This document shows, one piece after another, positions 1 to 64,000 of a stretch of 64,000 nt of DNA; the first letter of the stretch is position 1, and the number at the start of each line of letters is the position of its first letter. The notes beneath the pieces were generated by a model. That model had not been told where the DNA came from. It ran no database searches and saw only the letters and a program-made list of their open reading frames with translations. Made by a program: the position numbers and the translations under genes. This stretch comes from Candidatus Omnitrophota bacterium (GTDB lineage Bacteria > Omnitrophota > Gorgyraeia > Zapsychrales > Zapsychraceae). The stretch lies in NCBI GenBank assembly GCA_023247445.1, contig JAHFGL010000002.1:553-64552 (forward strand), written 5' to 3'.

Positions 1-577
1 GATCCTCGCCTTTATTGGCCTACATTATTCTTCCAGTTTGAATGTAGAGGAATTGGGGCCCTATTTTCAATTAGCGATAGGAATTGTCATCATTGGATTA
101 GCCTGTTGGATGCTTTTTCGGACTCGGCAGGCGCAGAAAGAAATTCATCATCAACATGATCATGTTCATGATCATGAATTGGAAGGCGTCGAGTTCGGAG
201 ATGCCCATGCGCGCGCGCACGCTGCAGAAATGCAGAAGCAATTGATTAATCAACAGATCACAACCTGGCAGATTATTTTGTTTGGCTTAACCGGCGGGTT
301 ACTGCCATGTCCTTCGGCCTTTGCGGTTTTATTGGTTTGTTTACAGCTGAAGAAAGTTTCCTTGGGTTTTGCATTGGTACTCGGTTTTAGTATTGGTTTA
401 GCCATTACATTGGTCACCATTGGAACGATTGCCGCCATTTCTGTGAAGCACGCAAGTAAAAGATTTAAGGAATTTGGAGAATTTGCCCGTAAAGTTCCTT
501 ACGCGAGTTCGATTGTGTTAATATTGATTGGTTTATTGGTTGTTATGCAAGGCTTGCGACATCTGATAGGGAAGTAG
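1..577 (+). CDS. rcnA: Ni/Co efflux transporter, RcnA/HoxN-like, 5'-partial (reading frame is open to the window edge)
   Basis: His-rich loop HHQHDHVHDHELEGVEFGDAHARAHAAE followed by TMs with the GLTGGLLPCP motif; aligns with the C-terminal half of E. coli RcnA from memory. The frame of ORF 38..577 stays open back to nt 2. Confidence 0.8.
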   Translation, partial: ILAFIGLHYSSSLNVEELGPYFQLAIGIVIIGLACWMLFRTRQAQKEIHHQHDHVHDHELEGVEFGDAHARAHAAEMQKQLINQQITTWQIILFGLTGGLLPCPSAFAVLLVCLQLKKVSLGFALVLGFSIGLAITLVTIGTIAAISVKHASKRFKEFGEFARKVPYASSIVLILIGLLVVMQGLRHLIGK

Positions 578-770
578 GATAGTTGGTTTAAAAGTGATCT
601 TTGCCGATTTGGTTACTGGCATAGCGATGGCCGTTAGTTGGGTTAATCTTGTCGGAAATTTTTTAAGATTACGAAGAATTAAATTATGACATTGCGATCG
701 AGAGAGTCTCTTAGAGTAATTTGAAAAAGTTTAATTTCAATTTTATGTATCCCACATCCCAAATTTAGTG

Positions 771-799
771 TTGACAATTGTCATGACAATTGATATATT
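771..799 (+). promoter_or_regulatory. sigma70-like promoter (TTGACA-17-TATATT) with an embedded perfect 18-bp palindrome CAATTGTCA|TGACAATTG, a likely operator
   Basis: The hexamers and the palindrome can be read directly; they lie 30 nt upstream of a small HTH gene with RBS AGGTGA. Confidence 0.5.
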
Positions 800-830
800 T
801 AGCGCCGTTGTGTACAGAAGGGTTAGGTGA

Positions 831-1004
831 ATGTCTCAAGATCTTATTGAACAGCTAGAAGAATTTCGGCTCCAAAATAGTTTGACGTACGCGCAACTGG
901 CCCATCAGCTAGAGATCCCGGAAACGTATCTGTACCGTTGGAGAAAGAAAAAAGGCGTCAGCGGCATTTACGCCAGATTCATCAAAATGTTTTTGGAAAG
1001 ATAG
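831..1004 (+). CDS. 57-aa helix-turn-helix DNA-binding protein (XRE/Cro-like), below the ORF-track size cutoff
   Basis: ATG at 831 preceded by AGGTGA. Translation is MSQDLIEQLEEFRLQNSLTYAQLAHQLEIPETYLYRWRKKKGVSGIYARFIKMFLER; TYAQLAHQLEIPETYLYRW is a typical HTH. Stop TAG at 1002-1004. Confidence 0.55.
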   Translation: MSQDLIEQLEEFRLQNSLTYAQLAHQLEIPETYLYRWRKKKGVSGIYARFIKMFLER

Positions 1005-1032
1005 TAAATTTTAATATATGAAGGAAGTTACC

Positions 1033-1212
1033 ATGAATCGCAAAGAGGTTATCTTAGAGAGAGTAAAAGAAGGACGCACCCACCGAAGCGTCCTTAAGAG
1101 CTCATGTTGTCTTCACAGCGACATCATTGAGATCTTACATCAACGACTCATGCGTTGGAAGGTCCCCATGGACATCGACGCATTGTATTCCCAAGTCGTT
1201 GATAAAAGATAA
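1033..1212 (+). CDS. hypothetical small protein (59 aa), possible partner of the upstream HTH gene
   Basis: ORF 1018..1212. The internal ATG at 1033 has RBS GAAGGAAG, whereas 1018 has none. No recognisable domain. Confidence 0.35.
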   Translation: MNRKEVILERVKEGRTHRSVLKSSCCLHSDIIEILHQRLMRWKVPMDIDALYSQVVDKR

Positions 1213-1357
1213 TCTGCTTTAATCTTCTGTTTTAATCCCAGTTAAAAATAGTCAACGATAAGAAGCAGAACCAATGCCAGGAAGAATCTTTGCTTTTGGG
1301 CAGGATTTTTTAATTTTAAATGTCTTGGCTTGTTATGTAAGGAAAGGAGGTGACGTT

Positions 1358-1417
1358 ATGACAGAAATTATGAACATTGTTAGTCTGGTTTCTCTGTTTG
1401 GATTTTTTACAGTGTAG
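1358..1417 (+). CDS. 19-aa hydrophobic micro-ORF (MTEIMNIVSLVSLFGFFTV), a candidate leader peptide or small membrane peptide
   Basis: Strong RBS GGAAAGGAGGTGA 8 nt upstream. The stop codon lies inside the 5' arm of a hairpin at 1411-1464. Confidence 0.3.
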   Translation: MTEIMNIVSLVSLFGFFTV

Positions 1418-1464
1418 GAAAGGATAAACCTTTCCTAACTGCTTAAAATTCCTTTCCTACACAG
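1411..1464 (+). promoter_or_regulatory. stem-loop with alternative pairings (TGTAGGAAAGG ... CCTTTCCTACA, plus an internal CCTTTCCT)
   Basis: An 11-bp perfect inverted repeat encloses a 27-nt loop. The loop contains a second copy of CCTTTCCT that could pair with AGGAAAGG locally instead. No U-tract follows. Confidence 0.4.
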
Positions 1465-1568
1465 CAAAGAAGATATGATGACCGAAGGGAGGAATTTTCT
1501 TGGAAATAAGAGAGCGCTGGAGAATTCCAGGAAGAAAGAAAAAAGTAGGTAAATAAAAAGAAAGTGAG

Positions 1569-1829
1569 GTGATTAAAATGAAAAGTTCCTTAGTGCCGCA
1601 AGAGAATCAAGTACAGAAAGACGGAGCCAACCAAATGGTTAAGGCCACTTCTTTACTGTATTTGAAAGAGGCCTTAATTAATGAGGCTTACGAAGAATGT
1701 GCGCAGCTGATTGCCGTCGCCAAAGATAATGGCGCCGATCAGAAAGAAATTTCTGAGGCAATTGACGCACACATTAAGACGGTTAAGGGACGCTATGGAA
1801 AACAAACTTATGGGTTTCGTAAGCCCTAA
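1569..1829 (+). CDS. hypothetical 86-aa alpha-helical protein
   Basis: ORF with RBS GTGAGGTGA and a strong terminator downstream. No recognised motif. Confidence 0.5.
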   Translation: MIKMKSSLVPQENQVQKDGANQMVKATSLLYLKEALINEAYEECAQLIAVAKDNGADQKEISEAIDAHIKTVKGRYGKQTYGFRKP

Positions 1830-1866
1830 AGGAGATTAACCTTATGTGTCTTTTAGCTTCACCGTA

Positions 1867-1903
1867 AAGAGGACAGGGATCCTTCAACCCTGTCCTCTTT
1901 TTG
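1867..1903 (+). terminator. rho-independent terminator
   Basis: AAGAGGACAGGG-loop-CCCTGTCCTCTTTTTG. Confidence 0.7.
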
Positions 1904-2133
1904 TTTCATTTATAGCAAAGGCAAGATTAAAGGAAGATTAATTTTAAGTTAGAAGTTTTAAGAGAGCTTCTTCGCAGGAATGGAAACCTACACTGGACGA
2001 AATGGGAAAAGATTGTTAGAATTCTGAAATTCTAAATTAATTAATACAAATAATATGGCCAAGGCCGCCAACTTATTATTTTTGGAAGTTGGCGAGCCTC
2101 GCCACACAAAATAATAAAAGGCGGGAGAAACAT

Positions 2134-2724
2134 ATGGTTAGAAAAATGATGTTTGGTGTATTATGTTTTCTGTTTGTTGTGGCAGCCCCAGTATTTGTTG
2201 GATCAGAAGAAGAGCAAGTTAACGAAAATCAACCGCAGGTAAAATCGGAGGAAAGTATGATCGTTGTTCTTGAAACTACGCAAGGCAATATCGAGATTAA
2301 ATTGTTTAATGACGTTGCTCCTAAAACGGTTGAAAATTTTACCGGACTTGTTAAAAAGGGTTATTACAACGGACTTATTTTTCATCGTGTTATCAAGGGC
2401 TTTATGATTCAAGGTGGCGACCCAACGGGAACCGGACGTGGTGGACAGAGCATCTGGGGAAAACCATTTGAAGATGAATTTAGTGCCAAAGTTAAATTTG
2501 ATCGTCCTGGAATTTTGGCGATGGCTAATTCTGGCCCAAACACCAATGGCAGCCAATTTTTTATTACAACAGTTCCAACATCGTGGTTGAATATGAAACA
2601 TACCATTTTCGGTGAAGTAGTTAGTGGTTATGATTTTGTGACCGCTCTTGAAAAGACAAACGTTGGCCCCGGCGACCGTCCTATTACTGATCAAAAAATT
2701 ATTAAAGCGTACATGAAAGAATAA
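2134..2724 (+). CDS. cyclophilin-type peptidyl-prolyl cis-trans isomerase with N-terminal signal peptide
   Basis: HRVIKGFMIQGGDPTGTGRGG, GPNTNGSQFFITT and HTIFGEV motifs. The start is taken at the internal ATG 2134 (RBS GGCGGGAGAAA), with a hydrophobic N-terminus. Confidence 0.9.
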   Translation: MVRKMMFGVLCFLFVVAAPVFVGSEEEQVNENQPQVKSEESMIVVLETTQGNIEIKLFNDVAPKTVENFTGLVKKGYYNGLIFHRVIKGFMIQGGDPTGTGRGGQSIWGKPFEDEFSAKVKFDRPGILAMANSGPNTNGSQFFITTVPTSWLNMKHTIFGEVVSGYDFVTALEKTNVGPGDRPITDQKIIKAYMKE

Positions 2725-3441
2725 ATGATTAACTTGATTGACGGTGGTATACAACATTCCAATCTCTTCTTACATATGCCTTTGTTTGATGAGGTTTGTT
2801 ATCAAGGCTTCTTAGAGGGGAAGGTCCGAAAGTATAAAGCCATCCGTGAAGATCAGCCTTGTCAGATTCTCGCCTTAAATGTAATTAGAAAAGATGAAGA
2901 TGTTATTTGGGATGGGTTAGAGGATTTGATCAAGCGCGCGGTCACGCAAGCAATCTCGCTTGTTCATGGCGTTTATGTTTTTGATGTGCTGACAATAGAC
3001 ATTCATAAAGAAATAAAAACCTTTAACATCAATGAACTATCAGAAGTGATTGTTAATCATTCGCGGAAGCTAACCCCAGGATCCACACGATTGGTTAAAT
3101 ATTCAACCCTTTATGGGTTGTTACAGAAGCTTGTACACGAAGACTGGGGGAAAATCGCCTTTAAAACTTCAGTCGAGGTTTTTAAGGATAAGCCGAGTTA
3201 TTTGGACCTATTAATTAAGCAACTTACGAAGAATTTTGAATTTGCGCATGATCCGGGAATTCTTCTTTTAAATGATCTTAGTCAAGAACCGATTTTTGAT
3301 CCCAACGATGCACTTCAGCAGGAACGTTTAAAGAAGATAATTGCGGCCCAAATACCAAATACGATCGAATTTCCACCAGAAGTTTATGTTCAGGATAGGA
3401 AGGGTGTGCGGGAACTGCTTTCAGGATCAGTGATTGCGTAA
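2725..3441 (+). CDS. hypothetical 238-aa protein, translationally coupled to the cyclophilin gene (TAAATG)
   Basis: Long ORF on the same strand, starting one nucleotide after the cyclophilin stop. No recognised domain. Confidence 0.5.
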   Translation: MINLIDGGIQHSNLFLHMPLFDEVCYQGFLEGKVRKYKAIREDQPCQILALNVIRKDEDVIWDGLEDLIKRAVTQAISLVHGVYVFDVLTIDIHKEIKTFNINELSEVIVNHSRKLTPGSTRLVKYSTLYGLLQKLVHEDWGKIAFKTSVEVFKDKPSYLDLLIKQLTKNFEFAHDPGILLLNDLSQEPIFDPNDALQQERLKKIIAAQIPNTIEFPPEVYVQDRKGVRELLSGSVIA

Positions 3442-3626
3442 AGAGGTTGAAATAAAAACAAAAAATATAGTTGACAGGAGAGATAAAATAGGGCATAGTT
3501 ATCACGAAGTAAATGAGGGAAAGAAAGCTTTAAGCCGCAACGGTAGCGAGTATATTTGCCTTGCGGTTTTTTTATTTCCCTTAAAAAATGTTTGCTTTAA
3601 TGTTAGGAAAAGGAGGAGTCAAGAAC

Positions 3627-3827
3627 ATGGTTAGAGGAAAAGTAAAGTGGTTCAATAATCAAAAAGGTTATGGTTTTATTACACCTGAATCTGGCAACGA
3701 TGTATTCGTTCATCACAGCGCAATTCAAGGGAATGGTTACAAATCTTTAGATGAAGGACAGGCTGTTGAGTTTGAAATTACAAACGGCCCTAAAGGTGAA
3801 CAAGCCCAAAATGTAGTAAAAATATAA
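3627..3827 (+). CDS. cspA: cold-shock protein (CspA family)
   Basis: [33 protein letters not shown] with the RNP1/RNP2 motifs; RBS AAGGAGG. A long 5'UTR follows a TTGACA box at ~3471. Confidence 0.95.
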
Positions 3828-3843
3828 TCACCAATTAGCGAAG

Positions 3844-3874
3844 AAGGCCCGAGAGTAATCTCGGGCCTTTTTTG
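3844..3874 (+). terminator. rho-independent terminator after cspA
   Basis: AAGGCCCGAGAGTAATCTCGGGCCTTTTTTG. Confidence 0.8.
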
Positions 3875-3951
3875 TAAAATAATTTTTGGACACGATACCC
3901 AATTCCTTAATTCCTAGTTTTGGAATCATGTATTGTGTCCCGATTTCCTTT

Positions 3952-4368
3952 TTAAATGATCAATTCAACACTCTTGAGCTCATTCTTGGCAGGCGCGTAT
4001 AACCGTTTGTCAGACGTGATAAAAACATCCGGTTTGGCCACACACGCGGCAGCCAATTGAATGGCGTCTAAACTTCTTAAGTTGTATCTCTCAATCAATT
4101 CCAACCCTTTTTCCTCAACAGCATCCGCCCAGATGACTTTCTCAAAAAAATTGAAATCCTTGGTTATTTCAGCCCTAAGAAAATTTAATTGCTCCCGGGT
4201 TAAAGTTCTCTCGTAAAGACGTCGATACAAGACAGAATTGATCTCCAGCCAGCAGATGGGGGAGACAATAATATTGGATGTTTGTTCGAGCAAGCGGAGG
4301 AATTTGTCTCTGCCTTCTTCCAATATATATTTTTTAGTCAGGGTTGAGGTGTCAACAAAGGATCGCAT
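3952..4368 (-). CDS. vapC: PIN-domain toxin (VapC-like)
   Basis: FVDTS near the N-terminus and SDKRL near the C-terminus; 138 aa; overlaps the upstream antitoxin gene. Confidence 0.8.
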   Translation of the reverse strand: MRSFVDTSTLTKKYILEEGRDKFLRLLEQTSNIIVSPICWLEINSVLYRRLYERTLTREQLNFLRAEITKDFNFFEKVIWADAVEEKGLELIERYNLRSLDAIQLAAACVAKPDVFITSDKRLYAPAKNELKSVELII

Positions 4369-4601
4369 CAGGCCCTGTTTTCCTCGCGCATGCGAACAAT
4401 CGTTTTCGATAACGCTTCGCCTTTAATCTTAATGGGTTCAATATTTCTTTTCCAGCCAGGCTGAGCGATATTTTCATTGTGAGGGATGAGATCAGCGATG
4501 GGTTTGTTGCGTTCCATGATCACGATGCGCTCGCCCACTTTTACTTTTTTTAGGTAGGACGAAAAGTTATGGGTCAATTCACGTATATTGATAGATACCA
4601 T
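4368..4601 (-). CDS. Phd/YefM-type antitoxin in the VapB position
   Basis: 77 aa, MVSINIRELTHNFSSYLKKVKVGERIVIMERNKPIADLIP. Its stop/start overlaps vapC, and a palindrome ATAACATTATGTTAT sits at its promoter (4628-4645). Confidence 0.75.
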   Translation of the reverse strand: MVSINIRELTHNFSSYLKKVKVGERIVIMERNKPIADLIPHNENIAQPGWKRNIEPIKIKGEALSKTIVRMREENRA

Positions 4602-4933
4602 AAGAGATGTCTCCTTTCTAGAAAAAGGATAACATTATGTTATGCATTTGTCAAACATATGTTAAATATATGTTAAAGCTTACAGCCGGCAGTTAACAGC
4701 CTGGTGGCTTAATGTGGAATTAAATTGAGCTCTTCCCGACTTCTTCAATTGATTCCGGGATTAATTCGGAGATAATCAAATAAATCATTGCGCCATCCCC
4801 AAAAGCAATAAAATCGCTGGATTTAAGGAACCGTTTCCTTTGAAATGTTTAATAATCATAATTATCGTCGATAAATGGACAAATTAAGAGACATGTGTGT
4901 TTTAAAAAATAAATATTTTTTGATGTGGAGGCC

Positions 4934-4962
4934 TTGACGCAGGCAATTTACATGTTATGGTT
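4934..4962 (+). promoter_or_regulatory. putative sigma70 promoter (TTGACG-17-TATGGT) driving a ~300-nt leader of gene 5276/5631
   Basis: Hexamers with 17-bp spacing are read directly. It is the only good promoter match in the 675-bp intergenic region. Confidence 0.4.
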
Positions 4963-4999
4963 TAAGCGCATGTATTTGCTCTTTAAAATTTAGGATTTC

Positions 5000-5230
5000 A
5001 CGAAAAGGTAAACCATTCTGCTACGTTCAAGCATTTTTATGTGTGAGCTTCGCAGAAATGCTCCTACGAAGCTCACAAACGAAAGTTTTGGAGCGAAGTA
5101 GAGCATTCGAAAGAATGGGGCACAAAGCTATAGGGCCCGAAAAGGCAGCCTAGCTACCGAAGAAATCAGGTGAACAAAATTCGGATGAACACACAAAGCC
5201 CATTCTTTAAAGAGTGGGTTTTTTTATTTG
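5000..5230 (+). promoter_or_regulatory. conserved 5'-leader element, copy A. It has a CGAAAAGGYAAACC box, a hairpin, the box GAGCGWAGTAG...GGGGCA.AAGCTA.AGG, and an AGCCTRGYTACCGAA box, followed by the terminator-like hairpin AAAGCCCATTCTTTAAAGAGTGGGTTTTTTT
   Basis: Homologous copies lie at 48754-48987 and, rearranged, at 33197-33440. Each is upstream of a giant secreted-protein gene, and each is followed by a U-tract hairpin and then the RBS. Confidence 0.6.
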
Positions 5231-5275
5231 AGCTTACCCCCCGTCAAAAAGGCGAGGGATAACTAAAAGGAAAGA

Positions 5276-5491
5276 ATGAACATTACAAATTTTTTACTTA
5301 ACAGATTCATTCAACGTTTGTTAATCGCAATTTTAATGACATGCTTTTTGGCTCCGGCCGCCCAAGCCCAGGCTACTGCTAATAATGATATTGATAAAGA
5401 CGGGGTCGTTAATATGGTAGATAATTGCCCCCTGGTCCATAACACATATCATAGAGAACACCAATTCAACCGCCTATGGCGATGCCTGTGA
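5276..5491 (+). CDS. signal peptide plus thrombospondin-type-3-like Ca-binding repeat (DKDGVVNMVDNCP); very likely the frameshifted 5' end of gene 5631-8489
   Basis: RBS AAAAGGAAAG. The TSP3 motif continues as ...YGDACEP in the frame of the downstream gene, which is open from 5421. Confidence 0.55.
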   Translation: MNITNFLLNRFIQRLLIAILMTCFLAPAAQAQATANNDIDKDGVVNMVDNCPLVHNTYHREHQFNRLWRCL

Positions 5492-5630
5492 GCCGCTTAA
5501 ACTGGTTGATATTCCTATAGGTGGTTTAGAAAATATCACATCGTTTCAAATATCTCCAGATTCCAGTAAAGTTGTCTATCGAAAAGGACGCGATACCGCA
5601 CAAAATTTATTTGTATCTAGTCTTGATCAA

Positions 5631-8489
5631 TTGAATCCTATCCAGGTGAATCCTTCTGTAGTCGTTAACGTTGATTCTTTTAAAATCTCGGAGAATTCGC
5701 AAAAGCTTATTTTTATTGATAGTAATCTTGGGTTACAGAGTGCCAATATGGATGGCCAATATATTGGTAGTATTAATGATACCGATAAAAGAACTAGTGA
5801 AGCCAAATTTACGCTGGCACAGGATCAAGCTATCTTTAAGTCGCTGAATAATCTTTTTGCCGTTAAATTAGAAGGAGGCGAGAATAAAAGATTGATCAAT
5901 AACCATTCTGGGTATGTTGCAGATTTTAAAATAGTTCCTTCTGATGTGCCTCAAACACCTTTTATGTATTTCTGTCTTAATAATCAAATTTTTAGAGAAC
6001 CATTACGGGAACCGTTTCAAATATTAAATGAGTTACAACTTACACCAAACAGCGAAACAGTCGCGTGCCAATTAGATAATTCTATAAAAGATGGAAACAT
6101 TTATTACATGTCCTTGGACCCTGTCGATGGTAGAGGTAATAATTTATATATGTTTTATGGTCCAGGAAGCAGTTTAATTAATGGCTCAGGAAGAGTTGAA
6201 AAGTTTGCGCTGACTCCTGATCTTTCAAGACTTGTTATGTTGGAAGGAAATTTGGCTGATCCAACTAAATTTGATATTTTAGTTCGCCATGTATCAGGTT
6301 CACCTCAATTTAGGCTCAATGCCGCCGCAACTAATATTGTAGAGAAATTTGATGCGTGGGTTGTTACGCCCGATTCAAAGAGAATAATTTATCAAGACAA
6401 TAATGCCTTATATGTAAGAAATCTCGATGATACAGCCGGAACAACTAAGGTCTTCTTATTAGGGAATCTGGCTAGTGTCGCGCAATACGCAAAGATTGTT
6501 GTAACCGCCGATTCATCCAAGATTATTTACGTTAAAGGGACGACGGCAGGGTATAGTCTTTATGCCAAAGGGTTAGATGGTTCGGCAGAACAAAAAATTA
6601 GTGGAGATATTAATATAGAAGGCAGTATTCTAAATTTTCAGGTTTCTTCGGATTCCAAAAGAGCTGTTTATCGAACAAGTAGAAATGTTCTTTATGCGGC
6701 CGAGATAGATGGAAGTTTTCAAACTAAAATCAACGCAGTTGAACATCCTGATATGAGAATTGCATCTGATTTTAGCATTTCTCCTGATTCTAAAAGGGTT
6801 GCTTATACGTCGTATCTTTTAGCGGTCGGCGGTTTTGGAGAAAATCAAACTTATAAAAAATCCATGCATACGGTGACTATTAATTCAGCTACAGTCACAC
6901 AACCTAATGCAGCCCCAGTTTGGCGTACAGTGCAGAATCAAACCAGTATATTTGGGCAGGGCAGTGTAATTTCTATACCGGTGAGTGATGAGGATTCAAG
7001 ATTATCTATAAATATCACCGCTCGTCACCGTACACGAACTGATTTACCGGCTTTGGATAGGATATATTATACGACTGCGAAGGAGTTTCCTTGGCCTGCA
7101 ACAGCCGAAGTTGGAGTATGGGATGTGACGGCAACGGCTGCAGATGCTGGCGGGTTATCCGCAACATCGAATCCTTTTACAGTTACGGTCATACAGCCCA
7201 ACCGCCCACCGGAATTTACAGATTCTACTCCTATTTCTCGAACGGTAGAGGCTGGGAAACCGATGGCTACCATTATCTTGCCGGTTAGTGATCCAGATGG
7301 AGACATTTTAGAATTTTTGGAATATTCTCCAGTAGGAACGCTCCCATCTAATAATTGCTTATTTCCAATATTTAGTAAATCAGCAACGACGCCGGTTCAA
7401 TACAAAGTTGATTGGACACCATCAACTTTGGCTTGTAATCCTGGGAACTACACCTTTAAGGTTCTCATGAGAGACCCAAGTGGGTTACCTGTGACCTCTC
7501 CAGATATTACAATCACGGTCACACAACCTAATCGTGCACCGGAATTTACAGATTCTACTCCTATTTCTCGAACGGTAGAGGCTGGGAAACCGATGGCTAC
7601 CATTATCTTGCCGGTTAGTGATCCAGATGGGGACATCTTAGAATTTGTGGAATATTCTCCAGTAGGAACGGTCCCGTCTAATAATTGCTTATTCCCAGTA
7701 TCTAGCAAATCAGCAACGACGCCGGTTCAATACAAAGTTGATTGGACACCATCAACTTTGGCTTGTAATCCTGGAAACTACGCCTTTAAGGTTCTTATGA
7801 GAGATCCTGGTGGGTTAAGTGTGGCTTCTCCAACCATTACAGTAACTGTAACTAATCCTCCTAAAACACCCGAGGTGACTATTAATGGAACGCTCGTTAA
7901 TGGAACTAAGTTTACAGCCAGCACAGTGACTGTGAGGGGTAGTTTTATTACCTCTACTAAAGTTGCGACTGGTTTTCAAGGGTTTTCCGACAAAATAACA
8001 GAAGGTAGCCCTGATGGTGCGATTATTAAAAATTGGACAAGCCTTCCAGGAAACGCGTCCCAATTCGTAAATATAGCTATTACTGCATCAGGATTTACTT
8101 CTAATCTTGTTTCGGGTAGTAAAACTTATTATCTTTCCGTCAAAGCGCAGGATCGTATGGGGATTTATAGCAGTGTTGGCTCCGCAGCGTTTAAGGTTGA
8201 CGCCGTTAAGCCAAATGCTCCCCTGATTAATACGTTAAGACCTAGTAGTGTTTCTTCAATAACTGCCCAATGGACAATTCCCACGGATATGCCATCAAAT
8301 GGCTCGGGCATTGCCGGGTATGAGTATGAATTGTATAAAGGGTCAACCAGGGCCATACCTCTTACCTCGATAGGTGTTAATCAAAAAATCTTTACAGGGT
8401 TAAGTCGAGGAGCCTACACCTTGAGAGTACGAGCAATCGATAAGGTAGGTAATGGAAGCGATTTTGTAAGTAGAAGTATAACATTGTAA
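5631..8489 (+). CDS. giant secreted protein with PD40 (TolB-like) beta-propeller repeats, 2x tandem Ig/cadherin-like (He_PIG-like) domains and fibronectin-III-like domains
   Basis: Repeated SPDSKRVAY, TPDSKRIIY and SSDSKRAVY motifs; two ~110-aa near-identical PxFTDSTPISRTVEAGKP...DPDGD modules; a C-terminal FN3-like region. The track start 5631 is an alternative start; the true N-terminus is probably at 5276 with a frameshift. Confidence 0.8.
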   Translation: MNPIQVNPSVVVNVDSFKISENSQKLIFIDSNLGLQSANMDGQYIGSINDTDKRTSEAKFTLAQDQAIFKSLNNLFAVKLEGGENKRLINNHSGYVADFKIVPSDVPQTPFMYFCLNNQIFREPLREPFQILNELQLTPNSETVACQLDNSIKDGNIYYMSLDPVDGRGNNLYMFYGPGSSLINGSGRVEKFALTPDLSRLVMLEGNLADPTKFDILVRHVSGSPQFRLNAAATNIVEKFDAWVVTPDSKRIIYQDNNALYVRNLDDTAGTTKVFLLGNLASVAQYAKIVVTADSSKIIYVKGTTAGYSLYAKGLDGSAEQKISGDINIEGSILNFQVSSDSKRAVYRTSRNVLYAAEIDGSFQTKINAVEHPDMRIASDFSISPDSKRVAYTSYLLAVGGFGENQTYKKSMHTVTINSATVTQPNAAPVWRTVQNQTSIFGQGSVISIPVSDEDSRLSINITARHRTRTDLPALDRIYYTTAKEFPWPATAEVGVWDVTATAADAGGLSATSNPFTVTVIQPNRPPEFTDSTPISRTVEAGKPMATIILPVSDPDGDILEFLEYSPVGTLPSNNCLFPIFSKSATTPVQYKVDWTPSTLACNPGNYTFKVLMRDPSGLPVTSPDITITVTQPNRAPEFTDSTPISRTVEAGKPMATIILPVSDPDGDILEFVEYSPVGTVPSNNCLFPVSSKSATTPVQYKVDWTPSTLACNPGNYAFKVLMRDPGGLSVASPTITVTVTNPPKTPEVTINGTLVNGTKFTASTVTVRGSFITSTKVATGFQGFSDKITEGSPDGAIIKNWTSLPGNASQFVNIAITASGFTSNLVSGSKTYYLSVKAQDRMGIYSSVGSAAFKVDAVKPNAPLINTLRPSSVSSITAQWTIPTDMPSNGSGIAGYEYELYKGSTRAIPLTSIGVNQKIFTGLSRGAYTLRVRAIDKVGNGSDFVSRSITL
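7190..7850 (+). repeat. near-identical tandem duplication (2 x 330 bp) inside the giant gene, encoding two He_PIG-like domains
   Basis: GGAATTTACAGATTCTACTCC... occurs at 7211 and 7541 with about 95% nucleotide identity over ~250 bp. This also duplicates antisense ORFs 7067-7306 and 7448-7708. Confidence 0.85.
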
Positions 8490-8544
8490 AAAGTGATTGC
8501 TCGATGTCTACAAAGATTCAAAATAGGAGATCCGGGATTTTTTC

Positions 8545-9420
8545 TCAGCGATACGTCCCGCTCCAAAGTTCCTGCAGAAAATTTTTGTAGGGAATGATTT
8601 CAATATTTTTAATACGTCGTCGTTTTTTTCTAGGGATACACACACGTAACGTTTCAAATTTTTTTTCTGATAGAATGGCTAATGACTTGAGGTCTTGAGA
8701 AGTTATATTATTTTTGGCCTTGACTTCAATGGCCGTGTGATCACCCAGAATAAAATCCACCTCAAATCCTGAAAGAGATCTCCAGTAGTGGAGAGGCTCA
8801 GCTATTTTGTAATCCCGATAGGCCATCAGTTCATGCATAAAGAATGTTTCCAAGGCTTCGCCAAACTCAGGGCTTCCCGGAGTAAAGGTGCGGTTTTGTA
8901 AGATCCTCGCCAGGCCAATATCAAGAAAATAATATTTTGAGGATACAATGGGCTTCCGTTTTTTAGGTTTATCCCAAGCGGGAAGTTCATGCAAGATCAA
9001 GGTGTCTTTTAAAATTTCAAAATATTCATAAACGGTGGTTCGCTTGACCTGGGCGTCATTGGCAAGATTAGTGAAATTGACAATCGTTGAGTTACAAAAA
9101 GACACTGTTTTTAAAAAACGACTGAAAGCGGGAATATTGCGCACCGCGGCTTCGGCAACAATCTCTTCTTGGAGGTAAGATCCTGCATAGCTTTGAAGAT
9201 CAGTTTGCGGGTCTTCTGAAAAATAAATAGAAGGAAGAAGGCCACGATTAAGCGCTTTGGATAAATCAAAATGTTCACCGAGTTCATAATCCCTTCGGAT
9301 ACAATTATCGTGCAGAATATTGATAAGCTTAAAGTGATGGATTAAATCACTTTTAGGACTTTCGCGTTTTTTGGGATAAAGAACAAAATTATCGTAATGG
9401 AAATTTGTGTGGATCGAGCG
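8545..9420 (-). pseudogene. DUF4143-family AAA+ ATPase, 5'-truncated remnant lacking Walker A
   Basis: The C-terminal 199 aa (ORF 8545-9144) match DUF4143. The frame stays open 92 more codons upstream to a stop at 9421-9423 with no ATG/GTG/TTG. Expected length is ~400 aa, and the missing part would overlap the MFS gene end. Confidence 0.6.
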
Positions 9421-10636
9421 TTAGTTGGCGTAGCTTCGGCGCAAGGATGGTTGTTGCAGAAACAACAAGTAAGGTTATAACGCCTCCAACCCAAACGCAA
9501 GGAATTGTTCCAATGAGATGCGCAACAAATCCACTCTCAAAGGCCCCAATTTCATTTGAAGCTCCAATAAAGATCCATGAGACTGAGGCGACTCGCCCTC
9601 GCATATGATCTGGTGAGAAAAGTCGAACCAATGATCGTCGGATTATCATGCTAACCCCATCAAAAATTCCGCTAAATAATAGCGCAACAAATGATAGCCA
9701 GAAATTTTTGGAAAAGGCAAAGATAATGATGCTAATTCCAAAACCAGCTACACAAATTAATAGATTGCGTCCGGCACGGCGAATTGGTGGATGGTGAGTT
9801 GAGACAAGCATAATAACAAGTGCGCCAATCGCTGGAGCCGCATTAAGGATTCCTAATCCTTTGGCTCCAACATGAAGAATGTCGGTGGCAAAAATTGGAA
9901 GAAGGGCCATCGCGCCACCGAAAAGGACAGCAAATAAATCAAGCGCCATTGAGCCAATCAAAATTTGTTCGCCAAAGACAAATTTTAATCCAACGGCGAT
10001 ACTGGTAAAGATGGATTCACCACGCGTGATCGTTGGTGTCGGTTTTGGTTTAATAAAGAGCATACAAAACCATGAAAGACCAAAGACAAAGGCGATGATC
10101 ATGTACGTGATTATTGGTCCAAAGAGTTCATAAGAGAAACCAGCTAAAACCGGTCCAATGACAGAACATGAAAGCCAGGTGCTGCCGATCCAAGAGGCGG
10201 CGTTGACGGTGAGTTCCCGAGGAACAACTTGGGCTTCAAAGGCGGTTGTGGCGGGATCTGCAAAGCCTCGGGCGATTCCAGCTAAAAAAATTACACCATA
10301 CAGCGCTAAGACGCTTGCGGCATCGGCATCACGCGAAATTATCGCGAGCAACAAGGCACAGATTACGGAAACTATTCGAGCAAGCAAAAGAATTAATCGC
10401 CGATCAGTGCGATCCGCAACATAGCCACCTAAAAGCGATAAAGAAATAGCTGGAATCGCCTCAACTAATCCCAACCATCCTAAGGCCAGTGGACTTTTGG
10501 TTAATTGATAAATTTGAAAGCCGATGACCACAGCGACGGCACGGCTGGCCAAGGTAAAGAGGGAGATGGATCCTAAAAATAATTTTACTTCAGGAAGTCT
10601 TAAAGAAGCTAATGGGTGATGGTTAGTGTCGGTCAT
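9389..10636 (-). CDS. MFS transporter (12 TM)
   Basis: 415 aa, hydrophobic throughout, with MFS-like motifs (GYVADRTDRR after TM2). Confidence 0.8.
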   Translation of the reverse strand: MTDTNHHPLASLRLPEVKLFLGSISLFTLASRAVAVVIGFQIYQLTKSPLALGWLGLVEAIPAISLSLLGGYVADRTDRRLILLLARIVSVICALLLAIISRDADAASVLALYGVIFLAGIARGFADPATTAFEAQVVPRELTVNAASWIGSTWLSCSVIGPVLAGFSYELFGPIITYMIIAFVFGLSWFCMLFIKPKPTPTITRGESIFTSIAVGLKFVFGEQILIGSMALDLFAVLFGGAMALLPIFATDILHVGAKGLGILNAAPAIGALVIMLVSTHHPPIRRAGRNLLICVAGFGISIIIFAFSKNFWLSFVALLFSGIFDGVSMIIRRSLVRLFSPDHMRGRVASVSWIFIGASNEIGAFESGFVAHLIGTIPCVWVGGVITLLVVSATTILAPKLRQLTLDPHKFPLR

Positions 10637-10733
10637 AATGTAATTAAGGACTGTAGTATATCATCGACTACTTGTCAATTCTTTGGAAATCAGATAATAT
10701 CAGTCTTCAGGATTTCTTAAAAAGGTCATTTAT

Positions 10734-12341
10734 ATGTTTTATTATCTTGCCATTATCGTTATTGCCTTTTCCCTCTATCTTAAGAGTTTATTTTTTGGTT
10801 ATAGCTATTCAGACGACAATATTTGGATATTGAATCATTACTTTATCCTTAAAGATTTTTCTTATCTTCCGCAGTTTTTTACCCAGCCCGATTTCGTTGG
10901 ACATATTTTTTATCGTCCCATCCTTTGTCTCTCCTTTATGGTAGATGCACATTTTTATGGAACAGAACCTTTGGGGTATCATCTTACCAATATTGTGATG
11001 CACGTTATTAGTACGGGGTTACTTTTTATCATTTTAAATAAATTGCATTACAACAAAGAGATAAGTTTTTTGATGAGTCTTATTTTTCTTGTCCATCCGG
11101 TTTTAACCAATGCTGTTGTCTGGATTCCAGGGCGAACAGATTCGCTTTTAGCTATGCCGCTTTTATCGTCGTTTATATTGTTTATGGAGTATGTGGAAAA
11201 ACGGAAGATTGTTTATTTGTTAGGTCATTTTCTTTTATTTATTGTTGCCCTTCTAACAAAGGAATTGGCCGTTATTCTTCCTGTCATTTGTTTTCTGTAC
11301 ATTGTATTCATTGAAAAAGCAGGGAGCATCTTTACAAAAAATAAATGGATAATAGGTGGGTGGATCTTAAGCGTCGGCGGATGGCTTTGGGTTAGAACAT
11401 TAATTTTGAAACACGCCTTGGGAAATGGAGTAAGTCCGAGTCTGGCGATTAAGACAATTTTATCTAATGGGTCAGCATTTCTTACCTATTTAGGAAAAAT
11501 TATTTTTCCTATCAATCTTTCGGTGAGCCCTATTCCGGTCGATATGAGCCTTATCTATGGCGTTATTGCTGTGATTATTTTGAGTTCGCTGTTAATCGTA
11601 TCAAAACATAAACGTAACAATTATATCCTTTTTGGCATGAGCTGGTTTGTTGTGTTTTTAGTTCCATCTTTTGTGATCAGCTATGTGAAATATGAATATA
11701 GAGTTTATCTTCCTATGATTGGATTATTAATTGTATTTCTTGAGCTAGAGTTAACTTATTGGTTTCAAAAGGCTAAATTGTTTTGCGTGGGCGCTTTAAC
11801 CTGCATCATTATTTCGTGTGCGATTGTTTCTTTTAACTATAGTGATAGTTATGAAAATGGAGTTAAGTATTGGCAAAATGCAGCTAAGAATTCTCCACAT
11901 TTAGCCTTGGCTCATCGTAATTTAGGGGCGATGTATTATTTGGCGAATGATTTAGATCAAGCCCAATTAACTTATGAGAAAGCTTTAGAAGTTAATCCCA
12001 CAGAGCCCATGGTTCATAATAATTTAGGACTTATTTATGCACGGAAGAAAATGTTTAAAGAAGCTGAACGAGAATATGTTTTAGAGATTAACAACAATCC
12101 TCGCTATCCAAATTCTTATTATAATTTAGGATTAATGCGGTATTTTGAAAATAAATCTAATGACACCGTCAAATTGTGGAATAAAACTTTGGAGTTAGAC
12201 CCGAATTTTATCGATGCGTATGTTAATTTGGCAAAATTATACGCAAGCGTCGGTCAATTGGACAAGGCCAAATTTTATATTCATCAAATGCAGCAAAAAG
12301 GGATGGCTGTTCCTGCAGGTTTGTTGGAAGTTTTAAAATGA
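10734..12341 (+). CDS. integral-membrane TPR-repeat protein, TMTC/PMT-like putative glycosyltransferase
   Basis: N-terminal multi-TM region with YRPILCLSFMVD...HLTNIVMH; C-terminal TPR repeats (HRNLGAMYYLANDLDQAQLTYEKALEVNP ...). Confidence 0.6.
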   Translation: MFYYLAIIVIAFSLYLKSLFFGYSYSDDNIWILNHYFILKDFSYLPQFFTQPDFVGHIFYRPILCLSFMVDAHFYGTEPLGYHLTNIVMHVISTGLLFIILNKLHYNKEISFLMSLIFLVHPVLTNAVVWIPGRTDSLLAMPLLSSFILFMEYVEKRKIVYLLGHFLLFIVALLTKELAVILPVICFLYIVFIEKAGSIFTKNKWIIGGWILSVGGWLWVRTLILKHALGNGVSPSLAIKTILSNGSAFLTYLGKIIFPINLSVSPIPVDMSLIYGVIAVIILSSLLIVSKHKRNNYILFGMSWFVVFLVPSFVISYVKYEYRVYLPMIGLLIVFLELELTYWFQKAKLFCVGALTCIIISCAIVSFNYSDSYENGVKYWQNAAKNSPHLALAHRNLGAMYYLANDLDQAQLTYEKALEVNPTEPMVHNNLGLIYARKKMFKEAEREYVLEINNNPRYPNSYYNLGLMRYFENKSNDTVKLWNKTLELDPNFIDAYVNLAKLYASVGQLDKAKFYIHQMQQKGMAVPAGLLEVLK

Positions 12342-12444
12342 TCATCGTCAATGGTCGTGGCTGCGATCAAATAATCAAATCTTGCATAAAGCCCCAACCC
12401 AAGCTAAAATCGAACATTCTAAGAAGCTAAAAATTTAGGACATT

Positions 12445-13497
12445 ATGAGTAAAAATAATCATTTATATGTTGTTATTTTAGCGGGTGGGTCGGGCACGCG
12501 GTTTTGGCCGCTGAGCAGGCGTCATAAGCCGAAACAGTTTTTGAATATTATGGCGGATGGGACGTTACTTGAGAAAACCATCGAACGTGTTTTGCCCATT
12601 GTTGATCCTCGCCAAATTTTGATCGTTACCAACGCGGCGTATAAGAAAGATATTCTCAGTCATGCCCGCAATGTTGGTATTCCTGATGACAATATCTTTT
12701 GGGAACCTTCTGGAAAGAATACTGCCCCGGCAGTTTTATGGGCGGCAACCGCGATTCATAAGCTTGACCCATCGGCGGTGATGGTCGTTCTGCCTTCTGA
12801 TCATTTGATTTTAAATAGTATTGAGTTTCTTCAGGTTTTAGGTAAGGCTGATGCGTTGGCCAGGGAAAATTATTTGGTGACGCTTGGCATTGTGCCAACG
12901 CGGCCGGATACAGGCTTTGGATATCTAAAGACGAAGAAATCAAAAGATAAAAAAGTTTTGATCGTTGAAAAGTTTACAGAAAAACCAAATTTAGCCAAGG
13001 CCAAGCAATTTCTAAAGAATAAAAACTATTTTTGGAATAGTGGGATGTTTATATGGAAGACTTCTGCGATTCTTGGCGCATTTGAAAAATATTTGCCGCA
13101 GGCTTATCGTTTGATGGACCAAAATATTAATAACGTTAAACGTGTATGGCCCAAGCTGCCCAGCATCTCAGTTGATTACGCTATTCTAGAGAAGGCCACC
13201 AACGTCGCCGCGGTTGCCGCCCCAAATATTCAGTGGTCAGATGTGGGAAGCTGGGAATCGTTGGCCGATGTGCTTGCCAAAGATCAATGTGGCAATATTC
13301 ATCGTGGAGAAGTGCTTGCGCTCGACTGTCAAAACACACTTATTATTGGACACGAAAAGCTCATCGCCACGGTTGGCCTGAAAGATTTTATTGTCATTGA
13401 TACGAAAGATGCGTTACTTATTTGCCCCAAAAATGCCTCACAAAAAGTAAAGGACATTGTTTTAACCCTCCAGCGTGATAATCCAACGTTAACTTGA
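12445..13497 (+). CDS. manC: mannose-1-phosphate guanylyltransferase
   Basis: VILAGGSGTRFWPLSR...KQF N-terminal nucleotidyltransferase motif; 350 aa. Confidence 0.85.
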   Translation: MSKNNHLYVVILAGGSGTRFWPLSRRHKPKQFLNIMADGTLLEKTIERVLPIVDPRQILIVTNAAYKKDILSHARNVGIPDDNIFWEPSGKNTAPAVLWAATAIHKLDPSAVMVVLPSDHLILNSIEFLQVLGKADALARENYLVTLGIVPTRPDTGFGYLKTKKSKDKKVLIVEKFTEKPNLAKAKQFLKNKNYFWNSGMFIWKTSAILGAFEKYLPQAYRLMDQNINNVKRVWPKLPSISVDYAILEKATNVAAVAAPNIQWSDVGSWESLADVLAKDQCGNIHRGEVLALDCQNTLIIGHEKLIATVGLKDFIVIDTKDALLICPKNASQKVKDIVLTLQRDNPTLT

Positions 13498-14585
13498 CGA
13501 TGAGTTTTAAAGAAAATCCCCCTCAGAAGATTTTGATTATCAATATTTTTGGTATTGGTGATGTTTTATTTACCACGCCACTTATCAGCAATTTAAAGGC
13601 TCAGTATCCAAATATCAAAATCGGATATCTCTGTAATCGTCGGACAGAATCGGTTCTGCGAAGTTACTCTAAGGTTGATCAGGTTTTTGTCTACGAGCGC
13701 GATGAGTTTAATCAGCTTTACCGTAAGTCCAAAATTGGTTTCGTCAAAGCCATGCTTGAATTTTGGCGAACGATTAAAAGAGAACGTTATGATGTGGTGA
13801 TTGATGTTTCGTTAAGTAGTTTTACTTCGTTTTTTACGTGGGCCATTGGTATTAAGGAACGCATTGGATTTAATTACAAAAATCGTAGTCGATGGTTGAG
13901 TAAAAAAATTAATTTAGAAGGATACGAAGGTCGGCATGTGGTTGATTATTATTTGAGCTTGCTCGATGATTTAGGTGTTGCCAGTAAGGTAAGAGATTTA
14001 GAAATTCCTATTTCTATCCAAGATGAGGAATGGGTCGGGTCGTTTTTAAAGAATAATAAAATAGCGGATAAAAAATATCTTATTGGTTTGGTTCCTGGCG
14101 GCGGCGCAAGTTGGGGAAAGGATGCGATCTACAAGCGTTGGGCGCCGGCTAATTATGCGAAATTAGCCGACAAAATGATTGAAAAATATGCGGCCGTTAT
14201 TATACTGGTTGGAGATCAGAAAGAAGAGGCGCTTTGTCGTGAAGTTTCTCGCCTCATGCAGCATCCTTCGTTGGTCGTCTGTGGACAAACCACTATCAGT
14301 CAATTCGGGGCGCTTGCTAAAAAAAGTTCTTTGATGGTTTTAAACGACGGTGGACCGCTGCACATGGCGGTGGCCGCTGGCGCTAAAACTATTTCCATTT
14401 TTGGACCGGTGGATGAAAAAGTGTATGGTCCTTATTCAAGTCAAGGAAGGCATGTGGTTGTTACTAAAAATTTGCCGTGTCGACCCTGTTATAGGCAGTT
14501 TCGCCGCGCGAGTTGTACACATATCAGCTGTCTTCAACAAATAACCGTAGAGGATGTTTTATCCCTCGTTTCATTAGATTTGTAA
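13494..14585 (+). CDS. glycosyltransferase family 9 (LPS heptosyltransferase-like)
   Basis: ILIINIFGIGDVLFTTPLI and a C-terminal GPLHMAVAAGAKTISIFGP motif; overlaps manC (ATGA). Confidence 0.8.
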   Translation: MTMSFKENPPQKILIINIFGIGDVLFTTPLISNLKAQYPNIKIGYLCNRRTESVLRSYSKVDQVFVYERDEFNQLYRKSKIGFVKAMLEFWRTIKRERYDVVIDVSLSSFTSFFTWAIGIKERIGFNYKNRSRWLSKKINLEGYEGRHVVDYYLSLLDDLGVASKVRDLEIPISIQDEEWVGSFLKNNKIADKKYLIGLVPGGGASWGKDAIYKRWAPANYAKLADKMIEKYAAVIILVGDQKEEALCREVSRLMQHPSLVVCGQTTISQFGALAKKSSLMVLNDGGPLHMAVAAGAKTISIFGPVDEKVYGPYSSQGRHVVVTKNLPCRPCYRQFRRASCTHISCLQQITVEDVLSLVSLDL

Positions 14586-14688
14586 TATATAAAATAAATT
14601 AGAAAGACGAGGGATAATACCGCGCTCTTCTAAAATTAAATGTTGCAAATATTTTGAAGCGCGGTATAGGAAAGGTAGAGCAATTGTT

Positions 14689-15792
14689 ATGAACGTTCCA
14701 TTTATAGATTTTACTGAGCAATATCAGTTAATTAAAGATGAAGTTAATAGCGGTTTAAAAACCGTTTTTGAAAAAGCAAATTTTATTCTCGGCAAAGAAG
14801 TTGTCGATTTTGAAAATCAATTCGCCCGTTACTGCGATGCCAAATATGGCGTCGGGGTAAACTCTGGAACGGACGCGCTATATCTGGCGATGGCCGCCCT
14901 TAATCTTGAACCGGGGGATGAAGTAATTGTTCCTTCATTTACCTTTATTGCCACTGCACTTTGTGTTTCTTATACTGGTGCGACTGTTGTTTTTGCTGAT
15001 ATTGAAGATGAGACCTACAACATTGATCCTGTCAAATTAAGCAAAATTATTACCAAAAAGACAAAGGCCATTATTCCTGTTCATATTTACGGTCAGCCGT
15101 CGAATATGAAAGAGATTATGATTTTGGCCAAGAAAAATAAAATCACAGTTGTTGAAGATGCCGCTCAGGCGCATGGCGCAACATATCAGGGGAAAAGAGT
15201 AGGCGCGCTTGGCGACATTTCTTGTTTTAGTTTTTATCCAACGAAAAGTTTGGGCGCATTTGGTGATGCGGGCATGTTAGTTACAAACGACGAAAAGATT
15301 GCCAGGACCGCCGAGATGTTACGCGATTATGGTCGCAGCAGTCGCTATGATCACAAGGTTAAAGGTTACAATTCTCGAATGGATACGATTCAGGCGGTTG
15401 TCCTTTTGGAAAAATTAAAACATTTGGATGGATGGAACAAGATGCGTAACGACGCAGCGGCTTATTATTGTCAGCTATTAAAAGGCGTCAAGGCCGTTAC
15501 GACCCCAACGATTAAGTCAGATCGAACCCATGTTTTTCAAACGTTTGCAGTTCGTGTGAAAAATCGCGACAAGGTTGTGGAATCGCTTAAGAAAAAAGGA
15601 ATTAGCGTTTTGGTTCATTATCCGATTCCACTTCACCTTCAAGAAGCGTATGCAGATTTGGGTTACAAACGCGGCGATTTTCCTGTTTCTGAAAAAATCT
15701 CTAATGAAATTCTTTCATTACCGATGTATCCACATATTAAAAAAGAACAGATTGAATATGTCTGTGACTCTTTAAAAGAATTGGTTAAATAA
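14689..15792 (+). CDS. DegT/DnrJ/EryC1/StrS-family PLP-dependent sugar aminotransferase
   Basis: GDEVIVPSFTFIAT, the DAAQAHG motif, and the PLP lysine context SFYPTKSLGAFGDAG. Confidence 0.85.
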   Translation: MNVPFIDFTEQYQLIKDEVNSGLKTVFEKANFILGKEVVDFENQFARYCDAKYGVGVNSGTDALYLAMAALNLEPGDEVIVPSFTFIATALCVSYTGATVVFADIEDETYNIDPVKLSKIITKKTKAIIPVHIYGQPSNMKEIMILAKKNKITVVEDAAQAHGATYQGKRVGALGDISCFSFYPTKSLGAFGDAGMLVTNDEKIARTAEMLRDYGRSSRYDHKVKGYNSRMDTIQAVVLLEKLKHLDGWNKMRNDAAAYYCQLLKGVKAVTTPTIKSDRTHVFQTFAVRVKNRDKVVESLKKKGISVLVHYPIPLHLQEAYADLGYKRGDFPVSEKISNEILSLPMYPHIKKEQIEYVCDSLKELVK

Positions 15793-15793
15793 T

Positions 15794-16567
15794 ATGAGTA
15801 AAGTCCCGTTAGCAGTTGTTGTCATTACTAAAAATGAAGAAGCCAATATCGACATGTGCTTAGGAAGTGTGTATGGTTGGGCGGATGAGATTATTGTTGT
15901 TGATGATGAAAGCCGCGACCGCACAGTTGAGCTCAGCAAAAAATATACCAATAAAATTTTTCATCGCAAGATGGATAATGAAGGCAAGCATCGCAATTGG
16001 GCCTACGCGCAGGCGAAGAATGAATGGGTCTTAAGTTTAGATGCCGATGAATATGTCAGCGATCAGTTAAAAGAAGAGATCGCAAAGACGCTGGCTAACA
16101 CAAAATTTCATGCCTTTTCAATTCCACTTCGTAATTACATTGGAACATATTGGGTTCAGCATTCTGGCTGGTATCCCGCTGGGAAGCTGCGACTTTTCAT
16201 GAGAAGCCGGTTTAAATATGAAGAAGTCGAAGTTCATCCACGCGTATTTCTAGAAGGCGACACGGGTCATTTGACCAAAGATATTGTTCATAAAGGCTAT
16301 CCAGACTTTGAACATTTCTTGGGAAGTTTAAATCGGCAGACCACACTTGAAGCACGAAAATGGATTCAAACCGGACGCAAGATGAGTTTAGGTCGAGCGA
16401 TCTGGCGCACGATTGATCGTTTTCCACGATCATTCATCGGTAAGAAAGGTTACAAAGACGGATTTGTTGGTTTTATGATTGCTTTTTTTGCGTCGTTGTA
16501 TCAAATCATGAGCTACGCCAAATATTGGGAAATGAAAAATTTACATCAGGACAATATAAAACACTAA
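15794..16567 (+). CDS. family-2 glycosyltransferase (WaaE/KdtX-like LPS core GT)
   Basis: VVVITKNEEANIDMCLGSV...DEIIVVDDESRDRT DxD region. Confidence 0.8.
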   Translation: MSKVPLAVVVITKNEEANIDMCLGSVYGWADEIIVVDDESRDRTVELSKKYTNKIFHRKMDNEGKHRNWAYAQAKNEWVLSLDADEYVSDQLKEEIAKTLANTKFHAFSIPLRNYIGTYWVQHSGWYPAGKLRLFMRSRFKYEEVEVHPRVFLEGDTGHLTKDIVHKGYPDFEHFLGSLNRQTTLEARKWIQTGRKMSLGRAIWRTIDRFPRSFIGKKGYKDGFVGFMIAFFASLYQIMSYAKYWEMKNLHQDNIKH

Positions 16568-16679
16568 ACACAAAACTCTAAATAAACTTAAAATCCAAAT
16601 GCTAAAGTTTTAAACTTTTAGTTTTGTATTTTGAGTTTATTTAGAGTTTAGAGTTTTGGATTTAGGGTTTTCAAAAAAG
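16568..16679 (+). repeat. intergenic bipartite AT-rich element (a G-free ~39-nt half with AAATCCAAA, then a C-poor half with TTTGGATTT and AGTTTATTTAGAGTTT), forming nested hairpins
   Basis: ACAAAACTCTAAATAAACT pairs with AGTTTATTTAGAGTTT and AAAATCCAAAT pairs with TTTTGGATTT. The same half-site style is seen in the elements at 27766 and 59020. Confidence 0.5.
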
Positions 16680-17276
16680 ATGAAACTAGTTTTCTTAGAT
16701 AGAGATGGCGTCATTAATGAATTTCCAGGTAATGGAAATTACGTCACTAAATTAAAAGAGTTCCATTTTATTCCTGGATCGCTTGATGCCTTGCGTCTGT
16801 TATCTAATGAAGGGTATTCGATTTTTGTCATTTCAAATCAGGCTGGCGTTGGCAAAGGCATTTACTCGAAACAAAAATTAAATCATATTACTCGTAACAT
16901 GCTTAAGGAAGTTAAAAGCGTTGGGGCTAAGATTAAGAAAGTATTTTATTGTATGCATCCATCTAGCGCAGGCTGCGATTGTAGAAAGCCAGGGATTGGA
17001 TTACTTCGCCGGGCACTTGAATCAATGAACAAGAGTATCCATGCGGCAAAGAAGGCCTTTTTTGTCGGTGACACCGAAGTCGATATTTTAGCCGGACACA
17101 ACGCTGGATGTAAAACAATCTTTGTTTTGTCGGGCCGTGAAGATTATCGTCATATGCGCGGCTGGAAAGTGCGACCAGATTACGTTGCCAAAGATCTTTT
17201 AGAGGCGGCGCTGATCATTAATCAGGAAAGTTCATCGCGTTCTGCGCTAAGTAGAAAACGAGCTTCAAGAAAATAA
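16680..17276 (+). CDS. gmhB: D,D-heptose 1,7-bisphosphate phosphatase (HAD family)
   Basis: MKLVFLDRDGVIN... DxD motif, and the Zn-finger-like CDC in CMHPSSAGCDCRKP. Confidence 0.85.
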   Translation: MKLVFLDRDGVINEFPGNGNYVTKLKEFHFIPGSLDALRLLSNEGYSIFVISNQAGVGKGIYSKQKLNHITRNMLKEVKSVGAKIKKVFYCMHPSSAGCDCRKPGIGLLRRALESMNKSIHAAKKAFFVGDTEVDILAGHNAGCKTIFVLSGREDYRHMRGWKVRPDYVAKDLLEAALIINQESSSRSALSRKRASRK

Positions 17277-17291
17277 ATCTCTTCACTATTT

Positions 17292-18377
17292 ATGAAAATT
17301 CTCGTTGTTCATGCCAGTGCTGGTGCCGGTCATACGAAAGCTGCAGAGGCGCTCTATCAAGGCTTAATTAAAAATCCTGCCAATAAAGTAACCATTATTG
17401 ATTCTCTTGATTACACAAGTCCGTCATTTAAGAATTTATATCGCGGCAGTTATACTTTTTTTGTTACGAAAATTCCTGGGGTGTGGGGATTTTGTTTTTG
17501 GCTTCTCGATCAGGACTGGTTGCAGCCGTTGGTCAAGCTTGGTCGTCGGATATACAATGGTTGTAATGCTGGGAAATTAGAGAAACTTCTTAAGGAAGAA
17601 AATTTTGATTACATTTTTTCTACACATTTTTTGGCCAGTGAAGTCGCTCCGGCGTTAAAACGCAAGGGACTGATTACTTCTAAGATTGTAACAATCGTAA
17701 CAGATTTTGATGTCCACCGAATTTGGTTAGCCCAAGGCACAGATTCTTATACTGTCGCCAGTCCATGGACAAAGGAAAAGATAAAAAGTTTGGGCGTTGA
17801 TGATAAACAAATTTTTGTCACCGGCATTCCAACGGATGAGAAATTTGCCAGACAATTTGATAAATTAGAAGCAAAGAAGAAGCTTGGGCTCGAGCCTAAT
17901 GCCTTTACAGTTTTGATGGCGACCGGTTCGTTTGGAACAGGACCACTTGAAGAAATTTTAGAAGCCCTCAAAGGTTTCCAGGTCGTCGTTGTCTGTGGAC
18001 ACAATAAAGCTCTTTATGAAAAATTAAGTCAGACACAAAGACCACTCGTTAAGATTCTGGGTTTGGTTAATAATATGCCAGATATCATGGCTGCGGCGGA
18101 TGTGATGGTCACCAAGCCGGGTGGATTATCTATTTCGGAGGCCTTGATCAGTTTTTTGCCACTTATTTTCTTTAATCCCATTCCTGGACAAGAGACGAAT
18201 AATATAATGGTTCTTAAAAAATATGGCATCGGTATTAGTGATTGCACGATTCCACAGATAGCTGACGAACTTCAAAAGTTTCGATCATCACCCGATTTAT
18301 TTGTAACGGCCGTTAAAAAGACTCAGCTTTTAGCTTGCCCAAATGCTGTCCGTGATATTATTGCGTTAATAAAATGA
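17292..18377 (+). CDS. GT28-family glycosyltransferase (MGDG synthase / MurG-like)
   Basis: MKILVVHASAGAGHTKAAEAL N-terminus and the C-terminal GT-B motif KPGGLSISEAL. Confidence 0.65.
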   Translation: MKILVVHASAGAGHTKAAEALYQGLIKNPANKVTIIDSLDYTSPSFKNLYRGSYTFFVTKIPGVWGFCFWLLDQDWLQPLVKLGRRIYNGCNAGKLEKLLKEENFDYIFSTHFLASEVAPALKRKGLITSKIVTIVTDFDVHRIWLAQGTDSYTVASPWTKEKIKSLGVDDKQIFVTGIPTDEKFARQFDKLEAKKKLGLEPNAFTVLMATGSFGTGPLEEILEALKGFQVVVVCGHNKALYEKLSQTQRPLVKILGLVNNMPDIMAAADVMVTKPGGLSISEALISFLPLIFFNPIPGQETNNIMVLKKYGIGISDCTIPQIADELQKFRSSPDLFVTAVKKTQLLACPNAVRDIIALIK

Positions 18378-20221
18378 ACCCCGCCATTGCCCAAGTTGTC
18401 GTCGGCCTTCCGGTTGAAGGCCCCTTCGATTATTCCATTCCGGAAAATTTAAAAGAACAGATAGCCGTTGGTCAGCGCGTCCGCGTATCTTTTGCTAGGC
18501 GGATTTCGATTGGATATATCGTTGGCTTTAAAGAGAAAAGTTCTTTTCCGAAACTAAATCCTATCTTGTCGCTACTTGATTCTGCGCCAACACTCGATCA
18601 AAGAGCCCTACAACTTACCAAACAATTAAGCGAATACTACAGCTGCAGTTGGGGAGAGGCCATCGAGGCTTATTTGCCGACGCCGCTTCGCAAAGTTAAA
18701 GAATTTAATTTTTCATTGCCTCTTAAAGCGAGTTCCCTATCTACGTCGTCAAAAGAAATTACACTTTTGCATGATGTTAGTTTAGATAAACGTTGGCCAT
18801 TTTTGATTGAGCAAATTAAAAAGCGGTTAACCAACAAAGAGAGTGTTCTTTTTCTTATCCCTGAGATATCGTTAGCGGGTGCGATTGAATCGAAACTTAA
18901 AACATCCATCGATGCGGCTATGATCATTTCAGAACGTCCAACGAACGATAAAAAAGATTTGGAACATTGGTGCAAAGTGCAAGATGGTAATGCGTATCTT
19001 TGTTTGGGAACACGATCAGCTGTTTTTACACCCCTTTCAAAACTTGGATTAATTATTATTTATGACGAGGAGAATGGCAGTTATAAACAAGAACAAATCC
19101 CGCATTACCATGTCCATCAAGTTGCGTTCATGCGACAAGAGTTAGAGGGATGTGAAATTATTTTTGTCAGCGCGGCCCCTTGTGCAGAAACATGGGGTGA
19201 AGCTAAGAAAGAAAAATGGACACGCGTTGACTTTAGTAATGATCAGCCAGCCGCTGTGCAGATGGTTGATATGACCAATTACAATCCGCAAAAAACATCG
19301 ATTCTTTCTTTCCCGTTACAAAATAGCATTCAAAAGATATTGGAAAATCGAGGACGGATAATTCTTTTTATGAATAGGCGAGGATTTTCGACCCTCACGC
19401 GGTGCAATCAATGTGGCTTTACCGTTAAGTGTCAACGTTGTGATGTTAACTTAACGTATCTTTATTCAAAGAAGATGATGGTTTGCCGGCATTGTAATTT
19501 TACACAAGAACTCCCAAAGCTTTGTCCATCTTGTCACGGATCATATTTGCGTTCGATGGGAACAGGGATGGAAAAATTAGAAAGTGAATTGGCGCGGCTT
19601 TATCCGTATGCGAAGGTCAGCCTTTATGATCAAGATACAACACAGTTTCCACAGATGTCGAATATTATTATTGCCACGCAGGCTATATTAAGAGAAAAAG
19701 AAAATATCCGCGCAGATTTGGTTGCGATGATGAATTTTGATGCTGAGCTCAATCGTCTAGATTTTCGATCAGCACAAAAGGCGTTTTCCTTGTTGGTTCA
19801 TTTGCGACTACTCGCCAAAGAAAAATTTGTCATCCAGACTCGGATGATTGATAGTTATTGTTTTCCAGCGATTTCAAAGTTTGATTTCAACCTTTTTTAC
19901 AATAAAGAGTTAGTCTTTAGAAAAGAATTGCAATTGCCGCCGTATAAACATTTGGTGGCGATAAATTTGCGCGGGGCGAAAGAAGATGTTGTCTTTGAGC
20001 AAAGTAAGATTTTATATCAGAGTTTAACAGCCCAAACACCGTCGGCCATTGAGGTTTCTGATCTTCATCCTGACATTTTGCCAAAGCTGCGGGATAAGTA
20101 TCGATATTCTATAATGTTGAAAGGTAAATCGGTTAAAGGTATATTAGCTTTTGCCAAGAAAGTATTGAAAGATTTTAAACGAAGAGGCAAAGTCATATTA
20201 ACCATTAATGTGGATCCGTAA
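18374..20221 (+). CDS. priA: primosomal protein N' (PriA)-like with degenerate helicase motifs
   Basis: N-terminal 3'BD-like domain; Cys4 zinc region CNQCGF...CQRCD...CRHCNF...CPSCHG. The Walker A position reads DVSLDKRW, DEEH reads DEEN, and motif VI is HLRLLAKE. Confidence 0.75.
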   Translation: MNPAIAQVVVGLPVEGPFDYSIPENLKEQIAVGQRVRVSFARRISIGYIVGFKEKSSFPKLNPILSLLDSAPTLDQRALQLTKQLSEYYSCSWGEAIEAYLPTPLRKVKEFNFSLPLKASSLSTSSKEITLLHDVSLDKRWPFLIEQIKKRLTNKESVLFLIPEISLAGAIESKLKTSIDAAMIISERPTNDKKDLEHWCKVQDGNAYLCLGTRSAVFTPLSKLGLIIIYDEENGSYKQEQIPHYHVHQVAFMRQELEGCEIIFVSAAPCAETWGEAKKEKWTRVDFSNDQPAAVQMVDMTNYNPQKTSILSFPLQNSIQKILENRGRIILFMNRRGFSTLTRCNQCGFTVKCQRCDVNLTYLYSKKMMVCRHCNFTQELPKLCPSCHGSYLRSMGTGMEKLESELARLYPYAKVSLYDQDTTQFPQMSNIIIATQAILREKENIRADLVAMMNFDAELNRLDFRSAQKAFSLLVHLRLLAKEKFVIQTRMIDSYCFPAISKFDFNLFYNKELVFRKELQLPPYKHLVAINLRGAKEDVVFEQSKILYQSLTAQTPSAIEVSDLHPDILPKLRDKYRYSIMLKGKSVKGILAFAKKVLKDFKRRGKVILTINVDP

Positions 20222-20223
20222 AA

Positions 20224-21189
20224 ATGATGATTCTCGCTCAAAGGTTTTTGTTTCTTATAATGTTTCTGGTGTGTCCAATCGTTGCATTGGCCCAGACAGA
20301 AGTTGAGGTCGTTTTTTCTTCGGGGGCGGTTGAGGTTGATCCTAGTGGCCATGACGGATTTCAGATGGCCAAGGAAGGGATGCTGCTTTCAACAGGCGCT
20401 GTGATTCGAACATCTGCTGGCAGTTACGCGCAACTGAGTTTTGATGAGGATGATCAAAATATTGTGCGTGTTGAAGAAAATACAACCGCTGTTGTTATCA
20501 TTAAAGATAATGAAAAAATTGAGTTACTAAAGGGCGAAGTCTTTGCGATTATTCACAAATTGCCTTCGGGCACGTCTTTTGAAATAAAAACGCCCACGGC
20601 TGTGGCAGGGGCACGGGGAACAGAATGGGTCACACGTTTTAATAACGATATGACAGAAGTAGAGGCTTATGATGACAATCCTTTTGTTAAAACCATTGAT
20701 GAAAAAGGGCAAGTAAGCCAAGAAGAAACACCGGTCAAAACTGGTTATGCGACATCCGTTAAACGTTTTGAGCGGCCCAAAGAATTTAAACAAATTCCAG
20801 TTCATCGACAACAAAGGTGGCAGGCGCTACGCCAAGAAGTTAGACACCGTACAGAAGCTGAAAGAAAACGTAGAGGTCATCCAGAACGCAAGCAACAAAA
20901 TCTTCCTCATCGCGCAAACGCCAGTGGATTGCCAAATCAAAATATTGAGAAAGCTCGTAAGCAAGGCGATAATACATTGAATGGCGCAAAGCGCATACAA
21001 TTTTTAAATAAACAAAACGAGCAAATAAAAAAAGAAATTAAGAACAACTCTCCACAATCGTCAATGAAACAGGAATATGAACGTAAAATGAAATTAATGG
21101 AAGAGAGAAAGAAAACAGTTCCTTCAATGACATCGAGTAGTAATGAGAATTTACGAAAAAATAATTTAAAACCCCGACCCATAAAATGA
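20224..21189 (+). CDS. FecR-domain protein with signal peptide and a K/R/E-rich C-terminal tail
   Basis: Signal peptide MMILAQRFLFLIMFLVCPIVALA; FecR-like beta region; low-complexity charged tail. Confidence 0.55.
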   Translation: MMILAQRFLFLIMFLVCPIVALAQTEVEVVFSSGAVEVDPSGHDGFQMAKEGMLLSTGAVIRTSAGSYAQLSFDEDDQNIVRVEENTTAVVIIKDNEKIELLKGEVFAIIHKLPSGTSFEIKTPTAVAGARGTEWVTRFNNDMTEVEAYDDNPFVKTIDEKGQVSQEETPVKTGYATSVKRFERPKEFKQIPVHRQQRWQALRQEVRHRTEAERKRRGHPERKQQNLPHRANASGLPNQNIEKARKQGDNTLNGAKRIQFLNKQNEQIKKEIKNNSPQSSMKQEYERKMKLMEERKKTVPSMTSSSNENLRKNNLKPRPIK

Positions 21190-21195
21190 GGTTGT

Positions 21196-22200
21196 ATGTC
21201 GACGGCCTGTTACGCTGCTTATAAAGCCAAAGATTTGTTAAAACCATTTTCTTATGAGCCTAAGATCTTGGGGCCGTGGGATGTGGATATTAAAATCACC
21301 CATTGCGGAGTTTGTCATAGCGATATTCATTTGATTGATGGTGATTGGCGTAAGGATATTTATCCGCTAGTGCCGGGGCATGAAATTATTGGGATTGTGA
21401 CCGCGCGAGGAAAGAACGTTACGCAATTAAAAAAGGGTGATCGCGTTGGCGTCGGTTGGCAGTCTGCTTCTTGTTTAAAATGTGAGTGGTGTAAAAAGGG
21501 CGAAGAGAATCTTTGCAATAATTATCAAGCCACCTGTGTTGGAAAACATGGCGGATTTTCCCAGCGCATTATTACCGACAGCCGTTTTGCATTTGCCATT
21601 CCACAGGCGCTTGACTCAGAACATGCGGCCCCGCTTATGTGCGCGGGTATTACTGTTTATTCACCGCTGCGACGGTTTGTTAGTCCGGCGATGAAAGTTG
21701 GTGTGATTGGCATAGGCGGGTTAGGTCACTTGGCGCTGCAATTTGCGCACGCGATGGGGGCTTCTGTCACCGCTTTTTCTACCTCAGCGGTAAAAATAAA
21801 AGAAGCTAAAGAGTTAGGAGCCGATCATTTTGTTTTGATCAACGATAAAAAACAAATGAAAGAGGCGGCAAGTTCTTTAGATTTTATTCTTTCTACCGTT
21901 AATGTTCATTTAGATTGGGCGGCATTCTTAAAAATTTTACGCCCCAATGGAAAACTTTGTTTGGTGGGGGCTTTACCCGGTGACATAAAGTTTCCTTTTG
22001 ATGCTATTTTGGGTGATCAAAAAACTGTTGTGGGGAGTGTTATTGGCAGTCGTAAGATGATTAAAGAAATGCTTTCCTTCGCTGCGAAACACAAGATTAA
22101 AGCAAAAACACAAAGTGTGCCTTTGGCGGACGTTAATGTCGCCATTAAAAAAGTCAAAGCTAATGAAGTCCGATATCGTATGGTTTTAACGTGTAACTAA
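21196..22200 (+). CDS. Zn-dependent alcohol dehydrogenase (cinnamyl-alcohol-dehydrogenase-like MDR)
   Basis: GVCHSDIH, GHEIIG, structural zinc CLKCEWCKKGEENLC, and the NAD-binding GIGGLGH motif. Confidence 0.85.
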   Translation: MSTACYAAYKAKDLLKPFSYEPKILGPWDVDIKITHCGVCHSDIHLIDGDWRKDIYPLVPGHEIIGIVTARGKNVTQLKKGDRVGVGWQSASCLKCEWCKKGEENLCNNYQATCVGKHGGFSQRIITDSRFAFAIPQALDSEHAAPLMCAGITVYSPLRRFVSPAMKVGVIGIGGLGHLALQFAHAMGASVTAFSTSAVKIKEAKELGADHFVLINDKKQMKEAASSLDFILSTVNVHLDWAAFLKILRPNGKLCLVGALPGDIKFPFDAILGDQKTVVGSVIGSRKMIKEMLSFAAKHKIKAKTQSVPLADVNVAIKKVKANEVRYRMVLTCN

Positions 22201-22239
22201 AAAAGTATCATTGAGCCAAAATTATAGGAGAAGAATTAT

Positions 22240-23277
22240 ATGAGTATCAGTCCAATCATTCAGACCTTATTCCCAGTTATTGTTTTTGTTTTAGTCTTTT
22301 TGATGGGGATGATTGTTCGCGCCCTTTTGTTTCGCAGTTTCTCCCATTGGGCGAAGAATACTAAAACCGAAATAGATGATATTGTTATTTCTTCTGTTAG
22401 TGGACCATCAATTATTTGGTGTTTAATGTTGGCCATTTATTTGGCCCTTGCCATCTCATCTCTTCCTACCAATTTAGTTGAGATTCTAGGGAAAGTATTA
22501 TTAGTCTTAGGAATTTTTTCTGTAACGTTAGTTTTGGCGAATATGACTTCCCGTCTAGCAAAAAAATATGCTGCGCAAATAGATTCAGCGTTACCGGTAA
22601 CATCATTGACGGAAAATATTTCTAGGATCATCATTTTTGGGGTAGGCATTCTTATTGTTTTAAACAGTTTAGGGATTTCAATCACCCCCATTTTAGCCAC
22701 CTTAGGTGTTGGTGGATTGGCGGTGGCGTTGGCGCTTCAAGATACTTTATCTAATTTGTTTGCAGGTTTTCATGTTCTAGCTAGCGGCCAAGTTCGTATT
22801 GGTGATTATATTAAACTGGAATCCGGAGAAGAAGGATATGTTACCGATATTAATTGGCGAACAACAAAAGTTCGCACGCTTCCTAACAGTGTTATTCTTG
22901 TTCCCAACGCAAAACTTGCCCAGGCAATCATTGTTAATTATTATCTGCCAGATCGCGAGATGGCCGTTTTAGTTGAGGTGGGTGTTGCTTGTGAAAGTGA
23001 TTTGAAGAAAGTGGAAAAGATCACATCGCTGGTTGCTAAAGAAGTCATGAAAGAGGCCGCCGGAGGAGTTCCTGGGTTCGATCCATTTATTCGATATCAT
23101 ACACTTGCTGATTCGAGTATTAATTTTACGGTTGTTTTAAGATGTAAAGAGTTTACTGATCAGTATTTGATTAAACATGAATTTATTAAAAAATTGGTCG
23201 AACGTTATGCCCAGGAAGGCATCATGATGCCTTATCCGACACGGACAGTTTATTTAAAACAGGAGAAAGGGGCATGA
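22240..23277 (+). CDS. mechanosensitive ion channel MscS family
   Basis: N-terminal TMs followed by the MscS beta domain (GDYIKLESGEEGYVTDINWRTTKVRT). Confidence 0.8.
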   Translation: MSISPIIQTLFPVIVFVLVFLMGMIVRALLFRSFSHWAKNTKTEIDDIVISSVSGPSIIWCLMLAIYLALAISSLPTNLVEILGKVLLVLGIFSVTLVLANMTSRLAKKYAAQIDSALPVTSLTENISRIIIFGVGILIVLNSLGISITPILATLGVGGLAVALALQDTLSNLFAGFHVLASGQVRIGDYIKLESGEEGYVTDINWRTTKVRTLPNSVILVPNAKLAQAIIVNYYLPDREMAVLVEVGVACESDLKKVEKITSLVAKEVMKEAAGGVPGFDPFIRYHTLADSSINFTVVLRCKEFTDQYLIKHEFIKKLVERYAQEGIMMPYPTRTVYLKQEKGA

Positions 23278-24029
23278 AAATTATTTCGTGGAATGTAAAT
23301 GGAATTCGCGCGGCGCTCAAAAAAGGATTTGTCGATTTTGTTAAGAAATATGATCCCGATATTTTGTGTCTGCAAGAAACCAAAGCGCCAGCCGATGGAA
23401 AGGTAGATATCGATTTAAAAGGATATGAGCTGTATTGGAACAATGCCAAGCGTCCGGGCTATTCAGGAACAGCTATTTTTACAAAAATTAAACCGATAGC
23501 GGTTGTTAATGGCATCGACATCGAGAAACATGATCAAGAAGGCCGAGTCATGACCGCGGAGTTTAAGGATTTTTATCTGGTGAATGTTTATGTTCCTAAT
23601 TCCAAACGAGAGTTGGAACGTTTACCATATCGTGAAAAAGAATGGGATGTGGATTTTTTAAAATATTTAAGAAATTTAGAGAAGAAAAAACCGGTTGTAT
23701 TTTGCGGCGATATGAACGTGGCGCATAAGGAGATTGATTTAACGTATCCCAAAGCCAATGTTAATAATCACGGATTCACCCCGCAAGAGCGTATGGGGTT
23801 TGATAACATTGTTAAGGCTGGGTTTATTGATACCTTTCGCGAATTTGAAACCGCCGGCGGGCATTATACGTGGTGGAGCCCGATGGGTGGATGTCGAGCG
23901 AAGAACATCGGTTGGCGTATTGATTATTTTTGTGTTTCATCATCGTTAAAAGTAAAACTTAAAACGAGTTGTATTTATCCTGATGTCATGGGCTCCGATC
24001 ATTGCCCAATTGAACTTGTTTTAAAATAG
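23274..24029 (+). CDS. xthA: exodeoxyribonuclease III
   Basis: MKIISWNVNGIRA...CLQETK...SDHCPI motifs; overlaps the mscS stop. Confidence 0.9.
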   Translation: MKIISWNVNGIRAALKKGFVDFVKKYDPDILCLQETKAPADGKVDIDLKGYELYWNNAKRPGYSGTAIFTKIKPIAVVNGIDIEKHDQEGRVMTAEFKDFYLVNVYVPNSKRELERLPYREKEWDVDFLKYLRNLEKKKPVVFCGDMNVAHKEIDLTYPKANVNNHGFTPQERMGFDNIVKAGFIDTFREFETAGGHYTWWSPMGGCRAKNIGWRIDYFCVSSSLKVKLKTSCIYPDVMGSDHCPIELVLK

Positions 24030-24207
24030 TGCCAGAAATTTATAAAAAATATTGAATTGTTTCTGAAGGGACGTTGGTCCAACGAGCCGCATGGATTCAG
24101 GCGAGGAAGGACCACCGAGCGAAGCTTGCCTCGCCGGGGCAAGCGAGCGATCCCGGAAGAAATAATTCAATATTTTTACAGAATCAAGATTAATAAGGAA
24201 AACGATT

Positions 24208-24618
24208 ATGAAAAAAACAGAAACAGCAGGCGGGATTGTTCTTAATTCTAAAGGATTGGTTTTAGTTGTCAGTCAGCACGGAACGTCTTGGTCATTACCC
24301 AAGGGCCATATTGATCAAGGAGAAGATCAGCTAACCGCAGCTCGAAGAGAAATTTTGGAAGAGTCAGGAATTAGCAGCTTAAAGCTTATTAAAGAGTTGG
24401 GAGTTTACGAACGATATCGAATTGGATTAAATGGCGGTGATGATCGTTCAGAGCTTAAAAAAATTTATATGTTTTTGTTTAAGACAGAGCAAGAAGACCT
24501 AAAACCGACTGATCCTCATAATCCTGAGGCGCGATGGGTTGATAAAAAGAAAGTTGCTGAGTTACTTACGCATAAGAAGGATAAGGAATTTTATCTGCAG
24601 GCGATGGCAAGCTTCTAA
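24208..24618 (+). CDS. NUDIX hydrolase
   Basis: Nudix box GEDQLTAARREILEESGI. Confidence 0.8.
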   Translation: MKKTETAGGIVLNSKGLVLVVSQHGTSWSLPKGHIDQGEDQLTAARREILEESGISSLKLIKELGVYERYRIGLNGGDDRSELKKIYMFLFKTEQEDLKPTDPHNPEARWVDKKKVAELLTHKKDKEFYLQAMASF

Positions 24619-24630
24619 TGTAGAAAAGTT

Positions 24631-25131
24631 TTAAACCATTTCTTTGGGCCGCCAAAGATGGATGAGTTTTCCGCAAGGCTTCATTTGTAGTTCCCGCCAG
24701 TGATTAGTGGAAAGTTCCACGTAGGCGAGTGCCCCAGTTGACAAGGATTCGAATTTATCCGTTAATAAGCTAAGAAATTCTTCGTGCGCAGGATTGTGGC
24801 CAACAATCATGACTGTTTGGGATTCATCGGGAAGATCTTGTAGAGCTTCAAAATATTTTTTCATGTTAGATTCATAAAGCTCATCAGTGTAGATAAATTT
24901 TCCCGAGAATCCAATTACCTTGGCCATCAGTTCCGCCGTTTGGCGGGTACGCAGTGCCGTTGAGCTAAGAATTAGATCCGGTTTAAGGCCTTCTTTCGTG
25001 AGCATCTTGGCAACGCTCGGAATTTGCACCTGACCGATTTCATTAAGCGGTCGCTCGTGGTCTTTTAAATTCGGATCGCCTTTACTAGCCTTGGCGTGAC
25101 GTAAAATAAGTAAAGTTTTCATTGGGTTCAT
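24631..25131 (-). CDS. sixA: histidine-phosphatase superfamily protein (SixA-like phosphohistidine phosphatase)
   Basis: LLILRHAKA (RHG-type motif) and HNP in MIVGHNPAHEEF. The start is taken at internal ATG 25131 (MNPMKT...); the ORF track gives 25161. Confidence 0.7.
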   Translation of the reverse strand: MNPMKTLLILRHAKASKGDPNLKDHERPLNEIGQVQIPSVAKMLTKEGLKPDLILSSTALRTRQTAELMAKVIGFSGKFIYTDELYESNMKKYFEALQDLPDESQTVMIVGHNPAHEEFLSLLTDKFESLSTGALAYVELSTNHWRELQMKPCGKLIHLWRPKEMV

Positions 25132-25256
25132 TGTAATAAGATTTCTATAATCTTCCAACATAAAATATCAATCAAATATTCTCTAAAATCTTTAAAAAAA
25201 TAAACATCAATTTTTTCTTATGATATACTTTAAATGAAATTATAGGGAGGAGAAGT

Positions 25257-25457
25257 ATGATAAAGATTAAAGAAAAGTATGTGAAAGATTCTAAAGGGCA
25301 TCCGATCAGTGTTGTTCTTGATATTAAACAATATCGAAAACTTTTAAAACAAGCTGAAGAATTAGAAGCGATTCGTGCGTATGACGTGGCTAAAGCTTCC
25401 GGGGATGAAGTGATCCCTTTTGATCAAGCGATTAAAGAAATCCAACGAGAACGTTGA
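25257..25457 (+). CDS. type II antitoxin (Phd/YefM-like)
   Basis: 66 aa, RBS GGGAGGAG, overlaps the downstream toxin gene (ATGA). Confidence 0.65.
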   Translation: MIKIKEKYVKDSKGHPISVVLDIKQYRKLLKQAEELEAIRAYDVAKASGDEVIPFDQAIKEIQRER

Positions 25458-25708
25458 TGAGCTACAGTGTCTCGATTCTCCGTGGGGCTCAAAAAGAACT
25501 AGCCAAGCTTCCTCAAAATATTTTTGAAAGAATTTGTGTTGAAATTCGACACCTTGCCCAAAATCCTCGACCAATAGGTTGTAAGAAATTAATTGCCAGA
25601 GAAGGTTGGCGGATTCGTATTGGAACATACCGCGTCATTTATGAGATTCATGATAAAAATAAAACAGTCCTTATTTTGCATATAGGTCACAGGCGTGATG
25701 TTTATTAA
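25454..25708 (+). CDS. relE: RelE/ParE-family toxin
   Basis: 84 aa ending ...WRIRIGTYRVIYEIHDKNKTVLILHIGHRRDVY, a typical RelE C-terminus. Confidence 0.8.
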   Translation: MMSYSVSILRGAQKELAKLPQNIFERICVEIRHLAQNPRPIGCKKLIAREGWRIRIGTYRVIYEIHDKNKTVLILHIGHRRDVY

Positions 25709-25714
25709 AATACT

Positions 25715-26647
25715 ATGAAAATTATATTTTTTGGTAGTGATGATTTCGCGAAAGCACATTTGGAATACCTTTTTAAGTCGGAACATGAGATTGTCGCTTG
25801 CGTGACTCAGCCAGATAAACCCAAGGGGCGAGGGCTTGCCGTTGTTAGTTCCCCAATTAAGGAATGGGCTGCCCAGCATAAAATTCCTGTCCTGCAGCCG
25901 GAGCAAATTAAAAATAACGACTTAATCGTAAAACTCAGAGCCTTTAATCCAGATTTGTTTGTGGTCATTGCCTACGGAAAAATTTTGCCACCGGAGCTTT
26001 TGCAAATTCCTTATGTCTGCGCGATGAATGTGCATGGATCGCTTTTGCCAAAACTGCGCGGGGCTGCGCCGATTAACTGGGCCATTATTAATGGAGAAAA
26101 AGAAACTGGGCTTTCGATTATTAAGATGAGTCCATTGATGGACAGCGGAGATATTTTTGCTCAAACGAAAATCAAGATTGAAGAGGTCGATACCGCGGTG
26201 ACGTTACGCGCTAAGATGGTCGCGCTTGGACCAGAACTTCTTTTAAAGACAATTAATTCTCTGGAAAATAATAATTACACGCTCACTGTTCAAGATTCTA
26301 GGGCGGTGACACTCGCTTCAAAATTAACGAAGGAACTAGGCCGCATCGACTGGAACAAAAAAGCTATCGAGATTCATAATCTGGTGCGCGGACTTCTTCC
26401 TTGGCCGTGCGCCCACACGTTATTTAAGGGAAAGTTATTGAAAATCATTTCGACTGAAGTTATTATGCAAGATGTTTCTACGCGTAAGCCCGGCGTGATT
26501 GTCGATATTAATCAAAAGGGTTTACTCGTCGCCACAGCGCAAAATTGTCTTTTAATTAAAGAAGTTCATTTGGAATCTTCCAAACCAATGGGTGCTAAAA
26601 TTTTTTTGTTGGGGCATCGGATTGACGTTGGTTTTAAATTTGAATGA
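25715..26647 (+). CDS. fmt: methionyl-tRNA formyltransferase
   Basis: MKIIFFGSDDFA...N-terminal formyltransferase domain with HGSLLPKLRGAAPINWAIING (SLLP motif). Confidence 0.9.
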   Translation: MKIIFFGSDDFAKAHLEYLFKSEHEIVACVTQPDKPKGRGLAVVSSPIKEWAAQHKIPVLQPEQIKNNDLIVKLRAFNPDLFVVIAYGKILPPELLQIPYVCAMNVHGSLLPKLRGAAPINWAIINGEKETGLSIIKMSPLMDSGDIFAQTKIKIEEVDTAVTLRAKMVALGPELLLKTINSLENNNYTLTVQDSRAVTLASKLTKELGRIDWNKKAIEIHNLVRGLLPWPCAHTLFKGKLLKIISTEVIMQDVSTRKPGVIVDINQKGLLVATAQNCLLIKEVHLESSKPMGAKIFLLGHRIDVGFKFE

Positions 26648-26748
26648 TTAATTGTTGATTGGGTTTCTTGAGTTGATAGGGTTATTGTGTTGTCACAACG
26701 AAATAATTTTATCAGCTCATTCAACTCAATAGACTCAAAGAACTCAAA

Positions 26749-27765
26749 ATGCCAGAATTACGTAAAGATCCGGTTGTTGGACGTTGGGTGATTATTGCAA
26801 CCGAACGTGCCCGTCGGCCAGGAAATTTTGTCGACACGACCTACATTCGTCCTCAGGGCGGCGCAAAAGATTGTCAGTTTTGCCATCCATCCGAAAAAAT
26901 TATTTACTCAGCCAAGAAATCTGCGAGTTCATCTAACTGGGATGTTTGCGTCACAGATTTTAAAGAATCCTTTTTAAACATGAATGAGCCAATTGCGCAC
27001 AAACGCCATGGTCTTTATGAAGTCGTTAATGGAGTTGGAACACATGAGGTTGTGATCGAGACCAGCACCCACGTTGCAAACATGGCTGATTTAGGTTTGG
27101 AACAGATCCGTCTTATCTTTGAAACCTATGCTGGGCGGATTACGGAGTTAGAAAAAAATCCGCAGCTGCAATATGTTCTTCCCTATAAAAATTATAGTCA
27201 AATGGCGGGTAGTCGCATGATCGGCCACACACGTTCGCATATTATTGCGACCCCGGTTAATCCTGTTCGCGTTAATGAAAAGTTGACGGGCGCCAAAGAA
27301 TATTTTGATACCAAAAAGCGCTGCATTTATTGTGATCTCATCAAACAAGATTTGGAGGAAAAGTCCCGCATTGTCGTTGAAACCGAACATTTCTTAGCGG
27401 TAATTCCTTTTGCCGCTCGATTTCTCTTTGAAACATGGATTTTACCGAAGAAACATCACTGCGATTATGCCAGTGGTGTTAAAGGTGTTGAAGGCGATTT
27501 GGCGCTTATGATGAAAACGTTATTGACCAAATTTAAAGTTGGACTTGATGATCCCGCGTATAACTATGTCATTCACACCGCACCGTTTCGTCGAATGCAG
27601 TTAAATACGAATCGTTGGGCAACGATCGAACAGGATTTTCATTGGCATATGGAGCTCATGCCACAGTTGACCTTAATGGCCGGATTTGAAAAGGGAACTG
27701 GGTTTTATATTTGTGCCGTGCCGCCGGAGCAGATGGCGGAATATTTGAGAGAAATAATAATTTAA
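26749..27765 (+). CDS. GalT-like HIT-family nucleotidyltransferase, paralog 1. The active-site stretch reads HTRSH instead of HxHxQ
   Basis: Zn motif CQFCHPSEK and N-terminal RKDPVVGRWVIIA; the position of the catalytic HxHxQ reads GHTRSHIIATP. Confidence 0.7.
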   Translation: MPELRKDPVVGRWVIIATERARRPGNFVDTTYIRPQGGAKDCQFCHPSEKIIYSAKKSASSSNWDVCVTDFKESFLNMNEPIAHKRHGLYEVVNGVGTHEVVIETSTHVANMADLGLEQIRLIFETYAGRITELEKNPQLQYVLPYKNYSQMAGSRMIGHTRSHIIATPVNPVRVNEKLTGAKEYFDTKKRCIYCDLIKQDLEEKSRIVVETEHFLAVIPFAARFLFETWILPKKHHCDYASGVKGVEGDLALMMKTLLTKFKVGLDDPAYNYVIHTAPFRRMQLNTNRWATIEQDFHWHMELMPQLTLMAGFEKGTGFYICAVPPEQMAEYLREIII

Positions 27766-27910
27766 ATACCAATAAACAAATTCCAAATACCAAACAATAT
27801 ACAAACTTCAATTAACAAATTACAAAAATTTTTTTATGTTTGGAAATTGTGATTTGTTTGTAATTTGGTGCTTAGAATTTGGGATTTTATTTTAGAAAAG
27901 GAAATTATAA
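27766..27910 (+). repeat. bipartite intergenic element: a 72-nt G-free half (AAATTCCAAATACCAAACAATATACAAA...) followed by a C-poor half (GTTTGGAAATTG...TGTAATTTGG...TTTGGGATTTT)
   Basis: Read directly. Homologous to 59020-59197, with a ~90% identical 28-mer and the shared 3' end GTAATTTGG..TTTGGGATTTT. Confidence 0.6.
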
Positions 27911-28915
27911 GTGACCGAATTCAGACGTGATCCTATCGTAGGCCAGTGGACGCTCGTTCACACGAGTAATCCCTTGGGCCCCAAAGATTTTCAAAAAGAA
28001 GAACGATTTGTGCGCGCGCCGGATCTTTGCCAATTTTGTCCGGGCAAAGAACGGATGACACCGTCAGAGGTGGACAGCGTACGTTTAAATGGATCGTTAC
28101 CGAATGCCTTTGGCTGGCAGGTTCGCGTTGTGCCCAATAAATTTCCAGCGCTTAAGATCGAAGGAAATTTGGATGCGCGTCACAGTGGTCTACTAGAATT
28201 ATCCAACGGCATCGGCGCCCACGAGGTTTTGATCGAAACACCAGATCACCACAAACATCTGGCGGATCTTTCCGTCGAAGAAGTTGGGCACGTTATAAAG
28301 AAATATCACAGTCGTTTAGTTGATTTGGCCGGCGATAAGCGCTTTAAATACATTATTATTTTTAAGAATTTTGGCGAGTCAGCGGGCGCTACCGTTGAGC
28401 ACGCGCACAGCCAGATCATTGCGCTTCCCATGGTTCCCAAATATGTTTTGGAAGAACTTGAAGGCGCTCAGCAATATTTCAATGAATGCAAATGCTGCGT
28501 CTTCTGCGACATGATCGAACAGGAATACAAAGACAAAGAACGAATCGTCACTGAGAATGAAGATTTCTTGGTGTTCACTCCGTTTGTACCGCGATACCCT
28601 TTTGAATGTTGGATCATTCCTAAAAAACACACCAGCGAATTTGCCACGATTTCAGAGAGCAGCCAACATCACTTGGCCGCGATTTTGAAAGAAACGCTGC
28701 TACGATTAAAAATTTGTTTATCGAACCCGTCGTACAATTATTATCTGCACATTGCACCCGTTAATTATGAAAAACAAGAAAGTTTTCATTGGCATATTGA
28801 AATCGTGCCGAAGCTCACCAATGTTACCGGTTTTGAATGGGGAACCGGATTTTTTGTCGTTAAAACTCCGCCGCACGTCGCCGCCAAACATCTACGAGAA
28901 GTTTCGCTTTCATAA
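27911..28915 (+). CDS. galT: GalT-like HIT-family nucleotidyltransferase (galactose-1-phosphate uridylyltransferase-like), paralog 2, with canonical HxHxQ
   Basis: CQFCPGKER zinc motif and ATVEHAHSQIIALP (HxHxQ); GTG start. Confidence 0.75.
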   Translation: MTEFRRDPIVGQWTLVHTSNPLGPKDFQKEERFVRAPDLCQFCPGKERMTPSEVDSVRLNGSLPNAFGWQVRVVPNKFPALKIEGNLDARHSGLLELSNGIGAHEVLIETPDHHKHLADLSVEEVGHVIKKYHSRLVDLAGDKRFKYIIIFKNFGESAGATVEHAHSQIIALPMVPKYVLEELEGAQQYFNECKCCVFCDMIEQEYKDKERIVTENEDFLVFTPFVPRYPFECWIIPKKHTSEFATISESSQHHLAAILKETLLRLKICLSNPSYNYYLHIAPVNYEKQESFHWHIEIVPKLTNVTGFEWGTGFFVVKTPPHVAAKHLREVSLS

Positions 28916-29033
28916 TTTCCTAAGTCTTGGTTGTTCCTGAAATTTTTTGTTGCCTTCATTTATTTGAGAAGTTATTATTAAAAATAAATAATTCCTTTCT
29001 TGATCCCCCAAAAAATTAAAAGGGGGATTTTTT

Positions 29034-29552
29034 ATGCGCAGGGTAATTACTAATGAAGGCATTGCCGATCGGATATTTATTATTCGTGGGCAAAGGGTTA
29101 TGGTTGATCGAGATTTAGCAGCGCTCTACGGTGTTTCCACAAAAAGATTGAATGAGCAGGTTAAACGAAACCCCAAACGGTTTCCAGAAGATTTTATGTT
29201 TCAATTAGGTAAAAGTGAGGCGAGTGAACTGGTCGCAAATTGCGACCGGTTCACGAGTTTAAAACACTCTTCAGTTGCCCCATATGTTTTTAGTGAACAA
29301 GGTGTAGCGATGCTATCGAGTGTTTTAAACAGTGAGCGAGCTGTTGTGGTAAATGTGCAAATCATGAGGGCATTTGTTAAGTTGCGCGAATGTATGGTTT
29401 CGCACAAAGATTTACAATATAAGATTGAGACTTTGGAAAGAAAGTTTAAAGATCATGATAATAATTTCAAAGTTGTTTTCGAAGCTATTCGGCAGCTCAT
29501 GGCGCCGCCACCAGAGAAACCAAAAACACCAATTGGATTTCATGTGAAGTGA
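29034..29552 (+). CDS. ORF6N (KilA-N-like) domain DNA-binding protein
   Basis: IRGQRVMVDRDLAALYGVSTKRLNEQVKRNPKRFPEDFMFQL. The start codon abuts a hairpin-U6 (GATCCCCC...GGGGGATTTTTT) that contains the only purine-rich RBS-like stretch. Confidence 0.7.
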   Translation: MRRVITNEGIADRIFIIRGQRVMVDRDLAALYGVSTKRLNEQVKRNPKRFPEDFMFQLGKSEASELVANCDRFTSLKHSSVAPYVFSEQGVAMLSSVLNSERAVVVNVQIMRAFVKLRECMVSHKDLQYKIETLERKFKDHDNNFKVVFEAIRQLMAPPPEKPKTPIGFHVK

Positions 29553-29707
29553 TAAAATTGACAACCACAACCAATTACGTTATAAACAGAAAGCACAGAC
29601 ATTTTTTAATACATAATCGTTTACAGCCTTATGAAATTTCCACTACGATTCTCGGTGGCCACCGAGAATTGGCACTTCAAAGGTTTCTGGCAAGGAGATA
29701 GTCGCAA

Positions 29708-30202
29708 ATGAAAGTTAAAGGGAAGAGAATTGTTTATCAACTAGAAACGCGGCGGATGCCGGACGGCCGAACGACGACGCTTGATGTGATTTATCATCCC
29801 GGGGCAGTTTTGATTGTTCCGTTTTTAAATGCGAATCAGCTTGTCTTTATCCGTCAATACCGCGCAATTTTGAAAGAATATTTATATGAACTTCCCGCCG
29901 GCACGCTTAACCCCAAAGAAAATCTTCTGTCCTGCGCCAAACGCGAATTAGCGGAAGAGATTGGCTACGGCGCAAAGAGCTGGAAGAAGCTAGGGAAAAT
30001 TTATCCTGTTCCCGGATATTCCACAGAAGTCATCCATATTTTCAAAGCACAAAAACTTTTTCCACAAAAGGCCAAGATGGATGACGATGAAATGATTGAG
30101 CCAATTGTTTTAACACGTCGGCAAGCGCAGGAGTATTTTAAGAGGGGAAAAATTGAAGACGGCAAGACGATCTGCGGTTTGGCCTTGGCCGGCTGGCTTT
30201 AA
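29708..30202 (+). CDS. NUDIX hydrolase (ADP-ribose pyrophosphatase-like)
   Basis: Nudix box LSCAKRELAEEIGYGA. Confidence 0.8.
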   Translation: MKVKGKRIVYQLETRRMPDGRTTTLDVIYHPGAVLIVPFLNANQLVFIRQYRAILKEYLYELPAGTLNPKENLLSCAKRELAEEIGYGAKSWKKLGKIYPVPGYSTEVIHIFKAQKLFPQKAKMDDDEMIEPIVLTRRQAQEYFKRGKIEDGKTICGLALAGWL

Positions 30203-30225
30203 GGAAAATTTAAAAGGGAGAAACG

Positions 30226-30468
30226 ATGTCAAAGCTAAATGAAATCATCGAGTGGCAGGAATTCGGCAGCGAGTTTAGAATATATGTGAAGCATTATCGC
30301 GGGCCAGATGATAAACTAAATATCCAAATTGTTTTTGAAGACGCGACGCACGAAAAAGTAACGGAGATCAACATCCCATCGAAGAAAGTTGTCGCCTTTC
30401 TTAAAGCGGTTAATGGAGATCTTCTCTCGAAGAAATATGAAATAAATTTAACTCAAGTAGGAGATTAA
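30226..30468 (+). CDS. hypothetical 80-aa protein
   Basis: RBS AAAGGGAGAAA; no recognised domain. Confidence 0.45.
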   Translation: MSKLNEIIEWQEFGSEFRIYVKHYRGPDDKLNIQIVFEDATHEKVTEINIPSKKVVAFLKAVNGDLLSKKYEINLTQVGD

Positions 30469-30489
30469 CATAATTACGAAAGAGGAAGT

Positions 30490-30870
30490 ATGCAAAATCC
30501 ACTACAGGTTACATTCCATGACATGCCGCACAACGAAGAAATCGAGATTATCATTGCAGAAAAGTTTGAGAAGCTAAAGATTGTCAGTCCTGACATTATC
30601 AAATGTCATGTGGTTGTTGAAAAGCTCAGCAAACATCATCAAAAAGCGAACATGGCCTGTGCGCGGCTGGATTTAAAGGTCTCGCATTTTGATGACATTG
30701 TGATTAACGAACGATGTGCTGATGACGAAGCCGCACTAAAGACGGCAGTACTTAAAATTTTTAAACGCGGGCAGGTTTTGGTGCGCGAGGGATTAAAACG
30801 TCGTCAGCATAATAAACGAATCCCCTTGCCGGATAATTTCCAAACGGAAACAGTTGAGGTTGAAGAATAA
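30490..30870 (+). CDS. hpf: ribosome hibernation promoting factor / RaiA (S30EA family)
   Basis: MQNPLQVTFHDMPHNEEIEIIIAEKFEKL... and HVVVEK...A.A.L.V..SH fit the HPF short-form fold; RBS AAGAGGAAG. Confidence 0.7.
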   Translation: MQNPLQVTFHDMPHNEEIEIIIAEKFEKLKIVSPDIIKCHVVVEKLSKHHQKANMACARLDLKVSHFDDIVINERCADDEAALKTAVLKIFKRGQVLVREGLKRRQHNKRIPLPDNFQTETVEVEE

Positions 30871-30908
30871 TAAATAGTTAAAGATAAATTTAACCAAGGG
30901 AGGCGGAT

Positions 30909-31319
30909 ATGTGCATCAACAAAAATCATCCTGAGCAAGCTTGGATTTCTTTAATCTTGCGATTAGCGATGGCAACACTTTTTGCGGTGGCTTCCATTAG
31001 TAAATTTGTCGGTGGAATTAGTACAACAGTTCATGGTTTTCAGGAAATGTTTAAAGCTACGTGGCTGCCGCTATTTTTAGTCACGCCTTATGCGTATGCC
31101 ATTGCCTTTATTGAGGCGCTTATTGTCATTTTACTTGTGACTGGGATTAAATTGCGCGAGGCGTGGATTTTGACGGCGCTGACGTTAGTTAGTTTGGCCT
31201 TTGGCATGATGGTCGCGGGGCAAGGACAAACGGCAGCGGGTATTTATACGTATCTCGTTATTACTTGCTTTGGGCTTTATGTAAGCCGACATGATGAATG
31301 CGTGTTGGGTAAGAAATAA
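30909..31319 (+). CDS. DoxX-family membrane protein
   Basis: 136 aa with 4 TMs, the usual DoxX size and topology. Confidence 0.6.
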   Translation: MCINKNHPEQAWISLILRLAMATLFAVASISKFVGGISTTVHGFQEMFKATWLPLFLVTPYAYAIAFIEALIVILLVTGIKLREAWILTALTLVSLAFGMMVAGQGQTAAGIYTYLVITCFGLYVSRHDECVLGKK

Positions 31320-31335
31320 ATAGGAACACGTATTA

Positions 31336-33108
31336 ATGGATTTTAAAAAGCCGAGTATTCTTTTTTTTATTTTTATACTGCTGTTGGGAGTTTTTCCTCA
31401 CCGATCTTTCAGTTCGAATGACACGAGTACCTTCCTTAATAATACTGTTTCTAATTTTGCGCTTCTTGATCATGAGGGGAAATTTCATGAGCTGTATTAC
31501 TACAGCGATAAAAAAGCGATTGTTTTATTTGTCCAAGGAAACAATTGTCCGATTGTTAGAAAAAGTATTCCTTATTTAAAAGAATTGCAGGAAAAATACG
31601 CACCGCAAGATGTTGTTTTCTTAATGATTAATTCCAATCCTTCGGAGAATCGCGATTTGATTAAAGAAGAGATCCGCGCCTTTTCCATCAACATGCCGAT
31701 TTTTGAAGACAAGTCGCAAACGGTGGCAAAGGCTCTTGGGTTAACTAGAACCGCTGAGGCGATTCTCATTAATCCATCGACCTGGCAGATTATTTATCGC
31801 GGCGCGCTTAATGACATTAAAAATTATTATTTGCAGGATGCTATTGATGCCGTGCTGGCGCGAAAGCCTGTAGCTGTATCTTCGAGTGCGGTCAAAGGAT
31901 GTTTACTGAGTTGGGAAGATCGAGGGCGTTTGTATGAATATAAAAAAGATGTCGCACCTATTTTAATTCAAAAATGTTTTGTTTGTCACTCGCCGGGTGG
32001 CGTTGCCCCGTGGAGCATGAATAGTTACGAAAAAATAATGAAGTGGGCGCCGATGATCCGCGAGGTCATTCAAACAAAACGCATGCCGCCCTGGCATGCC
32101 GATCCTTATTACGGCCAATTTGAAAAGGATCTTTTCTTAACGCCGCAAGAAGTTCGAACCTTGATTAACTGGATCGATCAGGGTCTTAAAAAAACAAATG
32201 GAGTTGATCCTTTAGTCACGGCCACGGCCTCGATTAAAGATCGTCAGTGGCCTTTAGGCCAACCGGATTTAGTTTTGACAGTTCCCCAGCAAGAAATTTC
32301 AGCATCAGGGCCTGATGAATTTCGTTTCATTAAAAGTGATCATCCCATCGATAAAGATGTTTGGATACGCGCCATTGATTTTCGTTCGGGCAACGCGGCG
32401 GTTATCCATCACGCGAATGTGCTTGTCGCTTCACCCAAAGATAAGGATGACGCTGATCAAGAAACAGAATGGTATAAGAACTCCGGTGCTGGGATGGATG
32501 AAGGTCAGATGATTATGGGGTATTCGCCCGGACATCGCCCATATGTTTTGCCGACGAATACGGGCCTCTTTATTCCCAAAGGTTCTTTGTTCGAGTTTCG
32601 TATTCATTATATAAAAACCGGCAAGCCAGAGACTGATCAAACACAATTAGGTTTATATTTTCATAAAAAGAAACCGGCTTATATTCATTCGGTTGATATT
32701 ATTTCAAATCGCGATATTAAAATTCCTCCTGGAGCAAAAGATTATAAGCTGACGGCCTCAAAGACTTTTCCAAAGGCCATTATGCTAACCGCAATTCAGC
32801 CGCATGTGCATTATCGCGGCAAAAGCATGAGCTTTACGCTGCGTTATCCCAATGGGAAACAGGAAGTCATTCTTTCTGTGCCGCATTACAAGTTTGGATG
32901 GCAAAGACAATATATTTTAAAACATCCCAAATTTTTGCCAGCAGGGACGGCGATTGTTGTCGATGGCGCATATGATAATTCTGCTCAAAATTACGCCAAT
33001 CCTGATCCTTCGCAGGAAGTGTCTTACGGCCCCACGAGTGATCATGAAATGTTTACCGGGGTTATTTCTTATTTCATGCCTGATCATAGTGAATATGAGC
33101 ATAAATAA
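31336..33108 (+). CDS. secreted fusion protein: redoxin (AhpC/TSA-like) domain + c-type cytochrome (CFVCHS) + copper type-II monooxygenase-like His-rich domain
   Basis: Signal peptide; QGNNCPIVRKS thioredoxin-fold region; CxxCH at CFVCHSPGG; His clusters VIHHANV, HVHYRGKSM and HEMFTG. Confidence 0.55.
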   Translation: MDFKKPSILFFIFILLLGVFPHRSFSSNDTSTFLNNTVSNFALLDHEGKFHELYYYSDKKAIVLFVQGNNCPIVRKSIPYLKELQEKYAPQDVVFLMINSNPSENRDLIKEEIRAFSINMPIFEDKSQTVAKALGLTRTAEAILINPSTWQIIYRGALNDIKNYYLQDAIDAVLARKPVAVSSSAVKGCLLSWEDRGRLYEYKKDVAPILIQKCFVCHSPGGVAPWSMNSYEKIMKWAPMIREVIQTKRMPPWHADPYYGQFEKDLFLTPQEVRTLINWIDQGLKKTNGVDPLVTATASIKDRQWPLGQPDLVLTVPQQEISASGPDEFRFIKSDHPIDKDVWIRAIDFRSGNAAVIHHANVLVASPKDKDDADQETEWYKNSGAGMDEGQMIMGYSPGHRPYVLPTNTGLFIPKGSLFEFRIHYIKTGKPETDQTQLGLYFHKKKPAYIHSVDIISNRDIKIPPGAKDYKLTASKTFPKAIMLTAIQPHVHYRGKSMSFTLRYPNGKQEVILSVPHYKFGWQRQYILKHPKFLPAGTAIVVDGAYDNSAQNYANPDPSQEVSYGPTSDHEMFTGVISYFMPDHSEYEHK

Positions 33109-33196
33109 TAGAAGAGGGTTTTAGAGCCTTTTTAAGAAAGGGTTTTCACGAAGGTTGATTTACACCCTTGTAAAAAGCTTAATGTAGTGTAATCTT

Positions 33197-33440
33197 TTAT
33201 TAGAAATATTTATCGATCTTTTAATAATTATTTTTGACGAAAAGGCAAATTGTCAGTAATGACAAGACGCAAAACCAAAGGGTCCTTTTAAAGAGGATAG
33301 CCTAGTTACCGAATCAAGATATGAAAAGTTTAGAATACAATATAAACCTATTTTTTAATTATATGAGCTGAGCTTATATTTTTAAGGAGTAGGTTTTTTT
33401 ATTGGCAGGAGGGGCTAATTAGAATCAAAGCATTAAAAAA
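33197..33440 (+). promoter_or_regulatory. conserved 5'-leader element, copy B (rearranged/divergent): CTTAATGTAGTGT, GACGAAAAGGCAAA, GATAGCCTAGTTACCGAATC, then a U-tract hairpin before the RBS
   Basis: Shares the boxes of copies A and C; lies upstream of the NHL giant gene. Confidence 0.5.
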
Positions 33441-33458
33441 GTGTTTAAGGTGGGGAAA

Positions 33459-36400
33459 ATGAGAAAAAATTTCGCAACTAAGTTACAAAGAATCTTAAGT
33501 ATGAATGTGGCGGTATTTATTTTATTAATTTATTCAGGGGTTTCTTCCTCTGTAAGCACATTTAACTTACGTCATGTTGGCTCGACCCCGATCGAAATTG
33601 TTGTCAGTTGGGATCAGGTCTCTAATGCAGAGAAATACATCTTACAGCGAAGCACCAGTTCCTCATTTAATCCTGTGGATGCTGAATTTCAGTTTTCCAA
33701 AACAATTTTAGCTTATGGAGACACGGGCCATAGTAATCCAGCTGAGCCTATGCGGTTTAAGGAAAGGGAAAAATCACTCTTATTATTGTCTCCTGAGGTG
33801 GATTATTATTATCGGGTTTTCGCTTATGATCTTAATAATAATCTATTAGCGGAAAGTACGTCTGTATTTGCTAAGCCAGACGCTGGATCCCTAACAGATG
33901 CTTCAGGGCAGAGACCTGTTATTGAAGGAGATCTTCGAGCTGATATTGTCCTTGGGCAACCTAATTTTCTTGAGTTTAATGAGCTTCAACCAAATGCCAA
34001 TGGTGGCGTCAATATCGGAGGAGTTGTCGTTGATAAATCAATTCCTGGGCAAGATCGTTTATATATACTTGATGCAAATCATAATCGTGTTTTAGGTATG
34101 CCTTCAATCAATCCGGATTCTGGTGCTACTTCAGCTACGATTGTTTTAGGGCAACCAAATTTTGAATCGGCAGCATGTAATGGCGATATGACCTACGACG
34201 GTTATCCTACTAAAAGAAATCCAAAAGAAGATACTTTATGTTTTGCTGAGCCGGGCGAAAAGAGTCCTAGAGAAGTCGTGGTTTGGTCAATCATGAGTGT
34301 TGATTTGGATGGTAATTTGTATGTCGCAGACTTCTTAAATCAACGTGTTTTAAAGTATGTAAAGCCATTTGAAACAAATATGGTTGCAGATGAGGTTTGG
34401 GGGCAAGGAGAAGGTGTGGATAAGTTTACATCCAATACTTGTAATAAAGAAGGGCTCAGTGCTTCGTCTCTTTGTTTGCTTAAAGGATTTCCTATGGATC
34501 ATATGACGGCCAGTGTTCATATCGACCGAAATGGTAATTTATGGGTTGTGGATTTAGGTAATCGTAGAGTTTTAAGATACCCAAAAATTGGCAATGAAAT
34601 TTCTAAGATAGCGGATTTGGTTTTGGGTCAGGATAATTTTACGACCATCAAAGAAAACATCCCTGTTGATAGTCTTAAGTATTTGTATTACCCAAAATTT
34701 GTTGTCAGCGATGAGTCATCAGGGGACATTTATGTAGGCGATCAAGGAGATGAAACTCATCCTACGAGGATTTTAAAGTATGCTGCAGAAAATATTCCAT
34801 TAGCAGGACAAGGTGGAGAGAGTGCATTAACTGCTCAAGAGATTATATTTGGAAATACTTCTACGTTACCAAATCAGACAAACAATCATTGGCGAATTAC
34901 TAGCTTATCCTATGATTCGACAAGGCATGGCCTGTGGATTCAGGCAGAGGGGAAGAATTATCTTTATAATTTTTTAAATAATAGTGTAACTAAAATTGTT
35001 CTCTCTGGATATGACCCCCGGGGAGTGGATGTTGATTCTAGGGGAAATCTTATCACTGTAGGATCCTATGATGACCTTCGTGATGTCAATTTATTTTTGG
35101 CAACGGATATTGATAACGTAAATGTAACTGCTCAGAACCCTCTCACTTCAGATAATAGAAAGAATATTTTTAGAACTGGCCCTTCATTAGTGATGGATCA
35201 CGGGTTAAGTGGTTTAAAGAATGTTACTGGGTTGACTATTGCTGGGAATCAGTTGGTAATTAGCGATTTTGGTCGACTTCTTTTTTGGAATGATTACCGT
35301 ATTCTTTCTACAGGTCAATCAGCCGATGGGGAATGGGCTTATGGTTATGATAAGAATATGGCTTCTCCAAGAGTCGATGCGCAAAATAGATTGTGGTTTT
35401 CAAGTCTTTTGCCACTTAATTCGGATGTTCCCACTCAAGGTGAAAATTGTTCAGAAGAGTCTTGCCTGCATGCGGTGTTGCTTCCTCTGGCACCCGACTC
35501 ATCTTTAGTTAAGAGTTTTCCAATAAATAAAGTTGAATTACGAGCTAAAAGAAAATTTATGACTGGCATTGAATATCAGGATTTTATACGGTTTTATCCA
35601 TCAACGGATCGAAGTGGAAATGGGGTTTTATGGATTGCTACACACAATAAAGGTGTATTTCGTTTAGTAAATATTAATAAAGAAAAGGATGCGAGTCGTG
35701 GTCCATATGTTGATGTTGTCTTGGGTCGGGCAAATAAGTTAGATCAGGTCTGTTCTTCTGAGGCAGGTTATAATCCAACCGCCAGTACTATCTGTAACGC
35801 TAATGATGTCCGTGTTGATTCGGAAGGGAATGTATGGGTTGTCGATAAACCTTACGGAGAGGATGAGGAATTTACTAGATTACTTATGTTTTCATCTATT
35901 TCGATTCCTGATTCTGATGATATTCGCCATGAAACAGTGTTTGGCATTCCAGCTTCTAAGGTCTATGGGACCGGAGGTGATTTTCTGCGCCGAACGAATC
36001 CAGAATTAGATGTTGATGCGAGCCCTTTTGTTCCATCTATTTCGACAGAAAAAAGATCAATGATATTAGATACTCATTATGATGACTCAATCTTTCCTTT
36101 GGTTTATTTAGATTATGATAATGTCAATATCCCGCAATTTTCTCTAGGAGACGCAACTATGTTTGGCATTGATTCTACCTTTGATCCCGAGGGTAATTTT
36201 TATATGGGGGACAAGGTTTGGAATCGTGTGCTTATTTATAAAAAGCCGTTACTAAACGTTACCAAATATAATCATCCTCCTCAATTAAATATGCCCAATC
36301 AGATTCCTGTTATTGAAGGGGTAAATATTTCATTTCAAGTAACGGGTTATGATTTAGATGGAGACATATTTACTGTTTCTGCAAACGGATTGCCTTTAGG

Positions 36401-37367
36401 GGCGCATTTTGACCCTGTAACTCGACGATTTGACTGGACGCCCACATTGGAGCAAGCTGGCACTTATCAAATTACCTTTCAGGCCTCTGACACAAAAGGG
36501 GGCATTTCCACAAACAGCATTTCGATCACCGTAATAGATAGTGTGCTTTTATCGCCAAGTAATTTGTCGGCTAGGACATTGAATACACCGGTTGTTGGAT
36601 TAACTTGGGTTGATAATTCTAATTGTGAAAATTCTTTTAGTATTGAGCAAAGCGTGGATGGAATTAATTATCAAGTGGTGGGAAGTGCCTCTGCCAATAC
36701 TACCTCTTATAATGTACAACCGAGCGTAATGAACCAAACTCTTTATTATCGTGTTCGAGCTATGCGAGGCAGCATGGGATCAGACCCTTCTGATGCGATT
36801 GCTGTTAATGATCCTCTCTATGTAAAAGTAGTCGAAAAAGGAACAGGGACTCCTTTGGCGTTTATTCAGGTATCTTTGCGGGGAGTAAGAGCAAGTGATG
36901 GGAAATTAATTAAAGTTCAAGGACTGACGGACGCTGATGGCTATGTTGTTTTAAGAAACGTAACTTCTCCGAAATTCAATTATCGAGTAAGGGGTAAAGC
37001 GATAAGACTCGAAGCGAAGTATCAAATCAAGACCATGACCGTTACAGATATCAATCACCTTATTTCTATGGAAGGAGCATTAAGTGGCGTTGGTCAGGGT
37101 TCTCAAACCGGTCAATTTACTTTAGATGGATATGTTACTAGCTCGGATGAAACTTTTGCGATTGCCGACGCGGAAATTGCATTGATACAACTAGATGGGG
37201 CCAAGATTCGTTTAACGGTCAGAAGCGGTAGTGATGGATATTTTGCATTTAATAATTTGAAAAATGGTCGGTATAGGGTTGTGGTTACTAAAAAGGGTTA
37301 TCGATTTAATGAGCAGACAGATATTATTAATAATGAAAACTTCGAGATGAATTTTATAGCGAAATAA
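33459..37367 (+). CDS. giant secreted NHL-repeat beta-propeller protein with He_PIG Ig-like domain, FN3 and C-terminal CarboxypepD_reg-like domains
   Basis: GNLYVADFLNQRVLKY and GNLWVVDLGNRRVLRY NHL blades; the HPPQLNMPNQIPVIEG...DLDGD Ig-like module; C-terminal beta-sandwich repeats. The start is taken at ATG 33459 (RBS AGGTGGGG). Confidence 0.8.
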   Translation: MRKNFATKLQRILSMNVAVFILLIYSGVSSSVSTFNLRHVGSTPIEIVVSWDQVSNAEKYILQRSTSSSFNPVDAEFQFSKTILAYGDTGHSNPAEPMRFKEREKSLLLLSPEVDYYYRVFAYDLNNNLLAESTSVFAKPDAGSLTDASGQRPVIEGDLRADIVLGQPNFLEFNELQPNANGGVNIGGVVVDKSIPGQDRLYILDANHNRVLGMPSINPDSGATSATIVLGQPNFESAACNGDMTYDGYPTKRNPKEDTLCFAEPGEKSPREVVVWSIMSVDLDGNLYVADFLNQRVLKYVKPFETNMVADEVWGQGEGVDKFTSNTCNKEGLSASSLCLLKGFPMDHMTASVHIDRNGNLWVVDLGNRRVLRYPKIGNEISKIADLVLGQDNFTTIKENIPVDSLKYLYYPKFVVSDESSGDIYVGDQGDETHPTRILKYAAENIPLAGQGGESALTAQEIIFGNTSTLPNQTNNHWRITSLSYDSTRHGLWIQAEGKNYLYNFLNNSVTKIVLSGYDPRGVDVDSRGNLITVGSYDDLRDVNLFLATDIDNVNVTAQNPLTSDNRKNIFRTGPSLVMDHGLSGLKNVTGLTIAGNQLVISDFGRLLFWNDYRILSTGQSADGEWAYGYDKNMASPRVDAQNRLWFSSLLPLNSDVPTQGENCSEESCLHAVLLPLAPDSSLVKSFPINKVELRAKRKFMTGIEYQDFIRFYPSTDRSGNGVLWIATHNKGVFRLVNINKEKDASRGPYVDVVLGRANKLDQVCSSEAGYNPTASTICNANDVRVDSEGNVWVVDKPYGEDEEFTRLLMFSSISIPDSDDIRHETVFGIPASKVYGTGGDFLRRTNPELDVDASPFVPSISTEKRSMILDTHYDDSIFPLVYLDYDNVNIPQFSLGDATMFGIDSTFDPEGNFYMGDKVWNRVLIYKKPLLNVTKYNHPPQLNMPNQIPVIEGVNISFQVTGYDLDGDIFTVSANGLPLGAHFDPVTRRFDWTPTLEQAGTYQITFQASDTKGGISTNSISITVIDSVLLSPSNLSARTLNTPVVGLTWVDNSNCENSFSIEQSVDGINYQVVGSASANTTSYNVQPSVMNQTLYYRVRAMRGSMGSDPSDAIAVNDPLYVKVVEKGTGTPLAFIQVSLRGVRASDGKLIKVQGLTDADGYVVLRNVTSPKFNYRVRGKAIRLEAKYQIKTMTVTDINHLISMEGALSGVGQGSQTGQFTLDGYVTSSDETFAIADAEIALIQLDGAKIRLTVRSGSDGYFAFNNLKNGRYRVVVTKKGYRFNEQTDIINNENFEMNFIAK

Positions 37368-37526
37368 ATATAGGTAAATATAAAGACACGTACCTTTTTT
37401 CGTTAAGGTATGTGTTTCTATTTAGTTTTCCTACTTAATTCCTCTTGACAACAACGGCGCGTGGTTATATTTTACTTGGGTTTCGTTAGGATCATTCATC
37501 TATCAATTCAATGAGTTTAAATATAA

Positions 37527-38537
<1,011 letters not shown>

Positions 38538-38565
38538 GCATAGAAATTATTCTTCTTTAAATAAA

Positions 38566-38607
38566 CCCTCGAAATTAAACAAAAATTTCGGGGGTTTATT
38601 TTTTTAT
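38566..38607 (+). terminator. rho-independent terminator after gap
   Basis: CCCTCGAAATT-loop-AATTTCGGGGG followed by T-rich TTTATTTTTTT. Confidence 0.75.
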
Positions 38608-38680
38608 CCGCCTTCGCAGAAGACCACGGGCTTTGCCCGTGGGGCTCCATTATTTGTCCTAGTCTGTCCTGGACTGAGTC

Positions 38681-38709
38681 TTGACAGCCTTACATAATGT
38701 TTTATACTT
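38681..38709 (+). promoter_or_regulatory. sigma70 promoter TTGACA-16/17-TATACT upstream of the LVIVD giant gene
   Basis: Consensus hexamers are read directly. Confidence 0.55.
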
Positions 38710-38751
38710 TCCGCGTATTTCCCCAAGAATAAAAAAAGGATTATTATCTCG

Positions 38752-41700
38752 ATGAATAAAAAACTATTACGAAGAAATCTTTTTATTAGTTTAATTGTCT
38801 TATCCTTTTCCTTCCCATCGTACGCCGAGATTAATATCCAAGACATTGAATCACCCGCCCAAGTGGCGAGCCCCACACCTGATCCAGGCTATCAACAACA
38901 TTGGCAGCTAAAACAGCAACAGATGCTTCAACCAAGAAGTGTGGTGAGCGCTCAAGTGAGCACTCAGCCTTCCTTTGGAAAAGCAACCGGCGCTGGATTT
39001 AATGATACGAGTTTGTATTTTGCTGGAGATATTGCCGTCTCTATATTCTTTACCGCAGGCTTAGATGGCGCGTGGAATACCACCGATATGGAATCCACGA
39101 TTCAGAAAATTCGTAGCGCCTTAGATGAATTTAAAACAATTGAGCCCAATGCACGAATCAACTTTACCTATATTAAGGAAGTGGACGCATTAGGTAATCC
39201 AAAACCTTTTCCTGCAACACCACTCGAAGAAAGAGAATATGCCAACGATTTAAGAAATTTAAATAATACCCATTGGGCATTTTTGATTGTTATTAAAAAT
39301 GAATCTGGCGGTGTAACCAAACCAGCTTATTCTTTTGTGAATGGACCTTCAGTTCATCTTTACAAAAATCATTTGGATCCTTTAATTATCCGTCATGAAA
39401 CGATGCATATTTTTGGAGCGCTTGATCAATATATCCCGAGCTCAACGACCCAAGGACCGACGAACACCGCTGGATATTTAAATGTCGTCAATGCTAATAG
39501 TTTAACGAGTAGTGGCAAGGGTTTTTTTGCAGGCACAGGAGAAGGAAAATCTGATTTAATGATGTCGAGATTAAGTTCTACCATTGGAACGTATTCCCGA
39601 GGACAAGTTGGATGGAGGGATAGTGATGGCGATGGTATCTTTGATCCTCTAGATACAATCCCTGAAACAAAAATTTTATCTGTGACCGGCAATAATCCTT
39701 ATACCATTTTGGGAACGGTTGTGGATCAAGGTATTCCCAATGAATTAGAGAATGCCTTTGCTTTTTCAAGGGCCAGGGTTTCAGTTAATACGATTACACA
39801 AATTCAATTTCGTGTCGATAACGGCGTGTGGGTGGATGTTTTGGCTAGTGACGGTAATTTAAATTCTGGTAGGGAAGATTTTAATCTTACAATTCCCGCT
39901 TTACCCAAAGCAGCGCATACACTTGAAATTCGTGCCATCAATTCTGTCGGTAATATCGAAACATCTTATGCCAAAGAAAGAATTGTGGTGACGACAAGCT
40001 CTGTGACCATGATGCCGACTTTTAAAGCTTCGCCAATTAAACCTCTATTTAACGCCTTAACAGCTTCTTTTATTGTTACTCCTGAGAATTATCACGGTGA
40101 TAGTTTACCAACGTATACTGTTGCGTTAGATGCCAACACATCTTTTGATATGGAAGATCCTGTGTCCTCGCTTAAAGTGCGTTGGGATTTTGAGGGAGAT
40201 GGAATTTGGGATACAGGTTATTCGACTACTAAAACGATAAATTATAATTATTTATTAGATAAGTCATATGACCATACACTTTTTGCGACGTCGAATAATG
40301 CTTATGATGTCGCGGTGGCTGGCAACATGGCCTATGTGGCGGGTAATTCTTTAAAAGTTGTCAACATTGCTAATCCGGCGAGTCCGGTGCTTTTGAGTAC
40401 ACTTTCAACCGGAACGATATTAACGAATGTTTGTGTCGTCAATAATTATGTGTATTTGATAGATCAAGGCAGTCGGTTTTATGTGGTCGATGTGACTAAC
40501 CCGTTAGCTCCAGTTCTAAAAAATCCATCTGGCTTAAGCATGCCGGGATTAGCAACAAGTATGACGGCCATGGGTTCTTATGTTTATGTGGGGCTTTCGT
40601 TTCAAAGTGAGGTAAGGGTGATTAACGTTACTAATCCAGTTGCTCCAGTTATTGCTGGCCAAATTAACACGACTTTTTATGTTAATGACATTTTTGCTCT
40701 TAACAACAATTTGTATGTTATTTCTAATGGTTCTCTACAAATATTTAATATTTCTAATCCGTTGGCAGCAACATTAACAGGAAAATTAAGCGGGTTTATT
40801 GTTGCCAGTAAAATTTTTGTTAAAGGTTCTTTAGTTTATGTTGGTGATAATAACTTTGGTTTAAAGATTGTTAGCGCCAGTAACTTAGCCAGTCCACAGC
40901 TTGTCGGCAGCTACGCACTCGCTTCTCCGGTACCAGCTATTAATAGTCTTGTCGTGGTTGGTAACACGGCCATTCTTTCGCTGGGGAGCAAAACAATCAT
41001 GATGCTAGATGTTACTAATACGGCTAATCCTGTATTAATCGGTCAGAAAGAAATGGTTTCTTTTGCTTATGGCCTCGATGGGAACACTCAAAATGCTTAT
41101 CTGGCCAACGGCAGCAGTGGCTTAGCTATTTTTGATATGACCAAACAAGGCCTTGTGCCAACCACGTTAAGTAAGAAAATTTTGATGGAGGTGATGGACA
41201 CCGCTGGCAATATCGCTAAGACTTCACGCAATGTCTGGGCGGTAACTTATAATCATCCACCGAAAATTGACTCCATCGAAGCCACCGATACCCACGGCGT
41301 TCAATTTGAATTAGCGGGTGTTTATGCCAACAACTATCGACTTTCGATTCGAGACATGTTTACGACGGGTTCCTATTTATACATCCTTTATGAAGAATTG
41401 TTGAGTGTGGGTTCTCGTTATGGATTTCAAATCATTAATATTACAAATCCTTCTTCGCCATATCCTATTGCCAGCCCATATCTTAGTTCAATTGCGAATC
41501 GTGATGTTTTTGCCAGCGGAGATCTTGTGTATGTGGTGGATGATCATGGTTTAAAGATTTTTAATACATCGAATCCAAATCAAGTGATGGGGGCTTTTGC
41601 TAAAACAGGAGTTTTATTTGTTAAGGTGCAAGGGGCATACGCCTATTTAACGACTGAAAAGGAATTTTTGATTTTAAATGTTGGTAATCCAGCCAATCCT

Positions 41701-43533
41701 GTTTTAGTAGGGACGTATATATTTAGCCCAACGAATTTGCCTGCCAAAATTTCTGATGAGTGGATCGATGGGCGTTATGCTTATTTAGCCGATGCCACCT
41801 ATGGATTAAAAGTTATTGATACGATTGATCCCGCGAATCCAAAGTTGGTTGGCTTTCCACCGTATTATCCCAACGATATTATTTCCATCGACAACGGATA
41901 TCTTTACACGCGTGAGTCGGATATGATGAGAATTTATGATCTTATCAATCCTATTAATCCTCAATTTATAACAAACTATGGTCCGGTCACTGATCTTGCT
42001 AAAGGTTTTAAATTAGCCGATGTAATTTATTGTCCTGTTAAATTTAAAAAGATTATCCAAATGATCGATGTGTCGAACCCCCGTCAGCCAAGCTTTATGA
42101 AAGAATATACGGTTACAACAGATGTAGATCAGATGTGTGGTTTAACGGATAAGCTTTATGTTTCCATTCCTAACTACAGCACAAAGGCCTTGTTTTATAT
42201 TTTTAGCTCACGGGTTGGAAAATTGGCACAGATGCTCAGTGCCTCTGATCCAGATCAAGCAACGACATGGGATGGGTTACTAGAATACCGCTGGGATTTT
42301 AATAACGATGGCATTTGGGATACAGAATATGATCCAACCTATCAAACGATTATTTATCCTGATTTAAATGATAATGTTTTAGGGCAAACCCTTCTATGTG
42401 AAATTAAAGATCGTTTTCATGCAACAAAGAAGATGAGTTATTTTATTGCTCCTATTAATCATCGACCGACGCTCAATCCGATTAGTCCGCAATTTATCAA
42501 AGAGGGCGATTTGATCAATATTAAAATTACTGGAAGCGATCCTGATGATGATCCATTAACATATTCGGCGAGCGGGTTGCCGGTCGGCGCTAGCTTTGAT
42601 CAAAATACACAAATGTTTAGATGGCCGGCGAATTATGGTCAGGCGGGGCATTATTCCATTACATTTAATGTTGTTGATTCTAAAGGATTGGTCGCTGTGC
42701 CACAAACGATGTCCATTGATGTCGCCATCGTTAGCCCAACTGTTTTATTAACGTTAAATACAAATTCTACTTCTCCTGCCGCACTTTTTTCGTTAACGGT
42801 TTCGGGATCAACACCAGCCAAGCTGTCTTCTCTATATTGGGTGGTGGTTGATAAGAATAATCCTTCGAATACAAATATTCCTGGGACTGTTTATGGTGAA
42901 GCGCGCAATTTGGCTATGCCGCAAGATGTGGGGATGGGACTTGGTCAGACCGCTTATGTTCTTTCTCGGGCGGTAACAATTACCAATCCGGGAACATATG
43001 AAGTTCGAGCTTTTGCGCAAGATAGTTTATATGCGAGTTTGGGTGGAGCGCATCAAACCTCGGTTAGCCAAACAATCAGCGTTATCTCGCCGATTACTCG
43101 AAAATGGCTAGCCAATGGAAATTCAACTCGGTCACTCGATTTTGATTGGAAATTTTTGGTTAAAGTTTCAGACCCTCAAGCTAAAAAGATTGTAATCGCT
43201 GGATGGAAAACTGGTTATTCGGGTTTAGATGTTAATCTTTCAGGAGATCCTTTAGCCGCTAATTCCACAGCGAATTATAAAGTTGATTTGCAACCTACCA
43301 GCTGTACGATTACTGATAGTCCGTCGGCATGGAAGACAGACGCGTCATTAAAAAAGGCGTGTTATGTTATTCCTGTGAACATAAGTTGGACGGCCCCCAC
43401 AACGATAGGCGCTTCAGATTCATTATACTCCGCTTGCCAAATCCGCTATAACGCGTCCACGAAAAATATTGAGTATAAAGATTTCTCGGCAAGTTATGAT
43501 TGCGGCGTCGCTGTTTTTTCGATGAGTCAGTAA
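38752..43533 (+). CDS. giant secreted protein: N-terminal zincin-like metallopeptidase domain (HETMHIFGALD = HExxHxxGxxD, snapalysin-like), multiple LVIVD-repeat beta-propellers, and an Ig-like He_PIG domain
   Basis: Signal peptide; the HExxH motif at aa ~215; many YVAGNSLKVVNIANPASP and YVYLIDQGSRFYVVDVTNPLAP LVIVD repeats; INHRPTLNPI...DPDDDPLTY Ig-like module. Confidence 0.8.
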   Translation: MNKKLLRRNLFISLIVLSFSFPSYAEINIQDIESPAQVASPTPDPGYQQHWQLKQQQMLQPRSVVSAQVSTQPSFGKATGAGFNDTSLYFAGDIAVSIFFTAGLDGAWNTTDMESTIQKIRSALDEFKTIEPNARINFTYIKEVDALGNPKPFPATPLEEREYANDLRNLNNTHWAFLIVIKNESGGVTKPAYSFVNGPSVHLYKNHLDPLIIRHETMHIFGALDQYIPSSTTQGPTNTAGYLNVVNANSLTSSGKGFFAGTGEGKSDLMMSRLSSTIGTYSRGQVGWRDSDGDGIFDPLDTIPETKILSVTGNNPYTILGTVVDQGIPNELENAFAFSRARVSVNTITQIQFRVDNGVWVDVLASDGNLNSGREDFNLTIPALPKAAHTLEIRAINSVGNIETSYAKERIVVTTSSVTMMPTFKASPIKPLFNALTASFIVTPENYHGDSLPTYTVALDANTSFDMEDPVSSLKVRWDFEGDGIWDTGYSTTKTINYNYLLDKSYDHTLFATSNNAYDVAVAGNMAYVAGNSLKVVNIANPASPVLLSTLSTGTILTNVCVVNNYVYLIDQGSRFYVVDVTNPLAPVLKNPSGLSMPGLATSMTAMGSYVYVGLSFQSEVRVINVTNPVAPVIAGQINTTFYVNDIFALNNNLYVISNGSLQIFNISNPLAATLTGKLSGFIVASKIFVKGSLVYVGDNNFGLKIVSASNLASPQLVGSYALASPVPAINSLVVVGNTAILSLGSKTIMMLDVTNTANPVLIGQKEMVSFAYGLDGNTQNAYLANGSSGLAIFDMTKQGLVPTTLSKKILMEVMDTAGNIAKTSRNVWAVTYNHPPKIDSIEATDTHGVQFELAGVYANNYRLSIRDMFTTGSYLYILYEELLSVGSRYGFQIINITNPSSPYPIASPYLSSIANRDVFASGDLVYVVDDHGLKIFNTSNPNQVMGAFAKTGVLFVKVQGAYAYLTTEKEFLILNVGNPANPVLVGTYIFSPTNLPAKISDEWIDGRYAYLADATYGLKVIDTIDPANPKLVGFPPYYPNDIISIDNGYLYTRESDMMRIYDLINPINPQFITNYGPVTDLAKGFKLADVIYCPVKFKKIIQMIDVSNPRQPSFMKEYTVTTDVDQMCGLTDKLYVSIPNYSTKALFYIFSSRVGKLAQMLSASDPDQATTWDGLLEYRWDFNNDGIWDTEYDPTYQTIIYPDLNDNVLGQTLLCEIKDRFHATKKMSYFIAPINHRPTLNPISPQFIKEGDLINIKITGSDPDDDPLTYSASGLPVGASFDQNTQMFRWPANYGQAGHYSITFNVVDSKGLVAVPQTMSIDVAIVSPTVLLTLNTNSTSPAALFSLTVSGSTPAKLSSLYWVVVDKNNPSNTNIPGTVYGEARNLAMPQDVGMGLGQTAYVLSRAVTITNPGTYEVRAFAQDSLYASLGGAHQTSVSQTISVISPITRKWLANGNSTRSLDFDWKFLVKVSDPQAKKIVIAGWKTGYSGLDVNLSGDPLAANSTANYKVDLQPTSCTITDSPSAWKTDASLKKACYVIPVNISWTAPTTIGASDSLYSACQIRYNASTKNIEYKDFSASYDCGVAVFSMSQ

Positions 43534-44069
43534 TTAAGAGTCACGATCTATTCTTTCTATCCTAAGATTTTTTATCCATTTAAAGGAAACGGTTTCTCAA
43601 ATCTGCATTTACCCTCTTGTTTTCTACCAGCCCATGTGCAATATTTAAAACAAGCAGTTCAGAAAATTAAACAAAAAATAACAGAACACCAAAATACGAA
43701 GATCATGGTTATCTCTAAGTTAAGTTTACCTTTATATATAACAATCACTCAAAGCCTAATTCACCAGATAAGATATTTAGTATATATCTTTATCGGGAAT
43801 GTTTTACCGTTACGGCTTTTTGGGATTGCTTGTTTAGTTAAACGTATTTAGAGTAAGCACGATTTTCGGCAGCAAGGATTGAAGATGAACGTTTGGACCT
43901 TGTTACTGAGAAAAGAAACAAAAGTAATCAATAAAGAATTCTTAAGGAACCTATTTCTAGAAATTAGAAATAGGTTTTTTTGTTTAGTTCTTGGAAAAAG
44001 TCAACCATCGCCGATCCTTGTAAAAGATTGGTTTTTATTTCAACCAATGAACAATAGAGGAGAATTCAA

Positions 44070-46475
44070 ATGAAGAATAAATATAAATCATTATTGTATA
44101 TTGTTTCAATAATTGTTTTTCTAGTGACGACAAGCTTAAGCAATGTCCAACCGCTTTTTGCTGACCATGCTGAGGAAGATTCAGAAATGATTGTCTTAAC
44201 CAATGGTCTGCTTAATCAAGTTAAACGATTGATGAAGGCCCAAGGTTTAGATAGGCAAAAACAAGTCGAAAGGATCACCAATCAAATTACTAAAAGAAAA
44301 GCCAAGATTGTTGATCTGCTGAAGAAAAACCCTAAACAAGCCTTGCGTCATATTTTACCGGCAAACACTTTATCGAGTTTCCCTCCTGAAATAAGAGAAT
44401 TATTAGAAGTAAATGTCGATTTTACCGGGGAATTAACAACTAGTATCATTAACTTCAATGATGGGACAACCAAGGTGGTGTATTCTTTTAAAAACGCGAG
44501 TGAACCAAATAAGGTTTACGAAATTTATTTTGCCGATAATGCCCCTATTTTACCTTCGGGATCTAAGGTAAGGATTCATGCCAATAAAATTGACACCAAT
44601 GTTGCACTGGTAGGAGGAACAACGGATGTTCAACCTATAGCAGTTACTCCTAACATCGTTACTGGTGAACAAAAAACCATTGTAATTCCTGTTAATTTTC
44701 AAGATAAAGTTTTGGCATGTTCTGATGCAGATATTGCATCTTCTTTTTTTACAAGTGCCAATTCTGTAAAGAATTATTTCTCTGAAAGTTCATATAATAA
44801 TATAAATATCACGGGAGATGTCGCCCCTCGCGTGACAGTCCCTTATAAGAGTACGGACAGTTGTCCCTCTTTTTTTGCGGTGACTGACGCGGCTGATCAA
44901 GCTGTCACAGCGCTGGGAATTAATCTCAACAATTATAATCGAAGGGTTTATGAACTTCCTAAAGCAACTTGCAATTATGCTGGGATAGCAACGATCGGCG
45001 GAAATCCTAGTCGAGCACTTACTTATCTTTGTCAGACCCCGTCTGTCGTGGCTCACGAATTTGGTCACAACCTTGGTTGGTATCATGCCGCGACTGGAAC
45101 TTTGACAGCCCCTATTTCAGAGTATGGGGATACTTCTTGTGTTATGGGATCATCTAGTGCTACTGGGATTCGTCAACCCAATACTCCACATAAAATAGAG
45201 GCAGGGTGGATTCCTGTTGGGCGTGTCAGAACGGTAATAGCCAATCAAACGGAGTCAGCTGATCATACGTACACAATTTATAATTCAGAAAATGGTAACA
45301 CGAGTGAAGTTCAGGCTTTGAAATTTCATAAATCAGATACTAATGAAGATTATTATTTATCTTATCGACATCCAGTTGGTTTTGACACCGTTTTAGCAAG
45401 TCAGTATGCCGATAAAACCAGCATTCATCGTTGGAAGGGAGTTCCTGGGAATCGAACATTTTTTCTTCAATCCCTTTCAGATGGGATGACTTTTGCTGAC
45501 CCGACTAATGGAATTGTTGTTAAGCAATTAAGTCATGATGCGAATGTGTCTGTTGTCTCTGTCGATTTTAGTGGTGGATCACAATGTAATGTTTTCGCCC
45601 CATCGGTAAACATCGCGCCTGTAAGCCAAAGTGGTAGTCATGGACAACAATTATCTTACACGGTTTCGGTTACTAATAATGATTCATCGATTTGTGGTAA
45701 TAGCGTTTTTAATTTAACTTCATCGGTTCCTTCAGGCTGGTCAGGTCAATTCTCGGTAAACCAATTAACCTTAGCGCCAGGAGCTAGTGGTTCAGTTAAT
45801 ATGAACGTTACCTCTAAGGACACAGCGCTTGACGGGGTTTATACTATTACCGTTAATGCAGCGGATCTGATGAATCCAACTCATGTTGCCAGTGCAACTG
45901 CTTCTTATGTTATTTTTGTCTTTGGTGAGGTTCGCGGGCATGTAATAGATGAAAAAACTAAGACCCCGATTGCAGGAGCACGTGTTACCGTCATGGGAAA
46001 AGATGAGTATAACAACAGAATAGCTGTTCGAGTGATGACGGACGCTCAGGGGAATTTTAAAATAACCAATTTACCATCTCCTGCATCAAAATATAGCTTG
46101 AAGATTAGAGCTCAACGCGGGAGAGCTTCCTATCAATTCCAACGGGAATTATGTGTTACAAGCAATGATTCTTCCTTAGGAGATATCGCGGGGAAATTGA
46201 TTCGTTCTGAAAATCCCGCAGGGTATGCCGGAGATAATACTGTCAGTGGATTTTATGGAATATATCAACATAACCTAACTCTATCTGGGAAGGATAGTAA
46301 TGGAAACCCCGTTAAATTAAAAATAATAAGTGATAAAGACGGATACTTTCTATTTGAAAATGTATATTCTGGACAGTACAAGCTAAAAGTATTAGACGCT
46401 CCTGTCATGGGGGGCTTTAGTATAGATGTCGTGGTGAATTCCCAAGATGTTGACTTGGGACAATTGTATCGATGA
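44070..46475 (+). CDS. secreted metzincin-like zinc metalloprotease (HEFGHNLGWYH) with CARDB/NEW-like and two CarboxypepD_reg-like C-terminal domains
   Basis: Signal peptide; HExxHxxGxxH at VVAHEFGHNLGWYHA; C-terminal GEVRGHVIDEKTKTPIAGARVTV... and KIISDKDGYFLFENVYSGQYKLKV beta-sandwich modules. Confidence 0.8.
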   Translation: MKNKYKSLLYIVSIIVFLVTTSLSNVQPLFADHAEEDSEMIVLTNGLLNQVKRLMKAQGLDRQKQVERITNQITKRKAKIVDLLKKNPKQALRHILPANTLSSFPPEIRELLEVNVDFTGELTTSIINFNDGTTKVVYSFKNASEPNKVYEIYFADNAPILPSGSKVRIHANKIDTNVALVGGTTDVQPIAVTPNIVTGEQKTIVIPVNFQDKVLACSDADIASSFFTSANSVKNYFSESSYNNINITGDVAPRVTVPYKSTDSCPSFFAVTDAADQAVTALGINLNNYNRRVYELPKATCNYAGIATIGGNPSRALTYLCQTPSVVAHEFGHNLGWYHAATGTLTAPISEYGDTSCVMGSSSATGIRQPNTPHKIEAGWIPVGRVRTVIANQTESADHTYTIYNSENGNTSEVQALKFHKSDTNEDYYLSYRHPVGFDTVLASQYADKTSIHRWKGVPGNRTFFLQSLSDGMTFADPTNGIVVKQLSHDANVSVVSVDFSGGSQCNVFAPSVNIAPVSQSGSHGQQLSYTVSVTNNDSSICGNSVFNLTSSVPSGWSGQFSVNQLTLAPGASGSVNMNVTSKDTALDGVYTITVNAADLMNPTHVASATASYVIFVFGEVRGHVIDEKTKTPIAGARVTVMGKDEYNNRIAVRVMTDAQGNFKITNLPSPASKYSLKIRAQRGRASYQFQRELCVTSNDSSLGDIAGKLIRSENPAGYAGDNTVSGFYGIYQHNLTLSGKDSNGNPVKLKIISDKDGYFLFENVYSGQYKLKVLDAPVMGGFSIDVVVNSQDVDLGQLYR

Positions 46476-46490
46476 CCTACGGGAAAGATA

Positions 46491-46541
46491 AAATAGGGAC
46501 ACGTACCTTTTCTAAAAAAGGTACGTGTCCCTATTTTATTA
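46491..46541. terminator. bidirectional perfect hairpin terminator (AATAGGGACACGTACCTTTT / AAAAGGTACGTGTCCCTATT)
   Basis: A 20-bp perfect inverted repeat flanked by A/T runs. A related GACACGTACCTTTT hairpin follows the NHL gene at 37372-37420. Confidence 0.75.
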
Positions 46542-46612
46542 ATAAATCTCATCTTTCTTGCTGAAGCATAATGAGGATGATGATATTATGTTTTCATTAA
46601 CTGGGAGCGGAT

Positions 46613-47029
46613 ATGTCTGATCATGTAAAAATTGTCAACCAATACAAAAACATCTTAAAATGTTTCTTTATTTTCATATTTAGTGTCATTTTGTATATGG
46701 CGGTTATTGTTACACAGTCAGAAGAAGTGTTTGTTAACTCAGTTTCCTTTTATATGTTTTTTGGCCATTATCTGATTCTGTTATTTTTGATCTTAACCTT
46801 TGCGATTGTCATCACGGCGCGGCTTTACCGTCTTTCTAAATTACTTTATGAAGTTAATCTGATCAGCCTTAAGCCAACCTTTGTGATGTTGGGATATATC
46901 TTGTCTTTTGCTGCACCACTACTCCTAAAACCTCGCATTGCTATTTGCATTCTGCCCGCAACATTTTTATCCTATCTTATGGCCTTCTGGGTGTTGGGAA
47001 ATAAATATTTAAAGATTTTACCTAAATAG
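46613..47029 (+). CDS. small polytopic membrane protein (138 aa); its last ~24 codons form copy 1 of the 72-bp direct repeat
   Basis: Four hydrophobic segments; ends ...FLSYLMAFWVLGNKYLKILPK. Confidence 0.55.
   Translation: MSDHVKIVNQYKNILKCFFIFIFSVILYMAVIVTQSEEVFVNSVSFYMFFGHYLILLFLILTFAIVITARLYRLSKLLYEVNLISLKPTFVMLGYILSFAAPLLLKPRIAICILPATFLSYLMAFWVLGNKYLKILPK
46957..47029 (+). repeat. 72-bp direct repeat, copy 1 (the native 3' end of the membrane-protein gene)
   Basis: CGCAACATTTTTATCCTATCTTATGGCCTTCTGGGTGTTGGGAAATAAATATTTAAAGATTTTACCTAAATAG. Confidence 0.85.
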
Positions 47030-47105
47030 AAGAGAAGAAGTCGGAAAGTATGACTTGATATACTATTTAACTTGTGGCATACTTTGTAAGGAGGAGGGAA
47101 ATAAT

Positions 47106-47372
47106 ATGACTATTACAAAACTAAAAACCAAGAATCAAATTACAATTCCTGCACTAATCGTCAAGCGCCTGGGTATTAAGCCCAATGAACTATTCTCTGT
47201 GGATATAAAGGATAATTACATCATCTTGATGCCTGTTCATATGGAGCCGAAATATAGTGTTGAGGAATTAAATGCCATCGATGGCATTGTTGAAAAAGAG
47301 AAAAAATCAGCTAAAAAATTAAAAGCAGGAGGAGAATTCTCTAGCTATCTTAAAGGATTGGCTAAGAAATGA
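47106..47372 (+). CDS. AbrB/MazE (SpoVT-AbrB fold) antitoxin
   Basis: MTITKLKTKNQITIPALIVKRLGIKPNELFSV, a swapped-hairpin AbrB-type motif; RBS AAGGAGGAGGG; overlaps the toxin gene. Confidence 0.7.
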   Translation: MTITKLKTKNQITIPALIVKRLGIKPNELFSVDIKDNYIILMPVHMEPKYSVEELNAIDGIVEKEKKSAKKLKAGGEFSSYLKGLAKK

Positions 47373-47656
47373 AATACGTTGTCCCGCTATCCTCTTTTGA
47401 AAGATTCTTCAAGAAACTTAATACCAAGGAGCAAGATTTAGTCAGGGATGGTTTATCCAAATTTAATGAATTCTTGGTGTCAGGGCAATTCTCATCTGGG
47501 CTTGGATTTAAGAAGATTAATCATGATAAATACGAATTTCGAATTAATATCCGCTTAAGGGTTATTTTAAAGCTAGAAGGAGATATCTTTTATTTGGTCT
47601 TAGTTGGCAATCATGATGATGTTAGAAAATATTTAAGAAATTATAGGGGAAAATAA
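47369..47656 (+). CDS. RelE/ParE-superfamily toxin
   Basis: 95 aa ending ...YEFRINIRLRVILKLEGDIFYLVLVGNHDDVRKYL. Confidence 0.65.
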   Translation: MKYVVPLSSFERFFKKLNTKEQDLVRDGLSKFNEFLVSGQFSSGLGFKKINHDKYEFRINIRLRVILKLEGDIFYLVLVGNHDDVRKYLRNYRGK

Positions 47657-47692
47657 TACTCCAAGATTCTGCTTAGCTTTTTTCATTCTTTT

Positions 47693-47764
47693 CGCAACAT
47701 TCTTTCCTATCTTATGACCCTCTGGGTATTGGGAAATAAATACCTAAAGACTTTACCTAAATAA
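47693..47764 (+). repeat. 72-bp direct repeat, copy 2 (an orphan in-frame 3' fragment ...LMTLWVLGNKYLKTLPK*)
   Basis: About 88% identical to copy 1; retains an open frame and the stop codon. Confidence 0.85.
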
Positions 47765-47868
47765 TATTAGTTCTTTCATGAATATCCTGAATATAGTTCT
47801 GTGAAAAAGTCTAATTTATGGTATATTTTTAATAAACGTAGATAGTCACCGACAAGGAGTTAAAGACT

Positions 47869-48093
47869 ATGAAGAAGAATATTTCCATGTCTGAAGTCTT
47901 AAAATTGAGTGTGGCCGAGAGAATTCAATTAGTGGAAGATGTTTGGGATAGTATTGCTGCAATTCCTGAGGCCGTACCATTAACGTCAAAAGAAAAAGCA
48001 GCGCTTGACCTTCGGTTAGAGGCTTATCATAAAAATCCTTCGGCAGGTTCTCCCTGGCGAGAAATTAAGAAAAAGATTCTTTCCCAAGCATGA
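47869..48093 (+). CDS. addiction-module antitoxin (TIGR02574-like, pairs with ParE/RelE toxins)
   Basis: LSVAERIQLVEDVWDSIA...LTSKEKAALDLRLEAY motif; RBS AAGGAG. Confidence 0.65.
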   Translation: MKKNISMSEVLKLSVAERIQLVEDVWDSIAAIPEAVPLTSKEKAALDLRLEAYHKNPSAGSPWREIKKKILSQA

Positions 48094-48260
48094 AGTACTC
48101 CGTTGTTATTCGCCCTGAAGCAGAGGCTGATCTACAAAATACCTTCGAGTGGTACGAAGAACAAGAAAAAGGACTTGGGTTAGAAGAGCACAGGATTGTT
48201 GTTCTTGCTGTTTTACATGTAAGACGACATCCAATACGTTGGAAGAAAAGAACACAATAG
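48090..48260 (+). pseudogene. internally deleted ParE/RelE-like toxin remnant (56 aa)
   Basis: MKYSVVIRPEAEADLQNTFEWYEEQEKGLGLE|EHRIVVLAVLHVRRHP. The N-terminal and C-terminal signatures are present but the ~40-aa middle is missing; ATGA overlap with the antitoxin. Confidence 0.55.
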
Positions 48261-48272
48261 TTTTGTTCTCTC

Positions 48273-48340
48273 CGCAACATTTTTATCTTATGGCCTTTTG
48301 GGTATTGGGAAATAAATACCTAAAAACTATCTCAAAATAA
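48273..48340 (+). repeat. 72-bp direct repeat, copy 3 (...FYLMAFWVLGNKYLKTISK*)
   Basis: CGCAACATTTTTATCTTATGGCCTTTTGGGTATTGGGAAATAAATACCTAAAAACTATCTCAAAATAA. Confidence 0.85.
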
Positions 48341-48538
48341 GAGTTTTTTGACGTAAATCCCTGTTTAAGGCAAAAAAGCAAGGGGGAGGGTTGTTTTTAG
48401 TGTAAGCCCATCAATGGTCAAAGTGCTGGCGAAACATCCTGCGCTTCATGGTGGTGCACGGGCTGTTCTTGTTACTCCGGTTGTGAAATTTTCACAATGG
48501 ATGATGAATAAATAACAGTAGATCATAGTAAATCAAAA

Positions 48539-48580
48539 TCAACCCCAGCGCGAAGTTAGCTCTGGGGTTGATTTTTTTTA
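48539..48580 (+). terminator. rho-independent terminator (CAACCCCAGCGCGAAGTTAGCTCTGGGGTTG + T8)
   Basis: Read directly. Confidence 0.75.
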
Positions 48581-48753
48581 ATCAAAATTAAGGGGCAGTT
48601 TTTAATATAGCTAATTCATTGTAATCAAATAAGTTCTGTCTCTACTAGAAGAAACCGATTTCTTGAGGGTGGATAAACCCTCTTGCGGTTAGGCAAATAT
48701 GTGGCATAGTTATAGTAGAGAAGTGTAGCTGATCTTTATATAAACTAATTTTA

Positions 48754-48986
48754 AACGACAAAGGCAAACCTATCGTAAGGTAGGGACCCCTACTTCGCCA
48801 AATACTTAATGTGTTTGGCTTCGTAGGGCTCTACGAAACTCAATGCGAAAGCAATTGAGCGTAGTAGGGGCAAAGCTAAGGATCCCAATGAGGACAGCCT
48901 GGTTACCGAATCTAAAATCTAGTAGTTTGTTTAAAACCTATCTTTCCGTAGGGAGGGATGGGTTTTCTTTTTTTATAGGAGGTCAA
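48754..48986 (+). promoter_or_regulatory. conserved 5'-leader element, copy C
   Basis: The boxes CGACAAAGGCAAACC, CTTAATGTGTTTGGCTTCGTAGGGCTCTACGAAACTCA, GAGCGTAGTAGGGGCAAAGCTAAGG and AGCCTGGTTACCGAATC are collinear with copy A. The track ORF 48843 runs through it in frame, but the real start with signal peptide is ATG 48987. Confidence 0.6.
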
Positions 48987-51731
48987 ATGAAAAGAATATT
49001 ACTGAGTATCAGTTTTGTGTGGACAGTCATGGCTTCTCTATTATTAGGCCAGGTCGCCCAAGCCTATCAGGATGTTAAAGTAGAAGGTGGGCAATTAGTG
49101 GCGGATTTTGATCACGATGGTCTTTATCATCCCTATTTTATCAAAGGGGTTGATTATAGTCCTTATCCTATCGGCCGTTATCCAAGTGATTTAGGATGGC
49201 CTGACGTTAAAGATCCACGACCAGATAATATTTTAGATGACCCCGCTATTTTGGAAAGAGACTTTAAATACCTTCAAGCAATGCATGCGAATACAATTCG
49301 TATTGTAAAAGGCGATGATACGTCCATGGTTGTTAAGGCCGGTGAGCCAGCTCGTTTTCCTGTCAAATTGACACAGTATACTTTAGATATGGCAAAGAAA
49401 AATGGTTTGAAAGTTATCGCTGGATTTGCCGTCGATAATGAGAAGGTATTAGATTGGAATCTTAATTCTAATAACCCGAAATATTCTGTTCCAATTGATT
49501 TTACGAATGAGGATGTTAAAAAAGATATTAGGACACGTTTTGAAAAATATGTAAGAAGTTTTACAGATACTTCAGCGATTTTAATGTGGGCCTTAGCGGA
49601 TGGAAATAATTTATATATTACGGATCCTAAACAGCTAAAGGCATTTTATTCTTTGATGAACGAATTAGCTGGGATAGCGCATACAGTTGAAACCCAAAGT
49701 GATAGCGTTCACCCCGTCGCATTAATTAATTTTGAGGTGGGAAATCTTGATCAGGTTGCTTTGGGTACAGATGATGTGTCGATGAGTAATATTGATATTT
49801 GGGGAATGAATGCCATGCGCGGGATTTCCTTCGGTAATTTATTTGATGATTATAAAAAGTTTTCTAAGAAACCTTTGTGGTTCGCCACATTTGGTACAGA
49901 TGGGTGGAATACAACTAATCTCAGTAATCCCAAACAAGGGAACGAAGATTCTAAAACACAAGCCAATTGGGATACGCATTTGTGGGATGAAATCGCGGCT
50001 CACAAAGATGTGACCATCGGCGGAACAATTGCTGAATATTCTGATGAATGGTGGCGAGGAGCTGACCCTGATTGTATTCAAAAAGATAAGCAGAATGAGA
50101 AGTGCGCGCTACAACACGATTATTCTGGATTTGGTCCAAAGGAATTAGGCTGTGATATAAAAAATCCATCTGTTTGCGTTGGAAGCCCCGATTATTTTAT
50201 TAACTTAGAATGGTTTGGTTTGATGTCGGTTGAATTGAATCCTGTTAAGTATGGCGCCGATATTTTAAAACCTCGTCAAGCATATACTGATTTACAAGGT
50301 AAATTTGCGTTGGAAAAAATTGAAGGGACCATTCTTGATAAGACCGCTCAGAACAGTGCCAGCGGCTTAAAAGAAGTAGATGTGACTATCGAAGATGACA
50401 ATGGCGAAATTTTACAAACAGTAAAAACTGATGCGAATGGCCATTATGAGAGTAGCCTTTTAAAACATGGCAAGTATTATGTTCGCCCAGTTTTGCCTCA
50501 TTATGCATTTTATCAAAATGGAAAAACGGTCGAGTATTCTGAGGTGGAATACAAGGTTGATCAATCATTTGGACACGTCGATTTTACCGCCATACAAACA
50601 CAACAAATGATCCAAGGGCAGGTTTTGGATGTTGGACTTAATGCTAATCTTGGACTAAGTAATGTTTTCATTAGTGTTACAAGTATAGAGGGGGCATTGC
50701 TGGAGACGGTCTTAACAGATTCGCAAGGCCATTTTAAAACAAGTTATTTTAATCATGGCTCTTATATGGTTCGGCCTCAATTGCGACATTATAGTTTTTA
50801 TCAAGACGGCAAAGCCATTTCCGCCCTTAATGTTGTTTTGAAAGCGGGGGAATTATCAAAGCCGATTTATTTGGAAGCAGCGCAAACGCAGTATCAGGTG
50901 GAAGGAAATGTTGTTGATATTACAGATTTAAGAAAAACAGTGAACCTGGCCCACGTAAAAGTTAATATTATGAGCAATGGTCGACGGGTTGATATTGCCA
51001 GAACCGATGACCAAGGACACTTTAAGTCGATCTATCTGTCGGTGGGTAACTATACATTTGTGCCAGAATTAGGAAAGTATAAATTTTATCCTAAGAAACA
51101 GGATGTGAATATTGCGCGCGGTATTAAACCCAAGGCCATGAACTTTCAAGCGGATCAATTAGTCGCCGCCTTAAGTGGATATGTTTTAGAAAATGGTTCA
51201 GGTAAGCCCATTGTTGGGGCCAAGGTTACCGTTCGCGGCAAACGCCACGCTGATGGTAAGAATATTGTGATGAGGGTTCTTACGGATCAAAATGGTTATT
51301 TCAAAATTTATAATCTGACGGAACCAAAGAAATTATATCGTGTCATTGCGAAGTATCAAAAAGGCACAACGCGGTATAAATTTCCTAAGATAAAGATTAC
51401 GAATCTTGCCTCGCCACTAACGATCGAAGGGGTGCTCAATAAAGAGAAGAAACCTGCAACAGCCGGGGATTTGGATATTATGGGAACCATTACCTCAAAT
51501 GACGAAGAATCTAATGCTGGTCTTTCGGATGTTCAGGTAGTGCTTAAGGAAAAGAAAGGTAATCGCGTGGTTTTGATTACGCGCAGCGATGACGATGGAT
51601 TCTTTACCTTTGAAAACCTTTTGCCAGGCGAATATATAGTGGAAGCCAGTGCCAAAGGTTTCCAATACGACCCCGTCGCACCTATTACACTTGTTGATGA
51701 CATTGATTCATTAGAAATTCATAGAAAGTAG
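48987..51731 (+). CDS. secreted glycoside-hydrolase-like (clan GH-A TIM barrel?) protein with five CarboxypepD_reg-like C-terminal domains
   Basis: Signal peptide MKRILLSISFVWTVMASLLLGQVAQA (RBS GGAGG); FIKGVDYSPYP...WALADGNNLY...LWFATFGTDGW TIM-barrel-like region. The expected NEP/GNE acid reads GNN. Five internal repeats of the type TD.QGHFK...HG.Y.VRP.L.HY.FYQ.GK. Confidence 0.7.
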   Translation: MKRILLSISFVWTVMASLLLGQVAQAYQDVKVEGGQLVADFDHDGLYHPYFIKGVDYSPYPIGRYPSDLGWPDVKDPRPDNILDDPAILERDFKYLQAMHANTIRIVKGDDTSMVVKAGEPARFPVKLTQYTLDMAKKNGLKVIAGFAVDNEKVLDWNLNSNNPKYSVPIDFTNEDVKKDIRTRFEKYVRSFTDTSAILMWALADGNNLYITDPKQLKAFYSLMNELAGIAHTVETQSDSVHPVALINFEVGNLDQVALGTDDVSMSNIDIWGMNAMRGISFGNLFDDYKKFSKKPLWFATFGTDGWNTTNLSNPKQGNEDSKTQANWDTHLWDEIAAHKDVTIGGTIAEYSDEWWRGADPDCIQKDKQNEKCALQHDYSGFGPKELGCDIKNPSVCVGSPDYFINLEWFGLMSVELNPVKYGADILKPRQAYTDLQGKFALEKIEGTILDKTAQNSASGLKEVDVTIEDDNGEILQTVKTDANGHYESSLLKHGKYYVRPVLPHYAFYQNGKTVEYSEVEYKVDQSFGHVDFTAIQTQQMIQGQVLDVGLNANLGLSNVFISVTSIEGALLETVLTDSQGHFKTSYFNHGSYMVRPQLRHYSFYQDGKAISALNVVLKAGELSKPIYLEAAQTQYQVEGNVVDITDLRKTVNLAHVKVNIMSNGRRVDIARTDDQGHFKSIYLSVGNYTFVPELGKYKFYPKKQDVNIARGIKPKAMNFQADQLVAALSGYVLENGSGKPIVGAKVTVRGKRHADGKNIVMRVLTDQNGYFKIYNLTEPKKLYRVIAKYQKGTTRYKFPKIKITNLASPLTIEGVLNKEKKPATAGDLDIMGTITSNDEESNAGLSDVQVVLKEKKGNRVVLITRSDDDGFFTFENLLPGEYIVEASAKGFQYDPVAPITLVDDIDSLEIHRK

Positions 51732-51745
51732 TTTATTGGTTTAAT

Positions 51746-51795
51746 GAAAGCCCTGCTTAAAGTTTGACTAAGTGGGGCTTTCATCTGTTTTAAAT
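51746..51795 (+). terminator. terminator-like hairpin (GAAAGCCC ... GGGCTTTC) with a T-rich tail
   Basis: Read directly; the U-tract is imperfect. Confidence 0.5.
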
Positions 51796-51908
51796 TTGAT
51801 TATTAAATTATTCATTTGTTTGTTGTTCGCCGCGATTATTTCTTTATAATACCCATAAATATATTTTTTAATTGTGCTGCCCTATAATCCTAAAAGGAGA
51901 AAGAGTTT

Positions 51909-54900
51909 ATGAACAAGATTAACTGCTGCCAAAGCCGCAATATTTTTTTACCCGTTTTAAGTTTTATAATATTTTCCTTTGCCCTTTTGTTTAGCGTAAA
52001 TTCTCAGGCCGCAGAGTTTCATGTCACCAAATGCGATGATCTTCGGTATGTTAATGCTCATCTCCAGGATACAATTATTCTTGACAATGATATTGATTGT
52101 AAAGGTCCAGCTATTTTGTGGCCGATTGGCTTGAATGCATTGCCAAATGGTTTTCAGGGAACATTTAATGGCCAAAATCATACGATCAGTAATATTACAT
52201 TGTCTATGTATAAAAACCCGGGTGAGCTAATGCCGGCCGGATTCTTTGCTGCTACCTCAGGGGCTACGATTTCTAATTTGAATTTAGATAATATCAGTGT
52301 AGTAGGTAACAGGTGCGTTGGAGCTTTGGTTGGGAATGCTGCTGGTGGAACCATAACTAATGTTATTGTAACTGGAAAAATCAGCGGACCTAAGTTTGGG
52401 GCCGATGCTAATCCACAGGCGGTTGGTGGGTTAGTTGGATGTAATAGTGCGACAATTTCACAGTCTGCTACTTACGTTATCGTTGAGGGTGGGAATACCA
52501 TGGGAGGATTAGTTGGGATTAATGATGCCGGAGGAAATATTACGCAGAGTTTTGCTAATGGTCGAATTGATGCCAATGCTGCAATTAATTGGGATGACAC
52601 TGACGTATTAGGTGGATTAGTTGGTAATAATAATGGAGGGTCGGTAACGGATTCATATGCAATGGTTCGTGGATTTTTATTAAAGGCTCAAGCTGCCATT
52701 AAATATGTTTGGGGAGGATTTGGTGGCAATAATAGTGGAAGTAATACGAATACTTTTGCGACTCATGGTTTTAAACGAGGTAGCTTTACCCAGACTGACG
52801 GAATTAATTGGGATGATACTGATGTGTTATCGGGAGGATTGGTAGGGACATCAAATAACATGCCAGTCAGTTCTTTTTGGGATATTCAATTAAGTGGCCA
52901 TAATACCAGCGCTGGTGGGGTTGGCAAGACAACAGTGGAGATGAAACAACAATCCACTTATCAGAATTGGGATTTTGCACAAAATTGGTCAGCCTGTGAA
53001 GGGAAAGATACTCCAGTTTTGCAATCGAGTGGGGTCGGATGTGCATCTCCTGTTCTTCAAAATACTTTACTTGATCCCGATCAAACCTCTGGAACTCAGA
53101 CAGAAACTTCTTTTGGTAAGAAGGTAGCTATTGATGATAATATTTTGGTAGTAAGTGATACCGGTGATCGTGGGTATAATCAAGGGGCGGTTTATATATA
53201 TAGAAAAAATAACGATCAGTGGTCATTAGCCAATACTATTTTTCCTACCGATGGAGTAAATTTAGAATATTTCGGACATGAATTTTTCTTAGAAGGGAAT
53301 TTATTATATGTATTTAAAACAACGCAAACAAGAACAGTCAAAGATGTTTATACTTTTATTTATTCGAAAGAAACAGGACAATGGCAACAAATAAAGAAGC
53401 AAACTCTTAATCTCGGGACAGGAAGTGATAATTATTTGACAGCAGTAACTAGTAACATGCTAGCCATTCGTTCTTTGTCGAGCAGTTCTCGAAATATAAA
53501 AATTTTCGAAAATGGGCCTACGGGCTGGCAATTAATATCTACCATAACGCCGGTAGCATCAATGACTGCAAGTATTAACGCAGATATTGATGGTGATAAC
53601 GTTGTTGTTCGAACTTTAGACTATAGTGGTCTTGCGCGTATTTACATTTATACTAAAACAGGTCAGTTAAAACAGGTCATTCAAGATCCTTTGCTTTCCA
53701 ATTATTTTGGAAACACGGTATCTTTAAATGGTGATACCTTGGTCGTTTCTTCTGGTCGAGGAGATTGTACGTCATCACCTAAACCTCTTCCTTCAGTTTA
53801 TAAATATGCTGGAACCCAATGGAGTTTCGTTCAGCGTTTATATGAACGTGGAACTTCGTTAATAGAGGCCAATTCCGTGATTGATGATTTTAAGGATGGT
53901 AATATTGTTATTACTTATCCATGGGCAGCGGGATGTTTACCTCCTAACACAGGTGCAATTGCTCGGCCTACAGCTGGAGTTAATGTTTATCAAAATAAAA
54001 ATGGTCAATGGAAACCAGCATACAGTTTAGATATTCCTGACCAGAGCACTAGTGGTCCTGTAGCGGCGGTAAGTGGAAATACTCTGGCTGTTGGTTCTTT
54101 TAATAGTGGTCTTTCCGCGAATAAGATCTTAGTTTATTCGTTGGGTGGAGAGAATAAGGGAAAAATTAAGGGAACTGTTAGAGATTCTCAGGGAAATCCA
54201 AGTTTAGGAGCTACCGTTGAGATTAGTGGTCCTTCAGGGGTAGTAACTTTAACCACAGGTCTCTTTGGGCAATATGAAACGGCATTCTTATCTGCAGGGA
54301 CTTATCAGGTAACAGCTAAGAATTCAAACCATACTTTTAATCCTCCAACTAGTTCTGTAACTATTCCTTCCAATGATACGTTTGTTGACTTTACTGAGGA
54401 GATGACACAAGGCACTAAAATTCAAACAACGGTTAAGAACACTTCAAATCAAGGGGTTTCTGGTATCGTTGTTAAGATTCAGCAAGGCAGTAATGTTTTA
54501 GAATCAGGATTAACGGATGCTAGTGGCATTTATACGTCGGCCAACACCTATGCACCCGGATCTTATGATGTCGTTGTGTCAAGCGCCCAATATTGCTTTA
54601 CGCCGATTCTAAATTCTCAACCAATCACAATTCCTGCGCAAAGTTCACCTACGGTGTCAGCGAATTTTACGGCGTATAATTTGTTGGTGGGGAAATTGGT
54701 GGATTCTGCTGGTCAGCCGATTGCGGCGGCCAAGATATATCTGAGAGGGACAACATCATCATTCGGGACTGATGCTAACGGATATTTTTATGTTCCAGAT
54801 AATAGCACTACGCGATCTCTCCCGTATAGATTTTATAAAATGATGAAGCCTTCCGGTGGATGGTATAGTTTCGGTCCGGATGTGTTTGTCTATAGTAAAC

Positions 54901-54935
54901 GACAGCCGAATCTAACCATAACCGGTGTCAGGTAA
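51909..54935 (+). CDS. giant secreted GLUG-motif repeat protein with beta-propeller-like middle region and CarboxypepD_reg-like C-terminal domains
   Basis: Signal peptide; repeated GGLVG.NxG.I motifs (the GLUG motif as in IgA-protease-like adhesins); C-terminal GTVRDSQGNPSLGATVEISG... beta-sandwich modules. Confidence 0.75.
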   Translation: MNKINCCQSRNIFLPVLSFIIFSFALLFSVNSQAAEFHVTKCDDLRYVNAHLQDTIILDNDIDCKGPAILWPIGLNALPNGFQGTFNGQNHTISNITLSMYKNPGELMPAGFFAATSGATISNLNLDNISVVGNRCVGALVGNAAGGTITNVIVTGKISGPKFGADANPQAVGGLVGCNSATISQSATYVIVEGGNTMGGLVGINDAGGNITQSFANGRIDANAAINWDDTDVLGGLVGNNNGGSVTDSYAMVRGFLLKAQAAIKYVWGGFGGNNSGSNTNTFATHGFKRGSFTQTDGINWDDTDVLSGGLVGTSNNMPVSSFWDIQLSGHNTSAGGVGKTTVEMKQQSTYQNWDFAQNWSACEGKDTPVLQSSGVGCASPVLQNTLLDPDQTSGTQTETSFGKKVAIDDNILVVSDTGDRGYNQGAVYIYRKNNDQWSLANTIFPTDGVNLEYFGHEFFLEGNLLYVFKTTQTRTVKDVYTFIYSKETGQWQQIKKQTLNLGTGSDNYLTAVTSNMLAIRSLSSSSRNIKIFENGPTGWQLISTITPVASMTASINADIDGDNVVVRTLDYSGLARIYIYTKTGQLKQVIQDPLLSNYFGNTVSLNGDTLVVSSGRGDCTSSPKPLPSVYKYAGTQWSFVQRLYERGTSLIEANSVIDDFKDGNIVITYPWAAGCLPPNTGAIARPTAGVNVYQNKNGQWKPAYSLDIPDQSTSGPVAAVSGNTLAVGSFNSGLSANKILVYSLGGENKGKIKGTVRDSQGNPSLGATVEISGPSGVVTLTTGLFGQYETAFLSAGTYQVTAKNSNHTFNPPTSSVTIPSNDTFVDFTEEMTQGTKIQTTVKNTSNQGVSGIVVKIQQGSNVLESGLTDASGIYTSANTYAPGSYDVVVSSAQYCFTPILNSQPITIPAQSSPTVSANFTAYNLLVGKLVDSAGQPIAAAKIYLRGTTSSFGTDANGYFYVPDNSTTRSLPYRFYKMMKPSGGWYSFGPDVFVYSKRQPNLTITGVR

Positions 54936-54988
54936 AGACGGGTTATAACGGTAACAGCTATTTTATTGTTTACACCTAGAATGTTTAG

Positions 54989-55023
54989 AAAGGCCCGCTT
55001 TGTATTAAGAAGCGGGCCTTTTG
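54989..55023 (+). terminator. rho-independent terminator after the GLUG gene
   Basis: AAAGGCCCGCTTTGTATTAAGAAGCGGGCCTTTTG. Confidence 0.8.
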
Positions 55024-55048
55024 CTTGACTCGATTTTTAACTGTCAAC

Positions 55049-55104
55049 TTGCAAATACAATTTCCGTCTATATAATTGAATCTATATCCTGACAATTATA
55101 GATT
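55049..55104 (+). promoter_or_regulatory. putative promoter (TTGCAA-17-ATAATT) followed by the palindrome AATCTATA-N10-TATAGATT, directly upstream of gspE
   Basis: Read directly; the palindrome ends 17 nt before the gspE ATG. Confidence 0.4.
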
Positions 55105-55121
55105 TATATTTTTAAAATATT

Positions 55122-56819
55122 ATGGCCATCAAAACAAAATTTCCTATCGGTCAGCTTCTCATCGAGAAGAAGATCATTACCCCCGAACAATTAGAGATAG
55201 CGCTTAAGAAACAAAAAGAAACCAACGAGCCGCTGGGCGTAACCCTCATTAAATTAGGTTTTATTGAAGAAGAAACGATTTTTTTGCCCGTTTTAGCCGG
55301 ACAAATGGGTGTTGATTATGTGAATTTGAAAGATATTGAAATCCCTCCCGAGGTCTTAAGCAAAATTCCCGCCAAGTTTGCCAGTCATTATAAAATTATG
55401 CCGTTTGCCTTTAGGAGTAATACGATTTCGATTGCAACGGCCGTTCCCATCGACATTCATCTGCTGGATGAAATTGGATTGGTTGTTAATTATCCACTGC
55501 AATCTGTTTTAGCGAGCGAAAAAGATATATTGGAAGCCATCCGAAAATATTATGGAGTTGGGGCGGAGACGATTGAAAAAATGATGGGCTCGGTGCAGAA
55601 GTCGAATCAACAGGAAACAGAAATTGCGGAGATTGACGAAACAGGTTCCGAGGCCTCGATTAGCAAATTTTTAAATCAAATTCTTCTGCAGGCTTATCGT
55701 GATCGCGCCAGTGATATCCATATTGAACCCTTTGAAGATAATTTGCAAATTCGTTATCGAGTTGATGGCATCCTTTATGATGCCAAAGTTCCTCCTAACA
55801 TTAAACATTTTAAAGATGAAATTAATTCTCGGATTAAAATCTTATCAAATCTTAACATCGCCGAGAAACGGTTGCCTCAGGACGGCCGTTTTAAAGTACG
55901 AGTTAAGGATGTTGATATTGATCTTCGCGTTTCATTTTTGCCAACGCCGTATGGAGAGAGTGTTGTCTTACGCGTTTTGAATTCGACCCGCTTATTTAGT
56001 TTTGAAGAATTAGGACTGATCGATTATGAACGCAAAATTCTTGAAGAGTTAGTTAAGAAGCCTCACGGAATTATTTTTTTAACCGGGCCAACCGGAAGTG
56101 GAAAGACAACGACACTTTATTCGTGTCTTTCTCAAGTGAACACAGAAGATAGAAAAATTATCACAATTGAAGATCCGATTGAATATCAACTTAAAGGCAT
56201 TACGCAAATTCAAACTAATCCCAGAATTGGATTAACCTTTGCCCATGGACTACGTTCGATGCTTCGTCATGATCCTGATATTATGATGGTCGGAGAAGTT
56301 CGGGATCGTGAAACAGCGGAAATTGCGATTCAAGTGGCTTTAACTGGGCATTTAATTTTTTCAACACTGCATACCAATGACGCGGCCAGCGGCGTTACGC
56401 GTTTGCTCGATATGGGGGTTGAGCCATTTCTGGTGACGAGCACCATCGAATGTTTTATTGCTCAACGATTGATCCGCATGTTGTGTTCGAAATGTAAACA
56501 GCCAACGAAATTAAATGATCAGCTTCTTAAAGATTTTGAAGGTCAGGTTGAAATTCCTAAAGATATGACGATTTATGAAGGCAAAGGTTGCGAGTCCTGT
56601 AAAATGACCGGTTATATTGGTCGAGAAGCCATTTATGAGTTTTTGCTAATGACAGAACCGATTCGACAACTGATTATGCAACGCGCGACCGTTAATCAGA
56701 TTAAAGAAAAAGCGATCGAGCAAGGAATGAAAACACTGCGGCAGTCGGGATGGGATAAGGTTGTGCATGGATTAACGACGCCGGAAGAAGTTGTCAGGGT
56801 CACTAAAGAAGAAACTTAG
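55122..56819 (+). CDS. gspE: type II secretion / type IV pilus assembly ATPase (GspE/PilB family) with N-terminal T2SSE_N domain
   Basis: Walker A GPTGSGKTTT, the Asp box, Walker B, and the Cys4 cluster CSKCKQ...CESCKMTG. Confidence 0.9.
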   Translation: MAIKTKFPIGQLLIEKKIITPEQLEIALKKQKETNEPLGVTLIKLGFIEEETIFLPVLAGQMGVDYVNLKDIEIPPEVLSKIPAKFASHYKIMPFAFRSNTISIATAVPIDIHLLDEIGLVVNYPLQSVLASEKDILEAIRKYYGVGAETIEKMMGSVQKSNQQETEIAEIDETGSEASISKFLNQILLQAYRDRASDIHIEPFEDNLQIRYRVDGILYDAKVPPNIKHFKDEINSRIKILSNLNIAEKRLPQDGRFKVRVKDVDIDLRVSFLPTPYGESVVLRVLNSTRLFSFEELGLIDYERKILEELVKKPHGIIFLTGPTGSGKTTTLYSCLSQVNTEDRKIITIEDPIEYQLKGITQIQTNPRIGLTFAHGLRSMLRHDPDIMMVGEVRDRETAEIAIQVALTGHLIFSTLHTNDAASGVTRLLDMGVEPFLVTSTIECFIAQRLIRMLCSKCKQPTKLNDQLLKDFEGQVEIPKDMTIYEGKGCESCKMTGYIGREAIYEFLLMTEPIRQLIMQRATVNQIKEKAIEQGMKTLRQSGWDKVVHGLTTPEEVVRVTKEET

Positions 56820-56868
56820 TAATCGTATTTCGTATTTAGTACATCGTACTTCGCTGAGGATTGATGAG

Positions 56869-57228
56869 ATGGAGAAGATTAAAAATTTTAAAGAATTGAG
56901 GATATGGCAGAAAGGGATAGAAATTGTTAAAGATGTTTATTCGATGACCAAAGATTTTCCCAAAGAAGAATTGTATGGTTTAACAAGTCAAATGAGACGC
57001 TCTGCAATTTCAATACCATCTAATATTGCCGAAGGATTTAAAAGATTTCATGATAAAGAGTATAAGCAGTTTTTGCATATCACTTTAGGATCTGCTGCTG
57101 AATTAGAAACACAGATTATTATCTCTAAGGAACTTAATTTTATAGACCAAGAGAAGTTAGATAACATTCTAGAAAAATTAGATCATTTGGCCAAAATGAT
57201 TTCTTCTCTTTTAAATAAAATACAATAA
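56869..57228 (+). CDS. four-helix-bundle protein (23S rRNA intervening-sequence protein family, TIGR02436-like)
   Basis: MEKIKNFKELRIWQKGIEIVKDVY...ELYGLTSQMRRSAISIPSNIAEGF...GSAAELETQ, the canonical 4HB signature; ~119 aa from ATG 56869. Confidence 0.8.
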   Translation: MEKIKNFKELRIWQKGIEIVKDVYSMTKDFPKEELYGLTSQMRRSAISIPSNIAEGFKRFHDKEYKQFLHITLGSAAELETQIIISKELNFIDQEKLDNILEKLDHLAKMISSLLNKIQ

Positions 57229-57264
57229 CGATGTACGAAGTACGAATGACGAAATACGAAGTAT

Positions 57265-58503
57265 ATGCCAAGATTCCACTACAAAGCCAAAGAAGGTCCA
57301 ACCAAAATTATTGATGGAACCATCGAGGCTGATACGCTCGATGGGGCGATCAGTAAAATTATTGGTCTTAGGTTAACACCCCTTGATGTCGTTTTAGAAA
57401 ATCAACAGGAAGTAGAGAAGAAGGCCAAGGCAACAGCGCTTCTTAAAACGGACTTTAACTTTTTTAAGCGCGTTGGATTAAAAGATGTCGTTTTATTTAC
57501 GCGACAGATGAGTGATTTAATTGAGGCCTCAGTACCGCTACTGCGTTCAATACAAATCGTCAGCAATCAGACACAAAATATTTATTTTAAAGGGTTGATC
57601 CAAAATATGGCGACCTTTGTCAAAGATGGTGGATCATTTTCTGAAAGTTTATCCAAACATCCGCAGATTTTTTCTAACCTTTATGTCAATATGGTTAAGA
57701 CAGGCGAAGTCGGTGGACAGTTGGAACTTGTTTTAAAGCGTCTGGCCATTTATTTGGAGAAAGAACATGAGACGCGTTCTAAAGTTCGCTCGAGTTTGGC
57801 CTATCCTGCATTGATTCTCGTTGTCGGGGTTATCACTATTTTTGTGCTTTTGACCTTTGTTATTCCGCGACTGACCGTTATGTTTGAAGATCTTAATCAA
57901 TCTTTGCCCACACCAACCCTGATTCTTATTCAGATGAGTAATGTCTTTGCTCAGTATTGGTGGCTGATGATTATTGTTGTGGTTTTGGTTGCGGTGTATT
58001 TTAAAAAATGGAGTAATTCGGAAAATGGTCGACTCTGGTTAGATTCATCGTTATTAAAAATTCCTTTATTAGGGAATTTTATTCGCATTGTTGAAGTGGG
58101 CCGGTTAGCGAGGACTTTGGGAACATTGCTAGAAAGTGGTGTAACGATGACTAAGGCGTTAAAATCGGTTGCTGGACTGATTGATAATGTTGTCTTACGG
58201 GAGGAAGTTAGAAGAATGTCAGAAGAGGTGACGCAAGGATCTAGTTTAAGAAATGCCTTGAAACAATGTTCGTATTTTCCTGAAATGGCTGTTAATATGA
58301 TTTCCGTCGGTGAAGAGACGGGACGATTGGATCACAGCCTTTATAAAGTCGCTGAGACCTTTGAACGTGAGGCTGATGAAACGGTAAAAAGTATCGTGTC
58401 CTTGGTGGGGCCACTGGTTTTAGTTGTTGTTATTTCTATTGTTGGTTTTGTTGTTATTTCAATGTTACTTCCTATTTTTCAAATGAATTTAATTGTTCAA
58501 TAG
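57265..58503 (+). CDS. gspF: type II secretion inner-membrane platform protein (GspF/PilC family)
   Basis: Two GspF repeats, 3 TMs, N-terminal MPRFHYKAKEG...GL.PLDV. Confidence 0.85.
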   Translation: MPRFHYKAKEGPTKIIDGTIEADTLDGAISKIIGLRLTPLDVVLENQQEVEKKAKATALLKTDFNFFKRVGLKDVVLFTRQMSDLIEASVPLLRSIQIVSNQTQNIYFKGLIQNMATFVKDGGSFSESLSKHPQIFSNLYVNMVKTGEVGGQLELVLKRLAIYLEKEHETRSKVRSSLAYPALILVVGVITIFVLLTFVIPRLTVMFEDLNQSLPTPTLILIQMSNVFAQYWWLMIIVVVLVAVYFKKWSNSENGRLWLDSSLLKIPLLGNFIRIVEVGRLARTLGTLLESGVTMTKALKSVAGLIDNVVLREEVRRMSEEVTQGSSLRNALKQCSYFPEMAVNMISVGEETGRLDHSLYKVAETFEREADETVKSIVSLVGPLVLVVVISIVGFVVISMLLPIFQMNLIVQ

Positions 58504-58575
58504 TAAGGTCATCAACTTTTTAACTTTGAAGTGGTGGATCTTGCTAAACAAAAATAATAAAAGGCGGGAGGCGTT

Positions 58576-59019
58576 ATGAATTTCAAAACAAAGAATGCAT
58601 TTACATTAATTGAAATCATGTTGGTGGTTGTGATCATTGGTATTTTGGCAGCGATGATTGTTCCTAATATCGCTGGCCGAGGCGAGCAGGCCCGTAAATC
58701 CACCGCCAGGACGGATATTGAAGCTAATCTTCCATCAGCCCTGGATCTTTATGAAATGGATAATGGCCGTTTTCCAACAACGGAACAGGGACTTAAGGCC
58801 TTGATTCAAAAACCATCAACCACGCCTGAGGCAACCAACTGGAGTGGTCCTTATTTGAAAAAGAAAAAAATGCCTCTGGATCCTTGGGGACATGAATATA
58901 TTTATAGTTCTCCCGGCGCGCATAACACGGATGATTACGATTTATCGTCCTATGGTCAAGATGGAATTGAAAGTAAGGATGATGTGACGAATTGGGGGAT
59001 TGATACTTCCAAGAAATAA
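58576..59019 (+). CDS. gspG: major pseudopilin GspG
   Basis: Prepilin signal KNAFTLIEIMLVVVIIGILAA; GRFPTTEQGLKAL; DPWG..Y.Y..PG. Confidence 0.9.
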   Translation: MNFKTKNAFTLIEIMLVVVIIGILAAMIVPNIAGRGEQARKSTARTDIEANLPSALDLYEMDNGRFPTTEQGLKALIQKPSTTPEATNWSGPYLKKKKMPLDPWGHEYIYSSPGAHNTDDYDLSSYGQDGIESKDDVTNWGIDTSKK

Positions 59020-59197
59020 ATTCCAATATACAAATCTTAAACACCAAACAATACAATAAATTCCAATTACCAAATAATATACAAATCCCAATGGCTAAGA
59101 TTTACATTTAGTTTTGTATTTTGTTAATTGGAATTTGTTTGGTATTTGTGATTTTGGATTTGTATATTGCCTGTAATTTGGGATTTGGGATTTTAAA
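59020..59197 (+). repeat. bipartite intergenic element (a ~72-nt G-free half, then a ~100-nt C-poor half), homologous to 27766-27910
   Basis: AAATTCCAATTACCAAATAATATACAAATCCCAAT ... TTGGAATTTGTTTGGTATTTGTGATTTTGGATTTGTATATT...TGTAATTTGGGATTTGGGATTTT. Confidence 0.6.
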
Positions 59198-59692
59198 ATG
59201 CAGATATTCAAGTCCAAACAAGCCGCGTTTACTTTAATAGAAATAATTTTAGTTGTTCTTATTTTATCTGTCATCGCCTGCTTAGCCATTCCCAACTTTG
59301 GCCAAACATATTCACAGCTGCAGCTTAAACAAACGACGGAAGATTTGGCTTATTTAATGCGTTATGCGCAGACTTTCGCCATCAGTAACAGTCAAAATGT
59401 TCAGTTAGAATTTGATTCTGAATTTTCATCTTACTGGTTGAACAAAAGTACGGCAGATACGTCGGTGGCCGATTCTTCTTTTGTCCGAATTAATGGGCGT
59501 ATGGGGCGGACATTTGATATTCCAAGGACAATAAAGATTAAAGCAGAAAACGCCTATATTCTTTTTTATCCCGATGGAAAAATAGATAAGGTTCGTATCG
59601 ATGTGTGTCAGGAACAAAAATGTCTGGCGATTTCAACCAAAGAACAAAAAGGATATGTGAGGGTATTTGATGCGAGTTTATTGGATGATTAA
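59198..59692 (+). CDS. gspH: minor pseudopilin GspH-like
   Basis: Prepilin motif KQAAFTLIEIILVVLIL. Confidence 0.75.
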   Translation: MQIFKSKQAAFTLIEIILVVLILSVIACLAIPNFGQTYSQLQLKQTTEDLAYLMRYAQTFAISNSQNVQLEFDSEFSSYWLNKSTADTSVADSSFVRINGRMGRTFDIPRTIKIKAENAYILFYPDGKIDKVRIDVCQEQKCLAISTKEQKGYVRVFDASLLDD

Positions 59693-59713
59693 AAGGGTCA
59701 TGGGTCAAGGGTC

Positions 59714-60151
59714 ATGAGAGTGCCTTGCGCCTTGCGCCTTGCCCCTTTTAAGATTTTAAGAAATTGTAAACAAGGTTCTTTACTGCTTGAGGCCTTATTA
59801 TCTGTTGTCATCCTTTCGGTTAGCATTTCCGTCATTATTCAGGCCATGACAGCTAGCTTAAGATCGACGATTTATAGCGCTGAATATACGAAGGCAATGA
59901 TTCTGTTGGAAAATAAAATGGTAGGACTTATGCAACAATCAATAGGGCAGAGCTCAACGGATACACCGACTGATGATTCAGTGACAGACGAAAAGTTTCA
60001 ATATTTGATAACGGAAGATTCATTGCCCGGCGATGATGCCAAAAATTTAGAAAAGGTTGCGCTGGCGATATCTTGGAAGAGCAAAGGAAAAAGCAATAAT
60101 ATTTCTGTAAGTACGTATAAATTTAATCCACCTGAATTGGCATCTCAATGA
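59714..60151 (+). CDS. gspI: minor pseudopilin GspI-like (the start codon is uncertain; the prepilin site is G|SLLLEALL)
   Basis: KQG-SLLLE matches the G/(F,M,S)xxxE prepilin peptidase motif. The track start 59714 gives an unusually long leader, and a TTG at ~59735 is an alternative start. Confidence 0.65.
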   Translation: MRVPCALRLAPFKILRNCKQGSLLLEALLSVVILSVSISVIIQAMTASLRSTIYSAEYTKAMILLENKMVGLMQQSIGQSSTDTPTDDSVTDEKFQYLITEDSLPGDDAKNLEKVALAISWKSKGKSNNISVSTYKFNPPELASQ

Positions 60152-60861
60152 GACTTAGACAAAAAGGTTTTACATTAATTGAACTTCTTCTTGGGCTAAC
60201 GATTTTTTCGCTCATCATTACATGTATCTATAGCACCTTAGCCGGGGGGATTCATCTAAGTCGTCGTAGTCAGCAGCAGAATGATATCTACCGCGAGATG
60301 CGTTGGTCGCTTAACTGGATGAGTAAAGATTTGGAAAATATGGTGCCCTATAATTTTACCAATTCTTATCCCGAAATATTTGCTTGCATGGGTGATGATA
60401 AAAAGATTACGTTTCTTTTGCCAACGGATGATGGGTTAAAGGTTGTCAGTTATTATTTAGCGTCTACGCAAGGAGGAAGCATTCATAAGGTAACCATTGG
60501 CCAGACTTACAAGAAAAATGTTTCAACGATGACAAAATACGAGGAGAAATATCGAGTTGATAGTTTGGTTAGAGAAGAGTTTGATTTTGCTGATTATTTG
60601 CAAGACCCAGCGCAAGCCAAGGGCGAGATCGAAATTGTTGCCAGTAATGTCCGAGAAAATGGACTTAAATATTCTTATGGATATCTAGAGGGAGAAAAAA
60701 GTGCGACGGTTGCTTGGAAAAATAATTGGAGTTCGAACAATCTTCCTCGCTATGTTCGTATTGATATCGATTTCCAATCAGCGCAAAAACCATTTCAACT
60801 GCATTCATTAACAAAAGACATTTGGATCCCAACAGGATCTTTAAGTGATCAACAATCGTAG
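60148..60861 (+). CDS. gspJ: minor pseudopilin GspJ-like
   Basis: QKGFTLIELLLGLTIFSLI prepilin motif; 237 aa; ATGA overlap with gspI. Confidence 0.75.
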   Translation: MRLRQKGFTLIELLLGLTIFSLIITCIYSTLAGGIHLSRRSQQQNDIYREMRWSLNWMSKDLENMVPYNFTNSYPEIFACMGDDKKITFLLPTDDGLKVVSYYLASTQGGSIHKVTIGQTYKKNVSTMTKYEEKYRVDSLVREEFDFADYLQDPAQAKGEIEIVASNVRENGLKYSYGYLEGEKSATVAWKNNWSSNNLPRYVRIDIDFQSAQKPFQLHSLTKDIWIPTGSLSDQQS

Positions 60862-60864
60862 GCC

Positions 60865-61959
60865 ATGATACGAAAATTATTACGAAGTTCTCATAAGATT
60901 AAAAATGATTCTGGTATAATAATCATCATTGTATTATGGGCGATGGTCATTTTAACGACGTTGGTTGTAAGTTTGGGTCGAAATACCTCTATCGAACTAT
61001 CGTTAACCAAATATGCCCTGGGAGATCTTAAGGCTAAATATTTGGCCTGGGCGGGTTTAAACTTCGCGATGAACCAAATCAAAATTGATTCTGACGATCA
61101 ATTATCGAACTCCTTCGATAATTTATACTATTGTGCTATTTCCAGTAGCCAGGAGGATTCCACGGAACAATTATTTAAGCATAAAGAATTGGGTCAGGGG
61201 TATTTTGATATTCGTTATGTCTATAAAGGTTCATCGGGCGCTCAGAAGTTAGATTTTTATGGGATGCAAGATGAAGAGCGCAAGATCAATATTAATACAC
61301 TAAACAATGTGGCTATCTTAAATTCATTGTTGGAGATTTTGGGAGTTGATGCCACAACCGCCCAAACGATTTCGTATTCGATTCTTGACTGGAAAGACGC
61401 CGACAAAGATTTGAGTCAGAACAATTTTGGAGCGGAAGATGAATATTATACCGGCCAAACCCCATCGTATCATTGTAAGAATGCGCCTTTTGATTCATTG
61501 GAAGAGCTTTTATTAGTGAGGGGGATGACAAAGGAAATTTATAGTAAGGTTAAAGATTATCTAACAGTTTTTCCCAAGGACGGCCCATTTGTAATTAATT
61601 TTAATACGGCTTCTAAAACTGTTTTACAATCGGTTGCCCGGTGGGGGATCAGTCAATCACCTACTAACGATGTCGCGGATGCCGATTCTCTTGTTGATAA
61701 TATTTTAAGATATCGGGCTGGGGATGATTTAGAAGACGGGACTAAAGATGATCGATCTATTAATGTTGGGCAGTTTGGACTTGGTCTTAATGCCAAAGAA
61801 GGTTTTTTATTTTCGGTTATTTCCCAAATGGGAAACGAGAAATCAAATTATATTCGTGTTAGCGTTCTTGGCGTTGACAACGCCTCGCATGTTAAAGTTC
61901 CTATTGAAGCTGTAATCCGTCGAGATGACTTCGCCATTATCGATTGGCGAAGGTTTTAG
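60865..61959 (+). CDS. gspK: minor pseudopilin GspK-like
   Basis: N-terminal TM GIIIIIVLWAMVILTTLVVSL and a large periplasmic domain, ~360 aa, typical of GspK. Confidence 0.7.
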   Translation: MIRKLLRSSHKIKNDSGIIIIIVLWAMVILTTLVVSLGRNTSIELSLTKYALGDLKAKYLAWAGLNFAMNQIKIDSDDQLSNSFDNLYYCAISSSQEDSTEQLFKHKELGQGYFDIRYVYKGSSGAQKLDFYGMQDEERKININTLNNVAILNSLLEILGVDATTAQTISYSILDWKDADKDLSQNNFGAEDEYYTGQTPSYHCKNAPFDSLEELLLVRGMTKEIYSKVKDYLTVFPKDGPFVINFNTASKTVLQSVARWGISQSPTNDVADADSLVDNILRYRAGDDLEDGTKDDRSINVGQFGLGLNAKEGFLFSVISQMGNEKSNYIRVSVLGVDNASHVKVPIEAVIRRDDFAIIDWRRF

Positions 61960-61966
61960 TTATCCT

Positions 61967-63397
61967 ATGGCCAAAACAATTACAACTGTCATTGAAATTA
62001 GCGATACGCATGTAAAGCTTTTTCAATCGAAAGAAATTCAGGGCAAGCCCACCATATCGGCCTGTGACATTCGGCCAATTAAAAATTATACAGATGAAGA
62101 AATCGTTAGAGTGCTACTTGATCTTTCTCGGTCGAAAAACATTTCTCCGGATTCTTTGATCGTGGCTGTTGCCAGGCGGTTTACTATTTTAAAACAGATG
62201 AAGTTACCTTCCCAAAATGAAATAGAACTGAAGAAAATGATTGAGTTGCAACTTGTCAGCCAAATTCCTTATCCAGTGGAAGACGTTGTCTATGATTATT
62301 CTCCATTAGAAAAGGACGCCTCAGGGTATACTCAGCTTTTGATTACGGTCGCGCATAAGGATATTGCACGACGATATTTGAAAATTCTAAATACAGTTGG
62401 GATTAATTCTGGCAAATTAACATTAGGATCTTTAGGAATTTGGGGTTGGCTTAATTATCAAGAAAAATATAAGAAGATTGATCCTAATCAATCAATCGTT
62501 GTGATCAATATTGATCTAGGGCAATCTGAAATTTGTTTTTGTCATAATAAAAAGATGCTTTTTTCGCGGAGCATTAATTTTGGCGCTCGAGATTTAAATG
62601 GTGACAGTGTTTTAGCCATTTATAAACAAATCGAGCTTAGCTTATCAACTTATCAAAAAGAAAATTTTGGACCTGACGTTAAGAAAGTTATTTTATTATC
62701 GGGGCCGCAAGAGACATTAATCCTTAGAGATCGAATTGAACGAGAACTGAGCTTGCCCGTTGAGATCTGGTCTCCACTGGATAATGTTGTTTGTCAGAAA
62801 TATGTTGCGGTGGGAGATTTAAAAGAAATTCCCGTTGGGGCGCTAACCGTAGGCTTTGGACTTTTGTTTTCTGATTCTAAGAAATTGATGAATCTTACTC
62901 CGCAGGAGATTCATAATACACAAAAGAACAAGCAACGAAAAATTCAGTGGATTCAGTTTTCTGTTCTTCTAGGACTGACACTGATATTTGTGTTTTTGAT
63001 TTGGGGTGGCGAACTTTATCAAAAGATCAATCATTTAAATAGTATCAAAGCAAAAATTGATCAGACCAAGCCCCTTTTTAAAGAAGCCGAGCGTAAGATT
63101 CAGTTTGTTAAGGTATTAACGGATGAGTTAAATAATGGAATTTTTGTTCCGGATCTTATTAATGATTTGTATAAGTTAGCCCCAGAAGACATTTCGCTAC
63201 GATCACTTAATCTAGATGAACGAGGGACTTTTAGTATTCAGGGGTATGCTTTGACGCGCAGTGGGCTTAACACATTTCAGGCGAATCTAGTTCAATCGCC
63301 TAGATTAAAAGAGGTCAATTTGCAATTCTCGACAGAACGTAAGATTTTTAACATGGATGTGATTGATTTTCAGATTAACAGTCAGCTAAAAAAGTAA
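61967..63397 (+). CDS. gspL: GspL-like assembly protein: a PilM-type actin-like cytoplasmic domain fused via one TM to a PilN-like periplasmic domain
   Basis: N-terminal actin-like ATPase-fold region, TM IQFSVLLGLTLIFVFLIWGG at aa ~340, and a C-terminal coiled region. The start is taken at ATG 61967. Confidence 0.65.
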   Translation: MAKTITTVIEISDTHVKLFQSKEIQGKPTISACDIRPIKNYTDEEIVRVLLDLSRSKNISPDSLIVAVARRFTILKQMKLPSQNEIELKKMIELQLVSQIPYPVEDVVYDYSPLEKDASGYTQLLITVAHKDIARRYLKILNTVGINSGKLTLGSLGIWGWLNYQEKYKKIDPNQSIVVINIDLGQSEICFCHNKKMLFSRSINFGARDLNGDSVLAIYKQIELSLSTYQKENFGPDVKKVILLSGPQETLILRDRIERELSLPVEIWSPLDNVVCQKYVAVGDLKEIPVGALTVGFGLLFSDSKKLMNLTPQEIHNTQKNKQRKIQWIQFSVLLGLTLIFVFLIWGGELYQKINHLNSIKAKIDQTKPLFKEAERKIQFVKVLTDELNNGIFVPDLINDLYKLAPEDISLRSLNLDERGTFSIQGYALTRSGLNTFQANLVQSPRLKEVNLQFSTERKIFNMDVIDFQINSQLKK

Positions 63398-63407
63398 AAC
63401 AACGGTT

Positions 63408-63962
63408 ATGATTAAACGATTAACAAAACGTGAACAAGTAATCTTTATTGTTTGTCTACTACTTGTTTTGGTCTATGTGGGTTATCGAGCTGTCGCCAAA
63501 CCTTTAGAAGAGAAACTGTTTTTTTTGGACGATGAGATTGAGGCCCAGCAAAAGAAATTAAAGAAGAATTTAGGTGTTATTAACAAGGCCAAGGGCTTAA
63601 GTCAGCAGTACAGTAAATATCTAGAGGGGATGAAACAATCCGGCACCAATGAACAGGTGATGACATCACTTTTGGCGGAAATTCAAGAAATTGCAGCTCA
63701 ATTGGGCTTAAAGATTTCTGATTTAAAGCCAAAACGGGTTAAGAAGGAGGAATATTATAATTATTTTTCCGTTAGTCTTACCCTGGATGGGGACTTGAAA
63801 GAAATTCTTCAGTTTGTTTATATTTTGCAAAAAGAACCGCATCTTTTTCACGTGAATGAATTCAATTTTGAAAAAGGCGCACAGCGCAATTCTCAAGAAA
63901 TTAAAACACGGCTTATTTTAAGTCGAATTTTGATTCCTGAAACCAAAGAATTATCGCAATAA
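63408..63962 (+). CDS. gspM: GspM/PilO-like bitopic protein
   Basis: Short cytoplasmic N-terminus, single TM VIFIVCLLLVLVYVGY, a coiled coil, and a C-terminal ferredoxin-like region; 184 aa. Confidence 0.6.
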   Translation: MIKRLTKREQVIFIVCLLLVLVYVGYRAVAKPLEEKLFFLDDEIEAQQKKLKKNLGVINKAKGLSQQYSKYLEGMKQSGTNEQVMTSLLAEIQEIAAQLGLKISDLKPKRVKKEEYYNYFSVSLTLDGDLKEILQFVYILQKEPHLFHVNEFNFEKGAQRNSQEIKTRLILSRILIPETKELSQ

Positions 63963-64000
63963 TATTCTGAAATTGCGTTGACATTGAAATCATCGTATAC

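Follow-up and report, generated by a model that had tools for sequence, protein, structure and literature searches.

Three leaders (copies A, B and C) precede genes for signal-peptide repeat proteins in the window, by which we mean the whole 64-kb stretch of DNA that was analysed. We assign all three to the c-di-GMP class I (GEMM-I) riboswitches (Rfam RF01051) with a probability of about 85%, copies A and C having in addition an insert and a proposed terminator/antiterminator switch. The ligand predicted from this class membership is c-di-GMP for each leader. The sole feature that is unusual for GEMM-I is a shared structured insert of ~85 nt (82-87 nt), which is present in two of the three copies. 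The original prediction had located the three leaders at about the right coordinates, and the architecture it described (an aptamer, then an intrinsic terminator before the start codon, in a riboswitch that co-regulates secreted or surface proteins) was correct. It was wrong in taking the motif to lie outside the known riboswitch classes, and it left unnamed a ligand that the class predicts. The claim to a new riboswitch class fails, and the novelty comes down to a structural variant that carries an insert and to a switching strand that is unusual.

Class assignment of the three leaders

An Rfam scan of the 64-kb window matched copies B and A to RF01051 with 63.5 and 44.8 bits, respectively, against a gathering score of 35 bits for this family. 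Copy B (33234-33313 on the + strand, as are all features described here; E = 4e-10) is a compact canonical c-di-GMP-I aptamer without the insert of copies A and C: its first hairpin, UUGUCA-GUAA-UGACAA, is at 33250-33265, P1 extends out to about 33232-33318, and the unconstrained minimum free energy (MFE) fold is the GEMM-I fold. Copy B is thus not a rearranged version of the other two, as had been suggested, and the TTAATGT at 33179 that was counted among its blocks lies outside the RNA and can be attributed to chance (21 occurrences in the window versus 17 expected). The above-threshold alignment of copy A spans 5087-5161; it leaves out the conserved block at 5000-5014 and takes GAGCGAAGUAGAG as the 5' half, not the better-conserved ACGAAAAGGUAAAC. 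Copy C is below every Rfam gathering score, and a sensitive E-value scan gave 33.1 bits to the clan member RF03167 (48754-48911, local E = 3e-6, with 88 nt inside the first hairpin skipped).

GEMM was originally defined by a 2-bp and a 6-bp stem separated by a 3-nt internal loop, a GNRA cap, an AAA linker and P2 (PMC1950547). Every element of this description is found, fully in copy B and, once the insert is spliced out, in copies A and C (GAAA and GUAA loops, AAA, GGC or GAC, and the 2-bp stem). P1 is not one contiguous hairpin in copy A (5013-5102 inserted on the 5' side) or in copy C (48788-48869, on the 3' side), and we file these two copies as variants because P1 is interrupted at its internal junction. 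Once freed of their inserts, copies A and C can be aligned with copy B and a pair of aptamers found on a related Omnitrophota contig (L086), and RNAalifold returns the GEMM-I fold for this alignment. These five aptamers have in common the 2-bp stem, the 6-bp hairpin and P2, and nine of the 18 pairs have compensatory changes, the kind of evidence for which the original prediction had called and which is also seen in the insert (see below). For example, the 2-bp stem is GU:AC in copy A versus GC:GC in the other four aptamers, which is a compensatory difference; the P2 pairs are preserved with both compensatory and one-sided changes, and the AAA linker is found in A, B and C.

The blocks that the original prediction listed as shared by the leaders are the core blocks of GEMM-I: AAAGGYAAA (which carries the equivalent of G20, the 2-bp stem and the AAA loop), G(A/G)C-(G/A)C-AAA-GC, and AGCC..G.U.CCGAA. 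The same core (AAAGGYAAA, a GNRA hairpin, GAC-GC-AAA-GC and AGCC..G.U.CCGAA, in this order) is found in GEMM-I aptamers such as Vc2 of V. cholerae and Cd1 of C. difficile, and the window leaders also resemble the class in their P1/P2 fold, the three contact bases, the location in 5'-UTRs, the terminator platforms that are frequent in the class and the extracellular or surface functions of the genes. We counted exactly three occurrences of the 3' block AGCCTRGYTACCGAA in the 64 kb (5147, 33299 and 48896, all on the + strand), versus a chance expectation of 0.14, and three copies were reached in none of 100 shuffles. The blocks are confined to the three leaders, as had been predicted, each of which is in a 5' regulatory position before a gene for a signal-peptide repeat protein. 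No fourth aptamer copy was found in the 64-kb window by the Rfam scan, by the AGCCTRGYTACCGAA search or with a covariance model of the insert.

The ligand-contact bases of Vc2, as taken from crystal structures, are G20, A47 and C92. Their equivalents are G5007, A5124 and C5157 in copy A, G33244, A33271 and C33309 in copy B, and G48763, A48872 and C48906 in copy C; the presence of G, A and C at the contact positions of all three copies fits c-di-GMP and not the cGAMP variant. The role of position 20 has been confirmed, and the c-AMP-GMP variant (GEMM-Ib) has an A there (PMC9481103). With AAAGGYAAA as the 5' half, the position-20 equivalent is a G in A, B and C, so GEMM-Ib specificity was rejected; an A at this position of copy A arises only under Rfam's alternative registration. 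The c-di-GMP-I-GGC variant (RF03167) was rejected as well, since copy C reaches 33.1 bits against a gathering score of 59 for that family. The base after the 2-bp stem is an A in all copies (ACAAAGC, GCAAAAC and GCAAAGC), the RF03167 consensus being GCGAAgC as opposed to GCAAAgC. Tandem c-di-GMP-I riboswitches (PMC4759541, PMC9481103) are similar to the window leaders in that they are long c-di-GMP-responsive leaders with repeated GEMM-like blocks; however, each window leader has a single AGCC...ACCGAA 3' half and a single Rfam match, so that a tandem arrangement was rejected, and A and C are single, interrupted aptamers.

These results bear on two readings that place the leaders outside GEMM-I. 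An undescribed class with an unknown ligand, as first proposed, had in its favour that the motif had not been recognised and that copies A and C hold blocks absent from Rfam, but it is refuted by the matches to RF01051 and its clan together with the spliced alignment, in which the insert-free core and fold are those of GEMM-I, and we give it practically no weight. The fallback of the original prediction was a DNA-level element, i.e. a promoter or operator region that has been duplicated, or else a small mobile repeat, and not a functional RNA. A and C are indeed clear paralogous duplicates; however, compensatory changes preserve the base pairs, all copies have one orientation and location with respect to the genes, the matches come from covariance models that score structure, and only three copies are found in the 64 kb and none in 730 kb of related and metagenomic loci. 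This fallback is unsupported, and we consider it very improbable.

The insert in copies A and C

The insert is located where the 2-bp stem of the GEMM P1 meets the 6-bp one; at this junction copies A and C, unlike the GEMM-I class, have a folded domain of 82-87 nt. In copy A (5016-5102) it consists of a closing stem (5016-5022/5096-5102), a second stem with GAGCG, a hairpin GAGCUUCG...CGAAGCUC, a GAAA-capped hairpin and an unpaired UUUAUGUGU. In copy C (48788-48869) the closing stem is CCCUACU/AGUAGGG, followed by two or three hairpins (including UUCGUAG-GGCU-CUACGAA and one with a GAAA cap) and a UUAAUGUGU block. The hairpins quoted in the original prediction are present at 5045-5074 in A (arms GAGCTTCG and CGAAGCTC at 5045-5052 and 5067-5074) and at 48820-48837 in C (TTCGTAGGGCTCTACGAA), and GAGCGWAGTAG is found in the window only in A (5091) and C (48857). 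The consensus fold of the two inserts has a 7-bp closing stem, the GAGCG stem, the conserved hairpin, the GAAA-capped hairpin and an unpaired UUWAUGUGU, and its interior could be drawn as either a three-way or a four-way junction. Compensatory changes are seen at four out of 25 insert pairs, as counted between two paralogous sequences only (A versus C). Leaders A and C fold well below shuffled controls (z = -5.7 for A and -5.1 for C). The covariance model of the insert, which was built from the + strand, gave 100 and 98 bits in sense versus 53 and 42 bits in antisense; a higher sense score is expected of such a model and lends, at best, weak support to a + strand RNA.

Judging from their sequences, A and C are sister (paralogous) copies with a homologous insert. 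The side on which the insert lies differs: it is 3' of the first hairpin in C (GGCAAA-hairpin-GAC-insert-GC-AAA) and 5' of it in A (GGUAAA-CCAUUCU-insert-hairpin-GGC-AC-AAA). When the full A and C aptamers were aligned using MAFFT, their 5' halves were mis-registered, with the 5' block of A paired with the 3' half of the hairpin of C.

E-value scans of the insert regions against Rfam gave only noise, and a known aptamer was therefore rejected as the identity of the insert. A pseudoknot between UUWAUGUGU and the linker was rejected too, the ACACA complement being present in A and absent in C. The insert covariance model matched only A and C over 730 kb of related and metagenomic loci, and the pattern AAGGYAAA..GAGCGNAGTAG..CAAAGC had 13 matches, in scattered phyla, among 185,579 reference genomes, none of them a GEMM-I (two are cobalamin riboswitches and the rest are chance matches). 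No description of inserted or nested domains in GEMM-I was found in the literature searched (the original paper and reviews).

Extra elements at the same junction are found elsewhere. A loose metagenome search for GEMM-I 5' and 3' blocks 110-140 nt apart collected 70 loci, most of which, by our reading of the matched segments, appear to be real GEMM-I aptamers with long extras. Extra hairpins at the junction used in copy C are found in the L019/L022/L028 family, in L047/L068, in L067 and in L073. Like copy C, these aptamers have an intact core and carry the extras between the first hairpin and GC-AAA-GC; unlike it, they share no sequence similarity with the A/C insert. The L019 family differs further in having two simple hairpins, no closing stem and a duplicated 3' half, and it is mis-registered by Rfam in the same way as copy A. 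It appears that junction insertions in GEMM-I recur in nature and that the sequence of the window insert is lineage-specific. GEMM-I would then tolerate large folded insertions at this junction, in the window and in several unrelated metagenomic lineages, and metagenomic counts of GEMM-I are probably underestimates because covariance models miss or mis-register insert-bearing aptamers.

As a best guess, the insert serves as a peripheral scaffold or a tuning domain; should it affect ligand binding or the switch, it would show how a riboswitch core can be elaborated in modular fashion in nature. It could instead be a second functional module, either a nested sensor for another ligand or a protein or a device through which two alternative 5' halves and two alternative first-hairpin strands compete; the leaders would then be two-input or specificity-switching riboswitches and, together with their metagenomic kin, an unrecognised four-way-junction subclass under-detected by Rfam models. 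The alternative 5' halves of copy A would be AAAAG-GU-AAA and GCGAA-GU-AGA. We regard this second-module reading as unlikely.

Terminators and the direction of switching

Copy A is preceded by a promoter-like site (4934-4961: TTGACG, a 16-nt spacer and TATGGT, with TG before the second hexamer; nine of 12 consensus positions), from which transcription would start ~30 nt ahead of the aptamer; this is a weak prediction, with three promoter-like sites found around copy A versus 1.4 expected. The 5' core (5000-5012) comprises the P1 5' strand (C5001/G5002), G5007, the 2-bp stem G5008/U5009 (which pairs with A5122/C5123) and the AAA loop. Next to it is CCAUUCU (5013-5019), whose sequence repeats the first hairpin's 5' strand; this spare strand may form a long-range hairpin with 5113-5118 (-30.2 kcal/mol versus -32.4 for the local form), and it overlaps the closing stem of the insert. 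The first aptamer hairpin itself, CAUUC-GAAA-GAAUG (5104-5117), has a GNRA loop and corresponds to the 6-bp part of the GEMM P1. The 3' part of the aptamer (5118-5162) includes the GGC junction, A5122/C5123, the AAA linker, the P2 hairpin, and ACCGAA with the P1 3' strand. An intrinsic terminator with a 12-bp stem is located at 5195-5225 by both the terminator scan and the fold (hairpin at 5195-5222 and U-run to 5225).

The corresponding parts of copy C are the 5' aptamer (48755-48787), with the P1 5' strand, G48763, the 2-bp stem G48764/C48765, AAA, the first hairpin CCUAUC-GUAA-GGUAGG (48769-48784) and the GAC junction, and the 3' aptamer (48870-48911), with G48870/C48871, AAA (A48872), P2 and ACCGAA (C48906). 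Its intrinsic terminator (48933-48974, -20 kcal/mol) has a 15-bp stem (hairpin at 48933-48966) and a U-run to 48974. Copy B has a weak promoter-like match upstream (33201-33228: TAGAAA, a 16-nt spacer and AATAAT) and, downstream, a long AT-rich bipartite hairpin followed by seven U's (33344-33400; -22.8 kcal/mol), which is a probable intrinsic terminator. The simple terminator scan did not call this hairpin, so the predicted hairpin plus U-tract after each copy is found by scan for A and C and in the MFE fold only for B. The predicted spacing of 40-60 nt before the ribosome-binding site applies to A and B; in copy C, the U-tract ends 3 nt ahead of the AGGAGG ribosome-binding site.

The terminators begin 22-33 nt past the aptamers and do not overlap with P1 or P2. 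In copy A, the 5' arm of the terminator (5199-5208) is perfectly complementary over 10 bp to AAAGAAUGGG (5110-5119), a strand that covers the 3' side of the GAAA loop, the first hairpin's 3' strand and a junction G. The energy of this putative antiterminator (-14.2 kcal/mol) equals that of the terminator hairpin, and it was matched by 16 of 1000 shuffles. In copy C, the best partner of the terminator 5' arm (48937-48944) is the equivalent strand (48777-48784, i.e. two A's of the loop and the 3' strand of the hairpin), with -10.1 kcal/mol, a value reached by 184 of 1000 shuffles and thus not significant by energy alone. The antiterminator relation is kept in A and C despite their different sequences (CCAUUCU versus CCUAUC). 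Snapshot folds of RNAs that end at the terminator 5' arm have the antiterminator as the MFE pairing (end at 5209 for A; ends at 48947 and 48951 for C), the full-length A and C RNAs fold into the terminator plus the first hairpin, and in copy A the terminator can still form when the aptamer fold is enforced. To arise, the antiterminator would need to invade the first hairpin, which is stable and local. For copy B, pairing and fold analysis found no alternative pairing linked to the aptamer.

We propose that in the nascent A and C leaders the terminator 5' arm would pair with the 3' strand of the first hairpin and form the antiterminator, that bound c-di-GMP would lock the first hairpin in the aptamer and let the terminator form so that transcription stops, and that high c-di-GMP would accordingly turn genes A and C OFF. 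The OFF direction is read from the alternative partner of the terminator arm, which in both copies comes from the 3' side of the first hairpin; this hairpin strand, and not P2 or P1, is predicted to do the switching, in which A and C differ from the GEMM-I class. On these modelled folds, we lean, by a modest degree, towards c-di-GMP binding as an OFF signal for A and C.

An ON switch of the same class, in which c-di-GMP binding prevents termination, would suit surface or adhesin-like proteins at high c-di-GMP. Many platforms in the original GEMM paper are of the ON type (PMC1950547), and Bc2 is a precedent for c-di-GMP-I control of an adhesin, whose gene is reported to be strongly repressed in the parent strain (PMC4933901). 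That copy B is without an aptamer-involving antiterminator also speaks for this direction, as does a possible pairing, by sequence, of CCGAA (5157-5161) with UUCGG (5180-5184) in copy A, which may make the linker an anti-antiterminator. However, the terminators begin clear of P2 and P1, unlike the ON design of PMC1950547, the strand with which the terminator 5' arm pairs best belongs to the aptamer in A as well as in C, and no complementarity between linker and terminator was found in A; we consider the ON direction the less probable of the two. It is also conceivable that A and C are decayed or disabled aptamers whose binding core is broken by the insert, acting as constitutive attenuators or being regulated otherwise: copy C is under every Rfam threshold, the insert splits the junction that forms the ligand pocket, and the frameshift in gene A may indicate a decaying locus. 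But all highly conserved core bases are kept in A and C, the GU:AC of the 2-bp stem in copy A is compensatory, the closing stem of the insert lets the core strands still meet, and unrelated metagenomic GEMM-I aptamers with hairpins at the same junction keep intact cores, so decay seems unlikely to us.

Among characterised riboswitches, Bc2 and Bc1 of Bacillus thuringiensis are like the window leaders in being c-di-GMP-I aptamers with terminator-bearing platforms (PMC4933901, PMC11218506). Bc2 is described as controlling a large cell-surface collagen adhesion protein and Bc1 as having a long expression platform with two terminators. They differ from the window leaders in belonging to another phylum and in having compact aptamers without an inserted domain.

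Downstream genes and related loci

Gene A (5276-8489) encodes a signal peptide, a thrombospondin-type repeat and Ig-like, PD40 and Y_Y_Y domains, and its reading frame is broken once, by a frameshift near 5440-5490. Gene B (33459-37367; 1,302 aa) has NHL, He_PIG/Big_9 and CarboxypepD_reg domains. The gene caller starts gene B at a GTG at 33441. Gene C (48987-51731; 914 aa) has an N-terminal domain, homologues of which carry Glyco_hydro_2_C matches, and then CarboxypepD_reg and SdrD_B repeats; gene C probably shares a transcript with the next large gene (51909-54935). The regulated genes thus encode signal-peptide proteins of Ig-like, NHL, CarboxypepD_reg and SdrD_B repeats, although calling them giant, as was done originally, overstates their size (about 910-1,300 aa). 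No GGDEF, EAL or HD-GYP gene was found within the 64-kb window.

We found a similar arrangement in a relative. On the L086 contig, two canonical GEMM-I aptamers (64.2 and 59.4 bits) precede genes for proteins of 1,714 aa and 1,511 aa beside the T2SS operon, with a clear terminator after one of them; because L086 has the same arrangement, the association of GEMM-I with large proteins extends past this window. In other related loci the picture varies: L091 has one weak, divergent GEMM-I aptamer; large-protein genes are absent from the matching interval upstream of the T2SS operon in L087, L089 and L092, and an Rfam scan of L087 and L089 found no GEMM-I. The closest homologues of protein C share 44-47% identity over half of the length, and two of the loci that encode such homologues (L014 and L015) have short upstream regions, in which no GEMM-I was found.

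The assignment adds to the annotation of the Omnitrophota, a poorly studied candidate phylum, c-di-GMP-I riboswitches ahead of large secreted or surface proteins near a T2SS operon, and it implies that c-di-GMP signalling would govern the cell-surface repertoire of these bacteria. The regulated genes sit between the conserved anchors GalT, GAPDH and the T2SS operon, which are closer together in relatives. The T2SS ATPase gene (55122-56819) has best matches of 72-75% identity, the named ones being from Candidatus Omnitrophota/Omnitrophica.

Recurring blocks in leaders A and C and the region upstream of leader C

Leaders A and C, of the c-di-GMP-I (GEMM-I) riboswitch type, contain three purine-rich blocks (ACGAAAAGGUAAAC, UCGUAAGGUAGGGAC and GAGCGWAGUAGRG) that resemble one another and also the 5' half of the GEMM-I core, as seen when positions 4999-5014 of the window are compared with 48772-48787, 5091-5104 and 48857-48871. 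A stretch of about 190 nt of leader C holds four occurrences of GUAGGG and three of CCUA(U/C)-like strands, so that numerous alternative pairings are possible.

Leader C is separated from the M11 peptidase gene by small genes (∼46600-48100) that match the MazE-antitoxin and Unstab_antitox families. This antitoxin-gene unit ends in a hairpin followed by a U-tract (CAACCCCAG...CUGGGGUUGAUUUUUUUU, ∼48541-48580), which suggests that leader C has its own promoter.

Gene A and a small gene in the type II secretion operon

The secreted-protein gene downstream of leader A (gene A, 5276-8489) is one gene with a single frame break near 5440-5490, and ORF callers split it into two ORFs (5276-5491 and 5631-8489). 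The frame starting at 5276 encodes a signal peptide and the beginning of a thrombospondin-type repeat ('DNCP...'), and the repeat carries on in the +1 frame ('...YGDACE'). The break is either an assembly error or the mark of a pseudogene.

In the type II secretion (T2SS) operon of the window, a small gene (56869-57228) is found between the E and F genes, with precomputed matches to 23S_rRNA_IVP and bAvd (a family of four-helix bundles to which diversity-generating retroelement accessory proteins belong).

GEMM-I and GEMM-like leaders in other contigs

Two canonical GEMM-I aptamers (9511-9602 and 3484-3575, minus strand) are found in L086, a related Omnitrophota contig, upstream of genes encoding 1,714 aa and 1,511 aa that adjoin a T2SS operon. 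The second aptamer is followed by a terminator (AAACCUAUUCG...CGAAUAGGUUUUUUU), whose 5' arm starts with AAACCUAU, as do those of the terminators of leaders B and C. L091, a contig from a close Omnitrophota relative, has a divergent GEMM-like leader (7255-7328; 22.5 bits, below the threshold) upstream of a 742-aa FG-GAP/Big_9 gene that also adjoins a T2SS operon. The AAA/GAC internal loop is missing from this leader (GACGACAAAG-CC-hairpin-GG-AAAGCC...CUGCCGAA); terminator-like hairpins come after it.

Near-identical GEMM-I aptamers with two additional hairpins, placed between the first hairpin and GC-AAA-GC, form a metagenomic family (L019, L022, L027, L028, L030, L034, L035, L038, L039, L043, L048, L052, L056, L057, L071, L072, L078, L083 and L084; e.g. 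the aptamer at 529-669 of L019, minus strand). Their 3' half is duplicated (AGCCGGGUUACCGCAC...AGCCGGGUUACCGAAG), offering two alternative P2/P1 closures; the Rfam alignment of these aptamers goes by way of the second hairpin, leaving out the true AAAGGCAAA block.

Follow-up and report, generated by a model that had tools for sequence, protein, structure and literature searches.

Spacer elements in the window

Within the 64-kb window (the whole 64,000-nucleotide stretch analysed here), three spacers between co-directional genes hold related elements of 119-178 nt, which lack an ORF and have inverted-repeat arms. The first, e27k, separates two galT paralogs (26749-27765 and 27911-28915, from Pfam and the ORF table), and its first heptamer contains the TAA stop of the upstream paralog (27763-27765). 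The second, e59k, makes up the entire spacer between gspG (58576-59019) and gspH (59198-59692), while the third, e16k, lies between a GT2 glycosyltransferase gene (15794-16567), whose TAA stop (16565-16567) falls within the element, and a HAD/GmhB-like phosphatase gene with its ATG at 16680. These elements and two adjoining features are listed below, with bit scores and E-values (shortened calibration) from R1, a covariance model trained solely on six copies from other genomes:

27762-27890, no strand assigned: e27k, ORF-less palindromic heptamer-repeat element (80 bits, E 6e-15), with a 5' arm at about 27762-27826, an A/T loop at about 27827-27836 and a 3' arm at about 27837-27890
27891-27910, plus strand: tail from e27k to the GTG start of the second galT, read from the sequence and the ORF table
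59020-59197, no strand assigned: e59k (61 bits, E 8e-11), a long hairpin at 59024-59169 followed by terminal heptamers CTGTAATTTGGGATTTGGGATTTT up to 59193; GspG and GspH assigned by Pfam
16556-16674, no strand assigned: e16k (52 bits, E 1e-8); neighbours assigned by Pfam
59695-59747, plus strand: two more heptamer arrays, (GGGTCAT)x3.1 and (GCCTTGC)x3.7, from TRF and the sequence

R1 recovered exactly these three elements in the window, the next match having an E of 0.58, which bears out the original prediction that they are homologous and belong to a genuine family of two-part intergenic elements. Their pairwise similarity is patchy (28 nt at 93% between e27k and e59k, 17/17 between e59k and e16k), and low-complexity, AT-rich sequence inflates such identities. 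The predicted elements are thus real, with better limits at 27762-27890, 59023-59171 (terminal heptamers to 59193) and 16556-16674. All three do lie between co-directional genes, as had been proposed, and they stop 5-27 nt short of the next start codon. In the tail of e27k, a Shine-Dalgarno-like AAGGAA (27898-27903) lies outside the hairpin. The terminal heptamers of e59k form a small second hairpin (59171-59203) with the start region of gspH. The e27k sequence is identical in an independent ENA contig.

The G-free and C-poor composition described for the two halves was confirmed. G-free runs in the window are longest at 27752-27837 (86 nt), 25141-25221 (81 nt), 59014-59092 (79 nt) and 16551-16600 (50 nt); with G at 0.219, an 86-nt run has a chance of 0.781^86 (about 6e-10) at any given start, which amounts to about 4e-5 over the window. 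At e27k, two C-free runs, 27824-27870 and 27872-27914, are separated by a lone C at 27871, located inside GGTGCTT, the complement of the conserved family heptamer AAGCACC, and the other copies have C-free runs of 64 nt (59106-59169) and 56 nt (16616-16671). A scan for G-poor followed by C-poor sequence, proposed with the original prediction, was confounded by divergent promoter regions, which give the same pattern, and it was dropped as a detector. One such region, 25141-25290 (81-nt G-free, 62-nt C-free), was rejected as a family member, being a T-rich divergent promoter region with no R1 match.

Heptamer arms and their folding

The 5' arm consists of degenerate, tandemly repeated heptamers, (NNCCAAA)n, matched in the 3' arm by the complementary array (TTTGGNN)n; we refer to these elements as the CCAAAT family. 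Variant heptamers occur in a conserved order, AAATTCC, AAGCACC and AAATAAATTCC in one arm and TTGGAATTTATTTGG, GGTGCTT and GGAATTT in the other, and the family alignment contains invariant CAA and TTG that recur every 7 columns. Both arms show 7-nt periodicity: the combined z is 6.7 for lag 7 and 4.4 for lag 14, and taken individually all six arms of the three window copies give lag-7 z values of 1.8-4.0. TRF likewise detected period-7 arrays at 16559-16582, 16640-16656, 27764-27794 and 59176-59193, all degenerate (66-100% matches). The arrays at 59695-59747, at the junction of gspH with the next gene, represent the same heptamer-array phenomenon outside the CCAAAT family.

The most palindromic of the three copies is e16k, a diverged subtype with AAACACT / TTTAGAG units, whose 52-nt arms are 79% complementary and separated by 1 nt; its RNA minimum free energy is -37.2 kcal/mol (z -6.2; DNA z -6.6). 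The full e59k reaches -51.8 kcal/mol as RNA (z -5.3), and the e27k fold is weaker, with z of -1.8 on the plus and -3.7 on the minus strand. Both the minimum-energy folds and the family consensus form one plain nested hairpin. The pseudoknot that had been proposed from an A-B...A'-B' order of complementary blocks therefore gives way to a simpler description: the arms are complementary heptamer arrays that can pair in slipped registers, which accounts for the G-free and C-poor halves as well as for the apparently crossing pairings.

The shared orientation of the copies proved uninformative, because the reverse complement of a G-free half followed by a C-free half is again a G-free half followed by a C-free half; R1 scores the plus and minus strands about equally. 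Among 31 operon-embedded copies, the sense RNA was not biased towards greater stability than the antisense RNA (18/31, p 0.15), and their G-U contents did not differ. No covariation was found in the family stems, where the pairs are essentially invariant and hence uninformative in this respect.

Copies in other genomes and their surroundings

Copies elsewhere were first sought with the pattern AAYAAATTCCAAWWWMCAAA, and the source genome was not among the matches listed. At least about 60 further copies were found in 120 loci, most of them preselected by sequence pattern. They occur in MAGs labelled as Omnitrophota, Patescibacteria, Acidobacteriota, Aminicenantes, Desulfobacterota, Brocadiales, Dehalococcoidia, Verrucomicrobiota, Bacteroidota and others, a breadth that follows the depositors' labels and could be exaggerated by bin contamination. 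Family copies are also present in phage contigs, and a 21-nt family motif was found in metagenomes among the matches listed, whereas hits of the 19-mer AAYAAATTCCAAWWWMCAAA to viral contigs were mostly single chance matches. One Omnitrophota MAG contains two copies that are about 92% identical and have unrelated flanks, and nested and chimeric arrays occur in the family.

This distribution bears on whether the arrays move at all. Heptamer slippage and intrastrand template switching could have built them separately at each locus, so that the resemblance across genomes would reflect convergence. Many bacteria do have an excess of heptamer SSRs, whose lengths differ among close relatives, and inverted pairs of GGGAATC arrays are frequent in Xanthomonas (PMC4692102); equivalent places are occupied by many different heptamer units; and a relative (locus L200) has a CCAAAT-family copy downstream of its gspH, the junction at which the window has other arrays. 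The failure to find a target-site duplication points the same way. Nevertheless, we regard such in-situ expansion as quite unlikely, since the order of variant heptamers (AAGCACC, AAATAAATTCC and the inner CCAATGTCCAAAACGAAG) is conserved in MAGs of different phyla, a model built on foreign copies finds those of the window at E 1e-8 to 6e-15, nearly identical copies with unrelated flanks share a genome, and the associated ORF described below is conserved across phyla. Slippage probably shapes the arms after insertion.

Across the family, 33 copies lie between tandem, 10 between convergent and 3 between divergent genes, so that the tandem arrangement of the window copies does not extend to all members. 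About half of the elements begin within ~12 nt of the upstream stop codon, and both orientations relative to genes are seen. One ribosomal-protein operon holds three copies (L22-S3, L24-L5 and L6-L18), another copy lies between accB and accC, and copies flank a phage major capsid gene. The gspG and gspH genes overlap or are 4 nt apart in three relatives with 68-73% GspG identity (L002, L003 and L200), while in the closest relative (74%) they are separated by 152 nt; no empty site was found at the nucleotide level, as no sufficiently close genome was found.

The same surroundings could indicate that the copies were selected locally, each as a cis-regulatory RNA hairpin that would set the ratio of upstream to downstream product as an intercistronic mRNA stabiliser, a processing site or a translational control element, its mobility being incidental. 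Copies do follow genes for which high expression is expected (gspG, phage major capsid, ribosomal proteins, GroEL and an outer-membrane barrel), their folds are stable, they often start next to the upstream stop, those in the window finish just ahead of the next RBS, and divergent promoter regions are avoided. However, copies also follow unremarkable genes (galT, glycosyltransferase, signal peptidase, acylphosphatase and response regulator), the element is missing at orthologous gspG-gspH junctions, and in other genomes the same kind of arms surround a selfish-looking ORF. Together with the occurrence of both orientations, the absence of any sense-strand gain in stability or G-U pairs and the lack of covariation, this makes local selection an unlikely origin, although a cis-regulatory effect would be compatible with a mobile element as a secondary, exapted role. 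Of the three roles suggested by the original prediction, a MITE-like repeat fits best, the copies being dispersed, flanked by unrelated sequence, absent at orthologous sites and present in both orientations; a role in mRNA processing or stabilisation is plausible, and nothing supports a CA-rich protein-binding site for translational control.

Like MITEs, the elements are short, non-coding and dispersed in multiple copies with terminal inverted repeats. Neither a target-site duplication nor a transposase-encoding parent with the same ends was found. For the former, the longest k-mer shared by the flanks of 58 copies averaged 4.29 against 4.21 in shuffled pairings, a comparison that short duplications could escape given element boundaries uncertain by a few nucleotides. 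For the latter, no transposase or known mobility enzyme was seen with the element, and the larger relatives that share its arms code for a PF05635 four-helix-bundle protein and nothing else.

As imperfect palindromes of 120-190 nt between co-directional genes, the elements superficially resemble integron attC sites or ERIC sequences. Their identity as attC, as another known palindromic repeat (REP/BIME, ERIC or Correia) or as ordinary terminators is effectively refuted by core-site, Rfam, terminator and blastn tests. The RYYYAAC ... GTTRRRY core sites were present in 0/58 copies, and the genes alongside belong to core operons (gsp, galT, ribosomal-protein and acc) and are not cassettes. At the Rfam gathering score nothing matched the window elements; a search of seven foreign loci with E allowed up to 1 returned only a chance match to a plant miRNA precursor (E 0.59). 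No terminator-like site (G+C-rich stem and T-run) was found in the three window elements, copies reside inside a ribosomal-protein operon, and promoter-like matches in the elements were at chance level only. A blastn search of plasmid and phage collections with a consensus-like copy gave no match, to which low-complexity filtering may have contributed. The Rfam matches in the window consist of two c-di-GMP-I riboswitches; no rRNA was detected there by Rfam, and no tRNA or tmRNA by a dedicated scan.

The PF05635 gene and the likeness to known systems

The operon that includes e59k also holds an ORF-carrying ("loaded") relative:

56823-57263, plus strand: loaded cassette between gspE (55122-56819) and gspF (57265-58503), from TRF, sequence, Pfam and fold

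Its gene (56869-57228) encodes a PF05635 four-helix bundle (23S_rRNA_IVP, Pfam E 6e-41), for which the nearest PDB entry is 2GSC, XCC0516 (E 1.5e-22). The gene is enclosed by inverted arrays, (TCGTAYT)n at 56823-56853 and (ARTACGA)n at 57228-57263, which pair with each other in the predicted fold and consist of heptamers unlike the units of e27k, e59k and e16k. In the relative L003, gspE and gspF are adjacent, with no cassette between them.

Full-length members of the CCAAAT family themselves hold a PF05635 gene (23S rRNA IVS protein, Avd-like) in the loop. CCAAAT arms flank such an ORF in L223/L224 (Desulfobacterales), L222 (Scalindua), L256 and L281, with arm HMM E-values in L223 of 1.7e-11 upstream and 4e-8 downstream of the ORF, while L136 and L212-L221 have the order 5' arm, ORF, complete hairpin. 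The ORFs of these members are 70-78% identical across phyla; phmmer with the window protein missed the diverged L136 homologue, which took a small HMM to detect. The relationship of the window copies to the full-length members is therefore that of MITEs to their parents, or of ORF-less to ORF-bearing rRNA IVSs. More generally, the flanks of PF05635 genes are heptamer-periodic, with a lag-7 identity of 0.47 against 0.29 in controls (p 8e-9), and these include the window cassette and XCC0516 in Xanthomonas. Lag-7 identity is a cleaner measure here than the upstream/downstream duplex energy, which was weakly significant (p 0.015) and confounded by G+C. Only one PF05635 gene occurred in ~850 kb of genome loci, so that most copies are not adjacent to such a gene.

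The arrays might also act at the DNA level, by binding the PF05635 pentamer or a nucleoid or regulatory protein, or by extruding as cruciforms or ssDNA hairpins that would affect replication or recombination. Equal stability on both strands, conservation that lies in sequence rather than pairing, and the co-occurrence of PF05635 genes with heptamer arrays are consistent with this, and in Nostoc reporter assays heptamer repeats change promoter behaviour (bioRxiv 10.1101/2022.06.06.494920). Yet the putative binding sites avoid promoter regions and occupy transcribed spacers, most copies have no PF05635 gene nearby, and the strict inverted arrangement would be left unexplained; we consider such a primary function very unlikely.

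Taken together, our observations moderately favour the view that each of the three spacers represents an ORF-less, MITE-like copy of an IVS-like palindromic insertion element that is dispersed and has spread horizontally. Such an element would land in a short spacer directly past a stop codon, in either orientation, and, because it is self-complementary, would give the same RNA from both. Being nearly G-free, the 5' arm has hardly any start codons or SD-like sites, and it contains TAA stops; U and G predominate in the 3' arm, where GGA motifs occur. Free of terminator features, the element would be transcribed through as part of the operon, and its imperfect stem of 45-70 bp would then probably be cut by RNase III, by analogy with rRNA intervening sequences. 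Cleavage would part the two cistrons, each keeping a half-stem at its end. This outcome may be neutral, or it may free the levels of neighbouring gene products from one another, for example those of GspG, the major pseudopilin, and GspH, a minor one. In rRNA, RNase III excises the stems of ORF-bearing IVSs, and the rRNA fragments on either side reach unequal levels (PMC4990558; PMC11270868).

A broader reading, which we regard as speculative and unlikely, is that heptamer arrays across bacteria (the STRR of cyanobacteria, GGGAATC in Xanthomonas and the CCAAAT family) are the arms or remnants of one IVS-like selfish class with PF05635 as signature cargo. The PF05635 protein would recognise the arrays in RNA or ssDNA form and help them to spread or persist, perhaps by bringing in a reverse transcriptase, the role that Avd has in diversity-generating retroelements. 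ORF-less hairpins would be non-autonomous passengers, tolerated in essential operons because RNase III would remove them from the mRNA.

The open-access literature searched contained nothing relevant on the family motifs or on any link between heptamers and PF05635, and the palindromic insertion family is widespread but, it seems, has yet to be described. Two separate puzzles, the over-representation of heptamers in some bacterial genomes and the purpose of the multicopy "23S rRNA intervening-sequence protein" family, are linked by these observations: inverted heptamer arrays make up the stems of the insertion elements, PF05635 genes lie in the loops, and copies without an ORF occupy operon spacers, including those of ribosomal-protein and secretion operons and of phage structural modules, in MAGs whose labels span many phyla. 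If this holds, present annotation pipelines ignore a very widespread non-coding element family, which would account for unusually long spacers in compact genomes such as those of Omnitrophota and CPR bacteria. The proposal would also yield a testable hypothesis, built on analogy, in which RNase III excises the element from mRNA and a protein recognises heptamer arrays.

ERIC, Correia/NEMIS and RPE sequences are small, non-coding, multicopy elements that are imperfect palindromes over their whole length, occur in either orientation, are co-transcribed with their neighbours and reportedly alter mRNA processing or stability. The CCAAAT elements share with them small size, lack of coding capacity, full-length palindromic structure, multiple copies and either orientation. 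They differ in lacking a detectable target-site duplication and a transposase-encoding parent, the parent instead carrying a four-helix-bundle protein, and in having arms with a 7-nt period and hosts in many phyla rather than in one genus or family.

Heptamer SSRs have been described in Xanthomonas (GGGAATC, 70-75 as inverted pairs), Nostoc (GGGGATT), cyanobacteria (STRR) and Beggiatoaceae (TAACTGA) (PMC4692102, PMC4679880, bioRxiv 10.1101/2022.06.06.494920). As in our elements, these are intergenic, head-to-tail tandem heptamers, often within operons or just ahead of start codons, whose inverted pairs can form stem-loops, and one Xanthomonas array adjoins XCC0516, the PF05635 protein of known structure. 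They are, however, near-perfect, genus-specific repeats of a single unit, described as SSRs or G-quadruplex candidates rather than as discrete elements, whereas the CCAAAT arrays are degenerate, with ordered variant units, defined ends and homology across phyla.

The rRNA IVSs, found in 23S/16S genes of Leptospira, Coxiella, Salmonella and CPR bacteria with or without an S23p/PF05635 ORF, are regarded as selfish and have a sporadic, horizontally acquired distribution like that seen here (PMC4990558, PMC11270868). They likewise combine a long inverted-repeat stem with an optional ORF in the loop, which in CCAAAT members belongs to the same PF05635 family; ORF-bearing and ORF-less versions coexist, and both systems sit in transcribed regions and rely on host transcription. 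Unlike IVSs, which sit in 23S/16S rRNA helices, the window copies separate protein-coding genes within operons; RNase III excision, shown for IVSs, is predicted for them by analogy, and their arms are heptamer arrays with sequence conserved across phyla, a feature that we found reported in no IVS paper.

Finally, PF05635 genes located among cas genes, for instance as cmr3-IVP-cmr2, have been read as candidates for cas-associated functions (PMC3936711), and they resemble the window cassette in that a small four-helix-bundle gene is wedged between co-directional operon genes. On cyanobacterial plasmids, the corresponding cas6-4HB-cas4 and cmr2-4HB-cmr3 arrangements are flanked by inverted heptamer arrays, which suggests that these genes are insertions and not operon members; should this hold, caution would be warranted in assigning PF05635 genes to the cas and other operons that they interrupt.

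Heptamer-armed hairpins in the window spacers

Three co-directional spacers of the window carry an element of one and the same layout, (NNCCAAA)n, a loop and (TTTGGNN)n:

27762-27890 (e27k), between two GalT paralogs
59020-59197 (e59k), between GspG and GspH genes
16556-16674 (e16k), between genes for a GT2 glycosyltransferase and a HAD/GmhB-like phosphatase

The neighbouring genes are those originally predicted, and the compositional skew is equally real. At 39.5% G+C (G = 0.219, C = 0.176), the top G-free runs of the window include 27752-27837 (86 nt), 59014-59092 (79 nt) and 16551-16600 (50 nt), directly followed by C-free runs (27824-27870 and 27872-27914, with a single C at 27871; 59106-59169; 16616-16671), and from base content about 4e-5 G-free runs of 86 nt would be expected per window. 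Since the two arms are heptamer arrays, the G-free and C-poor halves are simply those arms, and within each element they are imperfect inverted repeats of one another (in e16k, 52-nt arms with 79% complementarity and a 1-nt gap between them). A 7-nt periodicity is present in 6/6 arms (identity 0.46-0.57 at lag 7; z 6.7 for all arms combined) and reappears at lag 14, and TRF reports period-7 arrays within the elements.

Each element folds as a single nested hairpin, at -37.2 kcal/mol (z -6.2) for e16k and -51.8 kcal/mol (z -5.3; stem 59024-59169) for full e59k, with e27k less stable (z -1.8 on the + strand, -3.7 on the - strand); folding with DNA parameters gives the same picture. Because the stem is repetitive, the A-B...A'-B' pairings formerly read as a possible pseudoknot are slipped registers of a nested fold and provide no evidence for one. 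The shared orientation of the copies is likewise uninformative, as the reverse complement keeps the layout. In 3/3 elements the first heptamers adjoin or contain the upstream stop codon. An independent ENA contig contains an identical e27k, which is therefore not an assembly artefact.

The divergent intergenic region 25141-25290 mimics this composition, with an 81-nt G-free run (25141-25221) and, after it, 62 nt without C; it is a T-rich promoter region that the family covariance model (R1) does not match, and was rejected as a relative. The G-free-then-C-free pattern arises naturally at divergent RBS/promoter regions.

Other features of the window include an internal domain duplication at 7177-7832, where a 330-bp unit occurs twice at 91% identity within the 952-aa ORF 5631-8489, and two riboswitch aptamers:

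5087-5161, c-di-GMP-I (RF01051), Rfam 44.8 bits, upstream of the large ORF 5631-8489
33234-33313, c-di-GMP-I (RF01051), Rfam 63.5 bits, upstream of the large ORF 33441-37367

Membership and spread of the CCAAAT family

Similarity among the window copies is patchy (28 nt at 93%; 17/17), and such identities are inflated by low-complexity AT-rich sequence. A 20-nt degenerate motif, scanned against one genome per species, gave at least 120 genome loci among the matches listed, many with the same architecture and the additional common blocks CCAAGCACCAAAT, TTGGAATTTATTTGG and TTTGTAATTTGGAATTTT. A covariance model trained exclusively on six foreign copies (three from a Gammaproteobacteria-labelled MAG, two from Omnitrophota MAGs and one from an unclassified MAG) recovered exactly e27k (E 6e-15), e59k (8e-11) and e16k (1e-8), with nothing further below E 0.58 in the whole window, these E-values resting on a shortened calibration. 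The claim that the three form a family is thereby borne out. The model scores their two strands about equally, and in the family alignment CAA and TTG are invariant every seven columns and the order of variant heptamers is conserved.

Among the 120 genome loci listed, the model found about 60 distinct copies, in MAGs labelled by their depositors as Omnitrophota, Patescibacteria, Acidobacteriota, Aminicenantes, Desulfobacterota, Brocadiales, Thermodesulfovibrionia, Dehalococcoidia, Verrucomicrobiota, Bacteroidota and Stahlbacteria, and copies also occur in three viral contigs. A stricter 21-nt motif gave at least 120 metagenome loci, and 113 of the 120 listed have arm matches. Copy frequencies are biased, the copies having been located mostly via sequence patterns, and those of the source genome were counted within the 64-kb window. 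Neither the window elements nor the seven foreign loci scanned matched an Rfam family, annotated plasmids and phages contained no match, and the motifs appear in no paper in open-access text.

Composite arrays were also observed. On a Bacteroidales chromosome (L155, 7250-8000), CCAAAT-type 5' arms form a tandem array with a period of ~166 nt, each followed by (CCCCTTGT)n in place of the complementary arm. A single CCAAAT-type 5' arm nested in inverted TTCGAAC-type heptamer arrays (L149, 1400-1700) suggests that elements insert into one another. At L121, 1007-1143, ~330 nt from a CCAAAT copy, a long hairpin composed of (GATACTC/G)n heptamers plus the complementary ones (-62 kcal/mol when the 217 nt of 967-1183 are folded) has the same architecture with an unrelated unit.

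Insertion, dispersal and the PF05635 link

The gspG-gspH insertion is polymorphic: the two genes overlap or lie 4 nt apart in three relatives (L002, L003 and L200; GspG 68-73% identical), and the closest relative (GspG 74%) has a 152-nt spacer, known by length alone. L200 carries a family copy after gspH, where the window has unrelated heptamer arrays:

59695-59747, adjacent (GGGTCAT)x3 and (GCCTTGC)x3.7, at the junction of gspH and the next gene

The second array overlaps with the start predicted for ORF 59714-60151; should this start be correct, the array would code for a portion of a pseudopilin leader of unusual length. Copies are also dispersed within genomes, as in one Omnitrophota MAG where two on different contigs are ~92% identical with unrelated flanks. 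Seen in the direction of transcription, some copies have the asymmetric AAGCACC block in their 5' arm and others, e27k among them, in their 3' arm; thus, both orientations occur.

The 58 copies comprise 33 in co-directional, 10 in convergent and 3 in divergent gene pairs (at least one of the divergent calls is wrong) plus 12 at contig edges, and about half start no more than ~12 nt after the upstream stop codon. The elements are tolerated in essential operons, and on one phage contig (L033) they flank an SU10-like major capsid gene on both sides:

L171 608-749, 3537-3678 and 5666-5803, L22-S3, L24-L5 and L6-L18 spacers of a ribosomal-protein operon, Gammaproteobacteria-labelled MAG
L111 5574-5692, ORF-less CCAAAT hairpin in an accB-accC spacer, Omnitrophota MAG
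L033 1279-1478, 3305-3504 and 4622-4820, ~200 nt each, 43% G+C, near-perfect (AAATCCC)n stems
L006 2112-2254, between structural genes of a phage contig

No terminator-like feature was found in the window elements, and promoter-like matches in elements were at chance level. On average, 5' halves contain 1.2 start codons and 0.24 GGA, and 3' halves 8.8 and 3.0. Neither target-site duplications nor attC core sites were detected in the 58 copies. A group II intron (140-2118; Rfam D1-D4 and domain V matches) lies ~280 nt upstream of the family copy 2398-2558 in a Brocadia MAG (L102).

A second insertion in the same gsp operon brings in PF05635, the four-helix-bundle (4HB) "23S rRNA intervening-sequence protein" family:

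56823-57263, inverted arrays (TCGTAYT)n (56823-56853) and (ARTACGA)n (57228-57263), found by TRF

These bracket a 119-aa ORF between gspE and gspF, a PF05635 23S_rRNA_IVP/bAvd-like protein (E 6e-41) whose closest solved structure is XCC0516 (PDB 2GSC); in L003 gspE and gspF are adjacent, without this insertion. On cyanobacterial and Gemmatimonadota plasmids, homologues are wedged into co-directional pairs (cas6-4HB-cas4, cmr2-4HB-cmr3, TraM-4HB) and have heptamer arrays, mostly inverted, on their flanks (GGGAACA/TGTTCCC, AAAAGGG/CCCTTTT, AGGTGAC/GTCACCT, GGAGATA/TATCTCC). Lag-7 identity in the flanks of 24 PF05635 genes was 0.47, compared to 0.29 for control ORFs (p 8e-9).

CCAAAT arms themselves enclose such genes. 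In Patescibacteria L136 a family 5' arm runs directly into the ATG of a PF05635 ORF, with a complete hairpin after the ORF. Homologues of this ORF (70-78% identical) occur in MAGs that bear the labels Patescibacteria, Desulfobacterales, Scalindua and Brocadiaceae; the ORF lies between a family 5' arm and 3' arm in L223/L224 (Desulfobacterales; L223 arm HMM E values 1.7e-11 and 4e-8), L222 (Scalindua) and the metagenome contigs L256 and L281. Therefore, e27k, e59k and e16k represent the ORF-less version of an element that in its larger version has a PF05635 gene.

The assembly collection lists one identical PF05635 protein (P0125; L212-L221) in 53 blocks, with JGI and ENA as the sample sources and groundwater metagenome as the label of one record; in the 24 contigs read, 10 of them shown, its gene is always surrounded by family arms and lies between tandem Laminin_G_3-domain paralogs. 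In Xanthomonas campestris (XCC0516-XCC0517), a GGGAATC array and the PF05635 gene XCC0516 adjoin bccP, recalling the accB-accC copy; the array is 6 nt away from bccP, and the XCC0516 start overlaps with it (PMC4692102 supplement).

Possible working and relation to known systems

The elements are probably co-transcribed with their host operons, and their stem is probably processed by RNase III, by analogy with ORF-bearing rRNA intervening sequences (IVSs), whose RNase III excision was shown experimentally and results in unequal levels of the RNA fragments on either side (PMC4990558). For neighbouring cistrons the effect could range from neutral to decoupled levels, of which GspG versus GspH, or the capsid gene versus its neighbours, would be natural beneficiaries. 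Neither covariation in stem pairs nor a sense-strand bias was found, and constraint may act at the RNA or the DNA level.

With rRNA IVSs the elements share a way of working and the PF05635 cargo family; however, they lie outside rRNA, and thus are no IVSs in the strict sense. They resemble MITEs in appearance but lack two defining marks, a target-site duplication and a transposase-encoding parent. Their build is that of the inverted GGGAATC arrays of Xanthomonas and the cyanobacterial STRR repeats, reported as SSRs without a known function (PMC4692102, PMC4679880), although, unlike these, CCAAAT elements have definite boundaries and a sequence conserved across phyla. Earlier work noted PF05635 genes between cas genes as possible cas-associated functions (PMC3936711); their flanking stems suggest that they are insertions.

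Follow-up and report, generated by a model that had tools for sequence, protein, structure and literature searches.

The window analyzed here is a 64-kb stretch of the genome of an uncultured Candidatus Omnitrophota bacterium. Five large ORFs (proteins A–E, 801–1593 aa) lie on its plus strand, directly upstream of a type II secretion system (T2SS; gsp) operon on the same strand (Table 1); all five were confirmed where the original prediction had placed them. Sec-like N-termini were found in five of the five proteins (heuristic call only), in line with the signal peptides claimed for all of them. The series is interrupted by a GAPDH gene and two toxin-antitoxin (TA) cassettes, as originally described, and additionally by a 138-aa membrane ORF that the description had missed. 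Each gene in the series has a promoter-like site and a terminator of its own, and A–E are transcribed independently, as separate transcription units. With five ORFs of 800 aa or more packed into 21.5 kb, the cluster is about 5-fold denser in such genes than the surroundings of T2SS operons in Omnitrophota relatives (~4–5 per 100 kb), and the clustering thus exceeds chance.

Table 1. Features of the window (positions in the 64-kb stretch)
Feature	Coordinates	Strand	Size, evidence or remark
c-di-GMP-I riboswitch of P952 gene	5087–5161	+	RF01051, 44.8 bits
Terminator-like hairpin after this riboswitch	~5196–5232	+	Fold
P952 gene (large exported protein)	5276–8489	+	Pfam, ORF frames
c-di-GMP-I aptamer, leader of A	33234–33313	+	RF01051, 63.5 bits, E 4e-10, full model
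Terminator-like hairpin and U-run, expression platform of A	33344–33405	+	MFE folds
Protein A	33441–37367	+	1308 aa from GTG 33441; Pfam, signal-peptide heuristic, module scan
Cassette of A (penultimate and terminal module)	36750–37364	+	Module identities
Protein B	38752–43533	+	1593 aa; Pfam, motif, AF2/Foldseek
Terminator-like hairpin, leader of C	43944–43980	+	17-bp stem and U-run
Protein C	44070–46475	+	801 aa; Pfam, motif, cassette comparison
Cassette of C	45861–46472	+	Position-wise identity with A, D
Expanded c-di-GMP-I aptamer, leader of D	48752–48918	+	Rfam clan, model R1
Two-hairpin insertion	48788–48869	+	82 nt, flanked by 'GAC' and 'GCAAAGC' in the aptamer
Intrinsic-terminator-like hairpin, expression platform of D	48933–48976	+	15-bp stem and CTTTTTTTAT
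Protein D	48987–51731	+	914 aa from probable start; homologues, AF2, Foldseek
Cassette of D (last two modules)	51108–51728	+	Position-wise identity with A, C
Protein E	51909–54935	+	1008 aa; Pfam, module scan
Generic CarboxypepD_reg modules of E (up to three)	~54165–54932	+	Pfam, module scan
Promoter-like site of gsp operon	55049–55076	+	After hairpin ~54986–55020
T2SS operon	55122–63962	+	Pfam, NCBIfam; runs on past window
gspE	55122–56819	+	Pfam/NCBIfam
gspF	57265–58503	+	Pfam/NCBIfam
gspG	58576–59019	+	T2SSG, 117 bits
gspH	59198–59692	+	Pfam/NCBIfam
gspI-like	59714–60151	+	Pfam/NCBIfam
gspJ-like	60148–60861	+	Pfam/NCBIfam
gspK	60865–61959	+	T2SSK_1st, 78.5 bits
PilM-PilN fusion, GspL position	61925–63397	+	PilM_2 and PilN
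GspM/PilO	63408–63962	+	GspM also matches PilO; XpsM match

Domain architectures of proteins A–E

In protein A, whose start is likely ATG 33459 rather than the upstream GTG, Pfam searches placed an NHL propeller, an He_PIG/Big_9 Ig domain and a C-terminal two-module CarboxypepD_reg cassette behind the signal peptide; in protein E, the signal peptide is followed by a GLUG region (Glug), FG-GAP_2 repeats and C-terminal CarboxypepD_reg modules (three by Pfam). These matches agree with the NHL-propeller and GLUG-repeat proteins originally proposed, and both A (NHL propeller) and E (GLUG/FG-GAP) look like binders.

Protein B combines a signal peptide and an N-terminal metalloprotease-like domain (approximately residues 90–300) with He_PIG and the expected LVIVD propellers (five LVIVD matches, 120 bits); a module scan found no CarboxypepD_reg module in it. 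The HExxHxFGAxDEY motif of the protease-like domain, at residue 215, is near-invariant across 24 homologues, but the domain matched no Pfam family, M7 snapalysin included, so that of the 'snapalysin-like protease' originally proposed the motif stands and the family assignment does not. An AF2 model (pLDDT 76.5) gave weak Foldseek matches, all to metzincins and the BF3526 peptidase. We suggest that B bears an unclassified HExxHxFGAxDEY metalloprotease domain. Protein C carries, after its signal peptide, the predicted metzincin, which is M11-like (Peptidase_M11, 67 bits versus a cut-off of 21; motif HEFGHNLGWYH), an NPCBM_assoc domain and the C-terminal cassette. In both B and C, binding modules thus accompany a predicted zinc metalloprotease domain. 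The leader of C (540 nt) contains a terminator-like hairpin 90 nt before the ATG and matched no Rfam family at E ≤ 10.

The annotated start of protein D (48843) falls within its own riboswitch (see below), and the real start is probably ATG 48987, which is preceded by AGGAGG. D consists of a signal peptide, a clan GH-A (β/α)8 barrel and five CarboxypepD_reg/SdrD_B modules. Its homologues carry Glyco_hydro_2_C or GH72, and the top Foldseek matches of its AF2 model (pLDDT 83.6) were GH157, GH158, GH2 and GH72, with E values down to 4e-15. The glycoside hydrolase-like barrel originally proposed is thus upheld as a fold, but at the glutamates of the family's GNE and SE(F/Y)G motifs D bears the substitutions N205D/E206G and E301T. 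D is accordingly a clan GH-A barrel from which the two catalytic glutamates are missing, and it is predicted to be catalytically dead; since both are absent, it is probably a glycan binder, with β-glucan as the probable ligand. Overall, Pfam matches and signal peptides point to extracellular-type architectures, and the expected mixture of binding and protease modules is present; the label 'degradative' was overstated for D.

Four proteins of the window, and no others, bear CarboxypepD_reg-like modules (five in D, two each in A and C, two to three in E), in each case C-terminally, as had been claimed. The last two modules of A, C and D are 26–36% identical to the same-position modules of the other two proteins, while the two modules within one cassette share 18–23% identity, indicating a real, position-conserved two-module cassette common to A, C and D. 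The common C-terminal module of the original prediction holds in this form for these three proteins; the modules of E are generic. Among the top 150 database representatives, a list skewed towards giant repeat proteins, only proteins of this genome had the cassette at their extreme C-terminus. Among solved structures, the nearest relatives of the modules are rod or stalk domains of NOMO, SdrD B and UafA. The arrays would most likely form rigid, 'beads-on-a-string' stalks, and the cassette may confer a common function on A, C and D, such as surface retention or glycan binding.

c-di-GMP-I riboswitches, including an expanded form

A leader RNA said to be shared by three of the five genes corresponds to a predicted c-di-GMP-I riboswitch. 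Within the region originally singled out, copies precede only A and D; the third copy lies outside it, upstream of a 952-aa ORF (P952) with PD40, Big_13 and Y_Y_Y-type domains (Pfam). A frameshift near 5421–5488 divides the P952 gene: the signal peptide lies in ORF 5276–5488, and the main reading frame runs open from ~5421. The copies of A and P952 exceed the RF01051 gathering score of 35, and each of the three aptamers is followed by a terminator and then a ribosome-binding site; in the platform of A, between aptamer and start codon, MFE folds show a long hairpin followed by UUUUUUUAUU. No riboswitch was detectable upstream of B, C, E or gspE, so that a common c-di-GMP input covers A, D and P952, and the proposed co-regulation does not reach B, C, E or gsp.

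With 33.1 bits against the Rfam clan, the aptamer of D stays under the gathering score. It matched over its full length (67.8 bits, E 1e-14) a model, R1, that had been built independently of D from nine unrelated metagenome examples of an insertion-bearing form, and equivalents of G20, A47 and C92 are all present. Folded alone, segment 48794–48875, offset by 6 nt in the 3' direction from the insertion, forms two top-level hairpins (z -5.2). The terminator hairpin of D is followed by AGGAGG and the ATG. Insertions at the same site were found in 33 metagenome stretches (27 distinct insertions; ~0.4 pattern matches estimated by chance) and at one Omnitrophota locus. When folded alone, 29 of 29 distinct insertions gave exactly two hairpins (mean z -4.2). 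Double compensatory changes were seen at all pairs of both inserted helices (5/5 and 6/6), and 97% of the cells in these helices were paired versus 28–47% in slid controls, amounting to strong covariation behind both predicted helices. Based on these comparisons, we assign the aptamer of D to an expanded c-di-GMP-I subclass whose P1a internal loop holds two additional hairpins. Most insertion-bearing copies score under the Rfam threshold, and standard annotation mostly misses this form.

The T2SS operon and the corresponding loci of relatives

The gspEFGHIJKLM order originally described was recovered directly downstream of E, with a PilM-PilN fusion at the GspL position and GspM/PilO at its end. 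Just past the window, the source contig encodes a GspA-like ATPase, a protein of 204 aa with weak similarity to GspC, and a secretin of 605 aa with a GspD N0 domain. The T2SS gene set beside the cluster is thus complete as annotated, as the claim of adjacent export machinery implied.

The T2SS operon is conserved among 42 Omnitrophota loci, and at none of them do homologues of A–E adjoin gsp, which largely contradicts the synteny expected under the original prediction. The closest homologues of D that were found, related through the GH domain, belong to another assembly (GCA_029261055.1), in which they are dispersed and lie a long way from gsp genes. Near the T2SS operons of relatives, large ORFs are not enriched, with densities per 100 kb of 4.7 on the upstream and 3.7 on the downstream side. 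In some Omnitrophota, gspE has other large proteins of extracellular type as direct neighbors, for example two FG-GAP and CarboxypepD_reg proteins at locus L037.

The term 'island', if taken to mean acquired DNA, did not fare well. Horizontal acquisition would fit the lineage-specific gene content and the locally lower G+C (0.348) of the TA cassettes between C and D; against it, G+C is even (0.39–0.41) across the five genes and their flanks, the region holds no tRNA, the annotated ORFs include no integrase- or transposase-type match, GAPDH is embedded in the cluster and the closest homologues come from Omnitrophota themselves. We disfavor this reading as very improbable.

Candidate export route and competing interpretations

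We consider it reasonably probable that the region is a lineage-specific Omnitrophota cluster of five exported multidomain proteins that would use the neighboring T2SS. Production of A, D and P952 would be gated by c-di-GMP through riboswitches acting on intrinsic terminators; Sec signal peptides would bring the proteins into the periplasm for folding, and the T2SS would then carry them, once folded, to the cell surface or into the medium. Domains, riboswitches, terminators, T2SS genes and the cassette are shown by the sequence analysis; T2SS dependence, the direction of switching and a role in adhesion or predation are inferred. To our knowledge, T2SS substrates have no recognizable sequence signal, so that the cargo status of A–E cannot be read from their sequences.

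Sec-exported envelope or extracellular proteins are abundant in Omnitrophota, and A–E could be ordinary members of this group that lie beside a housekeeping T2SS by coincidence, taking another route or staying in the periplasm or outer membrane. The lack of orthologous synteny and of large-ORF enrichment in relatives would fit such a coincidence, as would the separate transcription units, the interspersed GAPDH and TA genes and a gsp operon that is served by a separate promoter-like site and lacks a riboswitch. However, the density of the five genes, all on the T2SS strand, argues against it, as do the other giants adjoining gspE in several relatives, and no T1SS, T5SS or T9SS was seen within the window. 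Moreover, giant genes for adhesion or degradation have been reported in this phylum in the vicinity of T2SS-like loci and of PilZ genes (10.1101/2023.11.21.568195). We regard mere coincidence as possible, if rather unlikely. That the gsp-like operon builds a type IV pilus-like surface pilus or pseudopilus for adhesion or motility, rather than a secretion channel for A–E, would agree with the PilM_2-PilN fusion, the PilO match of GspM, weak matches of minor pilins to ComG and PilV models and the link between Omnitrophota T4a pili and host attachment (PMC10066038). Yet the GspG and GspK scores, the detection of GspH, the XpsM match, the GspA-like ATPase, the GspC-like protein, the GspD-type secretin and the absence of a PilT-like second ATPase from the locus favor a T2SS and leave the pilus improbable.

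Even less probable in our view is that A–E are structural parts of a cell coat or of an envelope resembling an S-layer, with the CarboxypepD_reg arrays as lattice or anchoring elements. Formation of a 'coat' has been proposed for a giant Omnitrophota protein (PMC10066038), the modules are similar to domains that form rods and the last module of D weakly matches the anammox Kustd1514 S-layer model (17 bits, E 6e-4), but this score is far under the cut-off of 1400 bits, the N-terminal parts comprise diverse binding and protease domains rather than those of one repeated lattice protein, and a second-messenger riboswitch suggests conditional instead of constitutive structural expression.

In line with the favored reading, further possible connections between c-di-GMP and the T2SS were seen in the operon itself and at other loci. 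Residues 8–31 and 37–60 of GspE each satisfy 10 of 11 constrained positions of a relaxed MshEN motif and are separated by the canonical 5-residue spacer; both lack the canonical Arg and have one further mismatch each. This MshEN-like N-terminus may be a further c-di-GMP sensor. Elsewhere, a c-di-GMP riboswitch lies between gspE and gspF at locus L011, and another, scoring below threshold, precedes the gene for a GspC-like/PDZ protein at locus L095.

Large exported proteins upstream of the gsp operon

All five ORFs encoding the large proteins A-E were recovered where the original prediction had placed them, and each begins, as claimed, with a Sec-like N-terminus whose n-region is basic, whose hydrophobic core spans 12 residues or more and whose plausible cleavage sites carry small residues (5/5; called heuristically rather than by SignalP). 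GAPDH and toxin-antitoxin (TA) genes (an AbrB/MazE-type pair and a TIGR02574 antitoxin with a truncated toxin) do interrupt the series, but not as its only interruptions, since a 138-aa membrane ORF lies among them. A 64-nt repeat, which encodes the '...LMAFWVLGNKYLK...' at the C-terminus of the 138-aa protein, follows the membrane ORF and each TA cassette (copies 73-88% identical). Its three copies suggest that the TA cassettes entered the 3' end of the membrane-protein gene or were duplicated along with it. The terminators after A and C are related to each other (77% identical, GGGACACGTACC... palindrome).

Positions, in window coordinates, of the genes, RNA elements and repeats discussed
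Feature	Position	Content
cspA thermoregulator match	3539-3874	47.8 bits, sub-threshold (gathering score 78)
Aptamer upstream of 952-aa ORF	5087-5161	RF01051, 44.8 bits (gathering score 35)
Frameshift split of 952-aa ORF	5276-5640	Signal-peptide ORF 5276-5488; main frame open from about 5421
A leader aptamer	33234-33313	RF01051, 63.5 bits (gathering score 35)
Protein A	33441-37367	NHL repeats, He_PIG/Big_9 Ig domain, C-terminal CarboxypepD_reg (Pfam)
Terminator after A	37377-37423	47 nt
GAPDH	37539-38537	Within the A-E series
Protein B	38752-43533	Five LVIVD repeat matches, He_PIG
C leader	43534-44069	
Hairpin in C leader	43944-43980	17 bp, terminator-like
Protein C	44070-46475	Peptidase_M11 (67 bits, cut-off 21), HEFGHNLGWYH zinc site, NPCBM_assoc, CarboxypepD_reg
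Terminator after C	46490-46536	47 nt
64-nt repeat, three copies	46965-47028, 47700-47763, 48276-48339	
D leader aptamer	48752-48918	Rfam match over 48754-48911, 33.1 bits, sub-threshold
Insertion in D aptamer	48788-48869	82 nt
Protein D		CarboxypepD_reg/SdrD_B matches; five modules resolved by HMM scan
Protein E	51909-54935	Glug, FG-GAP_2, three CarboxypepD_reg modules
Four-helix-bundle gene	56791-57263	23S rRNA intervening-sequence protein, TIGR02436, 134 bits
31-nt inverted repeats	56823-56853 / 57229-57259	84% complementary
gspG-gspH spacer	59014-59186	Gene-less long imperfect palindrome of nested inverted repeats

The tandem C-terminal modules expected in four of the proteins are CarboxypepD_reg domains (PF13620, cut-off 32.3), which scored 49 bits in A, 53 in C, 115 in D and 75 in E and were not matched in B. 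An HMM of the window's own modules matched A, C, D and E alone across the 64 kb, always at the C-terminus, and counted five modules in D, two each in A and C and two to three in E. Pairwise identities among A, C and D amount to 27-34% for the penultimate and 23-36% for the terminal modules, whereas the two modules within one cassette are only 18-23% identical; D's three upstream modules form a separate group and the three of E are generic. This position-specific conservation indicates, at the level of sequence, that A, C and D share a two-module cassette of ~200 aa. A cassette HMM run against all ORFs of 82 gspE-centred loci gave a single, non-terminal match (in locus L037, from a relative), and a word-indexed protein search with the cassette alignment returned one uninformative match and did not recover the query proteins. 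The best 150 representatives from an exhaustive cassette-profile search are mostly giant proteins with dozens of generic modules, overwhelmingly internal repeats; besides this genome's A, C and D, only one protein among them terminates in such a module, in a list so dominated by giants that it cannot show the spread of the terminal cassette.

Known sorting signals, including the T9SS CTD, were considered and rejected, as A-E gave no C-terminal match to T9SS CTD, PEP-CTERM, GlyGly-CTERM or LPXTG models at E <= 0.01 (NCBIfam/TIGRFAM); two sorting-named families matched away from the C-terminus and far under cut-off (SVAGG GlyGly-CTERM in C, 302-386; ScyF PEP-CTERM in A, 283-308). The nearest solved structures in a profile search were the rod or stalk domains of NOMO, SdrD B and UafA. 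By analogy with the B-repeat stalks of the MSCRAMM adhesins SdrD and UafA and the transthyretin-like rods of NOMO, in which tandem CarboxypepD_reg/SdrD_B beta-sandwiches of ~90 aa likewise follow a functional head, the module arrays can be read as stalks. They differ from these precedents in standing at the extreme C-terminus, without LPXTG or another known anchor behind them, and in that the last two modules form a conserved cassette in three otherwise unrelated proteins. The common role of this cassette is possibly surface retention.

Protein D had been described as a GH-like TIM barrel. Its N-terminal ~450 residues had no Pfam match, and as a PDB sequence search with the N-terminal domains of B and D returned nothing useful, a fold search was used instead. 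An AlphaFold (AF2) model of D forms a (beta/alpha)8 barrel (pLDDT 83.6, pTM 0.85), in line with that description, and Foldseek matched it to GH157, GH158, GH2, GH72 and GH5 (E 4e-15 to 1e-9), the best matches (GH157, GH158, GH2 and GH72) being mostly beta-1,3-glucan-active families. Many homologues of the N-terminal region (25-47% identity) carry Glyco_hydro_2_C or GH72. While D shares the fold of these clan GH-A hydrolases and belongs to a family with the catalytic motifs 'GNE' and 'SE(F/Y)G', D itself has 'ADG' and 'ATF'. At the acid/base position after strand 4 (NE), D205-G206 stand where 32 of 34 aligned homologues have N-E, and at the nucleophile position after strand 7, T301 replaces the E of 33 of the 34, such that both catalytic glutamates are gone. 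Hydrolysis via the retaining mechanism would not be expected of such a site, and the double loss makes a glycan-binding pseudo-enzyme the most likely reading of D. The D barrel and the shared cassette are concrete candidates for glycan recognition and surface retention, respectively.

The metzincin assignment of C was confirmed by its HEFGHNLGWYH zinc site together with the Peptidase_M11 match. For B, the motif agrees with the 'snapalysin-like' assignment, whereas membership of that family was not supported. The N-terminal domain has 24 detectable homologues with a near-invariant HExxHxFGAxDEY, which reads HETMHIFGALD in B, but matched no Pfam family even at E <= 1. Foldseek with the B model (pLDDT 76.5) retrieved zinc metalloproteases only, all weakly (adamalysins, fragilysin and BF3526; E about 3e-4, TM 0.3-0.5).

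c-di-GMP-I riboswitches and an insertion-bearing aptamer form

A leader RNA had been proposed to be common to three of the large genes. This RNA is real and corresponds to the c-di-GMP-I riboswitch, but within the flagged region only A and D carry one; a further aptamer lies outside this region, upstream of the 952-aa ORF. Rfam detected none in the leaders of B, C and E, and the 540-nt leader of C matched no Rfam family even at E <= 10. Downstream of each aptamer come, in this order, a strong terminator-like hairpin, a Shine-Dalgarno sequence and the start codon. In D, the deposited start of the 962-aa protein (48843) falls inside the aptamer, while an ATG at 48987, preceded by AGGAGG, gives a canonical signal peptide. 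The D leader has a large insertion and nevertheless contains the entire core (GNRA-capped P1a, GAC, GCAAAGC, P1b and UUACCGAA), including equivalents of the ligand-contacting nucleotides G20, A47 and C92. Folding and duplex energies left the ON/OFF logic ambiguous because the leaders are AU-rich.

Among other features of these regions, the hairpin in the C leader lies 90 nt upstream of the ATG, and the leader hairpins of A, C and D all have a 5' arm starting with AACCUAU. A frameshift interrupts the 952-aa ORF downstream of the riboswitch, its signal-peptide ORF ending in one frame after the main frame has opened; the split reflects a genuine pseudogene, programmed frameshifting or an indel in the assembly. 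The match to the cspA thermoregulator is probably a cold-shock gene with its 5' UTR.

The secreted metalloprotease ZmpI and the adhesin CD2831 are among the targets of c-di-GMP riboswitches in Clostridioides difficile. The C. difficile regulon comprises riboswitches controlling secreted or surface virulence or adhesion factors, with terminator platforms upstream of the genes as found here (PMC6200980). The present case differs in phylum, in belonging to a diderm with a T2SS instead of sortase anchoring, in its targets, which are propeller and pseudo-GH proteins of 0.9-1.3 kaa, and in that one aptamer is expanded.

In the D aptamer, the insertion separates 'GAC' from the 'GC' that closes the P1a internal loop. 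An Omnitrophota relative (locus L011) has a 32-nt insertion at the equivalent site of an aptamer that scores above the Rfam threshold (11803-11934 of that locus) and is located between gspE and gspF. With its terminator (11804-11960), this riboswitch sits in a 1.1-kb gspE-gspF gap (11704-12792), in which ~0.8 kb past the terminator contain no convincing ORF. JGI metagenome contigs were scanned for the canonical flanks with any 28-58 nt at the insertion site, no structure being imposed; this yielded 33 stretches (L085-L117), compared with ~0.4 estimated by chance. When folded alone, all 29 distinct insertions formed exactly two adjacent hairpins (mean z against shuffles -4.2); D's insertion was folded as a slice 6 nt off its true coordinates. 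A covariance model (R1) trained on only nine of the metagenome examples, and thus independent of D, matched the D leader over the full model with 67.8 bits (E 1e-14), as opposed to 33 and 25 bits for the window's canonical aptamers. In an alignment of 33 sequences, which was fitted to R1 and hence favours the structure (the single-sequence folds do not depend on this alignment), compensatory double changes occur at every pair of both inserted helices (5/5 and 6/6), and 97% of cells are paired, versus 28-47% with slid partners.

On this comparative evidence, we consider the D aptamer to be a real expanded c-di-GMP-I variant. Like the canonical form (GEMM-I, RF01051, Vc2 type), it combines a GNRA-capped P1a with a P1b helix, the 'GCAAAGC' junction and a 'GC...AAA...GAC...GC' internal loop. 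In contrast to the canonical form, the D leader, L011 and the 33 metagenome stretches contain 29-82 extra nt, folded as two hairpins between 'GAC' and 'GC', which turn the internal loop into a multi-helix junction. The additional domain may alter the properties of the aptamer, such as affinity, kinetics or response to a second input. In Rfam, the insertion variants score 31-47 bits, and most best-match a clan member and miss its threshold; the annotation of c-di-GMP regulons in environmental genomes is therefore probably incomplete. We found no description of an insertion-bearing c-di-GMP-I aptamer in the searchable literature, where an earlier one may nevertheless exist.

Among the genes downstream of expanded aptamers that could be read by eye are some for large proteins with signal peptides, one for a subtilisin-like and one for a GGDEF-like protein; another encodes a GspC-like/PDZ protein (sub-threshold Pfam matches). 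Six metagenome contigs (L090, L103, L109, L112, L114 and L116) have a conserved family of ~170-aa secreted proteins right after the aptamer, with ORFs that begin 7-8 nt past the aptamer match and N-termini resembling MRKTLYLLLPLFIPFVSLREGAPS...; the one member checked had no Pfam match, and the two with full sequence end in ...NLRC. Expanded aptamers also occur in tandem, as two matches ~220 nt apart in L096 (11089-11437) and as a pair of near-identical copies spaced by 650 nt in L097 (610-1388).

The type II secretion operon

As predicted, a gsp operon directly follows the five genes, in the order gspE, F, G, H, I-like, J-like and K, then a PilM_2-PilN fusion at the position of GspL and GspM/PilO, after which the window stops. 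GspE (T2SSE, 443 bits, plus MshEN), GspF (T2SSF, 205 bits), the major pseudopilin GspG (T2SSG, 117 bits; N_methyl, 27 bits), GspH (24 bits, cut-off 21) and GspK (T2SSK_1st, 78.5 bits) were assigned. GspI and GspJ matched below NCBIfam cut-offs, with N_methyl in J and both in the expected gene order, and the gene after the fusion matched T2SSM, T2SSM_b, PilO and XpsM, below the curated cut-off. On longer public contigs encoding an identical GspM, the operon continues with a GspA-like AAA_22 ATPase, a 204-aa protein matched by three GspC models at 18-20 bits, far under their cut-offs, and a 605-aa secretin (Secretin 173 bits, two Secretin_N, GspD N0), which in the source contig lies three genes after gspM, outside the window. 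No prepilin peptidase GspO was found in the T2SS locus (window and source-contig continuation), and the T2SS-type gene set is complete save for this enzyme.

The locus matches canonical T2SSs (Gsp, Pul, Eps, Xps) in GspE with its MshEN-like N-terminal domain, GspF, GspG, minor pseudopilins H-K, a putative GspM, the GspA-like ATPase, the weakly GspC-like protein and a secretin that includes N0 and Secretin_N domains. It departs from them by the PilM-PilN fusion instead of GspL, by GspI, GspJ and GspC recognised only under curated cut-offs, by gspD at the 3' end of the operon, by the peptidase missing from the locus and by a four-helix-bundle gene, bounded by 31-nt inverted repeats, inserted between gspE and gspF. 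The palindrome in the gspG-gspH spacer may be an empty relative of this element.

The N-terminus of GspE was compared with a relaxed MshEN motif taken from PMC5013675 (two tandem 24-residue motifs with a 5-residue spacer). Residues 8-31 and 37-60 each agree with 10 of 11 constrained positions and are separated by the canonical spacer, with Pro instead of Arg as the first residue in both. This MshEN-like region is a possible second c-di-GMP input.

Relatives, origin of the cluster and a possible c-di-GMP link

The best GspE relatives (73-50% identity) come from Candidatus Omnitrophota MAGs or from TPA bins labelled uncultured Planctomycetales/Planctomycetia, and named homologues of B and D from Omnitrophota/Omnitrophica, one Thermoflexales and one candidate division KSB1; a metagenome scan found no relatives of A. 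The gene order from E to M is kept across the relatives' gsp loci, and several of them have a secretin-like ORF immediately upstream of gspE (C-terminal motif, by eye). The expected synteny did not hold for the large proteins themselves, as no homologues of A-E stand beside gsp in these loci, and D's GH homologues are scattered in GCA_029261055.1. Some relatives have other extracellular-type giants beside gspE (PKD/He_PIG, SpvB-RHS, Ig/PKD), and L037 has two FG-GAP plus CarboxypepD_reg proteins there. ORFs of at least 800 aa show no upstream enrichment around the relatives' T2SS operons, at 4.7 per 100 kb upstream and 3.7 downstream; only this genome has the density of five large ORFs within 21.5 kb. 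In 15 relatives' loci, Rfam scans for riboswitches near large proteins or the T2SS gave one match, that in L011.

The term 'island', if taken to mean acquired DNA, is not borne out. An acquired genomic island was rejected on the grounds of uniform G+C, no tRNA, no flanking direct repeats and GAPDH inside the cluster; given the uniform G+C and the lack of a tRNA, we refer to a cluster. 'Co-regulated arsenal' is apt in so far as c-di-GMP riboswitches precede A and D, but B, C and E lack one, and the gsp operon has its own promoter-like site past a hairpin downstream of E, so that it is not co-transcribed with the five genes. Overall, the observation behind the original prediction was largely right and its interpretation partly supported.

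Giant genes of Omnitrophota adjoin T2SS-like or Tad-like secretion genes and PilZ genes, and a c-di-GMP link via PilZ and GGDEF has been proposed for these loci, without mention of riboswitches in either report (West-Roberts et al., 10.1101/2023.11.21.568195; 10.64898/2026.06.07.730766). The present cluster, from the same phylum and likewise with large adhesion/carbohydrate-domain proteins near secretion genes, fits this literature on large adhesion/degradation proteins near secretion and PilZ genes. It differs in that its proteins comprise 0.8-1.6 kaa instead of tens of thousands of residues, that its five separate genes stand ahead of a canonical Gsp operon and not behind a mixed T2SS/Tad locus, and that the c-di-GMP link consists of riboswitches. 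In itself, the cluster represents a lineage-specific version of a theme already known from Omnitrophota; more distinctive are the predicted riboswitch control by c-di-GMP and the expanded aptamer subclass.

As judged from sequence, the locus combines exported multidomain architectures, c-di-GMP aptamers and terminators in the leaders of three genes for large exported proteins, and an adjacent T2SS-type gene set that is complete apart from the prepilin peptidase. Following established T2SS biology, A-E would be exported by Sec to the periplasm and then be released, or displayed at the surface, via the T2SS. We know of no linear sequence signal for T2SS cargo; the cargo-relevant features demonstrable for A-E are Sec-type signal peptides and adjacency to the T2SS only. 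Omnitrophota are tiny, uncultured bacteria that presumably live attached to other cells or as their predators. Riboswitches upstream of large exported binders, beside a T2SS with a c-di-GMP-receptor-like ATPase domain, offer a candidate regulatory handle. A far-reaching reading, which we consider rather unlikely as a whole, is that the two-hairpin form is an undescribed riboswitch subclass and that, together with the canonical c-di-GMP-I riboswitches and the MshEN-like GspE, it makes c-di-GMP the master switch of these putatively predatory or epibiotic nanobacteria. If true, c-di-GMP would tie the production of attachment/attack proteins to their secretion in Omnitrophota.

Large proteins encoded upstream of gspE in two relatives' loci (L004, 2-4861; L045, 2-3226) look cytoplasmic by eye; they are not secretome members and were left out of the synteny argument. 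Both share the tail 'GGI(D/N)L(N/D)P..L.LQIKRD..G.PLP...QP'.
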